Below are positions 1 through 64,000 of a stretch of DNA of 64,000 nucleotides, in pieces. Origin of the DNA: Planctomycetota bacterium. GTDB lineage: Bacteria > Planctomycetota > GCA-002687715 > CAIWVZ01. The translations under genes were made by a program, and so were the position numbers. The DNA is taken from positions 32,001 through 96,000 of the forward strand of contig JBGANV010000002.1 in the NCBI GenBank assembly GCA_044222185.1. Reading direction: 5' to 3'. Position 1 is the stretch's first letter, and the number at the start of each line of letters is the position of its first letter. The notes beneath the pieces are model-generated. The model was not told the origin of the DNA, did not search any database, and worked only from the letters and a program-made list of their open reading frames with translations.

Positions 1-297
1 CGCGGAGCCGCCGGGCAAGCCCGACACGGCTGCGAGCCGGCCGTTGCGGTCGACGGGGGCAGGTTTGCGGGCTCCGCCTGAGCAACCCGGTCGCGCCGAC
101 ATCACGCGTGCACTGCGGAGCATCACGGGCGGGGACTCGGCAGGAACCGCCCGCTGCGACGCGGTCGCCCGCCGGGCCACGCTCAAGTCACTCGCGGAAC
201 CGGACGAGGAAGGCTCAGAGGCCAGGGACCGCCGCGCGGGTGCCCGCGAGGGCCCCGGTTCCATTCGACGACGGAACCACGTCACACCGCCCAGTCA

Positions 298-3081
<2,784 letters not shown>

Positions 3082-3123
3082 CTGGGGCGGAGCACCGTCC
3101 CCCACCGCCGTAGAATCGGCGTC

Positions 3124-6100
3124 GTGTCACGCGCCGCAAGCCCACTGTCGAACTTCCACCCCGCCGTCGCGGAGTGGTTCCACGCGTCGTTTCCGTCGGC
3201 GACGCCCGTGCAAACGCAGGGCTGGCCGCCGATCCAGGACGGGCGCTCATCGCTCCTCCTCGCTCCCACGGGCTCGGGCAAGACGCTCGCCGCGTTCCTC
3301 GCGGCGATCGACAAGCTCATGTTCAGTGATGAGCCCCCAAAGGACCGCCGTTGTCGAGTGATCTACGTCTCGCCGCTGAAGGCCCTGGCCATCGACGTCG
3401 AGCGCAACCTGCGCGCGCCGATCGCTGGAATCGCGGCGGCCGCCGCTCGACGCGGGGACGTTCACCGCATCCCACAGGTCGTGATCCGCACGGGCGACAC
3501 GCCGGCGGCGGAGCGGGCCCGCATGCGCCGGGCGCCGCCCGACATCCTCATCACGACACCCGAGTCGCTGTTCCTCATCCTCACGTCGCAGGCGCAAGCG
3601 ATGGTCGCGGCCGTCGAAACCGTGATCGTCGACGAGATCCACGCCGTGGTCGCCACGAAGCGCGGCTCCCACCTTTCGCTGTCGCTCGAGCGGTTGGAGC
3701 AGGCGGCCGAGCGCGAGACGCCGCTCCAGCGCATCGGGCTTTCGGCGACGCAGCGACCGTTGGAGGAGGTGGCCCGGTTCCTGGGAGGCGGCACCGTCCG
3801 CGGGAAGCGCGGCCGGTGGACGCCTCGTCCCGTCGAGATCGTCGACGCCGGCCGGAAGCGGTCGGTCGAGGTCACGATCGAAGTGCCCGTGGACGACATG
3901 GGCAGTCTCGGTGACCTCGTCGACGTCCCATCGGGCCCGGCCGCCGCCGGGCCCAAGGCGCGATCGATCTGGCCCTCGATCCATCCGCGCGTCCTCGAGC
4001 TCATCCGCGCGCATCGCTCGACGATGGTCTTCGTGAACAGTCGACGGCTCGCCGAGCGACTGGCAGGCGCACTGAACGAACTCGCGGGCGAGGAACTCGT
4101 CCTCGCGCATCATGGCTCCATCTCCCGCGAACGCCGCACGGAGATCGAGGATCGCCTCAAGCGAGGCGACCTCCGCGGCATCGTCGCCACGTCGACGCTC
4201 GAGCTGGGCATCGACATGGGCGCCGTCGACCTCGTGATCCAGGCGGAGGCGCCGCCGTCGTCCGCCTCCGGTCTGCAGAGGATCGGCCGCGCGAGCCACC
4301 ACGTGACCGGCACGCCGAAGGGGATCATCTTCCCCAAGTTTCGCGGCGATCTGCTGGCGTCGGCGGCGGTCGCTCGGCGCATCACCCGGGGCGAGGTCGA
4401 GGAGACGATCTACCCGCGACACCCGCTCGACGTACTCGCTCAACAGGTCGTCGCAGCGGCGTGCGTTCGCTCCTGGCCGACGGAAGAGCTCTTCGATCTC
4501 GTACGCCAGGCCGCCCCGTTCGCGGAACTCCCACGATCGTCATTCGACGGCGTGCTCGACATGCTGTCGGGTCGATACCCGTCCGACGAATTCGCGGAGC
4601 TTCGGCCTCGCATCGTCTGGGATCGGGTGAAGGGAACGATCCGAGCGCGAGACGGTGCCCAGCGCGTCGTGCTCGCGAATGCCGGAACGATCCCCGATCG
4701 CGGTCTGTATCCCGTCTTCCTATCTGGCGACGATACGGGCAAGAGTCGCCGCGTCGGCGAACTCGACGAGGAGATGGTGTTCGAGAGTCGGGCCGGCGAC
4801 GTCTTCCTGCTGGGCGCGTCGTCCTGGCGCATCGAGGAGATCCACCACGATCGTGTCCTGGTGTCGCCTGCTCCCGGCGAGCCAGGTCGCATGCCGTTCT
4901 GGATCGCGGATCGACCCGGGCGACCGGCGGAGACCGGTCGGGCCATCGGCGCGCTCACGCGCGAGCTGGCCGGGCTTTCGGAGCGCGAGGGCATCGACAG
5001 GCTGGAACGCGATCACGGTTGCGACGCGCGCGCGGCGCAGAACCTCGCTCGTTACGTCCTCGAACAGAAGGAAGCGACGGGTGAGGTGCCCTCCGACCGC
5101 GCCATCGTCGTCGAGCGGTGGCGCGACGAGATGGGTGACTGGCGCGTCTGCGTCATGACGCCGTTCGGCGCACGAATCCACGCGCCGTGGGTCACCGCCG
5201 TGCGCACGCGATTCGAAGCGCAGGAGGGCGTCACCATCGACGTCATCTGGTCGGACGACGGCATGGTGTTCCGTGTGCCCGAACTGGACGCGCCTCCGGA
5301 CGTGGCGGCGCTCTTCCCGGCGCCGGACGAGGTCGAGGATCTCGTCATGCGACACCTGGGCGAGACGGCGCTCTTCGCGGCGCGATTCCGGGAGAATGCA
5401 GCGCGCGCACTGCTCCTGCCTCGTCGACACCCGGGCCGGCGTGCCGCGTTGTGGCACCAACGACGTCGCGCCGCCGACCTGCTGGCGGTCGCCTCGCGCT
5501 TCGGCTCGTTCCCGATCCTGCTCGAGAGCTACCGCGAGTGTCTTCGCGACGTCTTCGACCTTCCCGGGCTCACGGACCTCATGCGTCGGGTGCAACAGCG
5601 GTCCATCCGCGTCGTCCCCGTGGACGTGACGCGCCCGTCGCCCTTCGCGTCGTCGCTGCTCTTCACGTACGTCGGCAACTTCGTCTACGACCGGGACGCT
5701 CCGCTCGCCGAGCGACGGGCGCAACTCCTCACGATCGATCAAGCGCAGCTGCGCGAGCTGCTTGGCGAGGAAGAGCTCCGCGAGCTGTTCGATGCCACCG
5801 TCATCGACGAGCTCACCGCCGAGCTTCAACGCATGGGGAGCCGCGGGGCGCGCTCGGGAGACGGCGTGTGCGACCTGCTTCTGGCGATCGGCGACCTCAC
5901 GATGGACGAGCTCCGTCAGCGCACTCTCGAACCCGAGTCGATCGCCGCCTGGGTCGAGGCGCTCGTGGCGGAGCGACGGGCGATCCCGGTGACGATCGCG
6001 GGTGAACGCCGGCTCATCGCCGCCGAGGATGCCGCGCGGTATCGCGACGTCCTGGGCTGTGCCATTCCCCAGGGACTTCCCCAGGCGTTTCTGGTCGCGC

Positions 6101-7614
6101 CCACCGACCCCGTCGGTGATCTCGTGAGCCGTTTCGCGCGCACGCATGGGCCGTTTGCCATCGAAACGTGTGCCGCGCGACTGGGCCTCGGCGTGGCCCC
6201 CGTCCGTGCGGCCCTCGAACGCCTGCGCGACGCCGATCGCATGCTCGAAGGCGAGTTCCTTCCCAACGGCCGCTCCCGTGAGTGGTGCGACGTGGGGGTG
6301 CTCCGCACGATCAAACGGCGCTCACTCGCACGGCTGCGCAAGGAGGTGGAGCCCGTCGAGCCCGTGGCTCTGGCCCGTTTCCTCCACGCATGGCACGGGC
6401 TCGACCACGTGCGCCGCGGCGCCGATGCGCTGATCGAGGTGATCGAGCAGTTGCAGGGCGCGGCGCTTCCGTTCTCGACGCTCGAGCGCGACGTCTTCCC
6501 GGCACGCATCGAAGCCTACCGGCCCGCGGACCTGGACCTCCTCTGCGCGACCGGGGCCGTCGTCTGGCGGGGGATCGAGCCACTCGCGCCGTCGGACGGA
6601 CGAATCGCCCTCTTTGCCGCGGACGCCGCCCCGCTCCTGATGCCGCCGCCGGGCGAGGCGGAAGGGCCGCTCGCGAGGAAGATCGTGACGGCGCTCTCCG
6701 ACGGCGGTGCACTCTTCTTCCAGGATCTTCTCGCCCGCGTCGGCGGGTTTGGCGGCGACGTCGTGCGGGCGCTGTGGGATCTCGTCTGGGCCGGGCTCGT
6801 GACGAACGACACGCTCGCGCCGCTGCGAACGGTGCTCGGTGGAACGGTCTCGCGGCATTCGCCCGAGCAGAGGATCCGCGCCCGCTTCCTGCGGGGACGT
6901 CGCACGGGTCCGCCGGGGTCGGAGGGGCGGTGGTCGCTCCTCGTGGCCGGTCGGACCGAGAAACCTCCCTCGGAGACGGAGCGTCGCACGGCGCTCGCGC
7001 GCCAGCTCCTCGTTCGACACGGCGTCCTCACGCGTGAAGCGGTCCAGACGGAGGCCGTCGCCGGCGGATTCTCGTCCGTCTACGGAGTGCTCAAGGCCAT
7101 GGAGGACGCGGGACAGATCCGCCGCGGACGCTTCATCGCCGGACTCGGCGCGACGCAGTTCGCGCTGCCCGGTGCCGACGATCGGTTGCGCCAGGCATCC
7201 TCCGACCCCGACCGGACCTGGGTGATCGCCGCATCCGACCCGGCGAACCCCTACGGCGCCGTCGTACCCTGGCCCGAGCACGGAGAGAGCCGTCCCGAGC
7301 GTCGCGCCGGCGCCCACGTCGTCCTCCGCGACGGTGCGCTCGTCGCATGGATCGGACGCCACGCAACCGACCTCATCACGTTCCTGCCCAAGTTCGAGCC
7401 CGAGACGTCGCGCGCCGCACGTGCGCTGGCCGTCGCGCTGGCGACCTTTGCCGGGAGTCGGTTCGGGCGCGGCACCTCGCTCGCGACGATCGACGGTGGC
7501 TCGGCAGCCACGTCGGTGCTTGCGCCCCACCTGCGGGCCGCCGGCTTCCAAGCCACATCCAGCGGCTGGGTCCTGCGCGCGCAGCCGCGCGCCTCCGAGT
7601 CCGCCGATGCCTGA
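3124..7614 (+). CDS. lhr: Lhr-family SF2 ATP-dependent helicase, full-length form with C-terminal HTH_42/glycosylase-like domain
   Basis: APTGSGKT, YVSPLKALA, ILITTPESL, VDEIH, RIGLSATQRP, ATSTLELGIDMG, QRIGRASH, GELDEEMVFESR; C-terminal ASDPANPYG motif; 1496 aa; followed by nei. Confidence 0.95.
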   Translation: MSRAASPLSNFHPAVAEWFHASFPSATPVQTQGWPPIQDGRSSLLLAPTGSGKTLAAFLAAIDKLMFSDEPPKDRRCRVIYVSPLKALAIDVERNLRAPIAGIAAAAARRGDVHRIPQVVIRTGDTPAAERARMRRAPPDILITTPESLFLILTSQAQAMVAAVETVIVDEIHAVVATKRGSHLSLSLERLEQAAERETPLQRIGLSATQRPLEEVARFLGGGTVRGKRGRWTPRPVEIVDAGRKRSVEVTIEVPVDDMGSLGDLVDVPSGPAAAGPKARSIWPSIHPRVLELIRAHRSTMVFVNSRRLAERLAGALNELAGEELVLAHHGSISRERRTEIEDRLKRGDLRGIVATSTLELGIDMGAVDLVIQAEAPPSSASGLQRIGRASHHVTGTPKGIIFPKFRGDLLASAAVARRITRGEVEETIYPRHPLDVLAQQVVAAACVRSWPTEELFDLVRQAAPFAELPRSSFDGVLDMLSGRYPSDEFAELRPRIVWDRVKGTIRARDGAQRVVLANAGTIPDRGLYPVFLSGDDTGKSRRVGELDEEMVFESRAGDVFLLGASSWRIEEIHHDRVLVSPAPGEPGRMPFWIADRPGRPAETGRAIGALTRELAGLSEREGIDRLERDHGCDARAAQNLARYVLEQKEATGEVPSDRAIVVERWRDEMGDWRVCVMTPFGARIHAPWVTAVRTRFEAQEGVTIDVIWSDDGMVFRVPELDAPPDVAALFPAPDEVEDLVMRHLGETALFAARFRENAARALLLPRRHPGRRAALWHQRRRAADLLAVASRFGSFPILLESYRECLRDVFDLPGLTDLMRRVQQRSIRVVPVDVTRPSPFASSLLFTYVGNFVYDRDAPLAERRAQLLTIDQAQLRELLGEEELRELFDATVIDELTAELQRMGSRGARSGDGVCDLLLAIGDLTMDELRQRTLEPESIAAWVEALVAERRAIPVTIAGERRLIAAEDAARYRDVLGCAIPQGLPQAFLVAPTDPVGDLVSRFARTHGPFAIETCAARLGLGVAPVRAALERLRDADRMLEGEFLPNGRSREWCDVGVLRTIKRRSLARLRKEVEPVEPVALARFLHAWHGLDHVRRGADALIEVIEQLQGAALPFSTLERDVFPARIEAYRPADLDLLCATGAVVWRGIEPLAPSDGRIALFAADAAPLLMPPPGEAEGPLARKIVTALSDGGALFFQDLLARVGGFGGDVVRALWDLVWAGLVTNDTLAPLRTVLGGTVSRHSPEQRIRARFLRGRRTGPPGSEGRWSLLVAGRTEKPPSETERRTALARQLLVRHGVLTREAVQTEAVAGGFSSVYGVLKAMEDAGQIRRGRFIAGLGATQFALPGADDRLRQASSDPDRTWVIAASDPANPYGAVVPWPEHGESRPERRAGAHVVLRDGALVAWIGRHATDLITFLPKFEPETSRAARALAVALATFAGSRFGRGTSLATIDGGSAATSVLAPHLRAAGFQATSSGWVLRAQPRASESADA

Positions 7615-8395
7615 GGGCGACACGATCCTCCGCACGGCACGCACGCTCGCACTGGCGCTGAACGACGTCGTCGTGCGCGAGGCGAGAAGTCCGCTACCGG
7701 ACGTCGACGCCGAGAACCTGCGAGGGCGGCGCGTGATCTCGGTAGAGGCACGCGGCAAGAACCTCCTCATCCATTTCGAAGGCGACCTCTGTCTGCATTC
7801 GCACATGAAGATGACGGGGTCGTGGCACGTCTACCGGCCGAACGAACGCTGGCGCAAGCCCGAGCGACTCGCGCGGATCGTCCTGACGACCGATGCCTAC
7901 GTCGCCGTGTGTTTCTCCGCACCCGACGTGCGCCTGATGAGCGAGCAACGGCTCGCGCGCGACCCGGCACTCGCCACTCTCGGGCCTGACGTCCTCGGTA
8001 CGACGTTCTCTCCGGCGGACGCCGTACGCGGGTTGCGTGCCGTCGGCGACCTCCCCATCGGCGAGGCGTTGCTTGCGCAGAGCGCCCTCGCGGGGATCGG
8101 CAACATCTACAAGAGCGAGGCGTTGTTCTCGTGCCGGCTCGACCCATTCGCGAAGGTCGCCGATCTGGACGATCCGGCGCTCGAGCGTCTCGTGAAGTCC
8201 GCACGGCGGCTCATGTCGAAGAACCTCGTAGGAGGCCAGCGGACGACGAGCTCTCACGTGGGTTCCCGCTACTGGGTCTACCGGAGAAGCGGCGAGGCAT
8301 GCCTCGTCTGCGGCGCGATCATCGCCATGCGCCGCCAAGGAGCCCTCCTGCGCTCCACCTACTTCTGTCCGCATTGCCAGCAGCCGGGCGTATGA
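7607..8395 (+). CDS. nei: Fpg/Nei-family DNA glycosylase/AP lyase
   Basis: True start ATG 7607 gives MPEGDT (catalytic Pro2-Glu3); RGKNLL, HMKMTGSW, H2TH LAGIGNIYKSE, zinc finger CLVC...CPHCQ; overlaps lhr stop. Confidence 0.93.
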   Translation: MPEGDTILRTARTLALALNDVVVREARSPLPDVDAENLRGRRVISVEARGKNLLIHFEGDLCLHSHMKMTGSWHVYRPNERWRKPERLARIVLTTDAYVAVCFSAPDVRLMSEQRLARDPALATLGPDVLGTTFSPADAVRGLRAVGDLPIGEALLAQSALAGIGNIYKSEALFSCRLDPFAKVADLDDPALERLVKSARRLMSKNLVGGQRTTSSHVGSRYWVYRRSGEACLVCGAIIAMRRQGALLRSTYFCPHCQQPGV

Positions 8396-8405
8396 TCGCG
8401 CACCC

Positions 8406-8816
8406 ATGTTCGAGGTCTTCGATCACACGGCCGACATCGGCCTGCGCGTCCGCGCGCCCGACTTCGCCGCCGTGCTGGCGGAAGCTGCCCGCGGGATGTT
8501 CACGCTCATCGCCGCGGACTTGGGCCCCTATCGAGTGACGGTGGAGGACGACGTGGTGATCGCTGGCCGCGACCGCTCCTTCCTCCTCCTCGATTGGCTC
8601 GACGACCTCCTGTTCCGATTCGAGACGCGGCGGATCGTCTTCGTCAAATTCGACGTGCACGTGACCGACGCGGGAATCACGGCCCGGATCGGCGGCGAGC
8701 CCGTCGACCCGACGCGACACCGTCTGGGGCGCGAGGTCAAGGCCGTGACGTACCACGAGCTGGACGTCCGGGACACGGTCGACGGCGTGGAAGCGACCGT
8801 GATCTTCGACATCTGA
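8406..8816 (+). CDS. Archease (RtcB activator)
   Basis: N-terminal FDHTADIG, C-terminal EVKAVTYHEL...VIFDI; directly upstream of rtcB. Confidence 0.93.
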   Translation: MFEVFDHTADIGLRVRAPDFAAVLAEAARGMFTLIAADLGPYRVTVEDDVVIAGRDRSFLLLDWLDDLLFRFETRRIVFVKFDVHVTDAGITARIGGEPVDPTRHRLGREVKAVTYHELDVRDTVDGVEATVIFDI

Positions 8817-8826
8817 GGGAACGGTG

Positions 8827-10290
8827 ATGGGCAACGAAGTGTATGACGGACCACTGGAGCAGATCGACGAGTGCGCGTGGCGCATCCCCAAGTCGTATCG
8901 GCCAGGGATGCGCGTCGATGGGATCATCTTCGCGACACGCGAACTCCTCGAGCAGGTCCGCAAGGATCAGGCGCCCCAGCAGGTCGTGAACGTGGCGCAC
9001 CTCCCGGGCATCCAAGTGGCGAGCTACGCCATGCCCGACATCCACTGGGGATACGGGTTCCCCATCGGCGGAGTGTGCGCCACCGACCCCGATGAAGGCG
9101 GGGTCGTGTCGCCCGGAGGTGTGGGATACGACATCAACTGCGGCGTTCGGCTCCTGCGGACGAACATCCAGCACGAGGAGCTGAAGCCGTTCATGTCGCG
9201 TCTCGTCGAACGGATGCACGCCGAGATTCCCACGGGGGTCGGCAAGGGTGGGAAGTACGCGTTCGACGGGACGAAGCTGCGCGCGATGATGTCGGAGGGA
9301 TTGCCGTTTCTCCGCGACCGCGGCCTCGCGACGGAACGGGACGTCGAGCTGACGGAGGCAGGTGGGCGGATCCCTGGCGCCGAGCCGGGGTCGGTCTCCG
9401 AGCGCGCGCTCGATCGGGGATTCGACCAGTGCGGCACCGTTGGATCCGGCAACCATTTCGTCGAGATCCAGGTCGTCGATCGGATCGAGGATCGGAAAGT
9501 CGCCACGGTTTTCGGGCTCGAGGTCGGGCAGATCTGCGTGCTCGTGCACTCGGGGTCGCGCGGGCTGGGTTATCAGGTCTGCGACGACGCGCTCCGCGAC
9601 CTGCGCGACGTTCCGAAGAAGTACGGCATCGAGCTGCCCGATCGCCAGCTCGCCTGCGCTCCCGTGAAGAGCCCGGAGGGTCAGAAGTACCTGGGCGCCA
9701 TGCGCGCCGCGGCCAACTTCGCGTTCTGCAACCGACAGCTTCTCGGCTGGCAGGTTCGCGAAGTGTTCGCCCACGTCCTCGGAAAACCGTGGCAGCAACT
9801 GGGACTGGACGTGCTCTACGACGTCGCGCACAACATCGCGAAGTTCGAGGAGCACGCCGTCGGCAGGAAGCACAAGACGCTCTGCGTCCATCGCAAGGGT
9901 GCGACGCGCGCGTTTCCGCCGGGACACGCCGAGGTGCCCGAGTGCTACCGGGCCGTGGGCCAGCCCGTGATCATCCCTGGCGACATGGGTCGTGCGTCGT
10001 GGATCCTCGCAGGCCAGCAGGGCTCGATGGAGCGGAGCTTCGGGACGACGTGTCACGGTGCGGGCCGGCAGATGAGTCGCACGGCGGCCACGCGGTCCGC
10101 TCGAGGCCGGGACATCGCGGACGAGTTGTTGGCGCGCGGCGTCATCGCCTGCGCCAGCAGCCGCGACGGTCTCGCCGAGGAGCAGCCCGACGCCTACAAG
10201 AACGTGGACGACGTCGTCGAAGTCGTGCACCGCGCGGGTCTGTCGCGGCGCGTGGCTCGGTTGCGGCCGCTGGGAGTGATCAAGGGCTGA
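8827..10290 (+). CDS. rtcB: RtcB RNA 3'-phosphate/5'-OH ligase
   Basis: MPDIHWGYGFPIGGV, GYDINCG, GSGNHFVE, VHSGSRG, YDVAHN, HRKGAT, PGDMG, CHGAGR, EEQPDAYK; start ATG 8827 or GTG 8824. Confidence 0.97.
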   Translation: MGNEVYDGPLEQIDECAWRIPKSYRPGMRVDGIIFATRELLEQVRKDQAPQQVVNVAHLPGIQVASYAMPDIHWGYGFPIGGVCATDPDEGGVVSPGGVGYDINCGVRLLRTNIQHEELKPFMSRLVERMHAEIPTGVGKGGKYAFDGTKLRAMMSEGLPFLRDRGLATERDVELTEAGGRIPGAEPGSVSERALDRGFDQCGTVGSGNHFVEIQVVDRIEDRKVATVFGLEVGQICVLVHSGSRGLGYQVCDDALRDLRDVPKKYGIELPDRQLACAPVKSPEGQKYLGAMRAAANFAFCNRQLLGWQVREVFAHVLGKPWQQLGLDVLYDVAHNIAKFEEHAVGRKHKTLCVHRKGATRAFPPGHAEVPECYRAVGQPVIIPGDMGRASWILAGQQGSMERSFGTTCHGAGRQMSRTAATRSARGRDIADELLARGVIACASSRDGLAEEQPDAYKNVDDVVEVVHRAGLSRRVARLRPLGVIKG

Positions 10291-10376
10291 CGTCGCGGGC
10301 TCGGCGACCTGGCCCGCGCCGCGTACACTGAGGCCTCGTCCGACCGTCAGCGTGCGGTCCGACTCGGAGCCCACAC

Positions 10377-11165
10377 ATGCGGAAGCCGTCGATCGTCGCG
10401 TTCGCGCTCGTTCTCGTCGCCCTGGCGTGGCTTGCTTGCACCACGGCGCCCTACACGGGCCGCAAGCAGCTCGTGCTCCTGACGGAATCGCAGGAGACGC
10501 AGATGGGGCTCGAGGCCTATCAGGAGGTCAAGTCCACGTCGAAGCTGTCGCGGAACGCGGCGTGGGCGGACATGGTCAAGCGTGTCGGGGCGCGCATCCA
10601 GGCCGTGGCGGATCGGCCCGACTTCCAGTGGGAGTTCAACCTGATCGAGGACAAGACCGTGAACGCCTTCTGCCTGCCGGGCGGCAAGGTGGCGTTCTAC
10701 GAGGGCATCATGCCTGTGTGCGCGACGGACGCGGGCGTGGCGGTCGTGATGGGGCACGAGGTCGGCCACGCGATCGCCCGCCACGGCGGGGAGCGGGTCT
10801 CGCAACAGATGCTGACGCAGGGAGGCACGGAGATCGTGAGCGCGATCCTGGGTCGCAAGGACCCTGCGCTCGCGGATCAGGCGGCCGGCATCCTCGGTGT
10901 GGGCGCGAAGGTCGGGGTTCTCCTCCCCTTCAGCCGTGCCCACGAGAGCGAGGCGGATCACATCGGGTTGATCCTCATGTCCAAGGCGGGCTACGACCCG
11001 CACGAAGCTCCCAAGTTCTGGCAACGCATGCTGACCGCAACGGGAAGCGGCGACCGTCCGCCCGAGTTCCTCTCCACTCACCCCGAGCCGGACACGCGCA
11101 TCAAGCAGCTGAACGACTGGATGCCCGAAGCGATGAAGCACTACACCGGCCCCGCCCTCAAATAA
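10377..11165 (+). CDS. M48-family zinc metallopeptidase lipoprotein
   Basis: Lipobox-like WLAC; NAFCLPGG, HEVGH (HExxH), FSRAHESEAD, FLSTHP. Confidence 0.9.
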   Translation: MRKPSIVAFALVLVALAWLACTTAPYTGRKQLVLLTESQETQMGLEAYQEVKSTSKLSRNAAWADMVKRVGARIQAVADRPDFQWEFNLIEDKTVNAFCLPGGKVAFYEGIMPVCATDAGVAVVMGHEVGHAIARHGGERVSQQMLTQGGTEIVSAILGRKDPALADQAAGILGVGAKVGVLLPFSRAHESEADHIGLILMSKAGYDPHEAPKFWQRMLTATGSGDRPPEFLSTHPEPDTRIKQLNDWMPEAMKHYTGPALK

Positions 11166-11362
11166 CGGGAGCGCCGGGCTCCGGCCCGGCCGGTTCGGCA
11201 GGGCTCCAGCCCTGCCGCGAGAACGAGGCCGCGTATCGCATCGCACGGCCACCTCATGCGGGACGCGGCGGATTCGAGGCGCCCGAACTGCAATCCGACG
11301 CCAGCCTGAATTCGCGGCGGGGCGGAGCCCCGCCGGTCCGGCCGCGCGGAGCGCGGCGCTCC
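11161..11362. repeat. REP/MITE-like palindromic element, copy 1 of a ~200 bp direct repeat
   Basis: Near-identical to 11481-11682; imperfect ~50 bp terminal inverted repeats starting GGAGCGCCG, each with two short hairpins. Confidence 0.85.
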
Positions 11363-11480
11363 GCCGTTCGCCTTCGCAACGCACCGCGAGAACGTGGTCG
11401 CGCATCCCATCGCGCATGCCAGCCCAACGGAACGCGTCGGATCCCCGGTACGCACGCTTCGGAGCCACGCCGGTCCCGCA

Positions 11481-11682
11481 AATAGCGGGAGCGCCGGGCT
11501 CCGCCCCGGCCGGTTCGGCAGGGCTCCAGCCCTGCCGCGAGAACGAGGCCGCGTGTCGCATCGCACGGCCACTTCATGCGGGACGCGACGGATTCGATGC
11601 GCCCGAACTGCGATCCGACGCCAGCCTGAATTCGCGGCGGGGCGGAGCCCCGCCGGTCCGGCCGCGCGGAGCGCGGCGCTCC
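11481..11682. repeat. REP/MITE-like palindromic element, copy 2
   Basis: 320 bp downstream of copy 1, differs by a few substitutions; both lie between convergent genes. Confidence 0.85.
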
Positions 11683-11712
11683 TTCACCAAGGCCGCGCCG
11701 AGTGCGGCGACT

Positions 11713-12678
11713 CTACAGCCCCGCGAGCACCTCGCGCAGGCGCGCGTCGAACACGGTCGAATCCTCGAGCATCGGGAAGTGCCCGAAACCATCGAGGATC
11801 ACGGCGTCATACGACCGGGCGTAGGTCTTGTTGCGCAACACCTCGGTCTTCGCCGAGTGCAACGTGTTGATCACGCGGATCGGCACGGGGCAATCACGAA
11901 ACGCGGCACGGGCGTCGTAATCGAGGAAAGCGCGGATGACGCCGGCCGCGACCTCCGGCGCCGTCTTCAACGCTCCTTGCTTCACGAACCCGACGAGTGC
12001 CGGATTCGATCCCCGCGGGAAACCGCTCCCGACGACCGCATCCACGGTCCCCGCGAAGTCCTTGCTCAGCGATTCGATCAACGGCGAGAGCTTCTCCGGC
12101 GTGTAGACGATCTCCGCGTCGTGCAACGCCTCGACGCCGACGACGGCCCGCATCCGGTCGGGCATCCTTGCCGCCGCAAGCAAGCTCACGGGACCGCCCA
12201 TGGAATGTCCGACGAGGATCACGTCGCGGAGACCGAGCTTCTCGACGACGGCACGCACGTCCTCCGCGAACGACGCCAGCGTCCAGTCCTTGCGAGTCTT
12301 CTCCGATTCCCCATGGCCGCCCAGGTCGATGCATACGACCTGGTGAGTGAGCGAGAACACGTCCATCTGCACGCCGAAGTGGCGGCGGTCGCACCACGCA
12401 CCGTGGATGAACACGAGGGGCGGGTCGCCGTGACCGCGGACGTCGTAGACGATGTCGAGGCCGTCGGCCGACGACGCATGGCCGGTCACGAGTGGATAGT
12501 CGTCCGTGATCTTGCCCCGCTTGCTCGTGGACACGCAGGCCGTGATGACGAGCCCGGCGAAGACGCACACCGCAAAGGCCAGACGTCGTGAGGACGTCCC
12601 TGCGCGATGCACGAAGGGCGGGAGAAGGGGTCGTTCCGGACGCCACGGTCGAATGTCGTTCATGTCTGGTTCCGCCAC
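11713..12678 (-). CDS. Alpha/beta hydrolase, probably exported or a lipoprotein
   Basis: FIHGAW, DLGGHGES, nucleophile elbow GHSMGG, GHFPMLE; hydrophobic segment ending LVITAC; start uncertain. Confidence 0.88.
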   Translation of the reverse strand: MAEPDMNDIRPWRPERPLLPPFVHRAGTSSRRLAFAVCVFAGLVITACVSTSKRGKITDDYPLVTGHASSADGLDIVYDVRGHGDPPLVFIHGAWCDRRHFGVQMDVFSLTHQVVCIDLGGHGESEKTRKDWTLASFAEDVRAVVEKLGLRDVILVGHSMGGPVSLLAAARMPDRMRAVVGVEALHDAEIVYTPEKLSPLIESLSKDFAGTVDAVVGSGFPRGSNPALVGFVKQGALKTAPEVAAGVIRAFLDYDARAAFRDCPVPIRVINTLHSAKTEVLRNKTYARSYDAVILDGFGHFPMLEDSTVFDARLREVLAGL

Positions 12679-12738
12679 CGGGCCCTTGCGCCGAACGGCG
12701 GCGGCATCGTACTCAAGTCCCCAACCGGGAACGCCCTC

Positions 12739-13842
12739 GTGACTTCAGCACAAGAACCACCGACCGAACCGCCCTCCGCCAATCCGCCCGCCAGCGCAGG
12801 GGATGGTCCGCGCCGACGACGCCCCCGCTACGGCGGGACGCATCCGCGTCGTTTCGACGAGAAGTACAAGGAACTTGACCCCGCCCGGTATCCGGCGGAG
12901 ATCGAGAAGGTGCGGGCGCGCGGCCACACCCCGGCGGGCTCTCACGTTCCGGTCATGCTGAACGAAGTGGTCGATGCCCTGCAGCCACGGCCCAATGAGA
13001 TCGCGCTCGACTGCACTCTCGGACACGGCGGCCACGCGGCGGCGCTCGCCGCCCGCGTGGCCCCCGATGGGTTCGTGATCGGGCTCGACTGGGACTCGGA
13101 CGAGCTGGCACGGACCCGTGCGGATCTCGAAGGCCGCGGACTCGCGGTGCGGGCGCGGCGATCGAACTTCGCGGGCGCGGCCGCCGTTCTCGAAGCCGAG
13201 GGTCTCACTGCCGTCGACCTGGTCCTCGCCGACCTGGGCGTATCTTCCATGCAGCTCGACCGACCGGATCGCGGGTTCTCGCTCAAGCACGACGGCCCCC
13301 TCGACATGCGCATGGACCGGTCGCGAGGTCAACCCGCTTCGGGATGGCTCGCATCCGCCACCGTCGAAGAAATCGCGGGGGTTCTCGATCGCTTCGGCGA
13401 CGAACCCGATTCCGATCGCATCGCGCAGGCGATCACCGCACGGTTCGCTGAACGCAAGCCGCTTCGCTCGACACGCGATCTGGTCGAGGTCGTGCTGCGG
13501 GCCAAGCGCATCGATCCACGGACCTTCAAACAGGAGTCGGCGTTCACGTCGCACCCGGCCGCGCGGACGTTCCAGGCCCTTCGCATGGCGACGAACCGCG
13601 AGATCGAGAACCTCGCGCAGCTGCTCCGCACGCTGCCGTGGATCACGAAGAGCGGTGGGCGCATCGCCATCATCTCGTTCCACCGCGGCGAGGATCGCAT
13701 GGTGAGCGACGCATTCGCGCGCGGCCTCGCGGAGGGGACGTATTCCGCCATCTCGGCGGACCCGGTGCTTCCCGCCAGGACCGAAGTCCACGACAACCCG
13801 CGTGCGCGATCGGCCCGATTGCGCTGGGCGGTGCGCGCGTGA
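12739..13842 (+). CDS. rsmH: 16S rRNA m4C1402 methyltransferase RsmH/MraW, variant with N-terminal extension
   Basis: HVPVM, DCTLGHGGHA, DLGVSSMQLD, GPLDMRM, RTFQALR, IISFH, NPRARSARLR; GTG start at 12739 chosen, uncertain. Confidence 0.88.
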   Translation: MTSAQEPPTEPPSANPPASAGDGPRRRRPRYGGTHPRRFDEKYKELDPARYPAEIEKVRARGHTPAGSHVPVMLNEVVDALQPRPNEIALDCTLGHGGHAAALAARVAPDGFVIGLDWDSDELARTRADLEGRGLAVRARRSNFAGAAAVLEAEGLTAVDLVLADLGVSSMQLDRPDRGFSLKHDGPLDMRMDRSRGQPASGWLASATVEEIAGVLDRFGDEPDSDRIAQAITARFAERKPLRSTRDLVEVVLRAKRIDPRTFKQESAFTSHPAARTFQALRMATNREIENLAQLLRTLPWITKSGGRIAIISFHRGEDRMVSDAFARGLAEGTYSAISADPVLPARTEVHDNPRARSARLRWAVRA

Positions 13843-15272
13843 CCGAGACCGCCGTACACCCCCTCCGGCGTGAGGCCCGGCTGACGCTCCGCCTCGCCGC
13901 CCCCATCGCCGCCGCCCAGATCGGACAGGTGCTGATGGGCATCGTCGATACGGCCGTGGTCGGGCACGCGGGCGAACGCCAGCTCGCAGGCGTGAGCTGC
14001 GGCAACGGCATCGCCGGTGTCGTGTCGCTCTTCGCACTGGGGCTCGCCCTGGGGCTCGACCCGGTCGCGACTCAGCGCGTCGGCGCGGGAGATCACCGCG
14101 GAGCCTGGCGCGCGTTGATGGACACCCTGCGCCTCTCGGTGGTGGCCATTCCGCTCCTGGCCGGATTGAACTGGCTGCTGACGAGCCTCGTCACGACTCC
14201 CAATCTCGGGCCGTCGTTCTTTCCGCGCTGGTTCCCCATGGATCGTGACGTCGCGGAGACGGCCCAGTCGTTCGCATGGGTTCGCATGCCGGGAGCACTC
14301 GCGTTCATGATGTACGGGGCCTACCGCGCGTGGTTCTACGCGAACCACTCCACACGGCCGCTCATCCTGGCGATCGCGTTCGCGAACGTCATCAACTTCG
14401 TGCTCGACTACGTCTTCGTGTTCGGCGATGCGGGGCTCGCGAGAATCGGCCTGCCCTCGTTGGGGATCCCGGCCCTCGGCGCCGTGGGAGCGGGAATCGT
14501 CACGAGCACCGTGAGCCTCCTGATCGTCGCGATGCTGGCGCCGTTGGCGGCTCGCAAGCGACGCGCCCAGCTCGGCAGCCACGCGCCAGCAGCCGGGGAC
14601 GTGCCGTCCGAGTCACGCGCGGTCGGCATGCTTCGCATCGCGCGTCTCGGCCTGCCGACCGCGGCCACCATCTTCCTCGAGGCGGGGATCTTCTACCTGA
14701 TCGGCTGGCGAATGGGCGTCTTCGGAACGACGGCGCAAGCGGCCCAGCAGATCGCTCTCCAGGTCGTCAGCGCGACGTTCATCGTCGCCATGTCGGTCGG
14801 CGTCGCCGCCACGGTTCGCGTGGGGCATGCGATCGGAGCCGGTGACACGCCAGGCGCGCGCCTCGCCGGGTTCACGGCATTCCTCATGTCGTTCGGATGG
14901 ATGGGCTGCTGCGGCGTCGTTCTTCTCCTGGCACCCGAGGCGGTGGCCGCGCTCTTCAACGATGACCCCGCGCTGATCGCGGCCACGGCACCCCTCCTGC
15001 GGATCGGCGGCCTGTTCCAGATCTTCGACGGGCTGCAAGCGACCGCGTGCGGCGCACTTCGCGGCGTCGGCGACACGCGGATGCCACTCCTCGCGAATCT
15101 GGGCGGATACTGGGTCGTCGGCCTGCCTTTGGCTGAGTGGCTCGCGTTCCGGCGGAACTTCGGGGCGAACGGGTTGTGGTACGGGCTGACGTTCGCGCTC
15201 GCGATCGTCGCCGTCCTTTTGGTGTGGCGGTTCGCGCGTATCACTCGACGCACGATTCAGCGCGTCGGGTAG
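13839..15272 (+). CDS. MATE-family multidrug efflux transporter
   Basis: GTG 13839 overlaps rsmH stop; about 12 hydrophobic segments; MGIVDTAVVG, RVGHAIGAG, FDGLQ, ALRGVGDT. Confidence 0.92.
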   Translation: MTETAVHPLRREARLTLRLAAPIAAAQIGQVLMGIVDTAVVGHAGERQLAGVSCGNGIAGVVSLFALGLALGLDPVATQRVGAGDHRGAWRALMDTLRLSVVAIPLLAGLNWLLTSLVTTPNLGPSFFPRWFPMDRDVAETAQSFAWVRMPGALAFMMYGAYRAWFYANHSTRPLILAIAFANVINFVLDYVFVFGDAGLARIGLPSLGIPALGAVGAGIVTSTVSLLIVAMLAPLAARKRRAQLGSHAPAAGDVPSESRAVGMLRIARLGLPTAATIFLEAGIFYLIGWRMGVFGTTAQAAQQIALQVVSATFIVAMSVGVAATVRVGHAIGAGDTPGARLAGFTAFLMSFGWMGCCGVVLLLAPEAVAALFNDDPALIAATAPLLRIGGLFQIFDGLQATACGALRGVGDTRMPLLANLGGYWVVGLPLAEWLAFRRNFGANGLWYGLTFALAIVAVLLVWRFARITRRTIQRVG

Positions 15273-15323
15273 CCGTCGGCACGTGGCCGCCATCGCCCGC
15301 GCGCGGCATCGAAGGAGTGACCC

Positions 15324-15674
15324 ATGGCCGCCAAGATCAGCTGGGCATATCACCGCAAGGGTTGAACGAGTTGCACCCGCGCCGACGCGTATTTCGCGAA
15401 GCGCGGGCTGACCGCCGGTACGGTGGTCGATGCCAAGAAGGAACGAATCGGCGAGAAGGCCGCGCTCGAAATCGCCCGCTCCATGCAGCGCGTGATCGCC
15501 GCGCGCGGAACGAAGATCGTCACGTTCGACATGAAGAAGGCCCCGCCGGCCGACACCGATCTACTCGCAGTGATCATGGGCAATTCAGGGAATCTCCGCG
15601 CACCCACGCTGAAGGTCGGCACGACGCTGCTCGTGGGGTTCAACGAAGAGGCATACGACGGGCTGTTGCGATGA
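15324..15674 (+). CDS. ArsC/Spx-like thioredoxin-fold selenoprotein (Sec at UGA 15363-15365, U-T-S-C motif), 116 aa
   Basis: RBS GAAGGAG 15311-15317; ATG 15324 reads MAAKISWAYHRKG-UGA-TSCTRADAYF in frame with ORF 15423-15674, which ends GNLRAPTLKVGTTLLVGFNEEAY (ArsC-like C-terminus). Confidence 0.85.
15376..15407 (+). promoter_or_regulatory. Candidate bacterial SECIS hairpin
   Basis: CCCGCGC-CGA-CGCG-TATTT-CGCG-AA-GCGCGGG stem-loop starting 11 nt after the UGA, apical loop about 24 nt from it. Confidence 0.6.
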
Positions 15675-16175
15675 GAGATCCGCCGCCGTCCGGAATGGGG
15701 CCTGGCGGCGGCGAATGCGCCGCTCGCACGGCGCGACCCGAACGGAATCGCGCACGGGTCTGCGCTGCCTGCTCGATTCCCGACCCTGCATCGGCGCTCG
15801 CCCCATGACGCACGGCCCGCGGGCGCTCGCCGCGTTCCAATCGCGGTAGCAGGGTGCAGGATGTCCGAGTGGACAGCCGACAGCCGGCTCGGGAGCCCCG
15901 AACCCGGCCTTCGAAGTCCACTCACCCCGCGTCGAAGTCGAATGGACCGCGAGGAGAACTCCCATTCGTTGTCATTCGAAGGGAACCACCCACACCGAGA
16001 AATGGGTGCGGAACGGTGCGTTCGCCGGTCCTTCGGCACAAGTAACCGGATGTTGCGATCGTCGGCGACACCATGAGCCGAGTCCGGGACATCGTTCCGT
16101 TTCTCCATCGCGGCCGATTCCCAGCTCCTGCGTGGCGTCGTCGCGAACTACGGCACGATCATCACGGAGGCCCTC

Positions 16176-16646
16176 ATGACACCGTCCAACAGGTCGATCT
16201 CATCCGAACGGAAAGCAACGTACTACGTGGGTATGGCGGTCGCCGCCGTTGGACTCGTTCTCGTCCTGACGACGTTCGTGAGCTTCGTCGACAGCGCCGG
16301 GAATCTCGCCAAGAACCCTCAAAGTCGCCCAGCGTCGGTGATCGTCCCAGCGTTGATAGGCGGAGTGCTTCTCGTCATCGGTCAGTTCGTGATGCGACTC
16401 GGAGCGCGCGGTCTGGCGGGATCTGGTGTAATCCTGGACCCATCGCGGGCGCGAAAAGACATCGAACCCTGGAGTCGAATGGGCGGCGGGATCGTTCGAG
16501 ACGCGCTCGCCGAGATCGACGTCGCAGGCAAGGTCGGGAATCCCTCGCAACCGCCCAAGGCTCAGGTCAAGGTTCGTTGCAAGCAATGCCAGGCGCTCAA
16601 CGACGAGACATCCAAGTTCTGCGGTCAATGCGCGGCGCCCACCTGA
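16176..16646 (+). CDS. Two-TM membrane protein with C-terminal zinc ribbon
   Basis: Two hydrophobic helices; CKQC...FCGQC at the C-terminus. Confidence 0.8.
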   Translation: MTPSNRSISSERKATYYVGMAVAAVGLVLVLTTFVSFVDSAGNLAKNPQSRPASVIVPALIGGVLLVIGQFVMRLGARGLAGSGVILDPSRARKDIEPWSRMGGGIVRDALAEIDVAGKVGNPSQPPKAQVKVRCKQCQALNDETSKFCGQCAAPT

Positions 16647-17395
16647 TGAACCCGCTCTGAAGGCCGACGTGGAAATCACTGCTCGCGCCCCATGATGCGC
16701 CGATCACGACGATCGACGCATGCCTCGGCCAGACGGGCGTTCGGACGCCGCACGGGGACGGGTCGCCGCGCGTCGAGAAAACGCGAAGGGCGGTCGCGAG
16801 CCTGCCGGCGGTTGGCGTCGCCAGCGATTCGACCCCGATGAGAGCGCAATACCAGGTGGATCTCCGTCGAGGGCGGCGCCGGGGTTTCATTTACGCGTAG
16901 ATCCAGCCTCCGCAGGTCGTCACATACCTCTGACCTGCCCCGGCACCGAGGATCGCGGTCTCGCAACCCGCAAAGCCGGCAATGATCTCCGGCTCGATGT
17001 CGCCGTTGGATCAGATCGTTTGGCGGTCCATGGCTTCACGTGGGTGGACGCGTTGAGTCTTCCGCCCACCCAAGACCGTTCGAGGTGTCTCAGCGGCATC
17101 GGTTGCTTCGCTCCGACGACAGTTGGTGAGACCGAGCAACGCTCCAACCGCTCCGATCCGCTCGCGGGTCGGGAAGTGCGGCGCCGACGTCAGGAGCGAT
17201 GCACGGAAGGCCGCTCCGTCGATCCGAGAATTCGTTGGAACTCGCCGTCGGTCCCATCTCCCAGCCCGCAAGGAACTGGCAATTCGCAAGACCGTCAGCG
17301 ACTCCGCGCTCTGGTGAGCCTCCGGGATTCTCGATCCGGGGGCGGGCCCGCGAGGGGCAAGGCAAGAACCGAACGGACGGCCTGCTGATTTGGAA

Positions 17396-19672
17396 TCACC
17401 CTTCCGGCAGGTCGATCGTCGACGTCCACGTCTTGACCTCCGGGACCGCCGCAAGTTCCTCGTCATCCAGAACCATCACGCCGGGCAATTGGCCCGAGAT
17501 GATGGTTTGGATCTGGCGGCGCATCGATTCGTCGCGCACCAGGATGACCGGCATCCCGGCCGCGTGCTGATGACGTGGCATGTCCTTCGGTGACGCCGAC
17601 GTGGCGATGTAGGTCCCCAGGTGATTACACGGCTTGATGAACGCCCGGATGGCGTCGCGGACCAATGCGTTGTGGCCCCCACCGAGGCGGTTCAGGAGCG
17701 TGTGCTCGAGGCGGTACGCGTTCAGCGCGCCCGTCGGACCGACGTATCGCGAGAGCATGACGGGGAGCAGCTCACGTCGCACGATGGAGTAGGTCTTCTC
17801 GGCATCGCGCGCTTCGCGATTGGCGCCCTCGCGGCGGAACCTGGCGCGCAGGAACGCCTCGAGAATGCGCCCGCGATTGGCTTCCGTGAGAAAGATCTGG
17901 TCCCGCAGGCACATGCGAAGAACCTCGGTCGCCTCCGCCACGCCGGCAGCCTGCGCCGACGCCAGTGCGTCGAGCAACGCCCGGCCGAATTCCGGGAAGT
18001 CCGCTGCGGCGCGCCGCAGGAAGCCGTAGGCCTGCTCCGAATCCAACAGGTCGGCCGCACGCAGCGTCAGCGCGGATTCCAGATGGTCCAGGAGCACCTG
18101 GACCGGTGAGCGCACGAAACTCCCAGCAGGGTGCCCGCCGATCGGGTATGCCGCGGCCTCTCCCCAGGTCCCCGGTAGGGGCGCCGTCTCGGCAATCGCA
18201 TCGGCGAGCAAGGCGGCCGGGTCAGGGATTCGAGCAGCGAGGGAGCGATCCAACCGGATCGATCCGCGCGAGATGACGCCTCCGTTCAGCTCGATCACGT
18301 AGCTCGATCGTCCGGCCACCTGCGGAAACGCACGCTTCTCGATCCCGATCCGCTGGACCGGGAACCCGAGTTTTTCGCGCAAGTCCCGCCAGAGCACGGC
18401 GACCTGAAGCTCCGGACCGGCGATGTCAGGCCCATAGAACTGCAGGATCGTCTCTGGGAATTCGATCTTGTCGGGCGTGAGATCCCGGAACGCTCCGACG
18501 AGCATCAGGTGCAGCTCTGGTGGGACGACGAGCTTGATCGGCGTCGGCGCCGATTGCGGCTTGCGCGGCGTCGTGGCCGCAGCCTTCCCGACGGCCCCCG
18601 CCGGAGCTTCCGCGGTGGCGACCTGCCGACGCAGGGTGCGGAATCGATGAACGGAGAACCCGATGGCCATGGCTCCGAGAGCGGCGAACGGCACTGGGGG
18701 GAATCCCGTCACGGAGCTCGTGAGCGCGACCATCGTGAGAACGATTCCGACGAACATGACGGCGATGGGCTGATCGATGATCTGCCGCTTGATGTCGAAG
18801 GCTGCATTGCTGCTCGCGTCCTCGGTGGCGCGGACGCGCGTGACGAGCGCCGCAGCCGAGGCGGAGATGAGCAACGAGGGAACCTGGCTGACGAGCCCAT
18901 CGCCGATCGTGAGCAGCGTGTATTGGCGTGCCGCCTGGCCGATCGAGAGGCCCCCCTCGGAGACCCCGATCACGAGGCCTCCGATCACGTTCACCGCCGC
19001 GATGACGATTCCTGCGATCGCGTCGCCCTTGATGAACTTCATGGCACCTTCGAGGGCTCCGAAGAGACGGGCTTCCGCGCTGAGTTCGAAGCGGCGCGAC
19101 TTGGCTTCCGCTTCGGCCTTCTTGTCGGATGCACTCCGGGCCGTTTGAAGATCGGCTTCGATCGCCTGCTGCTTGAATGGCATGCCATCGAGGAAGAACC
19201 GGGCGGACGCGTCGGACGCGCGCTCGGCACCCTTCGAGATCACGATGAACTGGATCACGAGGAGCACGAGGAAGACGACCGTGCCCACGATGAAGTTGCC
19301 GCCGACGACGAACTCGCCGAACGTGGCGATGATCTCGCCGGCCCTGCCCTCGCCGAGGATCAACCGGGTCGTGGCGACGTTCAGGCCCAGGCGGAGCAGG
19401 GTCGTAAGCAGCACGAGTGTCGGGAGCGACGAGAACCGCGCCGCCTCGGACACCTGCGTCGCGACGACGAGGATCGTCAGCGACGCCGCCAGGTTGACCG
19501 CGATCAGGTAATCGATCATGCCGACCGGGATCGGCAGGACGAGCGCGATCAGGATGATCAGGACGAGGATCGGGAGCGCGGCCTCGCTTCCGAGCGCGAG
19601 GAACCGATCCACGGACTTGCGGAGACTCCCCTTCGCGCCCGGGGTGCTTGCCACTGAGACGGATCGAGACAT
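17396..19672 (-). CDS. sctV: T3SS export gate protein SctV (FlhA/LcrD FHIPEP family), divergent C-terminal domain
   Basis: Start ATG 19672; LLRLGLNVATTRLIL, FGEFVVGGN, QFIVISKGAER, LDGMPFKQ, GAMKFIKGDAIAG, LTIGDGLVSQVP; GAMKF is injectisome-type (FlhA usually GASKF). Confidence 0.9.
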   Translation of the reverse strand: MSRSVSVASTPGAKGSLRKSVDRFLALGSEAALPILVLIILIALVLPIPVGMIDYLIAVNLAASLTILVVATQVSEAARFSSLPTLVLLTTLLRLGLNVATTRLILGEGRAGEIIATFGEFVVGGNFIVGTVVFLVLLVIQFIVISKGAERASDASARFFLDGMPFKQQAIEADLQTARSASDKKAEAEAKSRRFELSAEARLFGALEGAMKFIKGDAIAGIVIAAVNVIGGLVIGVSEGGLSIGQAARQYTLLTIGDGLVSQVPSLLISASAAALVTRVRATEDASSNAAFDIKRQIIDQPIAVMFVGIVLTMVALTSSVTGFPPVPFAALGAMAIGFSVHRFRTLRRQVATAEAPAGAVGKAAATTPRKPQSAPTPIKLVVPPELHLMLVGAFRDLTPDKIEFPETILQFYGPDIAGPELQVAVLWRDLREKLGFPVQRIGIEKRAFPQVAGRSSYVIELNGGVISRGSIRLDRSLAARIPDPAALLADAIAETAPLPGTWGEAAAYPIGGHPAGSFVRSPVQVLLDHLESALTLRAADLLDSEQAYGFLRRAAADFPEFGRALLDALASAQAAGVAEATEVLRMCLRDQIFLTEANRGRILEAFLRARFRREGANREARDAEKTYSIVRRELLPVMLSRYVGPTGALNAYRLEHTLLNRLGGGHNALVRDAIRAFIKPCNHLGTYIATSASPKDMPRHQHAAGMPVILVRDESMRRQIQTIISGQLPGVMVLDDEELAAVPEVKTWTSTIDLPEG

Positions 19673-19739
19673 GGATGAACCCCCCGCGCCCGTTCGTGGA
19701 CCCGATGCGGACCCGGAGCCCAAGCGCGACTCGAGACGT

Positions 19740-19766
19740 TGATCGCGTTCGGGCTCGCCGTGTTGC
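19740..19766 (-). promoter_or_regulatory. Island promoter motif GCAAC-N16-CGATCA upstream of sctV
   Basis: + strand TGATCG 19740-19745, GTTGC 19762-19766. Confidence 0.75.
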
Positions 19767-19770
19767 ACGT

Positions 19771-19797
19771 GCAACGCCTCCGAGCCGACGACGATGA
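19771..19797 (+). promoter_or_regulatory. Island promoter motif GCAAC-N16-CGATGA upstream of the FHA/coiled-coil gene
   Basis: Back-to-back with the sctV site across the palindrome GTTGCACGTGCAAC. Confidence 0.7.
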
Positions 19798-19857
19798 AGG
19801 GATGAGGCCCCGTCCCGGCCGGCGCGAACCATGCGCCGACGCCGACGGGAATACACC

Positions 19858-21408
19858 ATGGATCATTCCGACGCAGAAACGTGCCCGCCGTCACCGACGG
19901 TCGACTCGGGCGCCCCTCCTGGTCCTCTGTCCGCGCCAACACAACTGGCTCTGGATCAGTGCGCGAAAGCGACGCGGGGAGCCGTCCTCGTTCAAACGGA
20001 AGGGGCGAACCGGGGTCGCCGGATCGCTCTGACTCCGGGCGAGCACACGATCGGGCGGGCCACGTGCCATTCGATTCCGGTGGACCCAAATGTCGATCGC
20101 GCAGTGTCGTCCCGCCACGCTCGCCTCCTTTCGAGCGGCGATGCCTGGTGGATCGAAGACCTGGGATCCACGAACGGAACGCTGGTCGACGGAGTGCCGC
20201 TTCAGGGTGGCGCACACACCTTGCACCCCGGTGCGCGAATCGAGGTCGGCCGCTCGGTGGGAGGCGACGTCGCTGGCACCGTGGCGTTCACCTTCGAATT
20301 GGAAGGCGAAGTCGCCCAGGACGGGTTCCGTGCGGTGGACGCGCATCATTCCGCATCCGGTTCGGCGTCGGCACCGTACGCAGACGTGGGCATGGGTGTC
20401 GACGTTCCGCCGCCCCCCGCCATGGGCGTCGCGCCGTCGCCGCGACGGCCACGGTTCGCCGATCTCCGTCACGCCGTCGAAAAAGGCCTCGGCCGGATCG
20501 TCTCACTGCCGGCTCGCATCCGCATCGAGGGTCAGATTCGCGATGCGCGGGAGCGGCTGGCCCAATTGGCGCCTCAGGCTCAACCAGCCCTCGGGGCGCT
20601 GGGAGCAGCGCTTGCAATCGAGGCTCCGGACGCGGTGCGACGAACGCCCCAGGCCGGGGAGCTCCAGCGATGCTGCGACGAGGCCGCGACTCGGCGCGTC
20701 GCCCAGGATCAGCTCACCCGCGATCGCGCGGAAATCGCCGAGAAACATGCAGAGGAAATGGCGGGCCATGAGCTCGCGATCAACGAGGCGGAGGCCGTCG
20801 CCGAGGTCGCGCGACGCGCGTTCGCTGCGGCACGCACCGAAGCGTCGCGGGATGAACAGGCGGTGCGGACGTACCTCCGCGAAGTGCAGCCAGCGTTCGA
20901 CGCCGCCGCGGCTGGACTCCGGGAAGCGGCCGCGGTGGCCGGAGGCGCTCCGATCCCCGACGACCTCAACCAACGCCTGGCGGCGTTGAATGCTCACCTG
21001 TCGGTCTGCGAGCCCGCCGCGCGGCGACTCGGCGAGGCTCTGGTCGTGCCGGAGGCCGCAAGACTCGCTTCGCGCCGTACGGCCGACACGGCCGCCGCGG
21101 CGCTGCACGGCGCGGAACAACGTGTGCGCGAACGACGCGACCTCGCATCCGCGACGCGCGCGAGGCATGACGCCAGCATCCAGGCGTTGGAGACTCGCGA
21201 GACGGCGGCACGTCAGGCCCTCGACGCGATGGCGTCGCGGACAGCTGAGGTCCACGCCGAGCTCGGCCGCACCGTGTTCCGCCAACGCATCGCCGCGGCG
21301 CTCGGACTTCCGGCCTTCGAGGGTGCCAGAGCCGCGCATGCCGCTCTCGTCGAGCAGGAAGATCTGATCGACAAACTCACGGCCGAGCTCCGGGCACATG
21401 GGGGGTGA
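19858..21408 (+). CDS. FHA-domain protein with long alanine-rich coiled-coil C-terminus
   Basis: FHA motifs IGR...VSSRHARL...DLGSTNGT; heptad-like A/E/R-rich tail; no TM; start ATG 19858. Confidence 0.85.
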   Translation: MDHSDAETCPPSPTVDSGAPPGPLSAPTQLALDQCAKATRGAVLVQTEGANRGRRIALTPGEHTIGRATCHSIPVDPNVDRAVSSRHARLLSSGDAWWIEDLGSTNGTLVDGVPLQGGAHTLHPGARIEVGRSVGGDVAGTVAFTFELEGEVAQDGFRAVDAHHSASGSASAPYADVGMGVDVPPPPAMGVAPSPRRPRFADLRHAVEKGLGRIVSLPARIRIEGQIRDARERLAQLAPQAQPALGALGAALAIEAPDAVRRTPQAGELQRCCDEAATRRVAQDQLTRDRAEIAEKHAEEMAGHELAINEAEAVAEVARRAFAAARTEASRDEQAVRTYLREVQPAFDAAAAGLREAAAVAGGAPIPDDLNQRLAALNAHLSVCEPAARRLGEALVVPEAARLASRRTADTAAAALHGAEQRVRERRDLASATRARHDASIQALETRETAARQALDAMASRTAEVHAELGRTVFRQRIAAALGLPAFEGARAAHAALVEQEDLIDKLTAELRAHGG

Positions 21409-21479
21409 GATACCCGGGTGCTGATGCGCGCGACTGCCGGGCCACCGATCGGCACAGAGGAATTCGGGGCAGGGTCGAT

Positions 21480-21506
21480 GCAACGGACGTTCGCGGAGAT
21501 CGCTTT
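21480..21506 (+). promoter_or_regulatory. Weak island motif variant GCAAC-N16-CGCTTT upstream of the CsgG-like lipoprotein
   Basis: Correct spacing and position, degenerate downstream box. Confidence 0.35.
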
Positions 21507-21583
21507 GTGAATCAGAACGAAACCGTCCGCCACGCATACGGAGCGGTCGGTTGCTGAACCTCACTTCCATTTGGAGTAATTCG

Positions 21584-22195
21584 ATGAAGACCGGTCTCCT
21601 GGTGCGATTGACGGTGGCGGCGCTTGCGGTTCTTGGCACGCAGATCGTCGGTGGCTGCGTCTCGACGGAATACACTCAGACGCAGCAGGACGCGAGCACG
21701 GCAACGCCGATCGCCGGCGTTCAGGGTGTCGCAGTCATCGTCGAGTCGACGCCGTACAGCAACCAATTTGGACAAATAGCGCAAACCGAAGTCGAGGCCG
21801 CAATGAAGTCTCGTGGGTTCCGCGTGATGAACCAGAAGGCCATCAAGGACGCACTCGAGCACTTCAAGCTCCAGGAATCGGATCTCACGACGACGACCGG
21901 CCGAGCCCAGATCGGGGAGTTCATGAACGTCCAGGCCTTCGTCTACGTCGCGGTCACGGAGGCCTCGAACTTCCAGGAAACCGGTACCTGGCCCTTCCGT
22001 ATCGACCCGCCGATCCCGTCGGTAAGCGCATCGATTTCGATCAAGCTCACGAGCCAGGGGCAGGTCGAGAACCTCTGGGTCGACACGATCCGGAAGAAGT
22101 CTCAGGGCTCCGACCTCTCACGCCACGTCCAGATCACTGCCGATCAGCTGATGCGCGAGCGCTTCCCGTACCGCGCCGGCCCCGCCGCGGGCTGA
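21584..22195 (+). CDS. Lipoprotein with CsgG/LpoB/TolB_N-like fold
   Basis: RBS GGAG; signal ending IVGGC; GFRVMNQKAIKDALEHFKLQESDL...AQIGEFMNVQAFVYVAV matches the CsgG-family pattern by eye. Confidence 0.6.
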   Translation: MKTGLLVRLTVAALAVLGTQIVGGCVSTEYTQTQQDASTATPIAGVQGVAVIVESTPYSNQFGQIAQTEVEAAMKSRGFRVMNQKAIKDALEHFKLQESDLTTTTGRAQIGEFMNVQAFVYVAVTEASNFQETGTWPFRIDPPIPSVSASISIKLTSQGQVENLWVDTIRKKSQGSDLSRHVQITADQLMRERFPYRAGPAAG

Positions 22196-22305
22196 GATCA
22201 GGCGGGAACAGATCGCGCAACGATCGTCCCAATCGACGCCGAAACAGGCCCACCCTCGATGTGATCGACGGTGGGCCTCGTCATCTCCGCGACGTGCTAC
22301 CGCCC

Positions 22306-22332
22306 GCAACGCCCCACCGCCCCGAACGATCA
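22306..22332 (+). promoter_or_regulatory. Island promoter motif GCAAC-N16-CGATCA
   Basis: Intergenic, about 70 nt upstream of ATG 22404. Confidence 0.75.
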
Positions 22333-22403
22333 ATCAGCATGCACCGGGAACGACCCGGGCGAGGCGGCGCCAATCGTGGATGCCGCGAGTCGAGGAGATC
22401 GCC

Positions 22404-23750
22404 ATGACGAACGTGAATCAGGTCAGCAGCGTCCGACGGCACGACATCGGTTTCCACCCCAAGCCCACGAGCCAACTGCAGGTCGGTGCAGGAACGATCG
22501 ACACGGGTCGATACCTGATCGAGATCCTGGGCCCTGGCGACGTGCGCGTGACGGATCGCACGAACAACACGAACTTCCGTGCCTGGGGTGATCCGCACAT
22601 CACGACCGGTGACAACGACCGTGCCCACTTCGAGGATGGACCGTTGACCATCGTCCTCCAGGACGGCACGCAGCTCACCTACGTGCCGACGGCGAAGGAC
22701 GCGAACGGGGTCGCGTGGCTCGACAAGCTCGCCGTCAAGCGGGGCAACGAAGCCGTGTGTGTCACGGACATCAAGACCGCTCCGAAGGTCGGTCAGGTCG
22801 GCCGCAACGCAGCCATGATCGACGGCTGCTTCGACCACGGCACTGTCATGTACGCTGGCGACCAGGTCGATGACCTGTTCTTCCAGGTTGACGGTCAGGA
22901 GCTGGTCGGCACCGATCCGCGCGGCGGTCAGTTCGGCGGCGAATGGGACCTGGATGGCCGCGGCGGAACGGCACCAACCTTCACGACTTCACCGATCCGC
23001 GGCACACCGTCGTTCCCGAACGACCCGGGCCGCCCGTGCGTTCTCCCACCGGCACCGCCGGCGATCTGGAACATGATCGAGAAGGGCCTCGCGGAACTCC
23101 TCCAGGGCGGACAGAACCCATTCGGCCACATGGACCCGCTGCGCGGGCTCGGCGCCCTTCTCATCCGCCAGTTGCTCCAGCAGTTCTGGTCGAACCTGGG
23201 CGGCGACGTGCCGTTCAAGCCGATCGGACCGCCGCAGAACGGCGGCTGCTTCGGACGCCCGGTTCATGCGCTGCGAGACTCTGCCTCGACCCCCGCGAAC
23301 GGCCAGGCGCCGGCGAATCTCGGAACGACGGGCTCCGTCGGGTCGAAGGGCAACTCGGTCGGCGGCAGCTCGGCCGGTGGGACCTCCGCGGCGGATGGCG
23401 TCACGTCGAACAACCGGGTCTACGGCGGAAAGTACTCGAGCAACGTCGACATCTTCACGCTCATCGCCATGATCCTTCACGACATGCAGGCCGACCTGGC
23501 GACCAAGGCGCAGGAACTCGCGAGCGTCTCGAACGAGATCAACACGCTCCGGGGCCAGTCGCCCCAGGGCGGCCAGCAGGCCGGCGGCGACACCACTCAG
23601 ATGTCGAACCTCGAGTCGAAGCGCAGCCAGCTCCTCTTCGAGATCGAGCAGCTCAAGCAGAAGATCACGGAGATGTCGGATCTGCGATCGAACATGTCGA
23701 AGACCGATCACGAGACCGCCATGACGATGATCCGGAACGTCGGGAACTGA
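22404..23750 (+). CDS. Putative T3SS substrate: N-terminal DUF1521/MIIA (GDPH autocleavage) domain plus needle/filament-like C-terminal helices
   Basis: RBS GAGGAG; WGDPH (22584-22598) in context VRVTDRTNNTNFRAWGDPHI...TIVLQDGTQLT; G/S-rich linker; C-terminus LRSNMSKTDHETAMTMIRNVGN; no Sec signal. Confidence 0.72.
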   Translation: MTNVNQVSSVRRHDIGFHPKPTSQLQVGAGTIDTGRYLIEILGPGDVRVTDRTNNTNFRAWGDPHITTGDNDRAHFEDGPLTIVLQDGTQLTYVPTAKDANGVAWLDKLAVKRGNEAVCVTDIKTAPKVGQVGRNAAMIDGCFDHGTVMYAGDQVDDLFFQVDGQELVGTDPRGGQFGGEWDLDGRGGTAPTFTTSPIRGTPSFPNDPGRPCVLPPAPPAIWNMIEKGLAELLQGGQNPFGHMDPLRGLGALLIRQLLQQFWSNLGGDVPFKPIGPPQNGGCFGRPVHALRDSASTPANGQAPANLGTTGSVGSKGNSVGGSSAGGTSAADGVTSNNRVYGGKYSSNVDIFTLIAMILHDMQADLATKAQELASVSNEINTLRGQSPQGGQQAGGDTTQMSNLESKRSQLLFEIEQLKQKITEMSDLRSNMSKTDHETAMTMIRNVGN

Positions 23751-23802
23751 GCGAGCAGCGCCGGACGGCGGGGCGCTCGCCCCCTGCATCCCGAGGCGCG
23801 CG

Positions 23803-23839
23803 CGACACCCACGGACGGCACTGCCGCCCGTGGGTGTCG
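23803..23839 (+). terminator. Strong hairpin after the MIIA gene (terminator or mRNA-stabilising stem)
   Basis: CGACACCCACGG...CCGTGGGTGTCG 12 bp perfect stem plus inner CGGCA/TGCCG; no clear U-tract. Confidence 0.5.
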
Positions 23840-23888
23840 GCATGTCAGGAGTCCTCTTCCGCGGGTGCAACCACTGGGGAATCCCACT

Positions 23889-23914
23889 GCAACCAAGGGC
23901 CGCCGAAACGATCA
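23889..23914 (+). promoter_or_regulatory. Island promoter motif GCAAC-N15-CGATCA
   Basis: Intergenic, about 70 nt upstream of ATG 23986. Confidence 0.7.
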
Positions 23915-23985
23915 CCAGGCAGTCGGTCGCAGCAACGTGCGCGATCGCGAATCACCGCCCATCAAGAGGACTGGGGAGAACGTCA

Positions 23986-25221
23986 ATGAGTTTCGGATTG
24001 GGAAGCCTGACCAAGGGGATACGGGACGTCGCGAAGGATGCCGTGGAATCAGTCGCTGGGAAAGCGGTCGACGCCGTGAAGGGAGTCGCGAAGGACGCGG
24101 CCAAGACGGTGGTGAAAGGCGGCCTCGCCTACGTCACCGGCGGCGCGTCGCTCCTCTTCGACAAGCAGATCGACAAAGCCATCGACAAGGGGATCGACAA
24201 GCTCGCCGATCGAGGCGAGAAGTACCTCGACCGCGCGGCCGACAAGCTGTTCGACGACGTCGAGGGACAGTTCGTGAAGCGGTCGAACGGTTCTGGCACC
24301 TCGGCTGACCTGCCATCGAACGATGAGCTGCGCCAGTCGTTCGTGGGCGACGTGCGAGGACTCATCGCGCCCCAGACTGGGGGCGCCGGCGTCGCGAAGA
24401 ACATCAACCCCGCCGCGGCAGCGTTCGTCGACGCGATCAAGCCGGCGGATGGAAAGAACATCAGCGAGGAACAGCTCTTCGCACTCGGCGCGTTCATCCG
24501 CACGGCCGCGCTCGCCGGACCCGCGGCGGCCCAGAAGTTCCTGGAGCAGTTCGCGGCACAGGCGTCGAAGCTCGGCGCAGGTGGCGGATCGGTGCCCGTC
24601 GAGAAGGCTACGGTCGCCGCGCTGCAGGACATGGTGAAGTCCGGCGCACTCCCGGCGGAACAGGCGGACAGGATCTACTCCGAAGCCTTCGCCGGCGCTC
24701 AGCTCGATCGCGACGCGTCGCAACTGTTCGACGGGACTGGCGGACCCAACGACCCGACGCAAGCCACGGCCCCGCTCGAGCAGGGACTGGGGAGCCTCTT
24801 CGATCGCCTGAACGGGTTCGGCAATGGGCAATCCGCAGCGCCACGCAAGCTCGCCGAGGCCAGGCCGGACGCGCGGCCGACGACCGCTCCCGGCGGCTCG
24901 GCGCCGGGATCGCGGGGCGGCATTCGCGTCGACGGTCCCCAGGGTTTCCTGTTCAAGCCGGTCTCCGACAGCGACGGGAAGCTCGTGGTGCTCCTCCCGA
25001 AGAAGTTCAGCGGAAAGGTGAAGAGCCTCGTCATCCGCGACTCGACGGGGAAGGTGATCGACAAGGGCCGTGCAACCGGTATCGGCAACGGCGATCGCGA
25101 GCACTTCCGCTTCAAGAAGGCGGGTGCGAGCTATCCCCCGAACGTCACCGTCGAGGTCACGCTCGAAGACGGAACGACGAAGAGCTGGCCCATCGGCGAC
25201 CCCTCGCAGCGCTACGACTGA
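23986..25221 (+). CDS. Hypothetical protein, candidate T3SS substrate (amphipathic K/D/A-rich N-terminal helices, beta-rich C-terminal domain)
   Basis: RBS GGGGAG; MSFGLGSLTKGIRDVAKDAVESVAGKAVDAVKGVAKDAAK; C-terminal GFLFKPVSDSDGKLVVLLP...GNGDREHFRF; own motif promoter. Confidence 0.65.
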   Translation: MSFGLGSLTKGIRDVAKDAVESVAGKAVDAVKGVAKDAAKTVVKGGLAYVTGGASLLFDKQIDKAIDKGIDKLADRGEKYLDRAADKLFDDVEGQFVKRSNGSGTSADLPSNDELRQSFVGDVRGLIAPQTGGAGVAKNINPAAAAFVDAIKPADGKNISEEQLFALGAFIRTAALAGPAAAQKFLEQFAAQASKLGAGGGSVPVEKATVAALQDMVKSGALPAEQADRIYSEAFAGAQLDRDASQLFDGTGGPNDPTQATAPLEQGLGSLFDRLNGFGNGQSAAPRKLAEARPDARPTTAPGGSAPGSRGGIRVDGPQGFLFKPVSDSDGKLVVLLPKKFSGKVKSLVIRDSTGKVIDKGRATGIGNGDREHFRFKKAGASYPPNVTVEVTLEDGTTKSWPIGDPSQRYD

Positions 25222-25329
25222 GCGGCCTTTCGCGCCAGCCGGGCCGTCGATCCGCGACGGCCCGCTCGCGCGATGTGAGCGACCAGGTCCTCCACCGGCA
25301 CACCTTTCTCCGAGTCCCCGGACGTTTCC

Positions 25330-25356
25330 GCAACAAGTCCGCCATGGCTGCGATGA
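25330..25356 (+). promoter_or_regulatory. Island promoter motif GCAAC-N16-CGATGA
   Basis: Ends 10 nt before kinase ATG 25367 (very short leader). Confidence 0.65.
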
Positions 25357-25366
25357 GAGGGGCATC

Positions 25367-28300
25367 ATGACCTGGGATCAAAACACAGACTCCATCCTCG
25401 TCCGAGTCCCCGAAGCCAACGGATACAAGGTCCTCGAGGACTGCATCCTGTACTCACGCATCGGTGAGGGCGGATTCGGCGCCGTCTACCAGGCGTTCCA
25501 CATGCGCATGGAGATGGACGTCGCCGTCAAATGCATGAAGCCGCAACTCGACGCGGGCCCCGCCCTCCGGGCCGAGCTGCAGAAGCGCTTCGTTCGCGAG
25601 GCGCAATTCGGAGCCCGGATCACCCATCAGAACCTGGTGGGAATCAAGGACGTCCGGACCGCTCACGACGTCGACTACATCGTGATGGAGTACATCCGCG
25701 GCGAGAACGCCGAGCAGCGTCTCCGCCGCAAGCGCGTGCTCTCGGTCCCTGAAGTCACGTCGATCGTCCGGTTCGCTGCGCTCGGCCTCGCGGAAGTCCA
25801 CAGCCGGACGAGCGAAGACGGAGAGCCGTGCGCTCATCGCGACGTCAAACCCCAGAACATCATGGTGGCGACGACGGGACGCGTGAAGATCCTCGATCTG
25901 GGACTCGTGCGCTCGCGCCAGGCCAACTCGAGTCATACGTCCTTGGGAATGGGCGCCGCCGGCACACCGCCTTACATGCCACCGGAGCAGTTCGACAGCT
26001 TCGCATCGGCCGGTCCAGCGGCCGACGTCTGGGCCCTGGGCGCGACGCTGTACTCGCTCCTGACCGGCGAGGCGCCGTTCCGCGGCAGCGAACACGAGAT
26101 CAGGAAGGCCGTCACCACCGGGGCCTTCCCCGACGTGGCGGCGAAGCGTGCGGATGTCCCTGCGGCACTTCGCGCCATCATCGAACGATGCACGCGAAAA
26201 GATCCGTCGGAGCGGTTCCGGACGGCCGCCGAGTTCGCGGTCGCTCTCGACCCGTTCGCCACGCTTCAGGAGGCTGACCTGGCAGATCAGAATGCCGGAC
26301 GCGACGGTGATCCGTCGCCGTTGGGCCGACCGTCAGCGGAGACGGTGGCATCCATCCAGCACGAGATCGGTGCCGCACACACGCCGCCATTCCCCGCGAC
26401 GTTCCCGCCGACGGTGCCGCCACCGCCCCATCGATCGCCCGTCGCCCGCGCAGCCGCGATCCTCTGCGTGATCCTCTCAGCGGTCGGCGGTTACCTGTGG
26501 CTTGCGGCCGACGAGGGGTGGCCACCGTTCCGGCCGTCGCCATCGCCGAACCCGCATCCAGGCCCGACGCCGGTCGTCGAGAAGTCGTTCCGAACCGTGG
26601 CGATGAAAGACCTGTGCGACGTCTCGATCGGCCAGGCGGACGGTACGCGCAGCGGGCCGGAGAGCCGACCGATGCAGCGCTTCGCGGCGCTCGAGGCTCC
26701 CAGCCTGCCGCCCTTCACTGCCGAGCAGGTCGTGGTGAACGTCAAACGTCACCGTGCTGCGACGCGGATCTCCGTGACCGTTGGATTGAACCGCGCTCAG
26801 CTGACGCCGAACCCAAAACCCGACCACGACGAGTACACGGTCGACATCCCCGTGGGGACGACGAGCCTCCACCTGGAGGCCGTCTTCGATGATCCAACGG
26901 AGCATCTCGACGCCTCGGCAACGCTATCGCTCACTCGGGAACGAGCGACGGTCCCGTTCGACACGCTCGCGCGAATCGAGTGGCGGTGCGAGCCAGGCGC
27001 GGCGTACGGCGCACCACCCGCAACGACGACGGCGGAGTCACTCGACGTCCGTATCGTCCCCGCAAGCCCCGCGGCCGATCTGACGCACGTGACGCTGGAA
27101 TGCGCTGGCACGCCGATCCCGCTCGATGCTCTGGCTGCCGGTACGTCCGAGGCTCGCATCCCGCTTGGCGCTGCCGGAAGGAAGACGGTCACATGCTTCG
27201 TGTCGACCGCGACGAAGGAGGCGACATCCACCGTCGTGATCGAGCGCTCCGAGCCCGAGCGTCGCCCCGCCGCGCCGATCGCCTTGGCGCCGAAGACTCC
27301 GTTGAAGTCGAATGCGGACTCGTGCGAGGTCCTGCTCGAGGGGCCCCCTGAGAAAACGGTCGTGACCCTCGTGACGCTACGTGGGCGAACGACGGTGAAA
27401 ACGCCCATGTCGGAACCGTTCGACCGGACACGCGTCCAGTTGTCCTGCCGCGTGAGCGGGCAGACGCCCATGGTTCTCGACGACAAGGCCGCCCGCTCCA
27501 CGCTCGCGCTCGCTCAAGCCGATTCGGCATTGTCGACGAGTGCCGACGTGGAGGTCGTCGCGAACTGGCACGACGTCCCCCTCGCCCACATGACGGCAAC
27601 CATTCACGTGGATCGTCAGCCACCGACGTTCCAGTTCCGGGAGTGGGAAGACATCGACGGCCTGAAACTGGCGATGTCCTATCTCGAGGGAAATCCGCGA
27701 CTCACGGCGCGCCTTCACGTCTCCGAGCCGATCGAGGTCGTCGATCCACCCTCCGACTCGACGATCGCCCTGGTCAACCCGACGACGATCCAGGTCGGGA
27801 CTCCGCTCCTGCCGTCAGGAGCGTCAGTGTCGGTATCGGTGCGCGACGCGGCTGGAAACGAGGCCCGGTTCGATCGCACCTTCGAAGACGCACTCGCCTA
27901 CGCACGCAAGCGCCTGCCGCTCGGCGATGATCCGGCCAAGGGTCGGCGGTTCCTCGTCCTGCCGTTCTTGCCCGAGAAGCCAGCGAAGCAGTCCATCGAA
28001 CGCCGCGCATTCGCGCCGGTCTTCGATCCGAACGCGGTGAAGGGCGAGTACGAAGCGGATCGCATCACGACCGAGTGTCGTGACGAAGTGGTCCGGCGGC
28101 TGCGCGAACTCGTGCCGAACGTGGAGCTCATCGACAACCGTGAGGTCGACTCGATCCTGGGCGTCATCGACCCGCCAAGCCCCGGGGTGATCAATGCGGC
28201 CGCCCTGAATGGCAGCTTCGACCATGGGGTCGCAGCCCGACTCGCGGTGATCCTCCGGGCAGACGGCTGGATCCAGGGATCGTTCAAGCTCCTGACGGAT

Positions 28301-28591
28301 GGCGCACCGGAGAACGTGAGCTACCGCGTCGACGCGCAACTCACCCTCACCCTGTACGCCGTGAACGCGGACGGGACCGCCACCGAGCGTGGCCGCGTCG
28401 ACCTGCGAGCCAAGGGGGCCACGAGCAATCAAAATCGCCGCGACATCGTCGACGTCGTCCGGCCGGAGGCCGTTCGAAATGCTCTGCAAGTCATGATCGG
28501 CAAATATATTAGGAAGCTCGACACCGCCGAGCTTCCGCCGCTCCATCTGACGGATTTTCCAAGGACTCTCGGAGACGCCACGAAGCGATGA
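25367..28591 (+). CDS. Transmembrane Ser/Thr (Hanks-type) kinase with large extracytoplasmic Ig-like region and C-terminal CsgG/TolB_N-like domain
   Basis: GEGGFGAV, VAVK, HRDVKPQN, DLG, GTPPYMPPE, DVWALG; TM AAAILCVILSAVGGYLWL; beta-rich region with VRDAAGNE. Confidence 0.92.
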   Translation: MTWDQNTDSILVRVPEANGYKVLEDCILYSRIGEGGFGAVYQAFHMRMEMDVAVKCMKPQLDAGPALRAELQKRFVREAQFGARITHQNLVGIKDVRTAHDVDYIVMEYIRGENAEQRLRRKRVLSVPEVTSIVRFAALGLAEVHSRTSEDGEPCAHRDVKPQNIMVATTGRVKILDLGLVRSRQANSSHTSLGMGAAGTPPYMPPEQFDSFASAGPAADVWALGATLYSLLTGEAPFRGSEHEIRKAVTTGAFPDVAAKRADVPAALRAIIERCTRKDPSERFRTAAEFAVALDPFATLQEADLADQNAGRDGDPSPLGRPSAETVASIQHEIGAAHTPPFPATFPPTVPPPPHRSPVARAAAILCVILSAVGGYLWLAADEGWPPFRPSPSPNPHPGPTPVVEKSFRTVAMKDLCDVSIGQADGTRSGPESRPMQRFAALEAPSLPPFTAEQVVVNVKRHRAATRISVTVGLNRAQLTPNPKPDHDEYTVDIPVGTTSLHLEAVFDDPTEHLDASATLSLTRERATVPFDTLARIEWRCEPGAAYGAPPATTTAESLDVRIVPASPAADLTHVTLECAGTPIPLDALAAGTSEARIPLGAAGRKTVTCFVSTATKEATSTVVIERSEPERRPAAPIALAPKTPLKSNADSCEVLLEGPPEKTVVTLVTLRGRTTVKTPMSEPFDRTRVQLSCRVSGQTPMVLDDKAARSTLALAQADSALSTSADVEVVANWHDVPLAHMTATIHVDRQPPTFQFREWEDIDGLKLAMSYLEGNPRLTARLHVSEPIEVVDPPSDSTIALVNPTTIQVGTPLLPSGASVSVSVRDAAGNEARFDRTFEDALAYARKRLPLGDDPAKGRRFLVLPFLPEKPAKQSIERRAFAPVFDPNAVKGEYEADRITTECRDEVVRRLRELVPNVELIDNREVDSILGVIDPPSPGVINAAALNGSFDHGVAARLAVILRADGWIQGSFKLLTDGAPENVSYRVDAQLTLTLYAVNADGTATERGRVDLRAKGATSNQNRRDIVDVVRPEAVRNALQVMIGKYIRKLDTAELPPLHLTDFPRTLGDATKR

Positions 28592-28646
28592 GAAGCGGAC
28601 GCGGCGGCTGCCGCGCCCCCCGCCCGAGAGAATTTCGCACCGACGA

Positions 28647-28673
28647 GCAACGACCCGTTCCCGATTGCGATTG
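28647..28673 (+). promoter_or_regulatory. Island promoter motif GCAAC-N16-CGATTG upstream of the ECF sigma
   Basis: Intergenic, ends 9 nt before ATG 28683. Confidence 0.6.
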
Positions 28674-28682
28674 GAGGATGTC

Positions 28683-29525
28683 ATGCAAACATCCACCCCC
28701 GAACTCGACGTTCGTTCTGGCAACCGAAAGAAGTCCGTCCGAGACCCGCGCAAAGTGGACGGATCGGCACGAGGACTGGGGGCGCAGCTGACCCTCCCCG
28801 CGGGGAGCCCGAAAATGACTTCGGCCAATCGCAACGACGACGGCACGGTGCCATGTCTTCCCGGCACGGGACGAGGCACGACTCCGGGAGACGTCATGCC
28901 TCCCAAGGCCGCGACGCCGATCAACACACATGCCGCATTCATCGAGGCGAAGGCGGGTTCCTGGGATGCCTTCTATGAGCGAGTCCGCCCGATCCTCATG
29001 GATGCCCTCCGCGGCGTACGCCTGCCCTCCGACTTCGACGCCGAAGACGTGATCCAGATGACGATGTACGAGGCGCTCATCGGGATCGAATCCTGGGTCG
29101 ACGTGAATCCTCGGGCATGGATCTGCTCCATTCTCCGGAACACGGTCATCGACGGTTGGCGCAAGTACAACGCCCGGAAGCGCACGGCAAACCGAGCCAT
29201 GTCGCTGAACGACGTCGAGGCCGTCGGCGACATCGAAGGGCGCGACATCGAGCGTCCCAGCGCCATCGCCCGCTTCAACGAAATGAAGGCCGCCCTCGAT
29301 GTCGTGATGAAGCAACTCAAGCCCGAGTACCTCGAGATCCTGCGACTCCGCGAGGCGGAAGGGACCGATTACGCCGAGCTCGCCGCGCTCCTGAACCTCA
29401 CCGAGAGCGGCGCCCGCGCCCGGGTGCTGCGCGCGCGCCGTCGGCGCGCCGAGCTGCTGAGTCGCATGCTCCCCGACCTCCCGATCGACAACGTCTTCAA
29501 CGAGACCACGACGTCGGCCGGATGA
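28683..29525 (+). CDS. ECF-type sigma-70 factor between two Ser/Thr kinases
   Basis: Region 2 DAEDVIQ...RAWICSILRNTVIDGWR; region 4 YLEILRLREAEGTDYAELAALLNLTESGARARVLRAR; start uncertain, later ATGs possible. Confidence 0.88.
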   Translation: MQTSTPELDVRSGNRKKSVRDPRKVDGSARGLGAQLTLPAGSPKMTSANRNDDGTVPCLPGTGRGTTPGDVMPPKAATPINTHAAFIEAKAGSWDAFYERVRPILMDALRGVRLPSDFDAEDVIQMTMYEALIGIESWVDVNPRAWICSILRNTVIDGWRKYNARKRTANRAMSLNDVEAVGDIEGRDIERPSAIARFNEMKAALDVVMKQLKPEYLEILRLREAEGTDYAELAALLNLTESGARARVLRARRRRAELLSRMLPDLPIDNVFNETTTSAG

Positions 29526-29713
29526 CGCTGGGGCCGCACTCCCGGCCCAGACGCGCCGCGGCTGCCCGCGCCGCGTTTTCCCCCGCCGACTCGCATCTTC
29601 CGCCATCCTGATTATCCTCTCCGGCGCCCCGGTCGAACCCGGGGCCCGCCCGGTTCAGGCCGAGGGCACCGACCGTCGACCTCGAGCCGATCGGACACGA
29701 CGGAGTGGAATCA

Positions 29714-32188
29714 ATGAAGCCCAGCGACCCCGCGGCGGCCGGCGGGAACGATGACCCTTCGCGCGAAACCGCCAGTTCGATCGGTGCGTCCGCACCCGGT
29801 GCCGCGGAGATCCGCGCCGAGCTCCGCCAGCGGTACACCGAACTCCTGCTCGGTTTGAACGCGACCGCTCCGCAGACGCCAGGCGCCGAGCTCTCTCGAA
29901 CTCAGCCCCCGACGGAGGCTCAGGGTGACGGAGGGATCATCGTGCCTGCGCCCGGGGTCCGCCTGGGCGACATCGTGCTCGAAGCGGAACTCGGCCACGG
30001 TGGCATGGGCGTCGTCTTCAAGGCGCGCGACCTGCGCCTCGACCGGCCCGTCGCCGTGAAGTTCCTGCTCCCGGAACGCGCAGCGCGCGAGAAGGCGACA
30101 GAACGATTTCGCCGTGAAGCCACCATCGGCGCAAAGCCCGGGATCCCCGGCGTCTGTCGCGTCCTCGATTTCGGTGAGTTCCGCGGCCTCCACTACATCG
30201 TCATGGAGTTCATCGAGGGCGCGACGCTGCATCGACATCTCGTCGATGCCGCGAAGACGCCACTCGATGCACGATCACCGGTCGATCGCGCAGATCGCGC
30301 CGGCGAGGCGCCATCGGCGACGACGCTGCCGCTGGAGACGGGGACTCCATCGTCCAAGACGGCGGTGCCAACTGCCCCTGATGCATCGACGACGCAATCG
30401 GACTCGCCCGCCACCCAGCTCGATCGCGGCATCCACTGGATCGAACAGGCCGCCTTGTCCGTGCACGCGTGCCACGAGCACGGCGTCATCCACCGGGATC
30501 TCAAACCGTCGAACATCATGATTCGCAGCGACGGCGTCCCGGTCGTCCTCGATTTCGGCCTCGCCTTCGACTCCCAGTTCGATGGAACGAGCCGGCTGTC
30601 GACGAGCGGCCACCCCATGGGTACGCCCGAGTACATGGCGCCGGAGCAGGTCGAGGGACGCCTGGATGCGATCGATCGCCGCACCGACGTCTATGCGCTG
30701 GGCGTGATCCTCTACGAATGGTTGACGCTGAAGCGCCCCTTCTCCGCCGCGACGCCGCAGGCCTGCTACTACCGGATCGTCAACGAAGCGCCCACCGATC
30801 CAAGGGCGGTGCGGCCGGGGATCGCGGCCGACCTCTCCGCGGTCTGCCTGAAGGCGATGGCGAAGCGGCCGGACGATCGCTACGCGACGGCAGCCGCTTT
30901 TGCGCGGGATCTCCGGCACTTCCTGCGCGGCGAGCCGACGACGGCCCGCCCGCCGACGACGACCCAGCAGTTGATCCGACGGGTGAGGAAGTGGCGGTGG
31001 CAGTTCACCGCGACCGCCCTTGCGGTGGTCGCTCTCGCCCTCGCGTTCAGGCCCGGGTCGAGCGGTCCTTCACCCACGATCGTCCAAGCGCGCGAGCGCA
31101 CCCGAACCGCGAGGCTTCAGTATGCGAATCAAGACTACGCCGGCGCGGCCGAGTCCTTCGCGAAAGCCGTCGAGGTGCTCCGAACGGATCCGAGCATGAC
31201 GCCGGACAACGAGGAGCTACTGAGCGTTCGACTCAACCTCGCTCAAGCCCTCGCATCGTCGAAGAAAATCGATCAAGCGGGCGTCGTCATCGACGAGGTG
31301 CTCGCGACGGCGGAACGCAAGCTCGGCCCGAGCGCGCGCTTCGTTCTCCAAGCCCGCCTCACCAAGGCGGTCGTGGTGCGTGCACTCGAAGGCCCCGAGG
31401 CGTCGCTCCCCATCCAGCAGGCCGCGATCGACGGCCTCGCCAAGATCTTGCCAGCCGACGACGAAGTCCTCCTGAACGGTCGCGGCGACCTCGCAGCAAC
31501 GGAACACCTCCTCGGGCACCTGGACGTCGCGTTGCGAATCCAGCAGGACGAGGTGCTCCCTGGCTTGCAGCGTCTTCGCGGCCCGGACGCAATGGACGTT
31601 TTGGGCCTCCAAGTCAACATCGCGGGCACTCTCGTGATGCTCGGCCGCTTCGCAGAAGCAGAACGCCTCTCGGCTGAAGTCATCCCCAAACTCGCCGACG
31701 CGGGGGTTTCGGAGAAACGGGCCGTACGGCAGGCCGCCCTGGGCACACGCGCGCTCGCCCTCTACAAGCTCGGCCGGTTCGCCGAAGCCAGACAGATTCA
31801 GGTGGATCTCGTCGGAGTCCGCGAACGGAACGAGGGCCCACAGAGTCAACAACTCGCGGCGTCTCGCCTGCAGCTCGCTCTCACCCTGATGCAGCTGGAT
31901 GACGTCGAAGGGGCGGCGGCCCAGCTTGCTGCGATCGCCGACGCCTTCCCCTCCGTGATCTCGCCGTCGAATCCCGACCTTCATGACCTGCGGGAGTCGG
32001 TGGCGGAGGTCCTGTTCCGAAGAGGCGACGTGGACCAGGCGATCGCATGCCTCGCAGCGCTAGTCGACGAATACGAGGAGACGCCGCCGGAGAACCCCAA
32101 GGTCCAGGGACGCGTCGGAGCCCGACTCGCCGCCCTGCGCGCCGCCGCAGAGACGCGGAGGGATCCCGCGTCACGGCCCGTGAAGTGA
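29714..32188 (+). CDS. Ser/Thr kinase with hydrophobic segment and C-terminal TPR repeats
   Basis: GHGGMGVV, VAVK, HRDLKPSN, DFGLA, GTPEYMAPE, DVYALG; TPR-like units such as LGRFAEAERL and LGRFAEARQI. Confidence 0.93.
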   Translation: MKPSDPAAAGGNDDPSRETASSIGASAPGAAEIRAELRQRYTELLLGLNATAPQTPGAELSRTQPPTEAQGDGGIIVPAPGVRLGDIVLEAELGHGGMGVVFKARDLRLDRPVAVKFLLPERAAREKATERFRREATIGAKPGIPGVCRVLDFGEFRGLHYIVMEFIEGATLHRHLVDAAKTPLDARSPVDRADRAGEAPSATTLPLETGTPSSKTAVPTAPDASTTQSDSPATQLDRGIHWIEQAALSVHACHEHGVIHRDLKPSNIMIRSDGVPVVLDFGLAFDSQFDGTSRLSTSGHPMGTPEYMAPEQVEGRLDAIDRRTDVYALGVILYEWLTLKRPFSAATPQACYYRIVNEAPTDPRAVRPGIAADLSAVCLKAMAKRPDDRYATAAAFARDLRHFLRGEPTTARPPTTTQQLIRRVRKWRWQFTATALAVVALALAFRPGSSGPSPTIVQARERTRTARLQYANQDYAGAAESFAKAVEVLRTDPSMTPDNEELLSVRLNLAQALASSKKIDQAGVVIDEVLATAERKLGPSARFVLQARLTKAVVVRALEGPEASLPIQQAAIDGLAKILPADDEVLLNGRGDLAATEHLLGHLDVALRIQQDEVLPGLQRLRGPDAMDVLGLQVNIAGTLVMLGRFAEAERLSAEVIPKLADAGVSEKRAVRQAALGTRALALYKLGRFAEARQIQVDLVGVRERNEGPQSQQLAASRLQLALTLMQLDDVEGAAAQLAAIADAFPSVISPSNPDLHDLRESVAEVLFRRGDVDQAIACLAALVDEYEETPPENPKVQGRVGARLAALRAAAETRRDPASRPVK

Positions 32189-32247
32189 GCGCTGGAGATT
32201 CGCGCCGTCGCCGCACCACGCGAGCGGCGGCGGCGACGGGCCCCTCG

Positions 32248-33636
32248 TCAGAACTTGATGATGAAGTTCACGGCGAGGTACGGCGGATTCGCAGTGCCAG
32301 TCGGGACGGCCGACCCCGCGAGACCCGTGACGAGCCCGGTGGAGTTGAGGCCCGTGACCGAGGCGGACGATCCGCCCGTGTTGAACGCGTTCTGACCGTC
32401 CGGGCCGCTGCCGTTCCCGGTCGAACCGCTCACCGTGTGGGTGTGCGCGCCGGCGCTCTGGATGGCTCCGGTCCAGGTCACGTTCGTGCCCGTCGTGCTG
32501 CTCGCACCCGTGGGCACGTCCGCGCCCGACCCCAAGCCGGCTCCGTTCTCTCGCCCCGTCAGCGGATGCGTGTGCGCTCCGCCGGAACTCGTCGTCAGGT
32601 TGACCGAGTGGAAGTGGCCCGGGACGGAGTGGACGTGGCTCATGCCGTGATCGTGCGCCGCCACCGAATGCTGGTGGTCGGGAAGAGTATGCGAGTGATT
32701 CCACGACCCTCCGACCGAGCCCAACGGCACGCCACCGGCAACGCCGACGGGGAACCGCTGGGTGAGGTTCGGAAGATTGAACGTCGTCGACCCGTCGCCG
32801 GCACCATAGGTCGTACCGATCACCGAGAAGAGTGCGGCGAAAGTCGTGCGGCTCACGGGCGCGCCGTCGCACAGGAGCCAGCCGGTCGGGGCTACGCTGC
32901 CGCCGAACATCATCATCCCGCCAACGACGACCGGCCCGGCTGGCCCGGTCGCGCCAGTGGATCCGGTGGGGCCCGTGGGCCCGGTCGCCCCCGTTGCGCC
33001 GGCAGACCCGGTAGGCCCCGTTGGGCCAGTGGCTCCGATCGGCCCTGCCGCTCCGGCAGCACCGGTCGCGCCGGTTGGCCCCGTCGGGCCGATCAGTCCT
33101 GTCGGTGAACCGACCCATTGACCGTTCGAAGCGATGACGAGTTGCCCGTTGACCGAAACACTGTTCGGGTGGATGTCCCGCCCCGTCACATCGTCCGCCT
33201 TGAGCGAACGGAGTGAGTAGGGCACCGGGGTCAGCGCGAGCCTCGGCACCATCTCCGGGTCCGCATTGATGCGGACGCCCAGGAAGAGAGTCCCCGAGTC
33301 GATCACGCCCACAGGAATGCCTCCGGGCGTCGAGCTCCCGATCACCCAGGACGCAAGGCCGTTGACCACCGAGACGTTGTTGACGGTCTCCGTGAACAAC
33401 GGAGTCGCGCCGTTCGCCGTGTCATACAGGCTGAACACGATGGAGACCGGTTGAGTGATCGGCACTCCCGCCGCGTTGGTGAGACGCGCCTGATAGCGCA
33501 TGAATCGCGGCGGAGTCGTCCCCTGACCTGGCAAGCACGCAGCGACGGTGAAAGCCGCCAACATCACGACGCAGAATCCGGCCCCGAGTCGAATCGTGGA
33601 ACTCACAACACCTTCTCCTATTGCCAGGACGCTCAT
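32248..33636 (-). CDS. Exported trimeric fibre protein: signal peptide, YQARL N-terminal module, collagen repeat, phage tail-collar domain, HxH repeats
   Basis: Tail-collar [10 protein letters not shown]...[26 protein letters not shown] and [11 protein letters not shown]; start ATG 33636 or GTG 33606 (RBS AGGAGAAGG). Confidence 0.85.
32929..33099 (-). repeat. Collagen-like (Gly-X-Y)19 coding repeat
   Basis: [57 protein letters not shown]. Confidence 0.9.
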
Positions 33637-34634
33637 GGAATCGTGACCGTAAGCACGTTCGTGAATTGCCCGCCGATCGCAGCCGGCGGGAGGCTCGTGA
33701 AGACGGCGGCTTGAAGTCCGAACGTCGCACCGTGAAGTGCCGGATTCGGCGGAATCGGGAACGCGAGCGAGATCTCGCCGGGCATCGTTGCGATGGGTAC
33801 GACGAACTCGAATCCCAGACTCTCGAGTCCTCCGCCGAACCCACCGATGTGAACGCACGACCCGGGCGCCTGGCTCTGGATCACGAGCGAAAACGGCACC
33901 GATGTCTGCTGCGGCGGGAGAACCGCCTGGAGGCGAACGACTCCGACTTGCCCGAGGATGGGCGGGCTCTCGACGGTGAGTGCCGGCAAGAACGTGAACG
34001 CGGACGAGATCGACGACGCGCCGAGCGAATCGACGACCGTGATCGCCGTTCTACCCAGGGGGTTCTGGCATGCGTTCGTGGTTCCAATGCCGCCCGACGG
34101 GGTCGAGATCGTGATCGAAGTATTCGTGATCGAGCCCGTGATGGGGACCGAGGTACCGCCGACGATGACGGTGTGCTGCGCGGCTCCCGGTGGCGCGAAG
34201 TTCAGGCCGTAGACCACCACCGGCGTCGAAGCGAACGCATCGCCGACGCTCGGCACCATGCCGAACACCAATGGCGCGCCTCCCGTGGGCACGTACTCCA
34301 AGGCCGGGAGTCCGCCGACTGCCGCGAACCCCGTCGACGTTCCGAAGTAGCCCGCGGTCACCTCCCCGACGCCGTGCTCGGCGACGTAGTTCGCACTCGT
34401 CGCGCGCTCGGTGCCAGTCGTGACCTCCTGCGACACCGCTGAGAAGTTCGCCGATCCGGCCGGCGAGCCGCCTCCGATGGAGAGGCCTTGTGCGAGTCCG
34501 CTTGGTGAGATCGCGACGGCGATCAGGAGAGCCGCCGCAACTTCGAGTCGACGGCTCGCACCAGCGGCGACCGCTTTCGGCCGCTCACTCTCAGCAGCCG
34601 GATGGCCGCCGCATGTGTACTGAAAACCGGTCAT
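33633..34634 (-). CDS. Exported IPT/TIG-domain protein
   Basis: Signal-like segment ending GLAQ; IPT pattern VVVYGLNF...VIVGG...[11 protein letters not shown]; stop overlaps the fibre gene ATG; start uncertain. Confidence 0.7.
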
Positions 34635-34837
34635 CAGGACCTCCTATGGACGCCTCCGGCAATGAGGGCGGCATTGTGCCACGAGGTCCCGAAACTGGAA
34701 GTCCGCACGACCAGGCCTGCGACGAGTCAGCGTGCACCTGGATCTCACCGCATGCGGAGCGGCGACGGTGGCCGCTTGCGGTCGGACCGTATCGCAGAGC
34801 TATCCACGACCGCCGCGCGCAGCAGAAGCGAGCGGTT

Positions 34838-35581
34838 TCAGATTCCGCGCCACGGATCAGCCGCGGCCGGCCGACCGGCAAATGCGGCGATCGGAGGAAC
34901 CGGCCCAGGCACGTAGCCGTGCTTCGGAACGACGGCCGCGCGCCACCGCCGGCGACGCCGAACCCAGAAAAACCCTCCAAGTCCGATGAGTATCCCCGTG
35001 GCGACCATCCCGAACCCGTCCCCGACGGTGGGTGGCACGCCATGGAAGCGGATGACCGTCACGGAGTCAGGCGTGCACGCGAACGCGTTCCTGACGTACT
35101 CCGTGAGCTCCTTGGGGGGACTCTCGTCCACCGTGCCCGTGAATTCCGCGCGTTCGAAATCCGTGGACGGGGCGCCACGCGCCGCGTCGGGAAATGCGCG
35201 CGCGAGGTCGTCCGGCTCGAACCACAGCAGCGTGAGCCGGGCTGCTCCCGGGCGCTTGACCCCGGATGCCGTGGCCTGCCGCCAGCCATCCACCTCGCGC
35301 GAGCCAACGATCGGCACGCAGTACCCCAGGATCTTCTCGCTGCCGGCACCCGCTCTTCCGCCGTTCCGGAAGTAGCGCGCAACCTCGGGCCAATAGAGCC
35401 CGCCGTCGATGACGCGAAGGTACTCGTGATCGGGCTGCACCGACGCGAGCGTCTCGGCACGGACCTCGGTCGGGGTCGTCTCATGGGGGCGAAACACGAC
35501 CGAGACGCCACTGATGACGCCGAGCGCGCCGAACGACACGAGCGCGTACGGCGCGAGCATCCAGGCCAATCTGATGAGCAT
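34838..35581 (-). CDS. Hypothetical membrane protein (N- and C-terminal TM, central soluble domain)
   Basis: RBS GAGGAG 7 nt before ATG 35581; two hydrophobic segments, basic tail; the 5' extension in the ORF track is spurious. Confidence 0.7.
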   Translation of the reverse strand: MLIRLAWMLAPYALVSFGALGVISGVSVVFRPHETTPTEVRAETLASVQPDHEYLRVIDGGLYWPEVARYFRNGGRAGAGSEKILGYCVPIVGSREVDGWRQATASGVKRPGAARLTLLWFEPDDLARAFPDAARGAPSTDFERAEFTGTVDESPPKELTEYVRNAFACTPDSVTVIRFHGVPPTVGDGFGMVATGILIGLGGFFWVRRRRRWRAAVVPKHGYVPGPVPPIAAFAGRPAAADPWRGI

Positions 35582-35610
35582 GTGCATTCTCCTCGGGAAT
35601 CTGCATCCAC

Positions 35611-35637
35611 TGAGCGAATGGTGTCGTCCCGCGTTGC
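35611..35637 (-). promoter_or_regulatory. Island motif variant GCAAC-N16-CGCTCA
   Basis: + strand TGAGCG 35611-35616, GTTGC 35633-35637; intergenic, upstream of ATG 35581. Confidence 0.55.
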
Positions 35638-35730
35638 ACGGCTTGCGATCGGCGTGCTCCGAGTTGCCGTGATCGCGACGACGAATCGCTCGCGATCGGG
35701 GCAACCCACGGGTGCAGCGTCGAGATGAGG

Positions 35731-36324
35731 TCAGTCGAACCAGTTGCGGATGTCGACCGCAGTACGGCGCGCGGATTCCGCAACGTCGCGAAGCACGCTG
35801 GCTCCGAATCGCACCGTGTCCTCCACGAGTTGGCCGCCCGCCTTCTGCACGAAGTCGAGGGGGCCATCCGCGTGCTGTCGGATCGTCTCCGCATCGACGG
35901 CTGCTTCGTACGCCGCGCCCGTCAGGTCGCCGAGGAGCCGCCGCGGGAGAAGGCCGTCCGAGGCTTCGTGAATGATCCCTTCCGAGAGGCGCCGGTTCGC
36001 TTCGAGCATTCCGTCGTACGACCGGTCGTTCGCCCAGTCGGCGTCGTGACGATCGCACGGACGACGGAGCGGGATGCCGAACAGCTTGTCGGGCACGAGC
36101 CCGGTGTTGTCGCTGCCGCACCCCGCAGGCCCGTCGGGGCCGAAGTTCACGAAGCCTCCCAGGTAGTCCGTCGTCCCGTCTGGCTGCTCGGACGCGAGGA
36201 ACGAGCGAAGCGCCGATGGTGCCTCCTCGGTCGTGGTCGAGACGCGAGCAGGCGCCGGCGTCGGCGTGGGCAGAGGTGCGGGCGCAGGCAGCCGCGGGGC
36301 CGCCGTGGGAAACTCGAAAGACAT
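35731..36324 (-). CDS. Prokaryotic phospholipase A2-like protein, candidate T3SS effector
   Basis: RBS GGAGG; Pro-rich disordered N-terminus, no signal peptide; GCGS...VPDKLFGIPLRRPCDRHDADW (CxxHD at 36043-36057); directly downstream of sctU. Confidence 0.6.
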   Translation of the reverse strand: MSFEFPTAAPRLPAPAPLPTPTPAPARVSTTTEEAPSALRSFLASEQPDGTTDYLGGFVNFGPDGPAGCGSDNTGLVPDKLFGIPLRRPCDRHDADWANDRSYDGMLEANRRLSEGIIHEASDGLLPRRLLGDLTGAAYEAAVDAETIRQHADGPLDFVQKAGGQLVEDTVRFGASVLRDVAESARRTAVDIRNWFD

Positions 36325-36376
36325 GACGATCCTCCAACGCCCGTGCGCACAATCGCGCACGATCAGCGCTGTGGAG

Positions 36377-36402
36377 TGATCGCTTGCTGGACGGCCCGTT
36401 GC
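36377..36402 (-). promoter_or_regulatory. Island promoter motif GCAAC-N15-CGATCA
   Basis: + strand TGATCG 36377-36382, GTTGC 36398-36402; upstream of the PLA2-like gene. Confidence 0.7.
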
Positions 36403-36442
36403 GCGACGGCGGCACCGCCAGGCCCTCACCCGAGCCGATCGA

Positions 36443-37612
36443 TCAACCCGCCGCGAGCGGAAGATCCCAGCTCCAGGATGCACCATCCTTCGGCTTGGAC
36501 TCGCGCGCTTCCCACGGAAGGGTTCGACCGTCGTCTTCGTAGCGCTCCCGCGCCCACTGATAGACGGCTGCCAATGCGTCGTGCAACTCCAACGGCGCCC
36601 AGCCTCCTTCGCGCACCGTGTAGAGACTGCGGGCGAGTTCCCGGTCGACCTTCACCGGAACTCCCGCGCGAAGTGCGATGTCGCGCAGGGCCAGGGCGTT
36701 CCCGTCTTCGGCTTTCACCCAGACACGCGGCGCACCTTCCGTCGGGTCGAACCGCAGGCCGACGAAGTAATGCGTCGGATTCATCACTCCCAGGTCCGTA
36801 TCCGGGGCTCGCTGCATCTTCCGCAGTTGCTCTCGGAACTCGGCCTGCGCGCGATGCTTCATCTCGCGAACCTCTGGAGAGCCGAGCTGATCCTTGATCT
36901 CCTCCTTCAGCTCCTTCTCCGACATGCGCGCGTCCACTCGGAACTTCCGCATCCGTCTGAGCAGGTCGACGAAGCCGAGACCGCCGAACGCACCGAGTAC
37001 GGCGCTGACGAGCGTGCCGGCCATGGCGCCGGTCGCTTCGACGGCAGCGATGGGGTCCGCACCACAGGTCCCGAGGAGCGTCGGGAGACGGTTCTCGAGG
37101 ATCGCGAAGGTCGTCCCGGCGACGGTGAGGAACTTGACCACCGTGAATGCGAACTCGACGCGCCCTTCTGGAGACAGCATGAGCATGCGCTTCAACTGGT
37201 CGCCGTTGAACAGCCGCTCGAACTTCGGACTGATCGACTCGAACGTGAAGATCGGCCCGACCGCCGGCAGGAGCCGTATGAACGACGCGAGCGCGCCGGC
37301 CATGGCCGCGGCGACGAGCGTGGGCCAGAGTGCCGTCACGGCTTCACCGGCCGTGCGGAGGATCGACAACTCCACGAGACCTCGCGCCGGCAGCTCATCG
37401 TTCCCGGCAGCTCCGATGGCTTCGTTCAAGGCGCGGACCAGCGGCCTGGTCACGGCCCCCACCGAGTTCGCGAGGCCGCCGATCGTGACGGCGACGACGA
37501 AGAACCCGGTGAAGTCCGCCGAGCCCGCAGGGCCCTGCCCGCGCTTGCGCATCTCGTCCAGGCGACGCGGGGTCGGCTCGTGTGGTTTCTCTTCCGTCTC
37601 GTCATCGGCCAC
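36443..37612 (-). CDS. sctU: T3SS export switch protein SctU (FlhB/YscU)
   Basis: EEKPHEPTPRRL...RKRGQ, TM region, RMSEKELKEEIKDQLGSPEV, autocleavage motif NPTH; GTG start 37612. Confidence 0.93.
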   Translation of the reverse strand: MADDETEEKPHEPTPRRLDEMRKRGQGPAGSADFTGFFVVAVTIGGLANSVGAVTRPLVRALNEAIGAAGNDELPARGLVELSILRTAGEAVTALWPTLVAAAMAGALASFIRLLPAVGPIFTFESISPKFERLFNGDQLKRMLMLSPEGRVEFAFTVVKFLTVAGTTFAILENRLPTLLGTCGADPIAAVEATGAMAGTLVSAVLGAFGGLGFVDLLRRMRKFRVDARMSEKELKEEIKDQLGSPEVREMKHRAQAEFREQLRKMQRAPDTDLGVMNPTHYFVGLRFDPTEGAPRVWVKAEDGNALALRDIALRAGVPVKVDRELARSLYTVREGGWAPLELHDALAAVYQWARERYEDDGRTLPWEARESKPKDGASWSWDLPLAAG

Positions 37613-37619
37613 GACAGAC

Positions 37620-38411
37620 CTATTCCGTAATGAACGGGGCAAGGAGGCGCGGCAGGTCGTCGATCGTCAACGTCACGATGGCCGCCGCGGAGAAGAAGAC
37701 GATCAGCAGCCCGAGCCACGGCTTCAGCGTGAACCCGAGGAAGAAGAGCCCGCCGGGACCGAGCGGAGCGATGCGGTTCAGCAATCCCAAGGCGATGTCC
37801 ACGATGAACATGGTCGCGACCGCCGGGATCGCCAGGCGAATCGCCAAGAGGAACGTCTCACCGGCGAGCGTCGTGAGTCCAGCGACGGTCGCGTCGCCCG
37901 TCGCTCCGCCAGGTCCGTGACCGGGTGGAATCGCCCGGTAGCTCCGCGCGAGACCTGCGGCGAGGTAACCAAGCCCCCCCAGCGACGCGAACGTCGCCAG
38001 TTCGAGCTGGAGCAGGAACGGACCGAGGGGCGAGGACTGGGCCTGGGTCCACGGATCGATGAAGTTCGCGAATTTCACATCGCGCGCGACGTCGATCAGG
38101 TCGCCGGTTCCGGCCACGATCTCGAACACGAGACGCACCGCGACGGCGATGGTGATCCCCGTGGCCAGTTCGGAGCCCATGGCGAGGCCGAATTCGAAGC
38201 CGAACTCCGGCATGGGCTGCGCCCCGAGGCCCGGGGCGATCGCCAGGGCCAGGAGCAAGCCGGCACCGATCCGCACGGTCTGCGGCGCCTGCGGACCAGC
38301 GAACACGGGCGTCGCGACGATCACGGGCATCACTCGCGCGAGGACGAGAGCGATCGCCTCGATCCGCGGAACTCCGCTCACCGCACGCAAGACGCCGAGG
38401 ATTGCATCCAC
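37620..38411 (-). CDS. sctT: T3SS export protein SctT (FliR)
   Basis: Hydrophobic 263 aa; ELATG, GDLID, DIALGLLNRIAP; position between S and U. Confidence 0.9.
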   Translation of the reverse strand: MDAILGVLRAVSGVPRIEAIALVLARVMPVIVATPVFAGPQAPQTVRIGAGLLLALAIAPGLGAQPMPEFGFEFGLAMGSELATGITIAVAVRLVFEIVAGTGDLIDVARDVKFANFIDPWTQAQSSPLGPFLLQLELATFASLGGLGYLAAGLARSYRAIPPGHGPGGATGDATVAGLTTLAGETFLLAIRLAIPAVATMFIVDIALGLLNRIAPLGPGGLFFLGFTLKPWLGLLIVFFSAAAIVTLTIDDLPRLLAPFITE

Positions 38412-38438
38412 GATGATCGACTCGTCGGCGGCTCGCGG

Positions 38439-38708
38439 TCAGCGGCCGATCTCGGCGACGCCGCGGAACATCTCGCCGGCAAACTGGACCAGCTGCTCGA
38501 GGGCGGCGAGGCCGAGTCCGGCGATCACGGCGTACGCCGCGATGGTCTTGACGACGACGCTGATCGATTGCTCCTGAACCTGGGTCGCCGCCTGGAACAC
38601 ACTGACGATCATGCCGATCGCCGCGACCAGGACCACGACCGGCGCACTGAGCAGCAACGACAGGTAGAGGGCCTCTTGGGCCACGCGCACCGCTTGTTCC
38701 ATGGCCAT
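38439..38708 (-). CDS. sctS: T3SS export protein SctS (FliQ)
   Basis: 89 aa; GMIVSVFQAATQVQEQSIS. Confidence 0.95.
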   Translation of the reverse strand: MAMEQAVRVAQEALYLSLLLSAPVVVLVAAIGMIVSVFQAATQVQEQSISVVVKTIAAYAVIAGLGLAALEQLVQFAGEMFRGVAEIGR

Positions 38709-38722
38709 GATTTCACCGCCCT

Positions 38723-39391
38723 TCAGGCGTAGCCGCGAGTCAAACCGAAGAGGACGAGTCGCCAGCCGTCGGCCAGCACGAATAGGAGCAGCTTCAACGG
38801 CAACGTGATGCTCGTGGGCGTGAGCATCGAGGCCCCGACCGCCAGCAAGATGTTCGTCACCACGAGGTCGATCACGAGGAAGGGAACGAAGAGCAGGAAG
38901 CCGATCTGGAATGCCTCTCCGAGCTCGGTGAGGAGAAACGCTGGCGCATCGACCGTGAAGAGCGCGACCACGGGTCGGTAATCGTCCCCACCGTCGAGGA
39001 CGCCGGAGGACTCCGCTCGAAGGCCCAGGAAGAGTTCACGGTTCTCGATCGAGCTGTTCTTGATGAGGAACTCGCTCAACGGTTCGGCGACGGCGCGAGC
39101 CATCTGCGGGTACTTCGTCGCGCGCTCGACGGGCGGCAGCTCGACGATCGGCCTCAGCCGCTCGACGGCAACTCCGACGACGGGCGCCATGATGTGAAGA
39201 CTGAGGACGAGGGCGATCCCCGCGATGACGCTGTTCGGCGGCGTCTGTTGTGTGCCGATCGCCTGTCGAAGCAGGCTGCCGACGACCATGAGCTTCGCGA
39301 ACGAGGTGACGATCGTCAGGATGAATGGAGCGAGGCCGAGAAGGCTCAGCGCAATCACCGTCTCGAAACCGATTCCCATGCCGTCGTTCAT
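38723..39391 (-). CDS. sctR: T3SS export protein SctR (FliP)
   Basis: TSFAKL, RQAIGTQQTPPN, PAFLLTELGEAFQIGFLLFVPFLVIDLVV, LPLKLLLFVLADGW; no FliP-type signal peptide. Confidence 0.95.
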   Translation of the reverse strand: MNDGMGIGFETVIALSLLGLAPFILTIVTSFAKLMVVGSLLRQAIGTQQTPPNSVIAGIALVLSLHIMAPVVGVAVERLRPIVELPPVERATKYPQMARAVAEPLSEFLIKNSSIENRELFLGLRAESSGVLDGGDDYRPVVALFTVDAPAFLLTELGEAFQIGFLLFVPFLVIDLVVTNILLAVGASMLTPTSITLPLKLLLFVLADGWRLVLFGLTRGYA

Positions 39392-39864
39392 GCCGGCTCC
39401 TTCTCCGAAGGCCCGCGGGACCGCCCCGTCGTGAATCCGAGCCGGGACGCGAAATCGGCCCCGGCCAGCGTCGAGGGGACCGAAGAGCCCGCACGAGTGC
39501 CAAGTCGCGTCAGGCCGGTCTCGGACGCAGCGATCATCTCGACCCCGTCGTCGACGCGAACGAGGTACAGCGATCGGCGCGGCTCCAGCCGAAGGACGTC
39601 GATGATTTCCAGACGTCCGCCTCGGGACCGGGTCGTCGGCGAACCACGTCGGCGCAGGACCCGCGAGGCGACGAAGAACGCCGCGAGGATCACCAGGAGC
39701 GCGCCACCCGTCTTCAGGATCGACGCGCCGTACGACGGCGCACCGAGCGGGTTCGGCCCAGGCACCATGGTCCCCGTGCGGGTCACCAAGGGACGCGACG
39801 TGGCGACCTCGGACAGCTGTTGGAGCCGGGGCGCATCCAGGAAATCAGGGTGGATCGGATTCAT
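39388..39864 (-). CDS. fliO: FliO-like export assembly chaperone
   Basis: Single TM followed by LEIIDVLRLEPRRSLYLVRV; sits between the C-ring gene and sctR like flagellar fliO. Confidence 0.72.
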   Translation of the reverse strand: MNPIHPDFLDAPRLQQLSEVATSRPLVTRTGTMVPGPNPLGAPSYGASILKTGGALLVILAAFFVASRVLRRRGSPTTRSRGGRLEIIDVLRLEPRRSLYLVRVDDGVEMIAASETGLTRLGTRAGSSVPSTLAGADFASRLGFTTGRSRGPSEKEPA

Positions 39865-39902
39865 GGTCTCGGCGGACGGTCACCGACTACCCGCCGTCCG
39901 AA

Positions 39903-39929
39903 CTATCGCGATTCGCCCTCCCGCGTTGC
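39903..39929 (-). promoter_or_regulatory. Island promoter motif GCAAC-N16-CGATAG upstream of fliO-sctRSTU
   Basis: + strand CTATCG 39903-39908, GTTGC 39925-39929; intergenic. Confidence 0.7.
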
Positions 39930-39977
39930 GCCACACGGCGCGCGGCTCGGGGATTTGCGGGCGAGCCCCCACGTCCG

Positions 39978-41141
39978 TCACGCCGTCACGGCTGGCAGCA
40001 CCCGCACTCCCCGGCCGTTCTCGTGAACGGCGAAGTCGACGGCTCGAGGCGGAAAGCCATCCGCAACCAGCCAGGCGGGCGCGGCGGGATCCAACGTCAG
40101 GCGCAGGCGCGTCGCCGACGCCATGTGGCTGAACGTGGCGAAGTCGAGCGCGTGCGTTCCGGCGACGACGTACGCGGCGCAGATGTCCGCCCGGCCGTTC
40201 GGGACGTGAGCCACCTCGATCTTCGGGTCCGCCCGCAACTCCACTTCGAGCTCGAGCGGCGTCGCGCGAGACGCTTGCGCGGGAGCGATCGCGAAGCCGG
40301 TCTCGCTGACGAGCATGCCGTGGTTCCCCTCGGCCTCGCTCGACGCGCTCCGCCCCAGTTCCACGAAGTCGCCTGCCTCGATCATCCGGAGCTCGTGCAC
40401 GCGAGCGCCGAAAGGCAAGACCCATCGCACCGTGACGAGCTCGGTCGATCCGACGGAGAACGGGTCGCCTGGCAACCCTCGGAGCAGCGAGCCGACGTCC
40501 GGCGGAACACGTACCGGGCGTGTCCACCAGGTCGCACTGCCCCGACGCGCGCCGACGACGACGTCGAGCGGGATCCCCGACAGCCCCGCCGTCTTCACGC
40601 ATCTGTCCGCCTCGGGGCCCTCCAGAAGTCGCGTGGCGCCCAATCCTGGAGCGCCTGCGTCGAGCCGTCGGCTCCGCGCCTCGCCGAGCGCGTCCAGCAG
40701 GGTCACGAGACCAAAATCGAGGATCCCTCGCTCGCGTTCCGTGAGAGGTCCGGGCATGGGACCGTCGCCGACGGCCTCACGCATCCGATCGACGAGGATC
40801 CGCGCGAGGAACTCGTCGATGCTGACGAATGACGCCACCCCCGCTCCGTCGAGGAACTCGACGACACCGACTTGTGATCGCATGTCGACCGGCGGTGGTC
40901 GCCGCGAGACGGCGACCGCGACGTGTGCCGAAAACGCCGACCGCCCGGCCTCGTCCAGATCGCGAAGCACGTCCATCGCAGCAGCCCATTCCGTCGCCGT
41001 GAAGTCGCGTGTCGCGAGGCGGCGCACGGCGGCCTGGCTGAGTCGTGTCCATTCCTCGTGACTTCGCATGTCGCATACCCCCGTGACGAGACTCCCACTT
41101 CGCTGGCTCGATCCGCGAGGAACCCACGTCGTGGTCGCCAC
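39978..41141 (-). CDS. sctQ: C-ring/sorting platform protein, SctQ (FliM/FliN)-like, degenerate SpoA domains
   Basis: LTERERGIL, ELRMIEAGDFVEL, C-terminal ENGRGVRVL; synteny; start uncertain. Confidence 0.62.
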   Translation of the reverse strand: MATTTWVPRGSSQRSGSLVTGVCDMRSHEEWTRLSQAAVRRLATRDFTATEWAAAMDVLRDLDEAGRSAFSAHVAVAVSRRPPPVDMRSQVGVVEFLDGAGVASFVSIDEFLARILVDRMREAVGDGPMPGPLTERERGILDFGLVTLLDALGEARSRRLDAGAPGLGATRLLEGPEADRCVKTAGLSGIPLDVVVGARRGSATWWTRPVRVPPDVGSLLRGLPGDPFSVGSTELVTVRWVLPFGARVHELRMIEAGDFVELGRSASSEAEGNHGMLVSETGFAIAPAQASRATPLELEVELRADPKIEVAHVPNGRADICAAYVVAGTHALDFATFSHMASATRLRLTLDPAAPAWLVADGFPPRAVDFAVHENGRGVRVLPAVTA

Positions 41142-41147
41142 GTCGGT

Positions 41148-41978
41148 TCAAATCGACCCGTCGGCACTCCACGACTCCACTTCGATGCCTCGCCGCCGCA
41201 TCTCTTCCACGAGAGCCGTGCCGTGGCGCATTCCTTCGTCGCCCCCCGTCCGTGGCCCGTTCAGTCTCAGTCGGACCTTCCGCGGCCCCACGGCCGTGAC
41301 GAAGACCTCGACGCCGCCGAGGACCTGGTCGGCGAAGCCCACGCGCATCTCGTTCCGGCCCGACTCGTCGCGGCCGAACTCTGCGAATCGCACGAGCCGG
41401 CCGAAGTCCCCGCGGGACAAACCAGCTGGAGGTCGAACATCCGTTGGCGACTGCGCCGGTCCGGGGGCGAGGGGCGGTTCCGGGTCGACGGTCGTTCGCG
41501 GGGCATCCCCACCCGGATCGTCCGCCGATGGCCTCGATCGACCCTTCGCCGCCGTGGGGCGCTCCGCTGCCCGCGCATGGGCACCATCAGAAACCTCGCG
41601 GTGGTCCCGCGCGCGATGACGAGCGGCGGCAGGGTGCATTCGGATGTGATCGGCGACGTCCGGATCGCTCGTCTCCTCTGCCGACGGATCACCTCCCGCG
41701 CTCGCGGCCGTGTCATCCACTTCAGACGCCGGGTCCTCACGGTCGAAAGCCACTCCGCCGACCTGCACGTTCGCAATGATCGACCCGGCTTCGCCGGCGT
41801 CGCCCTCCATCGGACCGACGTCGTCGTGGACGTCCTCCGCACGCTCGGGGTTGAGTCGCTGCAGGAACTCGCGGCCCTCGCGCACCGCGTCTCGACGGAC
41901 GCGATCGTGCCGAGCGGGCACGCCGCGATCGCGACGGAGCGCACGAGGCGGATCTTTTGGCAACTCGAAGAAACTCAT
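41148..41978 (-). CDS. SctP/FliK-like length-control (ruler) protein
   Basis: Disordered D/P/A-rich body; C-terminal MRVGFADQVLGGVEVFV...KVRLRL...LVEEMRRRGIEV resembles the T3S4/Flg_hook domain; between O and Q. Confidence 0.6.
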   Translation of the reverse strand: MSFFELPKDPPRALRRDRGVPARHDRVRRDAVREGREFLQRLNPERAEDVHDDVGPMEGDAGEAGSIIANVQVGGVAFDREDPASEVDDTAASAGGDPSAEETSDPDVADHIRMHPAAARHRARDHREVSDGAHARAAERPTAAKGRSRPSADDPGGDAPRTTVDPEPPLAPGPAQSPTDVRPPAGLSRGDFGRLVRFAEFGRDESGRNEMRVGFADQVLGGVEVFVTAVGPRKVRLRLNGPRTGGDEGMRHGTALVEEMRRRGIEVESWSADGSI

Positions 41979-42550
41979 GTTCGCCGTCCTCCGGACCCCG
42001 GGCTGCGCTTCCGCCGATCCAGCCTCACGAGGTTCTCGTCCTCGCGCGTCGATTCGGTGATGGCCTCCTGGCGCGCCAGGAATTCCTCGATCTCGTCCAT
42101 GCGGATCGCATCGCAGATCTCGAACTGCCTCGTCGCGGTAGCGAGTTCACATCGAGCGGTCACGACGTTGTCCCACGCCCGGCGCATGACGTTGATCTGA
42201 TATCCACGCAAGCAGTTCGTCGGCCGGTTGCCGTCCGCGGTCGCCGCGTCCCCCCAGATGCGTGTTCGAAGGACTTCGAGCCAGTGTTGCTGAGCTGCGA
42301 GGAGGCCGCGGATCAGCGGATCCGGTTGAGCACCCTGGATCGCACCAAGGCGCGCGGTTCGCGTACGAAACCGTCGTGCCGCTCGCGCCGCCAGGCGCCG
42401 GAGCACGTCCTCCCCCCGTCGGGCCGCGCGATAGGCAGCACGTGCGCTGGCCAGCCGCGTCTCGGCCTCCTCGAGGTCGCGACGGACCCGGTCCAGCCTG
42501 AACTCCAGGCTGAACACGAACCCCTTCGGGTTTTGAACGACCTCCGTCAC
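41975..42550 (-). CDS. SctO/FliJ-like stalk protein
   Basis: FVFSLEFRLDRVRRDLEEAETRLASA N-terminus, coiled coil; directly after the ATPase. Confidence 0.62.
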   Translation of the reverse strand: MTEVVQNPKGFVFSLEFRLDRVRRDLEEAETRLASARAAYRAARRGEDVLRRLAARAARRFRTRTARLGAIQGAQPDPLIRGLLAAQQHWLEVLRTRIWGDAATADGNRPTNCLRGYQINVMRRAWDNVVTARCELATATRQFEICDAIRMDEIEEFLARQEAITESTREDENLVRLDRRKRSPGSGGRRT

Positions 42551-42553
42551 GGA

Positions 42554-43954
42554 TCACCTCCTGGTCTGAGCGCAAATGGACCCGAGGAGTTGCAGCGTCC
42601 GATCCAATGGAACGGGTGGATCCGACTTGTTTTGAGGCAGGAGCGGAGACGGCACGGTCTCCGTCCCGCCGAAGAGTGCGCGCCCGGTGATGGCCGCGAG
42701 CCGACGGTCGAAAGCCGCGCGCCCCTCGACCGGCCTGAAGTCGTCAGGGTTGCGCCGAAACTCGTACGCGGAGCGCAGGGTCTCCTCCACGAGCCGCACG
42801 CACGCGATTCGCCGTTCGGCCTCCTCGGGCGATGCGCACTCCGCATCGATCACCGCGTCCCGCACGCGACTGACGCTGTCGAAGACGTCGATACCCGGAC
42901 GCCACCGGACCCGGTCGCCCAGCGGTCGCAGATAGAGGTGCCCGTCGAGGAGGCTCTTCACCTCTTCGGCGACGACGTCCAGTGAGCCGTCGGTGGAGTC
43001 CATCAGCACCGTGTAGATCGCCGTGATCGACCCCTGCTCCGTGTTTCCGGCACGTTCGAACAACCGTGGCAGCTCGGCGAACACGGATGGCGGATAACCT
43101 CCACGCCCGGGAGCCTCCTCGAGGGCCAACCCGAGATCTCTCACGGCGCGCGCAAACCGCGTCACCGAGTCCATCAAGAGCAGGACGTCGCGGCCCATGG
43201 CACGCTCGCGTTCCGCGATCGCCGTGGCGATGTGCGCCGCGCGCAGGCGGAGGACGGCCGGCTCGTCGGACGTGGAGACGACGACGGTCGCCTGGGCGCG
43301 CGCAGCCCCCAGATCGTTCTCCAGGAACTCCCTCACCTCACGTTGCCGTTCCCCGATCAGCGCGACGACGATCGAGCGGTTCGTCCTGTCCGCGTCGGCG
43401 TCCAGGCCGCCCTGGCCGAGACGCGTGTCTCGGAAGTAACGGGTGAGCATGCCGAGGAGCGTGCTCTTGCCGACGCCGGCGCCCGCGAAAATCCCAACGC
43501 GCTGGCCTTTGCCGAGCGGAAACAAGGCATCGATGATCTTCACCCCGGTCACGAGTCTTTCCCTGACGATCGGCCGCGACAGCACGTCCATCGGGGTCGG
43601 CTCGATCGCCGCGAGGTTGGGCCTGGCTCCGTGGTCCGAGAGGCGTTGGGTGATCCGGCCGTGTGCGTTCAGGACGCATCCGCGGAGGTCTCCGTCGATC
43701 TCGGCGAGCTCACCGCCGGAAGCGGGGATGACCCGCGCACCTTCCTGCAGGCCCTGAAGCGAGCCGAACGGCATGAGGTGGACGACCTCGTCCGAGAAGC
43801 CGATGACTTCCGCGGGCACGCTCGACGCCGAGTTCACGACGATCGCACACCGTTCGCCCAGACGTGCGTCGGGCAGCGCGGCCTTGATGACGACCCCGGA
43901 CTTGGACGCCGCGCGTACGATCCCCTCGCGGCGGACTCTTGCGGACGACGTCAT
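42554..43954 (-). CDS. sctN: T3SS ATPase SctN (FliI/YscN)
   Basis: Start ATG 43954; GQRVGIFAGAGVGKST, ALIGERQREVREF, LLLMDSVTRFARA, GYPPSVF, ERAG, GSITAIYTVL, SLLDGH. Confidence 0.95.
   Translation of the reverse strand: MTSSARVRREGIVRAASKSGVVIKAALPDARLGERCAIVVNSASSVPAEVIGFSDEVVHLMPFGSLQGLQEGARVIPASGGELAEIDGDLRGCVLNAHGRITQRLSDHGARPNLAAIEPTPMDVLSRPIVRERLVTGVKIIDALFPLGKGQRVGIFAGAGVGKSTLLGMLTRYFRDTRLGQGGLDADADRTNRSIVVALIGERQREVREFLENDLGAARAQATVVVSTSDEPAVLRLRAAHIATAIAERERAMGRDVLLLMDSVTRFARAVRDLGLALEEAPGRGGYPPSVFAELPRLFERAGNTEQGSITAIYTVLMDSTDGSLDVVAEEVKSLLDGHLYLRPLGDRVRWRPGIDVFDSVSRVRDAVIDAECASPEEAERRIACVRLVEETLRSAYEFRRNPDDFRPVEGRAAFDRRLAAITGRALFGGTETVPSPLLPQNKSDPPVPLDRTLQLLGSICAQTRR
42567..42593 (-). 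promoter_or_regulatory. Island motif variant GCAAC-N16-CGCTCA inside the sctN 3' end, upstream of the sctO-like gene
   Basis: + strand TGAGCG 42567-42572, GTTGC 42589-42593. Confidence 0.4.
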
Positions 43955-44664
43955 GGCGCGGCCTCCATTTCGGGCTTCGAGCTGCCGATCCCCATCAGGA
44001 TCGCGAGGTCTTCGAGATCCTGCATCAACGATTCGCGGTAGCCGGCACCGCGGTCGACGTCGACGTACACGTCGTGGCGGCTCACCTCTTCCGAAGCGAC
44101 GACGCGGATCGACTCGATGTTCGGCGCGGACGCGCGGAGCCGGTCCAGCGCCGCCGTCAGGACCGACACGTCGTCCGCATGGACGCGCACGGTGACCTCG
44201 CTCCGTGCCTTCCGATTCGCCGCACCGAGGCCCCGAAGCGCCAGGCCGATCACGTGGCTCGGATCGGCCGTCAATTCGTTTCGGAGGACCTCCCGTGCGA
44301 TCTGCAACGCGCGCTCGGTCACGACGGCGTCGAATTCGGTGCGTCGTCGCAGCGTCTCGCGCTCGAGCACGTCGAGGACTTTGCGGACCATCGCCGCCCC
44401 CTCGGCGAACCCGTCCGTCCGCGCACGGTCTCGAACGGCATCGGACGCGAACGAAGCATTCTCCAGGATTCGCCGAACTCCCTTGCGCGCCGCAGCCAGG
44501 AGGGCGGCGATGCGCTCGCGGATCCGCTCCACTTCGAGATCGCACGCCGCACGGATGGCCTTCGCGTCGTCGAAGGCGGGCTTCGTCGTTCGCGCCGGTG
44601 GATCCCATGGGCCATCGAACGCCTTCCGATGGATCGTCGCCACGACCAGATGGTCACCGCTCAT
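43951..44664 (-). CDS. sctL: T3SS stator SctL (FliH)
   Basis: Start ATG 44664; ARTDGFAEG, ALQIAREVLRNEL, VTVRVHADD; stop overlaps sctN start. Confidence 0.8.
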   Translation of the reverse strand: MSGDHLVVATIHRKAFDGPWDPPARTTKPAFDDAKAIRAACDLEVERIRERIAALLAAARKGVRRILENASFASDAVRDRARTDGFAEGAAMVRKVLDVLERETLRRRTEFDAVVTERALQIAREVLRNELTADPSHVIGLALRGLGAANRKARSEVTVRVHADDVSVLTAALDRLRASAPNIESIRVVASEEVSRHDVYVDVDRGAGYRESLMQDLEDLAILMGIGSSKPEMEAAP

Positions 44665-45577
44665 GTGGACTCCCCGGCTTTGCCTGCAACGCGAGACTCG
44701 CCTGGACACAGAGCAGCCCGACGAGGCGTCGGACTCTCTCGAGATCCAGCGGACCCGGAGTCGCGATGGGCAACGGCTCCGGCTCGGTCAGCACGGTGAG
44801 CGTCGATCGGCGGGCCCCGTCGAGGGAAACGCCCGCCGCAGAGAGCTCCGCCCGGATCCAACCGGAGACGAAGCGACGCCCGAGGTAGTAGGCGGCGCGG
44901 CGACGCATGCCGGTGACGATTCGAGATACCCGCCGCGCCGTCGCTTCCTCGGCCGCGAGACGTCGTGCCTCGAGCTCGAACGCCGACAGCCAGGCTTCCG
45001 CGGGCCAGGCTGCACCGGACGCATCATCCGGCGCACCTAGGAGCGATTGGACACGCTCGCCGACCCGGGCGCCGACATCCTGCCCGTCCTCGCCGAGAGG
45101 TCCGGCGATGCGCTGTGAGAACAGCCGCCGCGCCTCCTTCGGCCCGGTTGAACGAATGACCTGCGCGAGACCCGTGGCGAGAACCTCGATCCCGACCCCG
45201 GCGAGGAACGCCTTGAGCGCCTCGGCCTGCGCGTGTCCCTTCTCGACGGCGAGCACGAACCCTCGAAACGGCTCCGGCAGGACGGAGTACGCGTCGCGCG
45301 CCGACCGGGCGCAAAGCAGTTCGCGCCGCTCGGCCCAACGCTCGCCGCGACCCAGCCTTTCGAACGGAACCCCATCCAGGATCCCAGCTTCTTCACGTGA
45401 CTCCGCGAAGTCCTCTCGGAGCAGCGTCTGCGGCGGAACTGCCTCGTGACGCGGAAACTCCGTCGCTCCGGCGACCATGGCCAGCATGCGCGCCAGCGCT
45501 GCGCGATCGTTGACGCCAGCCAACGCGAACGAGCAGAACGCGCGGAGACGAACCGAGGGTCGAGGATTGGCCGTCAT
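44654..45577 (-). CDS. Hypothetical helical protein in the SctK/FliG slot
   Basis: Between sctJ and sctL on the same strand; no motif recognised. Confidence 0.55.
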   Translation of the reverse strand: MTANPRPSVRLRAFCSFALAGVNDRAALARMLAMVAGATEFPRHEAVPPQTLLREDFAESREEAGILDGVPFERLGRGERWAERRELLCARSARDAYSVLPEPFRGFVLAVEKGHAQAEALKAFLAGVGIEVLATGLAQVIRSTGPKEARRLFSQRIAGPLGEDGQDVGARVGERVQSLLGAPDDASGAAWPAEAWLSAFELEARRLAAEEATARRVSRIVTGMRRRAAYYLGRRFVSGWIRAELSAAGVSLDGARRSTLTVLTEPEPLPIATPGPLDLERVRRLVGLLCVQASLALQAKPGSPHER

Positions 45578-45608
45578 TGCACGATGTCCGCACCTGGTTC
45601 AGGCAGAC

Positions 45609-46622
45609 TCAGGCCGAGGCTGCCGCGTCTTTCGCTGCGACCTGGGCAACGTCATCACGCGCGGCCCCGCGCCGGCGACCGAGTGCAAGCCGAAGCAGGA
45701 CGGCGACCAGGACGGCGCCGCAGCCGGCGAGGCCCCAGACCGCGGGCCATCGCATCAGGATCACGCCCTCCTCCGCAAGGGCCTTGAGGGCTGCGGCCTG
45801 AGCCTCGGGTGTCACCGTCGCTCCATCGCCGGACGGAGCTCGGCAATCCACCGCCACGTAGGTGATCGCCACATCCTCCAACCGCATGCCCTCGACCGCC
45901 TGCGCGAGGGTGGCGCAGACCTGGCTCGGGGTGAATGGCGCGTCTTCCGGAATGCCAGCCGTGGCGTCGGACGAGAACGGGCCGATCGCCACGGCATCGC
46001 TGGCGTCGGGCGACACCCCTCGTGGCCGGCTCTTCGACCGGTACCGGAGGATCACGGCCGCGGTCGAGCGGAGACCGTTCATCGGGCGCGATGCCGGCCC
46101 GTCGGCCTTGCCACGCGCGGCGTCGGCGCTCGTCGCGTTCCGAATCGCGTCCACTCCCATGGGCTTGTCCGGGATGACCACGTGAACGCGCGCGGTGATC
46201 ACGTCCGGGTGGACCTCGAACGACCGTGCCGCCTCACCCGCGAGCGCAGCCATGAGCTGCGCGCGCTCATCCGCACGCGTACGACCGAATCCCGTGCGGT
46301 TGCTGAACGCTTCGAGGCCGGAGGGCCTGGGTCGAGGCAACCCGAATGCGAGCATCTTCGCGCGCACGGTGTGGGCGACGTACCCAGGCACGACGACGTC
46401 GAACGACGCTTTCGCGCCCTTTTCCTTCGATGGGTCCACGCGCGGGGAGAGCTCGGGTCCGAGGAGGACCGCGATCTCGTTGGCGTCGTCCGCGCTCACC
46501 GCGAATGCGACCGTGACCTCGGGCGGCGTGCACGCGGTCGTCGCGAGGAGCAGTCCCGCCAGCATGGCGCAACGAAACAGGTTTCGAAACGACGAGCGAC
46601 CATCGACCTCGTGTGAATTCAT
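45609..46622 (-). CDS. sctJ: Inner-membrane ring lipoprotein SctJ (YscJ/PrgK)
   Basis: Lipobox LLATTAC; DANEIAVLL, GLPR, DERAQL, VITARVHVVIP, TAAVILRY, AVEGMRLEDVAI; C-terminal TM; much shorter than FliF. Confidence 0.88.
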   Translation of the reverse strand: MNSHEVDGRSSFRNLFRCAMLAGLLLATTACTPPEVTVAFAVSADDANEIAVLLGPELSPRVDPSKEKGAKASFDVVVPGYVAHTVRAKMLAFGLPRPRPSGLEAFSNRTGFGRTRADERAQLMAALAGEAARSFEVHPDVITARVHVVIPDKPMGVDAIRNATSADAARGKADGPASRPMNGLRSTAAVILRYRSKSRPRGVSPDASDAVAIGPFSSDATAGIPEDAPFTPSQVCATLAQAVEGMRLEDVAITYVAVDCRAPSGDGATVTPEAQAAALKALAEEGVILMRWPAVWGLAGCGAVLVAVLLRLALGRRRGAARDDVAQVAAKDAAASA

Positions 46623-47074
46623 GACTGGCTCGACATCAACGTGCGAACGGCATTGGAGGCACTTCCGACGACCTGGGAGACGATGGCGACGGAAGACGAC
46701 ATCTCGTAGACGGAGGCTTGGAGCTTCAAGAACGCCTCCATCTTCTGGTTCTCGAGTTCCACCATGGCCGGGTCATCGGCGGTGACGCCCGCAGAGCGGA
46801 GCGCCTTCATCTCCGCGTTGATGCGCGAGAGGGTCGATTCGCACGCGGCGAGGCGCTCGCGAACGAATCCCGCCGGCCCGTTTCCCGCGGCGACTGCCGC
46901 GGCAGCGAATTGACCGTCAGTCGGTACGGCGACCGACGTCGGATCGACCTGCCGCGGAGGGACGACGAACGGACGCCCTCCAGCGGGAGCCTCGACGCTC
47001 TTCGGCGCCGGTACGGACGACGCGCCGTCGGGACGTGTCAGACCCGGGCTGCGGACTCCATCGATGTGCGGCAT
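46619..47074 (-). CDS. SctI-like inner rod protein
   Basis: Start ATG 47074; disordered N-terminus; C-terminal FLKLQASVYEMSSSVAIVSQVVGSASNAVRTLMSSQ; directly upstream of sctJ. Confidence 0.68.
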   Translation of the reverse strand: MPHIDGVRSPGLTRPDGASSVPAPKSVEAPAGGRPFVVPPRQVDPTSVAVPTDGQFAAAAVAAGNGPAGFVRERLAACESTLSRINAEMKALRSAGVTADDPAMVELENQKMEAFLKLQASVYEMSSSVAIVSQVVGSASNAVRTLMSSQS

Positions 47075-47081
47075 GGGAAGG

Positions 47082-47504
47082 TCACTCCGTTGCGCGGGAC
47101 GCCCGCAGGTAGACTTCGTCGAACAGATTGCGAAGCGACGGATCCATGGCGACCTGATCGGCAATCGCCGCCTTCACCTCGGGCGGGGTGCCTGGTCCGA
47201 ACGCACGGTCGATTTCCGCATCGATCACGCGATTGCGAATCGCATCCCGGCTCTCGCCGTTGCGAATGCCATCGGCGACGACGCCTCGCACGCGTTCGGT
47301 GACGCTTCCCGTCGGCACGGCGGCTTGCGTCGAAATCCCGGCCGCTCCTGGGGCCAGCCCCTGCGCGAACTCGGGCCGGTCGCTGAACCGGGCCCCATCC
47401 GCCGTCGGCGGACCGAGCCCCGGGTCCCGATGGCTCGGACCGATCGGATCCGATGGCCCCCTCGGTGGCGGGAGTGGCGAACCGGTACCTGTGATTCCAT
47501 TCAT
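47082..47504 (-). CDS. Hypothetical protein in the YscH slot, possible secreted substrate
   Basis: G/S/P-rich N-terminus MNGITGTGSPLPPP, small helical C-terminal domain; own motif promoter. Confidence 0.6.
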   Translation of the reverse strand: MNGITGTGSPLPPPRGPSDPIGPSHRDPGLGPPTADGARFSDRPEFAQGLAPGAAGISTQAAVPTGSVTERVRGVVADGIRNGESRDAIRNRVIDAEIDRAFGPGTPPEVKAAIADQVAMDPSLRNLFDEVYLRASRATE

Positions 47505-47534
47505 GGTGCTGCCTCCGGCCGAGTCGAAGCCGGC

Positions 47535-48026
47535 CTAAGCAGTGATCGTGGTGGCGTTGGATCCGTTGCGCCGAGCTCGGGCCACGCGTTGCAGTTCGGC
47601 CGCCGCTCGACCGCCATCCGTCCCGCGCCCGACCTGTCGAGCGCGATCGAACAGGCTCGCGATCGCCTGCGTTTCGCGCTCGTCCGCCGGAAGCCTCAGG
47701 CTCAGGTCGTGACGTGCGGCGCCCTCGAGCCCGAGGGCGAACGCCAGTTCCCCGGCGTTCAGGCGGGGTTTCGCCATCGCAGCCCGCGCATGCTGGACGG
47801 CGGCCTCGGGCCGACCCTCGAGCCACGATATGAGCGCAAGCTGGACGTCGACGAACCCGCTCTGCGGCTGGAGGATCATGAGCGCGCGATAGAGATCGCG
47901 TGCTCCGTCGAGCCACCGCAGCATCACCATGAAGTGGGCGACCTCGGCGAGGAACCGCACTCGCTCCACCCGACGGTCGTCGGGCGCGAGCCCCGCGAGG
48001 ACCTCATGTAGAACCGGCTTTTCCAT
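47535..48026 (-). CDS. Small TPR protein, YscG/SctY-like chaperone
   Basis: ARDLYRALMILQP...LALISWLEGRPEAAVQHAR TPR pattern; directly after the needle-like gene. Confidence 0.6.
   Translation of the reverse strand: MEKPVLHEVLAGLAPDDRRVERVRFLAEVAHFMVMLRWLDGARDLYRALMILQPQSGFVDVQLALISWLEGRPEAAVQHARAAMAKPRLNAGELAFALGLEGAARHDLSLRLPADERETQAIASLFDRARQVGRGTDGGRAAAELQRVARARRNGSNATTITA
47543..47569 (-). promoter_or_regulatory. Island promoter motif GCAAC-N16-CGATCA inside the 3' end of the TPR gene
   Basis: + strand TGATCG 47543-47548, GTTGC 47565-47569; about 40 nt upstream of ATG 47504. Confidence 0.65.
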
Positions 48027-48062
48027 GACTCTTCCCTGGCCTCGACGGCCTGCGCCACGTCA

Positions 48063-48347
48063 TCACGGCTTGATGTTGCGGACGGCTTCCATCCCTGCGT
48101 CGTGATAGGTCTTCGAGATGTTCGATCGCAGGGAGAACTCCTGCATCACGGCTTGCATCTCGACCTGCTTCTCGAACAAGGCGTCGAGACGACTGATCTG
48201 ATCGCCGCCCCCGCCGAGACCGAGGAATGATGCGCCGATCCCCAAGGGCGAGCCGCTCAGCACCGTCGACACCGCGGCCCCGAAAGTCGTGCCTCCGAGG
48301 CTTGCACCGGAAAAACCAAGACCGCCGCTGAAGGACCCGGCACCCAT
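48063..48347 (-). CDS. SctF-like needle/filament subunit, 94 aa
   Basis: RBS GAGGAG, ATG 48347; G/S-rich N-terminus; C-terminal LFEKQVEMQAVMQEFSLRSNISKTYHDAGMEAVRNIK resembles needle-subunit C-termini. Confidence 0.65.
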   Translation of the reverse strand: MGAGSFSGGLGFSGASLGGTTFGAAVSTVLSGSPLGIGASFLGLGGGGDQISRLDALFEKQVEMQAVMQEFSLRSNISKTYHDAGMEAVRNIKP

Positions 48348-48398
48348 GACGTTGCTCCTCATGCTCCGCGCCCAGGATCGGGCGAGGCTCGCTGGTGA

Positions 48399-48425
48399 TG
48401 ATCGGATCCGAGTCGGAGGCGTTGC
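48399..48425 (-). promoter_or_regulatory. Island promoter motif GCAAC-N16-CGATCA upstream of the needle-like gene
   Basis: + strand TGATCG 48399-48404, GTTGC 48421-48425; intergenic. Confidence 0.75.
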
Positions 48426-48454
48426 GCCGCCACCCCGGATGACCCGCTCTGACC

Positions 48455-48760
48455 TCAGGCGTTTCCGAGCTTCCGCAGCTCCGCCACGAATGCCCCCGCT
48501 GCGCCGAACGCATGGTCGACGCGGTCGATGGCTTCCGCATCGTCGGTGCAGACCGAACGTGCCGACGCGAGCCAATCCCGCACTTCGCCGAGGAACCCGT
48601 CGAGTTCGGAACAGCGATCGCCGCTCCAGGACGCCGTCAGCATCCGGTGCAGGACGTCGCCCCCTCGAAGGGGTTCCGCGGGCTTGGATTCCGGCTGATC
48701 TGCCGGCGCTCGATCTGACGCGTTCATCACCTGCTCCTCCTCATCCGTTGGTCGCTTCAT
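48455..48760 (-). CDS. Small helical protein, possible YscE-like needle co-chaperone
   Basis: About 100 aa, helical, ends DHAFGAAGAFVAELRK; directly upstream of the needle-like gene. Confidence 0.5.
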   Translation of the reverse strand: MKRPTDEEEQVMNASDRAPADQPESKPAEPLRGGDVLHRMLTASWSGDRCSELDGFLGEVRDWLASARSVCTDDAEAIDRVDHAFGAAGAFVAELRKLGNA

Positions 48761-50111
48761 GGATCAGCCGGCGCATCTCGGCGACGACGCGATCGGCGGT
48801 TTTCTGAGTGGACCCGAACGGGTCGGCGGCGTCGTCGCCGCCCCGGTGTTCCGCCGCATCCAACGCCGCGCGCATCCCGTCCGAGTCGTGCGCGGCGAAT
48901 GCCGCGAAGAACCTCTGCGTCGCGTTCCAGAACGGCGAGAACCCCATGTCGACCGTCCCAGCCGTCGTTGCGACGAACTGGGAGAACCCGGCCAGGTCGT
49001 CAAGCGTGTCCTTCGTTCCTTCCTGGAGGAACCGCTGGGTGTAGACGACCAGCAGCCCGGCAACGAGCGGATCGTAGTTCGCGGCGAGCGCGGTCGGTCG
49101 CGCACGGAAATCGAGGAACGCCTCGAACTGAACGCGTGCCTTGTCGAATTCGCCGATCTCCATGTAGGTCGCGCCCAGTCGGAACTTCACGACGAACAAG
49201 TTCTTGTCGATCGTGAGAACTTCGCGCAGACGCTCGGCGTAAGCGCGCATGCGCGCGACGTACGCGGGATCGTGGGCCTTGACCGCCGGTCCCATGGCAT
49301 CGACGGATTCATCGAGATCCGTTGCGGCGCGCTCCGCCTGGATCAGGGCGCGGCTCGCCTCGAAGACGTCCGAGCGCCACGTCGCGCCAGGAACTCCGTT
49401 GCCGGGACCCCGAGCCGCGACGTTCCACGACCAGCTCTCCTTCAACCACGTCGCGACGATGCGCTTGGCAGCCGTCGGAGTGATCGTGGGGTCGTCTCGC
49501 AGGCGGCTCGAGTTGAACACTGCCCCGATGTTCGCTGCGAAGTTCTTCCCGATGATCGTTCCGAGGAACGAGAGGAACGCCTCGCCCGGCGGTTGGTCCC
49601 ACGCCTCGAGGGACGACGTGGCGACCTCCGCGCTCTCGAGGTAGCGGCGGGCTTCTGCGTACTTGCCTTCGAGACGCGCGATCAGGGCGAGCCCGATCCA
49701 CGCAGGCGGCCAGTCCGGGCAGATCCGCAGGGCATCGCCGAAGTGGTTGAACGCAAGCGCGTGTGCGCTCTCGGCCGCCGCGCCGCGCGGATGCCGCAGC
49801 GCCACGGCGTCGAGGCGCATTTCCCCGAGCTTCGAGTGGAACAAGAAGCACTGGGGGTCGTGTTGGATCGCGTCATCGAGCGGGCGGAGAACCAGACGCC
49901 GGCGTCCGCTCTCGAGTTCGTCTTGCGACAGTGGCGCGGAGTGGAGTTCGAACCAGCCCCGTCGCGCTTCCTCGTATTTCGTCTGACCGGCCTGGCTCAA
50001 GAACAGCGCATCCCGGTCCGGGATCTCGCGCGAAGCACAACCAGGCACGAAAACGATCACCAACGTGACGATCGCCATCACGACTGCGCGGCAGGTGGAC
50101 TCGAGGGTCAT
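48741..50111 (-). CDS. TPR-containing lipoprotein heading the T3SS operon
   Basis: Signal ending FVPGC; TPRs ALRICPDWPPAWIGLALIARLEGKYAEA and LGATYMEIGEFDKA; start ATG 50111 or 50123. Confidence 0.75.
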   Translation of the reverse strand: MTLESTCRAVVMAIVTLVIVFVPGCASREIPDRDALFLSQAGQTKYEEARRGWFELHSAPLSQDELESGRRRLVLRPLDDAIQHDPQCFLFHSKLGEMRLDAVALRHPRGAAAESAHALAFNHFGDALRICPDWPPAWIGLALIARLEGKYAEARRYLESAEVATSSLEAWDQPPGEAFLSFLGTIIGKNFAANIGAVFNSSRLRDDPTITPTAAKRIVATWLKESWSWNVAARGPGNGVPGATWRSDVFEASRALIQAERAATDLDESVDAMGPAVKAHDPAYVARMRAYAERLREVLTIDKNLFVVKFRLGATYMEIGEFDKARVQFEAFLDFRARPTALAANYDPLVAGLLVVYTQRFLQEGTKDTLDDLAGFSQFVATTAGTVDMGFSPFWNATQRFFAAFAAHDSDGMRAALDAAEHRGGDDAADPFGSTQKTADRVVAEMRRLIHEATNG

Positions 50112-50213
50112 TGGACGCTCCATGGAGGGTTCGCCCCGCGGTCGTTGCGGGCCCGACGGTGCAGAGCAGCGATCACCGAGCCCGTGACGGGCCAGGCCAC
50201 TGCCTCCGCAGTG

Positions 50214-50240
50214 CAATCGCATTTGCTGGCGCTCCGTTGC
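50214..50240 (-). promoter_or_regulatory. Island promoter motif GCAAC-N16-CGATTG upstream of the main T3SS operon
   Basis: + strand CAATCG 50214-50219, GTTGC 50236-50240; divergent intergenic region. Confidence 0.62.
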
Positions 50241-50306
50241 ACGAGCCTCTCGAAGCCGGGGTCCCGCTGGGACGCGTGGATTCCGCCCGGACCCGCACGA
50301 CTCGGC

Positions 50307-50333
50307 GCAACGACGCTCCGCGTTCCGCGATCG
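50307..50333 (+). promoter_or_regulatory. Island promoter motif GCAAC-N16-CGATCG upstream of the FHA-protease gene
   Basis: Intergenic, about 70 nt upstream of ATG 50404. Confidence 0.62.
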
Positions 50334-50403
50334 TTGAGGATGATCTGCCGCATCGCCGGCAGGGCCCGCGGACCGCGTTCATCACGAGAGACAGGAACAC
50401 GCC

Positions 50404-52254
50404 ATGGCCGAGACCCTGATCGTCCGTCACGCTGCCAACTCGACCCTCGCTGGCCGGGAGCAACGGTTCACCAAGCCCGTCGTCCGCATCGGGCGGCGTC
50501 GCGGCAACGACGTCGTGTTCGACGAAGCGCAGGATCGGCTGGTCTCCGCCGTCCACGCGGAAGTCCGAACGGAGCCCTCCGGCGTCACGCTCGTCGACCT
50601 CGAGTCCAGCAACGGGACCTTCGTCAACGGGCGAAGACTGCGGCCGCACCAACCCTCGCGCATCGGCCCGTCGGACGACGTGCAGCTGGGCGGACCCACG
50701 GGCCCGCGCCTGTCGCTGTTCGCCGATGGTCCGCCTCCGTTCGCTCGGGGCGCCGACGAATTCGGCAGCGCGACGATCATCAATCGCCCGAAGGAACGTT
50801 CTGCGTCCCCCGCCATTCCCGCCGTTCCCATGCACGGCCAGAAGCAGGGCATCGGTCAGGCGACGCTCTTTCGCGTCGTCAGCGCCGCAACGGCCCACGA
50901 GCGACGGCGCGTCGTGTGGATCGCGACGGGCCTGCTCGTCGTCGCCGTCGGAGCGGCTGCGGCGTACTTCTTCTTTTGGCCCCCGCCGATACCACCCGTC
51001 GTCGTCGACGCGGATGCGGCGGCACTGAGCCGCAAGTTGAACGAGTACAAGGGCTCGGTCTACGTCGTCGCGCGACGATCGCGTGACCAGAACAACAACG
51101 TCACGGACGATCCGTTCGGAACGGCATGGTCCTGCGCCCCCGGACTTCTCGCGACGAATGGCCACGTGGCACGGGCGTTCGCCAACCTGAAGCCGGGAGA
51201 GACGCTGATCGCGCGGAGCGGCGCGACACCGCCGGTCGACCTCATGCTGGTCGGGCAACGGACTCACCCTGGCTACCTCGAGTTCGAGGATCTGGTGAAG
51301 CGGTACACGCTCAACCTCTCGGCCGCCCCATTCGAGTCGATCAAGGGCGGGTGCGACATCGCCGTGCTCGAGGTCGACCCGGGGTACGTCCCGCGACAAG
51401 CGCCCCCGCTGCCGATCGCCTCGGACGCAGAGCTCGGCTCCATGAAGCAGATGGACTCGGTCGGGTTCATCGGCTTCACCATGGAGAACCGCGGCCTGAA
51501 CATGGAGCGCCCGGTACCGATCATGGCGAACGGCGGGATCTCGAGCATCTCCGACTTCTTCCTGGGCGCCGCACCTTCGGACCGTGGCGAACTGATCGCG
51601 TTCACTGCCGCCGGCGGAGGCGGCGCAAGTGGGAGCCCGGTCATCGCCGCCAGTGGGAAAGTCGTCTGCCTCCTGTATGCCGGCGACGTGACGACTTCCG
51701 GACACTCGGGTCCACGAGTCAGTGTCCCCGGCGCCCAAACGTACGGCCAACGCGCGAACATCCTGCGCGAGCTCCTCGATGGGAGCATGTCGGCCCGACA
51801 GCCGATTCGGCGCGCCAGCTGGGAGCAGTCACTCCGACCGCTCTTCGAGCAAGCGAACGCGGAGTTCATCAACGCCGCGCTCAAGGACCAATCCGTCGCG
51901 CTGCGGCGCGCCGGCAAGATTCGCTATCCGGACAACGCCGTCGTCAGCGACGTCTGGGAGGAGGTCGACTCGAGGAAGGTGCGGATGAGCGGAGTCGGCG
52001 CGGCGAACGCGGCGACGGTCGAGATGCGGACGCTCCGCACGGGCTTCCACTTGATCATCGCCGTTCCGACGACTGGCCCGGCGAACATCGACATCATCGC
52101 GCCGGGTGCCGAGGACACGGCGGGAGACTTCATCCCGATAATCGGTCAACGCATCGCCCCTGGTCAGCCGGCAGTCATCCGTGTCGTGAACGCCGACACG
52201 CTCCTCACCGGCGCAGTCGAAGCGAACGTCAAGTGCTTCCGGCTGAAGGTCTGA
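50404..52254 (+). CDS. FHA-TM-trypsin-like serine protease fusion
   Basis: FHA IGR...VSAVHA...DLESSNGT; TM; triad motifs TNGHVA, DIAVL, GASGSPV. Confidence 0.88.
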   Translation: MAETLIVRHAANSTLAGREQRFTKPVVRIGRRRGNDVVFDEAQDRLVSAVHAEVRTEPSGVTLVDLESSNGTFVNGRRLRPHQPSRIGPSDDVQLGGPTGPRLSLFADGPPPFARGADEFGSATIINRPKERSASPAIPAVPMHGQKQGIGQATLFRVVSAATAHERRRVVWIATGLLVVAVGAAAAYFFFWPPPIPPVVVDADAAALSRKLNEYKGSVYVVARRSRDQNNNVTDDPFGTAWSCAPGLLATNGHVARAFANLKPGETLIARSGATPPVDLMLVGQRTHPGYLEFEDLVKRYTLNLSAAPFESIKGGCDIAVLEVDPGYVPRQAPPLPIASDAELGSMKQMDSVGFIGFTMENRGLNMERPVPIMANGGISSISDFFLGAAPSDRGELIAFTAAGGGGASGSPVIAASGKVVCLLYAGDVTTSGHSGPRVSVPGAQTYGQRANILRELLDGSMSARQPIRRASWEQSLRPLFEQANAEFINAALKDQSVALRRAGKIRYPDNAVVSDVWEEVDSRKVRMSGVGAANAATVEMRTLRTGFHLIIAVPTTGPANIDIIAPGAEDTAGDFIPIIGQRIAPGQPAVIRVVNADTLLTGAVEANVKCFRLKV

Positions 52255-52261
52255 AGCCGCC

Positions 52262-53971
52262 GTGCACGCAAGAACACGTGAATGGGCTCGCGATGGTCGA
52301 CGGAGCGCGCTCGTCGCCGTGGCGATCGCCTTGGCGGCGTGCGTCATCGACCGCCCGGCTCGCGCCCAGGCCGAGCGCACCGTGCCCGCCGAGTTGGCGC
52401 AAGCAGCAGACGCACACGCCTACCGGAAGGCGGCGGAAGGGCTCGACGAGCTCCTTCGCGGATGCGAGGACGACACGTCCCGAACGGTGGTGGAACGGCG
52501 ACGCCTGCGCGCGCGGTGGTTCGAGTCGGCCGTCGCGGCCGAGCCGGGGGACGTCTTGTTGCGTGCCGCGGCCGTTCGCGCGCTGAAGGCCCACGCCCGC
52601 GACCTCGACCTTTCGGACCCGAAACGCGCCGACGTCGAGCGACGCGCCGAGGCGCTCTCGGCGTCCCGGGTGCCGACCGAGTCAGCGCCCGCACCGGCGG
52701 TCCGCCGAGGCTCGAGCGAGTCGGAGGTCGTGGCGTCGAGACTGCGATCGGTGATGAGAACTGCCATCTCCGCGTCCGACAGCGCGTCGATCGACGTGCG
52801 CGTCGCACTCATCGACGAGGCCCGCGCCGCCCTGGCGCGGATTGCCGTTCCGCAAGCGCTTCGGATCGAGGCGGCCGCCTGTCGTGCTCGCATCGCGCTC
52901 GCGGCCGGCGACTGGCGCGAGGGCGTCGCCGCCGCCGAGATCCTGCGGCCGCTCCGCGGGGCCGCGTCCGTCCCTTCTGGCTCGGATCTCTCGAGGACGC
53001 TCGATCTCATCGAGGATCGACATTGGTTCGACGCGATCGCGGACGTCGAACGGAGGGAGAGCCAGAAGGCCGCTGCCATCACGCTGCTGGAGGTTCGCGC
53101 CCGACGGGAGCGACGCCTCGTCGAGGCGGGATTCGAAGCCATGCCCCGCGGCGGTCTGGCGGACGGCGGATCGGGAATGCCTCGCCTGGTGAAACATCGT
53201 CGCACGGGCCTCGTGTTCGTCCTCATCGAACCGTCGGCCGTCGAAGACGGTCGCCTCGAAGCGGCCTTCGAATCGGCGACGAGCGCCGATGATCCATCGG
53301 AGTCGCCGGGGCCAGCGTTCCAACCGATCGCGTCGCCGGTCTACGTCGGGGTCTGCGAAGTCTCGAATGCTGCCTACCGGCTGGTCGTCCCCGGCCACGC
53401 CGAGTCGGGCCTGCCGAAGATCGATGATCCGGCCTGCTCGGCATCGAATGCTGCCTATCCCGCCACCGCCATCTCGCACGACGAGGCCTCGGCGTTCTGC
53501 CTGCGCTTCGGCTTCACCCTGCCCTCGCTCGCCGAGTGGGTCGCCGTCCTGCGTGCGTCGCACTCGGACCTGGACCTGGCGAACGGCGCGTTCGTGGCCG
53601 CGGCCCTCGCGCCGCGATTCGGCCCGCTTCCGAACTTCTGGGACACGTCCGCCGTCGCGCGACTCCGACACCCGACGGGAGGAGAGCCGTTCCCCTGGGA
53701 TGACCGTGCCGTCGTCTTGCGGCGCGCCACGTGCGAAATCGGCGATGCGTCGAAGGTCACGCCAGTCGACGTGCTCGGGAACGTCGCCGAGTGGCTCGAG
53801 CCGAGTCAACCGCATCAACCGCCAATCGCGCTCGCTGCGGGAGGCTCATGGCTGACTCCGCTGCCTGCGACGCTCGCCGACCGCGCGCGGCTCCTCTTCG
53901 CGCGTCGACACGAAGCTGACGAGCGGTTCGCGGACGTGGGGTTCCGGCCCGCGTTCCGAATCGACCCCTGA
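52262..53971 (+). CDS. Exported protein with helical N-terminus and C-terminal FGE-sulfatase (SUMF1-like) domain
   Basis: Signal ending PARAQA; YVGVCEVSNAAY, EASAFC...LPSLAEW, DVLGNVAEW, GGSW, DVGFRP. Confidence 0.8.
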   Translation: MHARTREWARDGRRSALVAVAIALAACVIDRPARAQAERTVPAELAQAADAHAYRKAAEGLDELLRGCEDDTSRTVVERRRLRARWFESAVAAEPGDVLLRAAAVRALKAHARDLDLSDPKRADVERRAEALSASRVPTESAPAPAVRRGSSESEVVASRLRSVMRTAISASDSASIDVRVALIDEARAALARIAVPQALRIEAAACRARIALAAGDWREGVAAAEILRPLRGAASVPSGSDLSRTLDLIEDRHWFDAIADVERRESQKAAAITLLEVRARRERRLVEAGFEAMPRGGLADGGSGMPRLVKHRRTGLVFVLIEPSAVEDGRLEAAFESATSADDPSESPGPAFQPIASPVYVGVCEVSNAAYRLVVPGHAESGLPKIDDPACSASNAAYPATAISHDEASAFCLRFGFTLPSLAEWVAVLRASHSDLDLANGAFVAAALAPRFGPLPNFWDTSAVARLRHPTGGEPFPWDDRAVVLRRATCEIGDASKVTPVDVLGNVAEWLEPSQPHQPPIALAAGGSWLTPLPATLADRARLLFARRHEADERFADVGFRPAFRIDP

Positions 53972-54063
53972 CCCGCCGTCGTCCGTGAGGTCGCCGACCG
54001 GCCGATCGCATGGCGCCATCAACGGTGCGCGGTCCGCGCGTCGCGATCGAATTCACTCGATGC

Positions 54064-54090
54064 ACAACGGGGCGCGCGGTTTCACGCTGA
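54064..54090 (+). promoter_or_regulatory. Weak island motif variant ACAAC-N16-CGCTGA upstream of the FHA-TM gene and FliA-like sigma
   Basis: Ends 10 nt before ATG 54101, same geometry as the kinase and ECF sites. Confidence 0.35.
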
Positions 54091-54100
54091 TTGATTCGTC

Positions 54101-54994
54101 ATGTCCCTCCAACCAGACCTCGGCTCGCCGCCGCGGCCGCGCCAAGGCGCCCGTTCGAGCGTCGGCCCGCCCCCGTCGAGTGAGTCCACAAGCAGCTTGC
54201 AGGATCGCTGCGTCGAGTTGCGCTTCGGGGCTCGACCGCCGCAGGTACCGGTCGTGATCGATCCCGACGGCGCGAGGCCACCTGACGACGACGGCGCCGT
54301 CCACGTCCGACTGACGCGCGACGGAGCGCAGGTCTACGGCGCCGACGGCCGATCCGCCGGATCGATTCGCAAGGGCGAGCTCGTCGGCGTCGACGGATGG
54401 TCCGTGGCTCTGGTCGAGGTCGCCTCCGACACCGGTCCCACGTCCTTCGTTCAGGGTTTGCTCCAAGCGCGGTTGGTCCTCGATGCGGGCCCCTCCACTG
54501 GCGGGCATCCGCGCGAGCGCGCACTCCGACCCGATCCGGACCGTGTCGTCACCGTCGGGAGAGGGCCGGACTGCACGATCGTCATCGACGACCCGAAGGT
54601 CTCGCGGCGCCAGTTCGAGATCACCTATCGCGCGGCTCTCCAGGACTTCTGGCTTCAGAACGTCAGCCAGAACGGGACGCGCGTCGACGGCCTCCTGATC
54701 ACGGGCTCCGACGGACGCCGTCTCGTGCACGGCGATGCCATCGCCGCGGGCGATTCCACGCTCACGTTCTTCAACGCATGCCGATTGCCGGACCTTCCGG
54801 CCAACGGTGCCGCCCAGGATCCCATCGATCCACCGCCGGAGCCCGCCCGACCGCAACCGCGCAAGAAGGGCAAACGATCGGATGCGACGGCTCGACGTCG
54901 CCGCGATGCGGTCGCCTTCATCGGCCTCGTCCTGGCGCTGGTCGGCCTCATGGGATTGCTCATCTGGACCCTCACTTCTCCAGGTCACCAGTAG
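54101..54994 (+). CDS. FHA-domain protein with C-terminal TM anchor
   Basis: VTVGRGPDCTIVIDDPKVSRRQ...QNVSQNGTRVDG; C-terminal AVAFIGLVLALVGLMGLLIW. Confidence 0.82.
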   Translation: MSLQPDLGSPPRPRQGARSSVGPPPSSESTSSLQDRCVELRFGARPPQVPVVIDPDGARPPDDDGAVHVRLTRDGAQVYGADGRSAGSIRKGELVGVDGWSVALVEVASDTGPTSFVQGLLQARLVLDAGPSTGGHPRERALRPDPDRVVTVGRGPDCTIVIDDPKVSRRQFEITYRAALQDFWLQNVSQNGTRVDGLLITGSDGRRLVHGDAIAAGDSTLTFFNACRLPDLPANGAAQDPIDPPPEPARPQPRKKGKRSDATARRRRDAVAFIGLVLALVGLMGLLIWTLTSPGHQ

Positions 54995-55008
54995 GCACAG
55001 GTACTGCC

Positions 55009-55794
55009 ATGACGAAGCCCGAACCGCAGATGATGGATGTGACCTCCGGTGTGCCGCTGACGCCAGAGGAGGCCACTCTCGCCGCCAATCACGTGGGTTA
55101 CGCGGAGAGCCTCGCGAGGCTGGTCAAGAGCCGCTTGCCCCGTCACGTCGACGTCGATGAGCTCATCGGCGCGACGTACGCCAAACTCCTGGAGCTCGTC
55201 CGGCGCTTCGATGCCGGCCGTGGCGCGACGTTCACGAGTTTCGCGTACCTGCCGCTCCTCGGAGCAGCCTGGGACGCGGCACGGAAACTCGCCCGCCACG
55301 ACCGCCAGGTGCAACGGATCATTCGGACGCATCGCGCCCACCTCGAGGTCGGAGCTGCCGAAGGCATCGCAGGCCCGGTCGCGGGAGAGACGCCTGAGGA
55401 GACGTTCTCCCGCGCGGTGCGCAGCCGCGTCGTCGTCCACATGATCTCCCAGATTCCCGATGAGGATGACTCGATGCCGGAACCCTTCGTCGATGAAACA
55501 TCCGCGGCGGCCCATGCGCAGGAACGTGAGGACGCCTCGATCCGCGAGCGCGTCCGCGCGAGGCTGCGTTCGTTGATCGCGAGGCACCTGGAGGCGGCGG
55601 AGGAGAAGGAACGCCTCGTCATCCGCGAAGTCCTGCTGAAGGGCCGCACCCTCGACGACGTCGCGACCGAGCTCGGCGGAATCAACAAGTCGAACGTCGC
55701 CCGTCGGCTTCAGAAGGCCGTCGACCGTCTGGCCGAGCGGCTTGGGCCGGACCTGCAGGCTGGCGACGGTTATTGGGCCACGAGCCCGGGTTGA
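55009..55794 (+). CDS. FliA/WhiG (sigma-28)-like group 3 sigma factor, divergent
   Basis: Start ATG 55009; RLPRHVDVDELIG...RRFDAGRGATFTSFAY...GAAWDAAR; region 4 EKERLVI...GRTLDDVATELGGINKSNVARRLQKAVDRL. Confidence 0.8.
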   Translation: MTKPEPQMMDVTSGVPLTPEEATLAANHVGYAESLARLVKSRLPRHVDVDELIGATYAKLLELVRRFDAGRGATFTSFAYLPLLGAAWDAARKLARHDRQVQRIIRTHRAHLEVGAAEGIAGPVAGETPEETFSRAVRSRVVVHMISQIPDEDDSMPEPFVDETSAAAHAQEREDASIRERVRARLRSLIARHLEAAEEKERLVIREVLLKGRTLDDVATELGGINKSNVARRLQKAVDRLAERLGPDLQAGDGYWATSPG

Positions 55795-55822
55795 ATCGCG
55801 CAGGCGGCCCCCCGCGCCCGCG

Positions 55823-55856
55823 AAAAAGAGAGGGGCGCCGAGCCGGCGTCCCTCTC
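55823..55856. terminator. Hairpin at the right edge of the island
   Basis: AAAAA-GAGAGGGGCGCCG-AGC-CGGCGTCCCTCTC; the U-tract falls on the minus strand. Confidence 0.45.
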
Positions 55857-56141
55857 CCCCCTCTACGGCGCGGCCCGCGGGCGGCCGCACGTGCTCAGGG
55901 TCGTGGTGCGGGCGCCGAGGCTTCGCGATGCGGGGATCGGTCGCGCGGCGACGGTGAGCCCGGTCGTTTCAGGGTGCAAACACCGTGTGACTCGTCGTAC
56001 GCGGATTACGACGATCGCGACGCGACGCTGCGACATGCCTTTACGCTCGGCAACCGCCGTCATAGGCTGTGACGCCTCCATGGAATCAGCCGACGGCCCC
56101 GAACGAGAATGTCCCCGCGTGACACCGAACACGTTCACCAC

Positions 56142-56960
56142 ATGACGGACTCACTGCGCCGCTACGCGAGCGTTTTCTGGATCGTCGCCGTCGCCGTCGT
56201 GGGAACGACGACGTTCGTCGTCGACTCGAGGAGGATCGACAAGCTCACGCTCGCCCCGACGCGGAGCGTGACCGTCAAGAAGATCCACGAGTGCTCCGGT
56301 CTCGCGTACTGGCCCTCACGCAAGCACCTCTTGACCGTGGCAGACAGTGGCTACATCGCCGAGCTCTCTCTCGAGGGTGAAGTCGTCCGGGAGCGCCGCG
56401 AGAAGGGCCTCGACTTCGAGGACATCGTGCTCGTCGACGACGAGCACGCGATGATCGTCGACGAGCAGCAGCACCTCCTCGCCGACCTGCGTCTCTCCGA
56501 CCTCGCGGTCATCAATCAACGCCCCCTGCCCGTGATCTCGCCCGCCAAGGGCACGAACCGGATGTTCGAAGGAATCACGATCGATCCCGTTTCGAAACGG
56601 ACGATCCTGGTCCACGAGTCGCACCCCGCGGCCGTCGTGCGCCTCGCGCAGGACGGGATCACGCCCGAGCACGCTGCGATCCTGGAGTCGAACAGCCTCA
56701 GCGGGATCGACATCTCCCCCGACGGGCGCAACGCGATCATCGTCTCCAACCAGGGTTACATCATCCTGATGGACCTGGCGCAACGGACGATCCTGGGTGA
56801 GGTCCGCACGCCGATGCGGCGCATCGAGGGATGCGCCCTCGTGCCAGGCGTCGGGCTCTTCGCGTGCACCGACGCGAACGAATCCAAACTTCTCGTCTTC
56901 GAGTCGCTCGACTCGTGGGACGCGATCCGCGCGCAGCTGACCGGGAGGAAGTCGCGATGA
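56142..56960 (+). CDS. YjiK/SdiA-regulated-like beta-propeller protein
   Basis: N-terminal TM; blade repeats ECSGLAY, DFEDIV, FEGITID, LSGIDI, IEGCAL. Confidence 0.72.
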   Translation: MTDSLRRYASVFWIVAVAVVGTTTFVVDSRRIDKLTLAPTRSVTVKKIHECSGLAYWPSRKHLLTVADSGYIAELSLEGEVVRERREKGLDFEDIVLVDDEHAMIVDEQQHLLADLRLSDLAVINQRPLPVISPAKGTNRMFEGITIDPVSKRTILVHESHPAAVVRLAQDGITPEHAAILESNSLSGIDISPDGRNAIIVSNQGYIILMDLAQRTILGEVRTPMRRIEGCALVPGVGLFACTDANESKLLVFESLDSWDAIRAQLTGRKSR

Positions 56961-58516
56961 GCCGGTCGCTGAGCGCATGGCCATTCCTCGTCTTCATCCT
57001 CGTCGCGGCCGCCGTCGCGTTCGCGCTGCATCGCGAGCACCGGCTCCTCGCCTCACCCCACGAATACCGTGCGATCGAAACGGCTCGCGAGATGCGTGCG
57101 AGCCACGAGTGGATCGTGCCCCAACTGCGCGGCCTGCCGCGACTCGAGAAACCGCCCCTGGCGTACTGGGCATCGATGATCGCCTTCGGTTCGCACGACG
57201 AGCCGAGCGTCGGCGCCGCGCGCGTCGCCGCGGCGATCGCCGGACTCGTCACCCTGCTCGCGATCTGGTTCCTCGCACGCGACCTCGCGGACCGCGCCGT
57301 CGCGAACGTCGCCGCGGCGGTCGCCGGTGCCGGACTCGTCGCCATCATCGAGTTCCGCAAGGTGACGTCGGATCCGTTTCTCACGGCGGGATGCGCCGTC
57401 GCGATCGCAGCATGGGCCGCGGCCTTGCGACGCGACCGGCTCATCGGGCAGGCCCTGTGGCTCGTCGGCTTCGGAGGTTTGGGCCTGGCGCTGCTGGCCA
57501 AGGGTCCCATCGCCCTCGTCTTCGCAGGGATCGGCCTGGGATTCGTCCGGCCGTCGGCACCGGTACGCAAACCGGGCCTGGCGACGCTGCTGATCGGTCT
57601 CGTGATCGCCTTCGGTCCCATCGCGTGGTGGGCTCACGCGGTGTTCGATCGCCTCCCCGACGCCCTCTCGGTGTGGAAGCGAGAGATCGGCTCACGCCTC
57701 GAGCACGACGCCGAAGACGGACGGTCCGTGTGGACGTACGCGGGCACGCTCCTCAAGTTCCTCGCGCCGTGGACCCTCGCGTTCATCGCATCGCTCGTCA
57801 CACCGGGGGATCAGCGGACCCGACGCGCGCGCTGGTGGTTCCTCACGGGGCTCGCGTTCCTGCTCTGCCTCTCGAGCCGCAAGGACGCCTACGCGCTTCC
57901 GCTCCTGCCCCCGGCAGCGATCGTCACGGCCGGCTTCCTCGTGGATTGTGCCCGGGGAACGACGAAGTTCGGCCGGATCGTCCTGGTCGTTCAGTGCGCG
58001 CTCATCGCGCTCGGCGTTCCCGCGCTGATCGCGCTCAGCATCACTCGCGAGATGGACCTGTCAGGCGCGGCGGCGGTCCTCGGCGCGGCATCCGCCATCG
58101 GCACCGTGATGATCTGGTTGCAACGAGGTCGGCCCACGCGCTTGCTGACGTCGACCCTCGCCACGGCCCTACTCGCCATGTGCCTCTACCAGGGCGTCCT
58201 GGAGACGTTCGCGCCGCAGAAGTCGGGGCGATACCACCTCGGCAATTGGATCGCGCGCAACGTTCCCGGTTCCGCGAGGTTCGTCTCCATCGCCGAAGAC
58301 GACGCCGTGATCATGTTCTACGGGCGGCGGGTGCCCGAGCTGTTCCCCGATGCCCCCGCGGCTCTGGCGGCGCGCCGCGGCGAGACGTTCACGCTGGCTC
58401 GAACCGCCGCCGCGGTCGGAGTCGACCTGGGCGTCGAGGTTGCGCGCATCGTCGACCCCGGTGAGACCAATCCGGTCGCGGTCTACCGCTGGACGCCCCG
58501 CGCCGAGTCGCGCTGA
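56957..58516 (+). CDS. ArnT/PMT_2-family (GT-C fold) membrane glycosyltransferase
   Basis: ATG 56957 overlaps upstream stop; AREM...WIVPQLRGLPRLEKPPLAYW, LAKGPIAL, YALPLLP; many TMs. Confidence 0.88.
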   Translation: MSRSLSAWPFLVFILVAAAVAFALHREHRLLASPHEYRAIETAREMRASHEWIVPQLRGLPRLEKPPLAYWASMIAFGSHDEPSVGAARVAAAIAGLVTLLAIWFLARDLADRAVANVAAAVAGAGLVAIIEFRKVTSDPFLTAGCAVAIAAWAAALRRDRLIGQALWLVGFGGLGLALLAKGPIALVFAGIGLGFVRPSAPVRKPGLATLLIGLVIAFGPIAWWAHAVFDRLPDALSVWKREIGSRLEHDAEDGRSVWTYAGTLLKFLAPWTLAFIASLVTPGDQRTRRARWWFLTGLAFLLCLSSRKDAYALPLLPPAAIVTAGFLVDCARGTTKFGRIVLVVQCALIALGVPALIALSITREMDLSGAAAVLGAASAIGTVMIWLQRGRPTRLLTSTLATALLAMCLYQGVLETFAPQKSGRYHLGNWIARNVPGSARFVSIAEDDAVIMFYGRRVPELFPDAPAALAARRGETFTLARTAAAVGVDLGVEVARIVDPGETNPVAVYRWTPRAESR

Positions 58517-58673
58517 CACTCGGACGGCGCCGCGCCCCATCACCGTGGCAGCCACCTGACTGCCACGCTGTCCGAGAGGCCCGCGGCCGGGCCTGAACGT
58601 CCTTTCCGCCCCGGAATTCGCAAGTGCTTCATTCACGGGCGCATCCGCCAATCGGCGCCCCATCGGCGCGGTC

Positions 58674-58688
58674 TGGCACGGCAGTTGT
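58674..58688 (+). promoter_or_regulatory. Possible sigma-54 promoter for hsp20
   Basis: TGGCACG-GCAG-TTGT versus consensus TGGCACG-N4-TTGC; the -12 C is replaced by T. Confidence 0.4.
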
Positions 58689-58769
58689 GATGTGGGGCAT
58701 CACGGATGCGTCGTCGCGTTCGACATGCGACTTCCGACGGCGCCAGACCAGAAAAAGGAGATCAGACCC

Positions 58770-59228
58770 ATGCGAAACGGACTTTCCTGCGCCCCAGCCT
58801 CGTCCCGTCAGTTCTCGAGCCTCTTCTCACCGTTCGGCACCTTCGACCACCTGTTCGAGAACGTCCTCGGGAACCAGCGCGCGAGCGGATCGGGGACGAT
58901 GACTCCGCCCATCGATCTGAACGAGACGACCGACGCATACACGGTCGTCATGGACGTGCCCGGTTTCACGATCGATCAGATCAACGTGCAGTTCTCGGAG
59001 AACGTCCTGACGCTCAGCGCCGAGCAGCCCGAGGCCACGAAGGGCGGCGATGACACGCGCTGGCACTTCGTCGAACGCGTTCGAGGCTCGTTCTCGCGCG
59101 GGATCAAGTTCCCCGTGCCCGTCGACGGCACGGCCGTGAAGGCGACGATGAAGAACGGCGTGCTCACGGTCACCGTGCCGAAGGCGGCGGCGGCCCGCAC
59201 GCAGAAGATCAAGATCCTCGAGTCATGA
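58770..59228 (+). CDS. Hsp20/alpha-crystallin small heat-shock protein
   Basis: RBS AAGGAG, ATG 58770; PPIDLNET, DVPG, ERVRGSFSR, ATMKNGVLTVTVPK, C-terminal KIKI. Confidence 0.93.
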   Translation: MRNGLSCAPASSRQFSSLFSPFGTFDHLFENVLGNQRASGSGTMTPPIDLNETTDAYTVVMDVPGFTIDQINVQFSENVLTLSAEQPEATKGGDDTRWHFVERVRGSFSRGIKFPVPVDGTAVKATMKNGVLTVTVPKAAAARTQKIKILES

Positions 59229-59318
59229 TCGAGCGCGGGCGCCGGGCCAGAGGTCGGATCCGATCCGCCCTCGAAGCCCGGCGCCCGTGTCGTTTCCCGA
59301 CCACTCCTCGGGACGCCG

Positions 59319-62300
59319 TCAGGAGTCGAACTCGAGGACCAGCGTCTGCGCCGTGATGACGCCAGCGTTGCTGACGAGCGCGAAGATCGCGTCGAAATCC
59401 AGCCCAGCCGGGAACACGGCGTCGAAGTCGATCCGCGCCGAGCCGCGACCGTCCAGCACTCCCGTGAACGGCGGCGTCGTGCCGAACGCCTGGAAGTTCG
59501 TGAGGGCGTCCGCACCAAGCCCGAGCACCGGGCCGAGACCGCTCTGGTGGCCACCGCTGACGAGGAAGTAGTAGGTGTCACCGGCGCGAACGGTGCCTGC
59601 GTTCATGATGATCGTGAACCCTGGGAACGCCGTCGTGTGGGCACGCACGTCGAACGCGTCGGCATGACCCGAAGCTCCCGTGAACCCGCCGGCCGGATTC
59701 GGCAAGCCCATGGATCGCGTGGCGACCGCCCGCCAATCCGACCCGGCATCCGCGTCCGTCGTCGACACGCGGCCGATGCACCGATCGCCGAGCAGCGTCC
59801 GCGGCGCGCCTCCGACGAAGTCCGACCAGGCTGACGGCACGCGCGGAGTGTTGTGGACGACCGGACCGGCCTCTGCCACGGTGCGCACGAGGTCCACGAG
59901 ACGGCCGTGGCTGTCGTAAAGCCCGAGTTCGAACTCGGACGTCGTGAAAGGCAGGTTTCCGCCACCGACCGCCGCGAGCGAACGGAACTCCACGAACGCC
60001 GGCAGCTCGGTCGGAGCCGGCGCCGCGTCACCGATCACCATGCGCGCGTTCGCGGCGATCGCAGTCGAATCCGGCCAAGGCAGGAGCAACGTGGGCGCCG
60101 CCGTCGGCGAATTCTGCGCACTTGCGAGGAAGTACCAGTTCCACAGATCCAACGATGAACCCGACTGGTTGCGGATCTCGACGAAGTCCGGGTTGTCGTC
60201 CACTTCGGTGATGAGGACGGTCGTCGACGGGACGGGATCGGTCCCGCGCGGCCCCGAGCTTCGGTTCTCGCGTCCCATGCTGGTCTGCGTCTCCGCCGTC
60301 CAGTCGGCCCCGGCGTTGGAATCGAGCTCCCAGATCCGTTCGACGCCCACGGCTCCGACGCTTCGGAGTGCGAGACCTCGGAACAGATCTCCCTTCGACG
60401 GGATCGCGTGGACGCCACCGGCGTCCGCGATCCGGACCGAATCGGTGACGACGCCGTTGGGTCGCACGAGCCTCACGGTGAAATCCTGCGTCGTCGTCCC
60501 GATCGCCGGGAACGCGGCGAGTTGCGTCACGGCGGCGGGCCTGCCTGCGAAATTCCCGCCGATCTCGACGACGATCAGTGAGGCGCCTCCCGAGAGAGTG
60601 CCCGATAGCACCGCCTGCTTGAGCGTGACGGCGCCGTCATCCCATTCGAGTCGCCAGCCGTTCAGGCTGACACTGCTCGAACCGAAGTTCGTGACCTCCA
60701 CTCCATCCGGATTGTCCCAGCTCACCTCCGTGATCAGTACGCGGCCGCGGGCCGGCGGCACCGGCGGATGGAACGCGCGGACCTCGCCGGCAGCGGGGCA
60801 CGTCGCGTCGTTGTTCGGAGCACCGACCAACACGTCCCACCGCCCGTCGCCATCCAGGTCACCGCCAGAAGCGACTGCGAATCCGAAGCGATCGCCGGAC
60901 GCCGCGCCGGCCGTCTCGAAGACCGTCACGAACCCCTCGATGTCGACCACGCGCACGAAGCCCGCGCCCGTGGGTCCCGCCGGCGTCCCGCCCTGCCATG
61001 CGCCGATGATGAATTCATCGGACCCGTCCTGGTCGAGATCGCCCGCCGAGCGCACGCAGCCACCGAAACGGTCGCCGACTGCATTCCCAGGAAGCGTCGT
61101 GACGACGGCATAGGCGAGTACCGACGACCCGAACACACGAACGTATCCCGGGCCGACGCCCGCTCCGAACAGGTCGCCCGGCTCGATCGCACCAGCGACG
61201 ACGAATCCGCCCGACCCGCTCGTCCGGATCATGGCGACGGAGATCCCGAGCTGGTCGTCGGCCCCGCTCCCGCTCCGCGTCGCAAGGAGCGCTCCCGTTC
61301 CACCGGCGCGGATCTCGATGCGTCCCGAGTTGCTCCCGTTCGCATCCGAGAACGGCGCGCCGATCACCACGTCCGGCACCCCGTCCAGGTTCACGTCGAC
61401 CCCGCCTCCCACGGCGACGCCGAACTGCTCGCCTGCGACGGCACCGTTGAACGTCGCGAGGATCGCGCCGTTCGACTCGGAGTAGACACGGACGACGCCG
61501 GCGAGTCCGCTCGCCGTTCCGCCACCGACGATGAGGTCCGGGATGCCGTCGCCGTTGTAATCACCGGCACTGGCGACCGCGCGCCCCTGGCCGTCGCCCG
61601 CGGCGCCCGTGTGGGTGCGGATCAGGCTCCCGTCGTTGCCTCGCAGGACGTACACGCGGCCTTGTCCCCCGGAGTACGCAGGAGCGCCCGCGGCCACGTC
61701 GTCGATTCCATCTCCATCCACGTCACCAATGGCGGCGACCGCGGTCCCGAGCGCCGAATCGGAAGGTCCCGTGAAGTTCCACAACGTGGCGCCCGTGGCA
61801 CCGGAGTAGCAGGTGACGCGGCCGTCGTTCGAGAAGAACCCCGGTGCCCCGATCACCACGTCGTCGTGTCCGTCGCCGTTCACGTCGCGGACCCCCGCGA
61901 CGGCGAACCCCGAGTTCTCCGACGGCGTGTTGCCTCGCCACCGATCGACGGTCGGCGTCAGGTCGATGATGTTGAACATCACCGTGTTCGACGTCCCGCC
62001 GCCGGGGACGGCGTAATTCTCGACCTCGATCGTCACGCAGCCGGCGCCCGCCGCGGCGACCATGTTGTTCGTGACGGCGATCTGCACCTGCGTCGGGCTG
62101 ACGTAGGTCAAGGCCAGCGGCGCGCCGTTCCAGCGCGCTCGAGTCCCCTGGACGCCCTGGTTGTTCGTCGAGCCGTCGTAGAAGCGCGCCCCCGTGATCG
62201 TGATCGTGGGCGGCGTGGTGCCGAGCACCATGAAGTCCGGGGTGATGTTCGTGATCGTTGGTGCGGCAGGAAGCCCGTACACCGCCTGCAGGCCGAGGGC

Positions 62301-62981
62301 GTCCGTCACCGTCATGTTCGACGAGTTCCCCATGAGCGACGCCATGGCCGCATAGGCCGGCTTGGGGTCGATCGTGTTGCCGTTCCCGTTGCTGAAGTTC
62401 GACTGGCCGTAGTGCATGATCGACGCGAAGTCGTATCCGCCATACGTCGTCGCGTTGGCGCGGATCGCGAACGCCCCATCGCAGGGCCCGTTGCAAAGCG
62501 TCTGCGAGATGTTGGCGACGTTCACCGTGATGTAGGTGTTGCGGTCAGGCCGTTGATGCTCGTGCCGGAACCCGAGCGTGTGGAACAGCTCGTGCACGAT
62601 GATGAACCGCGTGAACCAGTGACTGGATCCGATGTCGACGAACTGTTCGCCGCCGGTCATGCCCAGCGCCGAGAAGCTGCACGACGCGGGGCAGGTCAAG
62701 CTCGGGCTCGGGCGCACCGTGATGAAGTTCACCTGCGCCGTCCACGGAACGAAGTTCACTCCGGACACACCCTCGATCTCCGCCATGGCGTCGAGCACGC
62801 CCGCCTGCTGCGCGGCCGAGATTCCCGCCGCGAACCGGTAGGGAACGATTCCGGCGGGCCACGGTGTCCCGTCGAACGTCGACCTCGGAACGAGGTGTTC
62901 GTGGCCGTGCGGTCCGGGTGTCGAGGCGACGACGGACGGGAGGATCAATGAAAGGAACACGATCGAGCGAAGGCTGAGCAT
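59319..62981 (-). CDS. Secreted astacin (M12A) metalloprotease with IPT, FG-GAP propeller and two lamin-tail-like domains
   Basis: Signal peptide; HELFHTLGFRHEHQRPDR, Met-turn SIMHY; repeated DxxGDGxxD..GAP; LITEV...VE modules. Confidence 0.9.
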   Translation of the reverse strand: MLSLRSIVFLSLILPSVVASTPGPHGHEHLVPRSTFDGTPWPAGIVPYRFAAGISAAQQAGVLDAMAEIEGVSGVNFVPWTAQVNFITVRPSPSLTCPASCSFSALGMTGGEQFVDIGSSHWFTRFIIVHELFHTLGFRHEHQRPDRNTYITVNVANISQTLCNGPCDGAFAIRANATTYGGYDFASIMHYGQSNFSNGNGNTIDPKPAYAAMASLMGNSSNMTVTDALGLQAVYGLPAAPTITNITPDFMVLGTTPPTITITGARFYDGSTNNQGVQGTRARWNGAPLALTYVSPTQVQIAVTNNMVAAAGAGCVTIEVENYAVPGGGTSNTVMFNIIDLTPTVDRWRGNTPSENSGFAVAGVRDVNGDGHDDVVIGAPGFFSNDGRVTCYSGATGATLWNFTGPSDSALGTAVAAIGDVDGDGIDDVAAGAPAYSGGQGRVYVLRGNDGSLIRTHTGAAGDGQGRAVASAGDYNGDGIPDLIVGGGTASGLAGVVRVYSESNGAILATFNGAVAGEQFGVAVGGGVDVNLDGVPDVVIGAPFSDANGSNSGRIEIRAGGTGALLATRSGSGADDQLGISVAMIRTSGSGGFVVAGAIEPGDLFGAGVGPGYVRVFGSSVLAYAVVTTLPGNAVGDRFGGCVRSAGDLDQDGSDEFIIGAWQGGTPAGPTGAGFVRVVDIEGFVTVFETAGAASGDRFGFAVASGGDLDGDGRWDVLVGAPNNDATCPAAGEVRAFHPPVPPARGRVLITEVSWDNPDGVEVTNFGSSSVSLNGWRLEWDDGAVTLKQAVLSGTLSGGASLIVVEIGGNFAGRPAAVTQLAAFPAIGTTTQDFTVRLVRPNGVVTDSVRIADAGGVHAIPSKGDLFRGLALRSVGAVGVERIWELDSNAGADWTAETQTSMGRENRSSGPRGTDPVPSTTVLITEVDDNPDFVEIRNQSGSSLDLWNWYFLASAQNSPTAAPTLLLPWPDSTAIAANARMVIGDAAPAPTELPAFVEFRSLAAVGGGNLPFTTSEFELGLYDSHGRLVDLVRTVAEAGPVVHNTPRVPSAWSDFVGGAPRTLLGDRCIGRVSTTDADAGSDWRAVATRSMGLPNPAGGFTGASGHADAFDVRAHTTAFPGFTIIMNAGTVRAGDTYYFLVSGGHQSGLGPVLGLGADALTNFQAFGTTPPFTGVLDGRGSARIDFDAVFPAGLDFDAIFALVSNAGVITAQTLVLEFDS

Positions 62982-63074
62982 GAGAAGGTCTCCTGAAGTC
63001 GGGCGATCGGCGCCCGCGACGGGGGATGCGATGGAGGATCCATGTCCGCCGCGACGCGGACGGGATCACCGATC

Positions 63075-64000
63075 TCAGCTCGTCTCGATTTCGCGCAGGA
63101 TCCGCGCGAGTTCCACGAAAAGCGCATTCCAGTTCGCGCGCTCCTCCGGCCCGAGTGCGGCGGAGTCGCCTGAGCGCAAGAACTGGAGCGCGGGATCCTC
63201 GATCAGCGCACTTGCAAACAGCGCCAGTCGAACGCGACCGGGCTCGTCGACGGCAGCACCTGCCCAGCCCTCGCGGAGGCTCGTGAGGCTCTCGAACGCG
63301 TGGTCGCGCAGTTCGCGCCCGCGCTCCGTTCGACCCCGCGCGACCTCGCTGCGAACCTCGCACAGCGCCGCACGGAATGCCGGGACGTCGGCGGGTGAGG
63401 GCCCGGGCGCAGTGGAACATGCGGACCACGCTCTCGACGCCCGGTCGAACTCGCCCGCCGCTTCCGCGAGCACGGCATCGAGCAGTCGATCGGATTCGTC
63501 GGCGGGGGGCGGCGGTGGCATTCCGGACGTCCGCGCACGCGCACGCTCGACGGCGCGCTCGAGCCTCGGGACGTCCCCTTCGAGTGCGGCCGACTTCCGC
63601 GCCACGTCGAGCGCGGCGCGAGGGTCACCGGTCATCAGCAGGGCGCGACACAGGCCCCGCTGCGCCTCGGGGTTCACCGCATCCAGCGCGATCGCGGATC
63701 GAAACGCCGCCACCGCCTCCACGTCGCGTCGAACGGCGAGGAGGGAGAGCCCGAGGTCGCAACGCGGAACGAAGGCCCTGGGCTCGAGCCGGGCCGCCTC
63801 CTCGAGGCACCGGATCGCGGCTCCGACGTGCCCCTTCCCAGCCCAGAGCTTCCCCAGCTGAGACGGCACGCCCCAGAACAGCGGATCGCGCCGACCGCAC
63901 TCCTCCAGGCGGCGCCGCGCCAAGGCCCAGTCACCCAGCCGGATGGCGGCCCGTCCCGCCACGTACCACGCCCGGGAGCGTGCGGAGTGTGCCTCGAGCA
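63075..64000 (-). CDS. TPR-repeat protein, 5' end beyond the window
   Basis: Frame open to the window edge; TPR units AIRCLEEAARLEP and AVAAFRSAIALD. Confidence 0.75.
   Translation of the reverse strand, partial: LEAHSARSRAWYVAGRAAIRLGDWALARRRLEECGRRDPLFWGVPSQLGKLWAGKGHVGAAIRCLEEAARLEPRAFVPRCDLGLSLLAVRRDVEAVAAFRSAIALDAVNPEAQRGLCRALLMTGDPRAALDVARKSAALEGDVPRLERAVERARARTSGMPPPPPADESDRLLDAVLAEAAGEFDRASRAWSACSTAPGPSPADVPAFRAALCEVRSEVARGRTERGRELRDHAFESLTSLREGWAGAAVDEPGRVRLALFASALIEDPALQFLRSGDSAALGPEERANWNALFVELARILREIETS

Follow-up and report, generated by a model that had tools for sequence, protein, structure and literature searches.

A second type III export machine in a planctomycete genome, probably akin in make-up to the secretin-less T3SS* of Myxococcota

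The window (the whole 64,000-nucleotide stretch of DNA that was analysed) contains a second type III export machine, separate from the genome's own flagellum. We consider it probable, at about 65%, that this planctomycete system is akin in make-up to the secretin-less "T3SS*" of Myxococcota. The cluster looks complete, belongs to a rare and very divergent lineage, and has no secretin gene of its own. Window genes were called from codon usage, 40 window proteins were compared with Pfam at E ≤ 0.01, and related planctomycete clusters were taken from three genomes, here called G022, G331 and G346. The high divergence proposed in the initial annotation is evident among 5.8 billion proteins, where the closest relative of the window's SctV is 54% identical and the second 37%; the nearest relatives of SctN are 69% and 55% identical.

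Family searches bear out sctV and the minus-strand run of J, L, N, R, S, T and U genes. The export gate consists of SctR, S, T, U and V with a FliO-like protein, all encoded on the minus strand. SctV (17396..19654) matches Pfam FHIPEP with 456 bits; its longest ORF extends to 20215, with the FHIPEP domain beginning at residue 221 of that ORF, and the NCBIfam scores of 389 bits for FlhA and 381 bits for SctV are both below the equivalog cut-offs. The export switch SctU (36443..37612) matches Bac_export_2 with 201 bits and scores 171.5 bits with the SctU model versus 163.5 bits with FlhB. SctT (37620..38411; Bac_export_1, 152 bits) and SctS (38439..38708; Bac_export_3, 67 bits) are followed by SctR (38723..39391; FliP family, 190 bits), which reaches 202 bits with the EscR/YscR/HrcR model NF009438 (cut-off 179) and 179.5 bits with yscR versus 161.9 bits with fliP. 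The FliO-like protein (39388..39864; PF04347, 25.7 bits, cut-off 22) has one membrane segment, and its gene occupies the same position in G022. It had been read as a flagellar relic, but FliO has been reported in non-flagellar T3SS of Myxococcota as well (PMC12403147) and is thus not peculiar to this cluster.

Also on the minus strand are the genes for the inner-membrane ring lipoprotein SctJ and for an ATPase complex of SctN, SctL and a FliJ-like SctO. SctJ (45609..46622; YscJ_FliF, 42 bits) scores 46.6 bits as SctJ versus 20.2 bits as FliF, matches SctJ in hhalign with a probability of 99.4, and has a lipobox and a C-terminal membrane segment at residues 297-315. The ATPase SctN (42554..43954; ATP-synt_ab, 225 bits) scores 358 bits with the SctN model and 348 bits with FliI, and the stator SctL (43951..44709; FliH, 32 bits) matches SctL in hhalign with a probability of 93. 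The stalk gene sctO (41975..42550) comes after sctN and matches FliJ in NCBIfam (E 0.0015) and Pfam (E 0.025).

The other of the two FHIPEP genes in the genome lies on contig C7 (828 bits) and adjoins homologues of FlhB and FliP. C7 also carries FliI and FlgB/C-type genes, and three rod/hook genes are found on C10, so that the cluster, as initially proposed, forms a separate, non-flagellar T3SS, with the flagellar export set and the rod/hook genes on other contigs. An origin as a duplicate of the flagellar export apparatus, now decaying or co-opted and playing no part in secretion itself, is already disfavoured and very improbable. The nearly equal flagellar and non-flagellar NCBIfam scores, all below equivalog cut-offs, the retained FliO-like gene and a long branch would fit such an origin. 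However, all genes are intact, their codon usage and G+C content match the genome, and a set of ~20 genes is kept in order where SctV is only 33-34% identical. The ring protein is an SctJ-type lipoprotein instead of FliF, and Pfam scans of the window's ORFs gave no FliG, FliE, rod, hook, flagellin or Mot family, the last four as the initial annotation had noted. Finally, the AU test on 22 rows speaks against grouping the system with the flagellar proteins of planctomycetes, a clade that it rejects at p 7.5e-67.

A tree of 75 SctV rows places the window's SctV inside a clade of seven Planctomycetota rows, which has a support of 99 and is separate from the 30 flagellar and 38 non-flagellar rows. 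The genome's own FlhA groups with Planctomycetota FlhAs in this tree, in agreement with the suspected planctomycete host. In a combined SctR, SctU and SctV tree (32 rows, LG+C20) the flagellar rows split off with support 100, the window pairs with G022 (support 99), and the nine rows of Myxococcota and canonical systems group at 96, leaving the window/G022 pair outside. The claimed deep branching therefore stands in the best tree, on the non-flagellar side and outside the Myxococcota and canonical group, with a clade uniting the planctomycete and Myxococcota systems borderline rejected (AU test p 0.047, 22 rows, LG+G4). The window branch is very long, at 2.25 changes per column in the combined tree, and the deep position may therefore partly reflect long-branch attraction. 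A SctN tree had poor resolution and an unreliable root.

Between and around these genes, the ORFs assigned to the E, F, G, H, I, K, O, P and Q slots are present in the claimed Yersinia-like order, which is kept in G022. Their identities hold up in part: I, G, Q and O have weak profile support, but E, H, K and P have no significant match. The order in G022 is TPR lipoprotein, E, F, G, H, I, J, K, L, N, O, P, Q, FliO, R, S and T, with U, MIIA and V near this main run; gene set and order are also conserved in G331, and G346 has the same gene order as the window's genome. The remaining slot genes are again on the minus strand. The sctI-like inner rod protein (46619..47074) matches TIGR02497 at its C-terminus (E 0.006) and SctI in hhalign (probability 75, E 2.5e-5), and its best pairwise match is HrpB2 (z 7.8). 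The TPR-type chaperone in the G slot (47535..48026) matches the NCBIfam SctY chaperone (E 4e-4) and LcrH/IpgC in hhalign (E 6e-4, LcrH-type probability 29), and its counterparts adjoin F in G022, G331, G346 and Archangium. The sctQ candidate (39978..41141), placed by its position between P and FliO, gave no Pfam or NCBIfam match; its C-terminal 56 residues align to the SpoA region of SctQ (hhalign E 9e-4, probability 23). The sctP-slot protein (41148..41978), a possible ruler or switch assigned by position, gave no significant hhalign match to SctP (E 0.096), and its conservation in G022 and G346 covers the C-terminal ~75-90 residues. The K-slot protein (44654..45577), likewise placed by position, matches no Pfam or NCBIfam family; it has a 26% identical counterpart in G022, and no counterpart was seen in the J-L interval of G331. 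The H-slot protein (47082..47504), conserved in G022 (32%) and G331 (29%), and the small E-slot protein (48455..48760), assigned by position and 24% identical to its G022 counterpart, match no family.

The F-family protein (48063..48362, minus strand) is small; its N-terminal half is rich in glycine and disordered, and a single helix follows at the C-terminal end. It belongs to a previously undescribed family of small proteins with 325 representatives, in which three of 143 members match PF09392. In the PDB it matches a single chain, 43 residues long, from a T3SS needle-chaperone entry (E 0.017), and hhalign aligns it to the C-termini of both YscF and MxiH (E 7e-4), which suggests a distant and weak likeness of its C-terminal helix to that of SctF. 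The initial annotation saw in it a needle-like subunit, a reading that is not supported in that form. F models as a single helix at residues 53-95, not as a needle-type helical hairpin, and the same family occurs inside Archangium T3SS loci, so F does not set the system apart from the "needleless" kind. The family is present in all five genomes chosen for a non-flagellar SctV; among 40 control genomes related to that of the window, only one has it.

One Archangium locus comprises U, a TPR chaperone, an F-like gene, another TPR chaperone, V, a double-FHA protein with a membrane segment and a kinase, and a second comprises F-like, I-like, J, Q, R, S, T, U and V genes. The window's cluster has in common with Archangium T3SS loci the F family, the TPR chaperone, FliO, the tail-anchored FHA, kinases and sigma. 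FliA-like sigma and kinase/FHA genes are indeed present in the window, as first annotated, and related clusters likewise contain sigma, FHA and kinase genes. On the plus strand, the tail-anchored FHA protein (54101..54994; FHA 55.6 bits, C-terminal membrane segment 270-288) is encoded directly upstream of the sigma-70 family factor of the cluster (55009..55794; Sigma70_r2 and r4), an FHA-TM and sigma pair also seen in G331. Tail-anchored double-FHA proteins adjoin sctV in Archangium, and homologues of the sigma factor are encoded next to sctV in G331 and next to F-family and chaperone genes in Archangium. Two Ser/Thr protein kinases are encoded on the same strand. One (25367..28591; Pkinase 153 bits) has a single membrane segment at residues 461-479 of a long ORF, with kinase homologues in the G331, G346 and Archangium clusters; the other carries TPR repeats (29705..32188; Pkinase 130 bits, TPR families) and has two 36-37% identical homologues in the G346 cluster. 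Between them lies an ECF-type sigma factor gene (28665..29525, plus strand; Sigma70_r2 and r4_2).

The MIIA/DUF1521 protein (22380..23750, plus strand; DUF1521 23.9 bits, cut-off 23.6) is a probable secreted substrate. Its N-terminal domain carries the GDPH self-cleavage motif, with WGDPH conserved in G022, and its C-terminal helix motif is common to the F family. Homologues that are 34-43% identical adjoin sctV or sctU in G022, G331 and G346, and GDPH self-cleavage and T3SS export have been described for the MIIA domain (PMC6506597). The next gene (23986..25221, plus strand) has a 34% identical homologue in G346, located after the MIIA gene and before sctV; it matches no Pfam family, and a low-confidence structure model gave no fold match. 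Four minus-strand genes (32248..36324) are of uncertain membership, and counterparts were not found in the G022, G331 and G346 stretches. One encodes a collagen and phage-tail-collar protein (Collar 87.6 bits, Collagen), and the other three, with no family, a secreted protein, a two-segment membrane protein and a 197-residue protein.

SctD is the usual link to the secretin. The initial claim that canonical SctD is missing stands in that no such ring partner of SctJ was identified, but three FHA proteins match the model of the YscD cytoplasmic domain with 31-35 bits. One of them (50404..52254, plus strand) combines an FHA domain (60.6 bits), a membrane segment (173-191) and a periplasmic trypsin-like protease (Trypsin_2, 37.7 bits); it scores 35.1 bits with Yop-YscD_cpl (cut-off 33.2) and has SctD-like topology. 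Its homologue in the G346 cluster, before sctR, is 34% identical over 498 residues. Sequence inspection suggests that the catalytic His, Asp and Ser are retained, which fits an enzyme of signalling or processing better than it fits a ring component. Another, with a long Ala-rich helical region (19831..21408, plus strand; FHA 47 bits, Yop-YscD_cpl 32.3 bits), is encoded divergently from sctV and has no hydrophobic segment, hence no membrane segment.

A local secretin HMM run over six frames found nothing in the window (positive control 335 bits), in line with the initial annotation, and no secretin was found within 40-60 kb of the four planctomycete clusters (window, G346, G022 and G331) or in three Archangium stretches. 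PF00263 gave nine matches genome-wide, none on contig C6, and eight secretins over the Pfam cut-off. All eight score best with GspD, PilQ or MshL models and reach 32-120 bits with SctC (cut-off 238); five adjoin a T2SSE ATPase or lie near PilM. They thus look like T2SS or pilus secretins. One of them, an orphan (C1:1909603-1910949, 448 residues), adjoins a GGDEF regulator and a gene of OmpH type, and neither a T2SSE ATPase nor a pilus gene is close by.

It is doubtful that the machine is a complete, injectisome-like one that borrows a secretin encoded elsewhere, with the operon-head TPR lipoprotein (48741..50123, minus strand; Pfam TPR families) as pilotin or docking factor. This lipoprotein, which has a lipobox here and in G022 and a single close homologue (51%) among 5.8 billion proteins, has counterparts in G022, G331 (857 residues) and G346, so that such genes lie upstream of E/F in all four planctomycete clusters. 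We take it to resemble the pilotins of pilus secretins, which would favour a borrowed secretin, as would the orphan among the genome's eight. Precedents are described by Abby and Rocha (2012), who argue that other machines supplied T3SS with secretins on at least three occasions and according to whom chlamydial systems are scattered over several loci (PMC3459982). Against this, the SctC model is best for none of the eight, none lies near the related clusters, no SctD was found, and the candidate promoter motif occurs 20 times in the genome, never near a secretin gene. For outer-membrane passage we lean slightly towards no dedicated channel and regard a borrowed secretin as unlikely, with neither as the remainder.

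The cluster could also be a basal-body-only platform partnering a Tad/type IV-like pilus at cell contacts, where the pilus would give lytic effectors against other microbes their outer-membrane route; we regard this as unlikely. The components shared with Archangium argue for it, as do 12 T2SSE-family ATPase matches and pilus-type secretins in the genome and a weak phospholipase-A2-like match (E 0.3) in the 197-residue protein (35731-36324). It counts against this reading that we know of no predation in the planctomycete lineage, that no pilus genes occur in the window or adjoining the related clusters examined, and that trees do not support the planctomycete clade as sister of the Myxococcota systems (p 0.047). 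The model is M. xanthus, whose T3SS* is reported to be recruited by the Kil Tad-like pilus and required for prey lysis (PMC12075869).

For the favoured reading, kinship in make-up with T3SS*, we infer the following steps, in order of decreasing certainty. SctQ and the K-slot protein would form a sorting platform, with the P-slot protein as switch. The SctI-like and F-family proteins would be the earliest substrates, F being held in the cytoplasm by the neighbouring TPR chaperone until its C-terminal helix packs on SctI in a short axial structure in the periplasm. The MIIA protein, with the same terminal helix, may be exported next as distal subunit or effector, and would cleave itself at GDPH on meeting calcium outside the cytoplasm. 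The cluster's own sigma factor, the tail-anchored FHA protein, the FHA-anchored periplasmic protease and the Ser/Thr kinases may set expression and activity through phospho-threonine signalling. The machine would work without its own secretin, and outer-membrane passage, if any, would be provided by something else.

Should a borrowed secretin prove true, "secretin-less" would hold for the locus only. The planctomycete cluster is similar to the "needleless" T3SS used by M. xanthus in prey lysis, and by this analogy, as for the contact-dependent attack suggested in the initial annotation, its likely use would be action on neighbouring cells.

The window comes from contig C6 of a planctomycete assembly of 7.08 Mb in 16 contigs and carries a cluster of type III secretion system (T3SS) genes in two parts. 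Its G+C content is even (65–71%), and composition runs through the cluster without a break. Because the G+C content is high, genes were called by codon-usage score, which gave 50 ORFs, 40 of which were scanned against Pfam. The larger part is a minus-strand run from 50123 down to 36443 in which all genes are co-directional, with short gaps or overlaps. It begins with the gene for a TPR lipoprotein (48741–50123), followed by the E slot, the small F protein (48063–48362), the TPR chaperone G, the H slot, a SctI-like gene, SctJ, the K slot, SctL and SctN, and it continues with a FliJ-like O gene, the P slot, a Q candidate, a FliO-like gene, SctR, SctS, SctT and SctU. The sctV gene (17396–19654) lies 17 kb apart from this run. 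The space between these parts and the region on the far side encode FHA proteins (three), Ser/Thr kinases (two) and sigma factors (one of the ECF type and another of the sigma-70 family), as well as a DUF1521 (MIIA) protein, its conserved neighbor and a few genes of doubtful membership. One gene between the halves (32248–33501) encodes a protein that combines triple-helix repeats of the collagen type with a phage tail collar domain (87.6 bits). In permissive Pfam scans the unassigned window proteins gave no match under E 0.02.

All six of the export apparatus proteins SctR, SctS, SctT, SctU and SctV and the ATPase SctN score over the Pfam cut-offs, as do FliO, SctL and SctJ, making nine core assignments. 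The export gate and ATPase complex are homologous to those of the flagellar export apparatus (FlhA, FlhB, FliOPQR, FliHIJ), FliO occurs in both, and flagellar and injectisome NCBIfam models score about equally on the window proteins (FlhA 389 bits against SctV 381; SctN 358 against FliI 348). Neither kind of model reaches its equivalog cut-off, with the sole exception of the subfamily model NF009438 (EscR/YscR/HrcR), which SctR passes with 202 bits against a cut-off of 179. Near-equal scores below the equivalog cut-offs are the signature of a distant branch. The SctJ-type lipoprotein has a lipobox, scores 46.6 bits with the SctJ model against 20.2 with FliF and aligns in hhalign with a probability of 99.4. 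The FliO-like gene inside the locus matches PF04347 with 25.7 bits. The C-terminus of the Q candidate, which has no Pfam match, aligns weakly with the SpoA region of SctQ (hhalign E 9e-4, probability 23), and its position fits. In hhalign against references from the Ysc, Mxi, Hrc and Rhc systems, neither the E, H, K, P and O slots nor the TPR lipoprotein gave a significant match. The precomputed PF18269 (T3SS_ATPase_C) match carried by most other listed SctN matches is missing from the window SctN (42554–43954) and from its nearest relatives (P0122, P0124, P0129, P0131, P0134 and P0150).

The cluster is a non-flagellar T3SS, apart from the flagellar set of the same genome. That set includes a second FHIPEP gene on contig C7 (828 bits) adjoined by FlhB- and FliP-like genes, a FliI-like gene on the same contig, and five rod/hook-type matches on contigs C10 and C7. 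In Pfam scans of the window ORFs, the FliF, FliG, FliE, rod, hook, flagellin and stator families are all absent; compared with the flagellum the cluster also lacks FliM, and it has SctJ and SctI types instead. A phylogenetic position among the flagellar proteins of planctomycetes was rejected by an approximately unbiased (AU) test under LG+G4 on 22 of the 32 rows of a concatenated SctR+U+V alignment, with 10 flagellar-side rows left out (log-likelihood difference 120, p-AU 7.5e-67). The view of the initial annotation that the system is non-flagellar is thus borne out by the separate flagellar genes on C7 and C10, by a SctJ rather than a FliF, and by core-gene trees in which the system stands outside the flagellar group.

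We built three trees. The SctV tree (75 rows, quick search, LG+G4) contains a flagellar group of 30 rows, a non-flagellar group of 38 rows with Myxococcota, Chlamydiae, Ysc, Mxi and Hrc systems, and a clade of seven rows, all Planctomycetota, that holds the window SctV with a support of 99. The genome's own FlhA is nested among Planctomycetota FlhAs, which agrees with the planctomycete origin first suggested for this DNA. Some Planctomycetota SctVs fall in the non-flagellar group together with Verrucomicrobia and Lentisphaerae. Such a different, canonical-type SctV occurs in other Planctomycetota (locus L012 in genome G268, locus L017 in G239, proteins P0048 and P0049), and the P0048/P0049 type forms a group with systems of Verrucomicrobiota, Lentisphaerota and Desulfovibrionaceae. 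Two unrelated kinds of non-flagellar T3SS are therefore present in Planctomycetota. In the SctR+U+V tree (32 rows, 1276 columns, LG+C20 PMSF, quick search) 21 flagellar rows split off with a support of 100 and a branch of 0.61, and the window and the related genome G022 form a pair (support 99) outside nine Myxococcota and canonical rows, whose group has a support of 96. Both trees place the window clade outside the Myxococcota and canonical rows, as expected from the earlier description of the system as deep-branching. A clade with three Archangium systems is borderline in the AU test (difference 14, p 0.047; LG+G4, 22 rows). If the T3SS tree is rooted within flagella, as was inferred by Abby and Rocha (PMC3459982), the planctomycete clade diverges at the base of the non-flagellar lineage or close to it, a placement to be taken with caution because the window branch is the longest in the SctR+U+V tree. 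The SctN tree places the window in a planctomycete group of 21 rows (support 83), away from the genome's FliI, and leaves the rest unresolved; it was rooted on the genome's F1 alpha and beta subunits, which makes an unreliable root, and one 616-aa ATPase-like row was dropped.

Close relatives of the system are few. Among 5.8 billion proteins, the best relative of SctV is 54% identical and the second 37%, the SctN relatives are 69% and 55% identical, and the TPR lipoprotein has one relative only, at 51%. Across 300 other Planctomycetota genomes the top SctV match reaches at most 292 bits, not far from what the genome's own FlhA scores (264 bits), and the best 80 loci in a genome-collection scan with SctV are all 30–35% identical over the full length. 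In a metagenome scan with SctN, none of the 80 loci matched F, G, H, I, K, the TPR lipoprotein or the MIIA protein, and none belonged to the clade. That scan missed one JGI contig of 57.8 kb (proteins P0122, P0242 and P0394) that carries the closest relatives (SctN 69%, F 57%, TPR lipoprotein 51%); another contig with close relatives, of 15.9 kb, encodes P0002.

The same system is present in three further planctomycete genomes, here called G022, G331 and G346. In G022, reached via the SctV tree, the slots and their order are unchanged, and SctU, the MIIA gene and SctV lie together about 15 kb off. Directly after sctT in this genome begins an open frame that contains internal repeats, is at least 1934 codons long (L134:1-5802, minus strand) and may encode a giant secreted or surface protein, and a 179-aa ORF that we take to resemble an IS200/REP-associated tyrosine transposase is inserted between sctL and sctN (L134:12372-12911). 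G331 was reached through a DNA pattern for the peptide motif common to the C-termini of F and MIIA, which occurs at five sites in 3 of 401 genomes (0 for the reversed control). Its SctV, TPR lipoprotein, F, G, H, I, J, L and N genes form a single run, with a sigma factor, a tail-anchored FHA protein, a kinase and a MIIA gene beside it. G346, from the same taxonomic order as the window's genome, was the one match among 40 relatives searched with the F-family profile. Its 40-kb cluster has the whole set, in which the FHA-TM protease of the window (50404–52254, plus strand; 34% identity over 498 residues) and the 411-aa protein encoded next to the MIIA gene also have homologues. The F family is patchy, being found in none of four genomes of the same family and in one of 18 of the same order; the genomes without a match are 66–100% complete.

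The absence of a secretin, noted at the outset, is confirmed at the locus. PF00263 has nine matches in the genome, eight of them over the cut-off and none on contig C6. The best NCBIfam model is GspD for four of the eight secretins, PilQ for two and MshL for two; the SctC model is never best and reaches 32–120 bits only (cut-off 238). Four secretin genes in three loci have a T2SSE ATPase within a few kb, two are near a PilM gene, and a PilQ-type secretin on contig C8 has pilus ATPases 18–33 kb off. An orphan 448-aa lipoprotein secretin (G000:C1:1909603-1910949; L047:9604-10950) adjoins an OmpH-like gene and a GGDEF response regulator, with no T2SS, pilus or T3SS genes nearby. A local HMM built from the genome's eight secretins together with YscC and HrcC gave zero matches in the six frames of the window, where control secretins score 324–335 bits, and likewise zero in 60, 60 and 40 kb around the G022, G331 and G346 clusters and in the Archangium T3SS stretches. 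A secretin encoded elsewhere may still serve the system in trans. For SctD, no window protein has the full architecture of an FHA-like domain, a membrane segment and periplasmic ring-building domains, and hhalign of the cluster proteins against SctD gave nothing. The YscD cytoplasmic-domain model matches three FHA proteins at 31–35 bits. In the highest of these, the FHA-TM protease, a YscD-type FHA domain (35.1 bits against a cut-off of 33.2) is followed by a membrane segment; its periplasmic part, however, is trypsin-like, with the catalytic residues apparently retained.

The N-terminal half of the F protein (99 residues in all) is rich in glycine, and a stretch at its C-terminus aligns to the ends of YscF and MxiH. 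Its gene occupies the SctF slot of the operon, and the TPR chaperone adjoins it. We searched 1.84 billion cluster representatives with a three-row profile (the window, G022 and G331 copies) and obtained 325 proteins at E ≤ 0.001. Among the 150 listed, the lengths are 49–155 aa and the match ends a few residues from the C-terminus. An alignment of the window protein and 142 of these 150 has 143 rows, three of which match PF09392 (needle protein; best E 7.5e-4) and none any other T3SS family; apart from these three the F proteins carry no Pfam family, and the ten members sampled are named only "hypothetical protein". The window F protein itself does not match PF09392. Against the PDB, the F protein alone has 0 matches (phmmer), and the 143-row profile finds one sequence, 7y6c_F, a 43-residue chain of a T3SS needle–chaperone entry, at E 0.017. 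In hhalign the F family aligns with YscF and MxiH at E 7e-4, helix on helix through both C-termini, and the runner-up among the references, SctI, has E 0.06; pairwise Smith–Waterman comparison of the F protein with reference T3SS proteins did not pick SctF. AlphaFold, run with the 143-row alignment, predicts a single confident helix at residues 53–95 (pLDDT about 95) and a disordered N-terminal half. On the basis of the profile, hhalign, PDB and AlphaFold results we conclude that F, whose link to SctF is weak, is probably a distant relative of the polymerizing C-terminal helix of SctF. The model, with its one helix, speaks against a canonical two-helix needle hairpin. A prediction of the complex of F with the TPR chaperone, made from three-row alignments only, scored 0.01, which is evidence neither way.

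The MIIA protein (22380–23750, plus strand; 456 aa) has a single domain that is barely over the DUF1521 cut-off (23.9 against 23.6), retains the WGDPH motif and ends in an F-type helix. It is conserved in G022, G331 and G346, beside sctV or sctU in all three clusters, and the only two ORFs of the whole genome that end in the F/MIIA motif are both in the window. NopE1 and NopE2 of Bradyrhizobium and VIC_001052 of Vibrio coralliilyticus are T3SS-secreted MIIA/DUF1521 proteins which, like the window protein, have a DUF1521 match with a conserved GDPH and a gene inside a T3SS cluster. According to PMC6506597, GDPH is the metal-induced self-cleavage site in these proteins, and T3SS-secreted MIIA proteins cleave themselves there upon binding calcium. 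Unlike them, the window protein fuses a single domain to the F-family C-terminal helix. It is probably a substrate of the system, perhaps a distal subunit triggered by calcium, perhaps an effector. An AlphaFold model of its 411-aa partner (23986–25221, plus strand), made from two rows, has a mean pLDDT of 57 and no PDB match in Foldseek at E ≤ 0.001. The TPR lipoprotein falls in generic TPR clusters only in the ESM Atlas. For a 197-aa protein (35731–36324) no counterpart was found in the related clusters; its match to prokaryotic phospholipase A2 is very weak (E 0.3), it contains a C-x-x-H-D stretch, and it may be a lipase-type effector.

The pair of an FHA-TM protein and a sigma factor, as well as the kinases, recurs in the planctomycete relatives and in Archangium, and the FHA-TM protease recurs in G346. 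Owing to this recurrence, the pair, the FHA-TM protease and the kinases belong to the system and are not chance neighbors, in keeping with the suggestion that the system has its own regulators. The word CGTGCAAC has seven sites in the window against 2.65 expected, a number reached in one of 100 shuffles. Copies lie upstream of sctV and an FHA gene (a palindrome, 19762–19775), of the TPR lipoprotein operon and of one membrane-protein gene; further sites are at 35633–35640, 50236–50243 and 25069–25076. CGAT follows 15–18 bases after the word in four of five aligned sites. The extended form has 20 copies in the genome against 1 for the control, and none of the 20 is near a secretin. As a lead only, the word may be a shared promoter or operator.

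The slot order of the cluster, E-F-G-H-I-J-K-L and then N-O-P-Q-R-S-T-U, is that of Yersinia Ysc (yscA-L, yscN-U, lcrD), with homologous V, U, T, S, R, N, L, J and I proteins and a TPR chaperone adjoining the F-slot gene. In contrast to Ysc, no yscC secretin, yscD, pilotin yscW, gatekeeper, tip protein or translocators are recognized in the window, a TPR lipoprotein stands in the place of yscC/yscD, a FliO-like gene lies between Q and R, and the F protein is predicted to have the C-terminal helix only. At 33–45% identity, the window SctV is close to no particular known family.

Close to the cluster as well are the Myxococcota systems, which comprise the loci that Abby and Rocha (2012) call "Myxo", both long and short, and the "needleless" T3SS* of M. 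xanthus (mxan_2434-2464). As described in PMC3459982 and PMC12075869, this secretin-less type has no secretin, tip or translocon and retains the export apparatus and the sorting platform together with SctJ and SctI, and the same parts are kept and missing in the planctomycete cluster. Both loci share the lack of a secretin and the FliO-like, SctJ and SctI-like genes, and they further share an F-family protein next to a TPR chaperone and, in or beside the locus, a tail-anchored FHA protein, Ser/Thr kinases and a related sigma factor. The F-family profile matched all five Myxococcota or "delta" genomes, each of them reached through a non-flagellar SctV. In Archangium, one locus has the order SctU, TPR chaperone, F-like, TPR chaperone, SctV, tail-anchored double-FHA protein and kinase, and a second the order F-like, SctI-like, SctJ, Q, R, S, T, U and V. 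In further myxobacterial loci the F-like gene adjoins the genes for a chaperone of the G type and for a sigma factor homologous to that of the window. F-family genes on contigs of Archangium metagenome-assembled genomes lie at L056:9006-9164 and L232:3599-3712; others in Myxococcota T3SS loci are in L224, L225, L227 and L230. Abby and Rocha (2012; PMC3459982) describe the myxobacterial systems as lacking SctF, and the 2025 Kil pilus paper (PMC12075869) describes the M. xanthus T3SS* as lacking a secretin, needle and translocon. The initial annotation had set a needle-bearing system here against a needleless one there; this contrast fails because the F family is inside the Archangium T3SS loci too. 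Nor does FliO distinguish the window system as a flagellar relic, since PMC12403147 already reports it in myxobacterial non-flagellar T3SS.

The two systems do differ. They form separate clades in the SctV and SctR+U+V trees and belong to different phyla, and the Archangium F-family proteins are longer (ORFs of 182–244 aa). In the Archangium stretches examined we did not detect the full MIIA/GDPH protein with its F-type helix, the MIIA partner or the operon-head TPR lipoprotein, all found in planctomycete clusters; one myxococcotal locus, L231, matched the C-terminal part of the MIIA protein only. The FHA-TM protease is found in the window and G346, whereas only its FHA part was matched in those stretches. 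We file the system as a planctomycete variant of the myxobacterial-type secretin-less T3SS.

The origin of the injectisome from the flagellum is a long-standing question, and to our knowledge the secretin-less myxobacterial system is the only intermediate known so far. A second secretin-less lineage in another phylum provides an independent point for reconstructing the sequence of gain of SctJ, SctI, SctF, SctD and the secretin. The finding also extends non-flagellar T3SS of the secretin-less kind to Planctomycetota, of which we found no description in the full-text literature, most subscription journals being beyond reach. A bolder joint reading, unlikely as a whole at perhaps one chance in four, would make the planctomycete clade the earliest surviving non-flagellar T3SS branch, with F as an axial subunit in the periplasm and MIIA as its end piece. 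The clade would then be a living example of the ancestor proposed by Abby and Rocha (2012), secretin-less and with a SctF-related periplasmic subunit, and the MIIA protein with its F helix would form a distal, calcium-triggered end piece. On the same reading, the myxobacterial "needleless" T3SS* would build a short, overlooked needle- or rod-like structure, because the F family is inside the myxobacterial loci. The analysis brings to light 325 small SctF-like proteins, and places their family also in the loci of the myxobacterial predation machine called needleless in PMC12075869. The presence of the F family in M. xanthus-type loci allows a cheap and direct test in a genetically tractable organism.

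Follow-up and report, generated by a model that had tools for sequence, protein, structure and literature searches.

A bipartite motif, GCAAC-N15/16-CGAT, precedes almost every operon of the type III secretion (T3SS) island in the 64,000-nucleotide stretch of DNA that was analysed, hereafter the window, and recurs at orthologous genes in the islands of five distant relatives; in or beside all six islands lies a homolog of a FliA-paralog sigma gene, here called T3sig. Judged from the sequence, the motif is, with a probability of about 0.6, the sigma-28-type promoter of an island-wide T3SS regulon that is most likely read by T3sig. The island DNA comes from a wastewater planctomycete, whose genome is designated G000.

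Within the window, 16 exact matches to GCAAC-N15/16-CGAT were found against 1.90 ± 1.37 expected, a count reached in none of 100 shuffles. Twelve of them lie at gene edges or between genes, 12 to 93 nt 5' of a start codon on the same strand (the 19771 site being measured to the ATG at 19831), and correspond in place, strand and orientation to the twelve sites listed in an earlier note on this DNA, the coordinates first given there being two bases too long. The other four fall within coding sequence at 25072(+), 58097(-) and 60502(-), and at 47239(-) within the ORF 47082-47504, where the match may be a promoter within the ORF or may have arisen by chance. No intergenic match was present in the window beyond 19.7-54.1 kb, in line with the motif-free flanks noted earlier. 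The whole genome contained 243 matches, 206 of them coding, which is the background rate in 6.3 Mb, and 37 intergenic; 12 of these 37 lay inside the ~38 kb island, which holds ~4.3 kb of non-coding DNA against 769 kb for the genome (by our own crude gene calls, gene starts included). The observation made in the earlier note is confirmed.

When 5-mer/N13-19/4-mer pairs upstream of genes were enumerated blindly, the GCAAC/CGAT motif came first, occurring in 9 of 29 regions. The blocks were separated by N16 in ten island intergenic cases and by N15 in two, with 0-1 cases each for N11-14 and N17-21. When the -10 tetramer was exchanged, only CGCT (2), CGAC (1) and CGAG (1) among 14 tested gave island intergenic matches and the other 11 gave none; when the -35 pentamer was exchanged, GCACC gave one match and the other 14 of the 15 tested none. 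As altered spacings or bases produce few or no island matches, the signal is tied to precise spacing and letters, and as the spacers between the blocks are unconserved, the motif is not a repeat element. GCAAC is found in all twelve sites; CGAT was prescribed by the pattern searched for, and it is followed by C at base 5 in 7/12 sites and by A at base 6 in 8/12, with C or T at base 6 in none. The form CGATCA, as had been claimed, stands before sctV and five other genes (Table 1). The CGCT variants were likewise present as described; since the count of GCAAC-N16-CGCT in the window (3 against 1.68 expected, a number reached by 22 of 100 shuffles) is not enriched, it is position that supports them. 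This lack of enrichment and the background rate in coding DNA are what a chance or composition artefact of a GC-rich genome would produce, an explanation refuted, as far as sequence statistics go, by the shuffles, by the controls of spacing and letters, and by the retention of the motif at orthologous genes of five other genomes, the regions retrieved from these having GC contents between 56% and 68%; its probability is negligible.

Table 1. Motif sites, variants and putative regulator genes of the island (window coordinates)
Feature	Position	Strand	Context
Site GCAAC-N16-CGATCA	19742..19766	-	88 nt 5' of sctV (17396-19654; FHIPEP family match)
Site GCAAC-N16-CGATGA	19771..19795	+	36 nt 5' of ATG 19831, FHA / SctD-like gene 19831-21408
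Variant GCAAC-N16-CGCT, weak	21480..21504	+	80 nt 5' of orphan gene 21584-22195; position only
Site GCAAC-N16-CGATCA	22306..22330	+	50 nt 5' of DUF1521-like gene 22380-23750
Site GCAAC-N15-CGATCA	23889..23912	+	74 nt 5' of orphan gene 23986-25221; G020 ortholog with site
Site GCAAC-N16-CGATGA	25330..25354	+	ATG of Ser/Thr kinase gene 25367-28591 13 nt after CGAT
Site GCAAC-N16-CGATTG	28647..28671	+	ATG 28683 of ECF-type sigma gene 12 nt after CGAT
ECF-type sigma gene	28683..29525	+	Rival candidate reader; putative regulon member under the preferred reading; 28686-29525 used in searches
Variant GCAAC-N16-CGCT, weak	35613..35637	-	26 nt 5' of orphan gene 34838-35587
Site GCAAC-N15-CGATCA	36379..36402	-	55 nt 5' of orphan gene 35731-36324
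Site GCAAC-N16-CGATAG	39905..39929	-	41 nt 5' of fliO-like/sctR/S/T/U operon (39864 down to 36443)
Variant GCAAC-N16-CGCT, weak	42569..42593	-	Within sctN 3' end, 19 nt 5' of 41975-42550
Exact match	47239..47263	-	Within ORF 47082-47504, 75 nt 5' of 46619-47164
Site GCAAC-N16-CGATCA	47545..47569	-	41 nt 5' of 47082-47504
Site GCAAC-N16-CGATCA	48401..48425	-	39 nt 5' of 48063-48362
Site GCAAC-N16-CGATTG	50216..50240	-	93 nt 5' of TPR gene 48741-50123; G020 ortholog with site
Site GCAAC-N16-CGATCG	50307..50331	+	73 nt 5' of FHA-trypsin gene 50404-52254, then 52319-53971
Variant ACAAC-N16-CGCT, doubtful	54064..54088	+	ATG 54101 13 nt downstream
FHA-domain protein gene	54101..54994	+	C-terminal membrane helix; directly 5' of FliA-like sigma gene
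FliA-paralog sigma gene, T3sig	55009..55794	+	Proposed motif reader

The -35 blocks of the 19742 and 19771 sites stand back to back, reading GTTGC-ACGT-GCAAC on the + strand, and the 47545 site heads an operon that runs from 47082-47504 onward through sctJ, sctL and sctN. At three regulator genes (the 25367 kinase, the 28683 ECF sigma and the 54101 FHA genes) the ATG follows CGAT or CGCT by 12-13 nt, so that the leader would measure at most ~5 nt and would exclude the apparent ribosome-binding sites. These short distances, measured from crude start calls, count against the preferred reading. Being awkward for a -10 element, they would suit an operator of a DNA-binding regulator or some other non-promoter signal, as would the perfect palindrome formed by the back-to-back copy (19762-19775). 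However, the halves of the motif are unlike, always face a gene and keep a fixed distance of 16 (15) bp, features usual for -35/-10 pairs but not for dimeric operators, and a protein-family scan of 39 island and flanking proteins revealed the two sigma factors as the sole DNA-binding families. We consider an operator very improbable.

The related islands were drawn from the four genomes, out of 401 sampled from the phylum, that showed this T3SS type with its DUF1521 marker protein, and from two more genomes recovered by a later search. In all six genomes the DUF1521-like gene has a site 50-92 nt upstream. The G020 genome contains 84 matches, of which six fall no more than 27 kb from the island, five of the six 24-152 nt 5' of starts, and four of its island sites precede orthologs of motif-bearing G000 genes. 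In G336, 7 of 103 matches to GCAAC-N16-CGAG, and in G043, 4 of 17 matches to GCAAC-N16-CGA[CG]AA, lie within 65 kb and 45 kb of the island, respectively. G401 and G402 possess sites, with CGATAA or CGATCA as the second block, before the DUF1521, sctO-internal, post-sctU and 48063 orthologs, the arrangement downstream of sctU in G401 being that of the 36379 site. Orthologs of 48063-48362 are preceded by an N16 site in G020, G336 and G401 and by an N17 site in G043. The orthologous -10 blocks read CGATAA in G401, G402 and G020, CGAGAA in G336 and CGACAA in G043; with these divergent -10 blocks goes a modest enrichment in the latter two genomes, which counts against the preferred reading. The earlier proposal, of a dedicated promoter that would be read by one of the two island sigmas and would unite apparatus, kinase, FHA and orphan genes in one regulon, is partly supported: its core agrees with the position, orientation, strict spacing and conservation of the motif at orthologous genes of five other genomes.

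Promoters of sigma-28 have TAAA as their -35 element. The E. coli consensus, TAAAGTTT-n11-GCCGATAA, amounts to TAAAG-N16-CGATAA (PMC2859248), and the island sites share with FliA/WhiG promoters the order of a 5-mer, N16 (ten of twelve; N15 in two) and the -10 core CGAT(A/C)A. The two flagellin genes of G000 are preceded by TCAAG-N16-CGACAA and TCAAG-N17-CGATAG. We infer that GCAAC-N16-CGAT(A/C)A serves as a promoter of the sigma-28 type whose -35 has changed at its flanks. Counting against reading by T3sig, the island -35 is GCAAC instead of TAAAG (TCAAG at the flagellin genes), and the GC dinucleotide immediately 5' of CGA is missing in 12/12 sites.

T3sig itself is closest to FliA proteins, and like sigma-28 it would control a type III export machine. 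A profile built from five T3sig proteins retrieved ~13 close proteins first and then proteins named FliA by their sources, as well as the flhA-adjacent genes of G000 and G020, and T3sig matched NF004572, a sigma-28 model of NCBIfam, at 22 bits. In a tree, T3sig and its kin were set apart from flagellar FliA with support of 100/98, and among 5.8 billion proteins searched this clade comprised about a dozen metagenomic proteins and those of a handful of Planctomycetota genomes. Scores lay far below the curated FliA/WhiG cut-offs (TIGR02479, 51.8 bits against 189.6; NF005413, 53.9 against 201), and the Pfam scan matched Sigma70_r2 and r4 without Sigma70_r3, which the closest database proteins likewise lack among their precomputed matches, the aligned linker being FliA-like in length. 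Both points count against reading by T3sig, and because of them its specificity is not readable from FliA. The recognition helix of region 4.2 is TESRVSQ in FliA and NK(S/A)x(V/I)SR in T3sig, and region 2 is common to both, a pattern consistent with an altered -35 beside a retained -10.

The earlier note had left the choice between the FliA-like and the ECF-type sigma undecided, and the evidence now favours the former. AAC is a hallmark of ECF -35 boxes, and CGT is the usual ECF -10. The island ECF sigma might read the motif and autoregulate, an arrangement resembling that of HrpL with its hrp box, and some other task would then fall to the FliA-like sigma. The ECF gene has an exact site immediately upstream, as in autoregulated ECF sigma factors, and an AAC-containing -35, a CG-initial -10 and N16 spacing suit ECF promoters. 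Examples from Corynebacterium glutamicum read GGAACT-N16-CGTT and, in one case, GCAACC-N16-CGTT (PMC10012870). Moreover, in G020, the nearest relative with the CGAT flavour, the motif is well kept and the ECF-like gene is intact beside the ortholog of the kinase that lies immediately 5' of the G000 ECF gene, whereas T3sig is present only in frameshifted form, split across two reading frames in the assembly; this also counts against reading by T3sig. ECF-like ORFs were, however, found in the islands of G000 and G020 only (2/6), and none turned up in the complete island contigs of G401 (76 kb) and G402 (63 kb) or in 80 kb of G336, where the motif is kept. The ECF proteins of G000 and G020 share only 26% identity (E 1e-5) and are not mutual best matches, the G020 gene has a TTGACG...ATAAT-like pair upstream instead of the motif, the island -10 is CGA and not CGT, and a close ECF homolog was lacking (two proteins at E<=0.001, one being the window's own). 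We therefore hold this reading to be unlikely. T3sig is the likeliest reader because it occurs in 6/6 islands against 2/6 for the ECF sigma and because the motif has sigma-28 geometry and -10 core.

A sigma factor from outside the island, such as the flagellar FliA (G000:C7:394570-395268), might instead act on the motif, or both island sigmas on overlapping versions of it. The frame xCAAx-N16/17-CGAxA is common to the flagellin promoters, and G020 retains, next to its broken T3sig, an intact flagellar FliA beside flhA. Yet the flagellin genes have no exact GCAAC match upstream and do not figure among the seven matches in promoter position elsewhere in the genome, the -35 flanks of TCAAG are both unlike those of GCAAC, and the region 4.2 helices are class-specific; an island-encoded factor is the simplest explanation of an island-confined regulon, and we regard these options as improbable. 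Those seven exact matches compare with ~9 expected from other spacings, and a weight matrix found 10 promoter positions beyond the island against 8-12 in spacing controls, with G000:C1:799082 as the sole outside site scoring like island sites. As outside sites are at chance level, the motif yields at most one extra candidate gene, and the hope expressed earlier of finding effectors with it genome-wide was not realized.

Under the T3sig reading, GCAAC would be the -35 and CGATNA the -10 element of a regulon spanning nearly every transcription unit of the island. T3sig, encoded behind a membrane-anchored FHA protein and without a motif of its own, would stand atop the cascade; the FHA and sigma gene pair is kept in G043, G336 and G402, and no good motif precedes this operon in any of the six genomes (none at all in the equivalents outside G000), as expected for such a position. 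Once active, T3sig would turn on the apparatus operons and the DUF1521-like and orphan candidate substrates, together with the genes for the Ser/Thr kinases, the FHA proteins and the ECF sigma, the last being a target; that the FHA protein and the kinases control T3sig is likewise our inference. It is possible, if doubtful, that the secretin-less Planctomycetota T3SS kept or duplicated, along with the export apparatus, the flagellar late-gene sigma when it split from the flagellum, T3sig and its promoter being a relic whose -35 was re-tuned against cross-talk and whose FlgM-style control gave way to a kinase-listening membrane FHA protein. The motif marks the heads of the island operons, and through it the orphans located at 21.6-25.2, 34.8-36.3 and 47.1-48.4 kb become candidate co-regulated substrates or chaperones. 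The putative paralogous sigma/promoter pairs, with TCAAG and GCAAC but a common -10, offer a model for divergence of -35 specificity. The proposed regulon also connects, in a way open to experiment, the regulation of flagellar with that of non-flagellar type III systems, in a phylum whose T3SS have hardly been described; a full-text literature search for Planctomycetota and injectisome together found no paper.

Compared with sigma-28 systems, the targets here are non-flagellar and the partner gene of T3sig encodes a membrane-anchored FHA protein. Chlamydia, which belongs to the same superphylum and likewise carries a T3SS, has a FliA-family sigma-28 without a link to a flagellum. Its ChIP-defined regulon consists of hctB and tsp (PMC12282069) and does not include T3SS genes, which are the proposed targets in the island. 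The neighbouring ECF sigma and Ser/Thr kinase genes within a secretion-system locus resemble ECF43, whose sigmas are activated by Hanks-type kinases, as in the pairs EcfP/PknT and EcfK/PknS, the latter controlling a type VI secretion system (PMC13147305). In ECF43, QTTA with a phospho-threonine takes the place of the acidic motif, whereas the island ECF retains an acidic DAED in region 2.2 (DAEDVIQ; TAEDVVQE in G020) and is read here as not being the motif reader. The hrp box has the form GGAACC-N15/16-CCACNNA. As in the HrpL system, one dedicated alternative sigma, its own gene under another promoter, would serve one bipartite box before nearly all apparatus and substrate operons, and hrp boxes also occur inside upstream ORFs (PMC4544800). 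HrpL is an ECF sigma with a different -10 in its box, and its regulon includes many genome-scattered effector genes, whereas that of the island would be confined to it but for at most one candidate. A dedicated sigma with a single box before all T3SS operons is a known design; what differs here is a box with flagellar sigma-28 geometry, whose likely reader belongs to an unnamed clade of FliA paralogs.

The non-flagellar type III secretion (T3SS) island spans 17.4-55.8 kb of the window (contig C6, positions 32001-96000), in a genome (G000) assembled to 7.08 Mb in 16 contigs with 67.5% GC. Genes were called with our own codon-usage caller, which produced all gene starts used here, and were named from Pfam and NCBIfam; besides the features in the table, the island holds several orphan genes. 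Flagellar genes of G000 include flhA, which adjoins a FliA gene on contig C7, and, on C1, flagellin genes. No secretin was linked to the island: the eight Secretin-family matches in G000 all fall on contigs other than this one, and the scan of 39 island and flanking proteins yielded none. In the lack of a linked secretin and the presence of a FliO-like gene, the island resembles the secretin-less 'Myxo' T3SS type described in PMC3459982. A protein with collagen repeats and a phage tail collar domain is encoded mid-island (32248-33501, minus strand) and has no upstream motif site.

Principal features of the T3SS island (window positions)
Feature	Position	Strand	Remark
sctV	17396-19654	-	
FHA / SctD-like gene	19831-21408		
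DUF1521-like gene	22380-23750		
Ser/Thr kinases, two	25367-28591 and 29714-32188		
ECF-type sigma	28683-29525		
fliO-like, sctR, sctS, sctT, sctU	39864 down to 36443		
sctN, sctL, sctJ	42.5-46.6 kb		
TPR protein	48741-50123		
FHA-trypsin protein	50404-52254		
FHA protein	54101-54994		second sigma directly 3'
Second sigma (T3sig)	55009-55794		distantly FliA/WhiG-like

The earlier note had listed 12 sites of the form GCAAC-N15/16-CGAT, all directed toward a nearby start codon. All 12 were recovered on the strands assigned to them. They occupy non-coding DNA or the margins of genes, and in each case a start codon on the same strand follows after 12-93 nt (ATG 19831 in the case of the 19771 site). 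The window contains 16 exact matches against 1.90 expected, a number reached in none of 100 shuffles; the four additional matches lie within coding sequence (25072, 58097 and 60502) or within a small ORF ahead of an sctI-like gene (47239). The CGCT variants proposed alongside are present too, but their number shows no enrichment (3 versus 1.68 expected; 22 of 100 shuffles reach 3). Across the whole genome 243 matches were found, of which 37 are intergenic, and 12 of these 37 fall in the island, which contributes about 4.3 kb to the 769 kb of non-coding DNA. The match was specific in spacing as well as in both blocks: island intergenic matches numbered 10 with N16, two with N15 and 0-1 with each of N11-14 and N17-21; 14 alternative -10 tetramers yielded CGCT twice, CGAC and CGAG once each and the others none; and 14 of 15 alternative -35 pentamers gave none, the remaining one a single match. 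Blind enumeration of 5-mer/N13-19/4-mer pairs ranked the motif first, in 9 of 29 upstream regions, and its extended form reads (G)(C/T)GCAAC(G)-N-CGAT(C)(A). As the spacers share no common sequence, the motif is not a repeated element. At 19762-19775, the -35 elements of the divergent sctV and FHA/SctD promoters stand back to back and form a perfect palindrome, GTTGC-ACGT-GCAAC, on which two polymerases could hardly be accommodated at once.

DNA nearly identical to 19600-29500 occurs, whole or in part, in metagenome runs labelled as activated sludge, sludge or bioreactor (20 entries from eight studies, five of them having at least half of the sampled words); one of these five may be the source. 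Three further studies gave matching stretches 225-1851 nt long that differ at 0-8 places. Read contigs of four DNA runs differed from 19700-39690 in about 0.4-0.5% of letters; none of the 40 variable places examined, out of 102, lay in a motif core, a sample with far too little power to show constraint.

Two unlike blocks that always face the gene at a constant 16-bp distance are, judged from the sequence, the anatomy of a -35/-10 pair. Binding of the motif by a regulator other than a sigma factor is highly improbable, the scan of 39 proteins having revealed no DNA-binding family besides the two sigmas. The E. coli sigma-28 consensus, TAAAGTTT-n11-GCCGATAA as tabulated in PMC2859248, can be rewritten as TAAAG-N16-CGATAA, to be set beside GCAAC-N16-CGAT(A/C)A of the island, and the flagellin genes of G000 carry TCAAG-N16-CGACAA and TCAAG-N17-CGATAG. 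From this comparison, the island motif therefore has the geometry and -10 core of sigma-28 promoters, whereas its -35 flanks read G-CAA-C and not T-CAA-G as in the flagellin promoters, and the GC before CGA of sigma-28 promoters is present in 0 of 12 island sites.

No close relatives of the island ECF sigma or of SctV were found, the best relative of the former being no closer than 35% identity and a peptide-pattern scan of genome contigs returning none for the latter. At the level of the order, a DUF1521-like protein marks the same T3SS type in 2 of 23 genomes, and at that of the phylum in 4 of the 401 sampled (G000, G020, G043 and G336). An alignment-based scan added two further Planctomycetota, G401 and G402, giving a comparative set of six genomes, five of which are draft metagenome assemblies. 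In all six, GCAAC-N16-CGA lies upstream of the DUF1521-like gene, at 50 nt from the start in G000, 92 in G020, 64 in G401, 72 in G402, 68 in G043 and 58 in G336; the G402 site was placed by hand, as the start estimated in the automated ortholog table was wrong. That nine letters, their spacing, strand and distance to the start are kept before proteins only 30-46% identical provides strong evidence, at the level of sequence comparison, for a function.

Further sites accompany each of these islands. In G020, 6 of 84 matches in about 5 Mb lie within 27 kb of the island, five of them at 24-152 nt from a downstream start codon that has a ribosome-binding site; four of these five precede orthologs (25-46% identity) of site-bearing G000 genes, namely those of the TPR protein, the DUF1521-like protein and the genes at 48063-48362 and 23986-25221. 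GCAAC-N16-CGATAA or CGATCA occurs at several places in G401 and G402, both of which have a site before the DUF1521 gene and another within an sctO-like gene ahead of the ortholog of the window gene w41148; G401 also has one before the 48063-48362 ortholog and, as in G000, one where sctU ends, preceding the 35731-36324 ortholog. The -10 of the G336 and G043 sites is CGAGAA or CGACAA, with 7 of 103 GCAAC-N16-CGAG matches of G336 falling within 65 kb around the island and 4 of 17 extended matches of G043 within 45 kb. For G020, G043 and G336, blind enumeration left the motif unranked; in G020 this was because of bad gene calls, and the sites there were placed by hand. A match beside an ECF gene (G020:C22:9409) was dropped, as the ATG overlaps CGAT and there is a GTG in frame upstream. 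In two Pseudomonadota-labelled contigs the DUF1521-like domain forms the end of long acidic-repeat proteins, after a long repeat region, and the motif was found upstream of the domain in neither.

A T3sig profile showed that G043, G336, G401 and G402 each encode an ortholog on the contig bearing the island, the next-best matches being flhA-adjacent flagellar FliA genes. In G020, T3sig lies beside the TPR gene (G020:C12, about 5262-5892, minus strand; tblastn E 7.6e-18) and is split over two reading frames, so that it is a pseudogene or else misassembled in this 81%-complete genome; the island promoters of G020 are well kept despite the split. T3sig is present in all six islands, counting this split copy. 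The island ECF sigma as reader of the motif is an unlikely alternative: ECF-like ORFs were found in the G000 and G020 islands only. The entire island contigs of G401 (76 kb) and G402 (63 kb) and 80 kb of G336 yielded none, and the one in G043 lies 3.5 kb from T3sig, at about 50 kb distance from the T3SS core. The G000 and G020 proteins share 26% identity, are not reciprocal best matches, and no motif precedes the G020 gene.

Alignment of five T3sig with three planctomycete FliA proteins showed region 2 to be common to both, and the recognition helix of region 4.2 to differ by class (FliA TESRVSQ versus T3sig NK(S/A)x(V/I)SR), which fits the kept -10 and the changed -35. T3sig scored 51.8 bits against TIGR02479, whose cut-off is 189.6, and a tree of 37 proteins set T3sig and 12 metagenomic kin apart from 20 FliA (support 100/98), with a long branch for G000 T3sig. 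In a collection of 5.8 billion proteins, about 13 T3sig-like proteins score before ordinary FliA begins; at source they are named only as sigma-70 family proteins. Since no good motif precedes the FHA-T3sig operon in any of the genomes, T3sig would head the cascade, and because a perfect site lies upstream of the ECF gene, this gene would be among the targets. We give this reading, T3sig recognizing the motif from the top of a cascade that includes the ECF gene, a probability of about 0.6. That a sigma from outside the island, or shared reading by both island sigmas, accounts for the motif seems improbable.

The gene directly upstream of T3sig is kept in G043, G336 and G402. In its product, an N-terminal domain is followed by an FHA domain, and a proline-rich linker leads to a membrane helix at the C terminus. 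Other products of the island include two Hanks-type kinases and two more FHA proteins. A membrane-anchored FHA partner that reads phospho-threonine might hold or release T3sig; we infer that this would be the simplest counterpart to the FlgM-FliA pair. Complex prediction with FHA protein residues 1-245 and T3sig gave a score of 0.00, which is taken neither for nor against binding. The island ECF was also considered as a kinase-activated ECF43 and rejected, because the acidic DAED motif is kept in its region 2.2.

Among about 20 operon heads of the island, 12 have an exact site and four a weak variant; three or four others gave no match even with two mismatches allowed, or only an N17 form with a single mismatch. 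Outside the island, seven promoter-position matches compare with about nine expected for two spacings (single control spacings gave 1-9 each, mean 4.4), hence no excess over chance. A weight matrix, with the lowest leave-one-out score as threshold, placed 12 of 22 promoter-position sites in the island, and the 10 outside compare with 8-12 at control spacings. The only outside site scoring like those of the island (G000:C1:799082-799106, plus strand, 23.3 bits) lies 71 nt upstream of a hypothetical gene of 191 aa (799177-799752), a candidate for an additional regulon member. With outside matches at chance level, the suggested use of the motif for finding effectors genome-wide therefore yields at most one lead. 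A rare second bipartite pattern, TCAAG-N18-CGAnnA (e.g. C1:975802, C6:768026 and C15:256155 of G000), was also encountered; of 19 matches, 13 are intergenic and 11 of these lie within 300 nt upstream of a start, and a further sigma may use this pattern as its promoter.

At 25355-25369, 28672-28685 and 54089-54103, the ATGs of the kinase, the ECF sigma and the FHA-T3sig operon come close to the -10 core, only 12-13 nt after CGAT or CGCT with an apparent ribosome-binding site between. Either these mRNAs are near-leaderless or the true start codons are located further downstream; in its database version, the ECF protein has 209 aa.

In its proposed design, one alternative sigma and one box before all T3SS operons, the island resembles HrpL and the hrp box, and in its letters and geometry the motif resembles sigma-28 promoters, whereas T3sig differs from FliA in falling below the curated FliA cut-off and in forming its own clade. 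Our literature search brought up no paper on how T3SS is regulated in Planctomycetota and none combining Planctomycetota with an injectisome, nor, judged by titles and abstracts, any case of a FliA paralog tied to an injectisome. The HrpL-type design is already known; here the box has sigma-28-like geometry, and its likely reader belongs to the separate T3sig clade.
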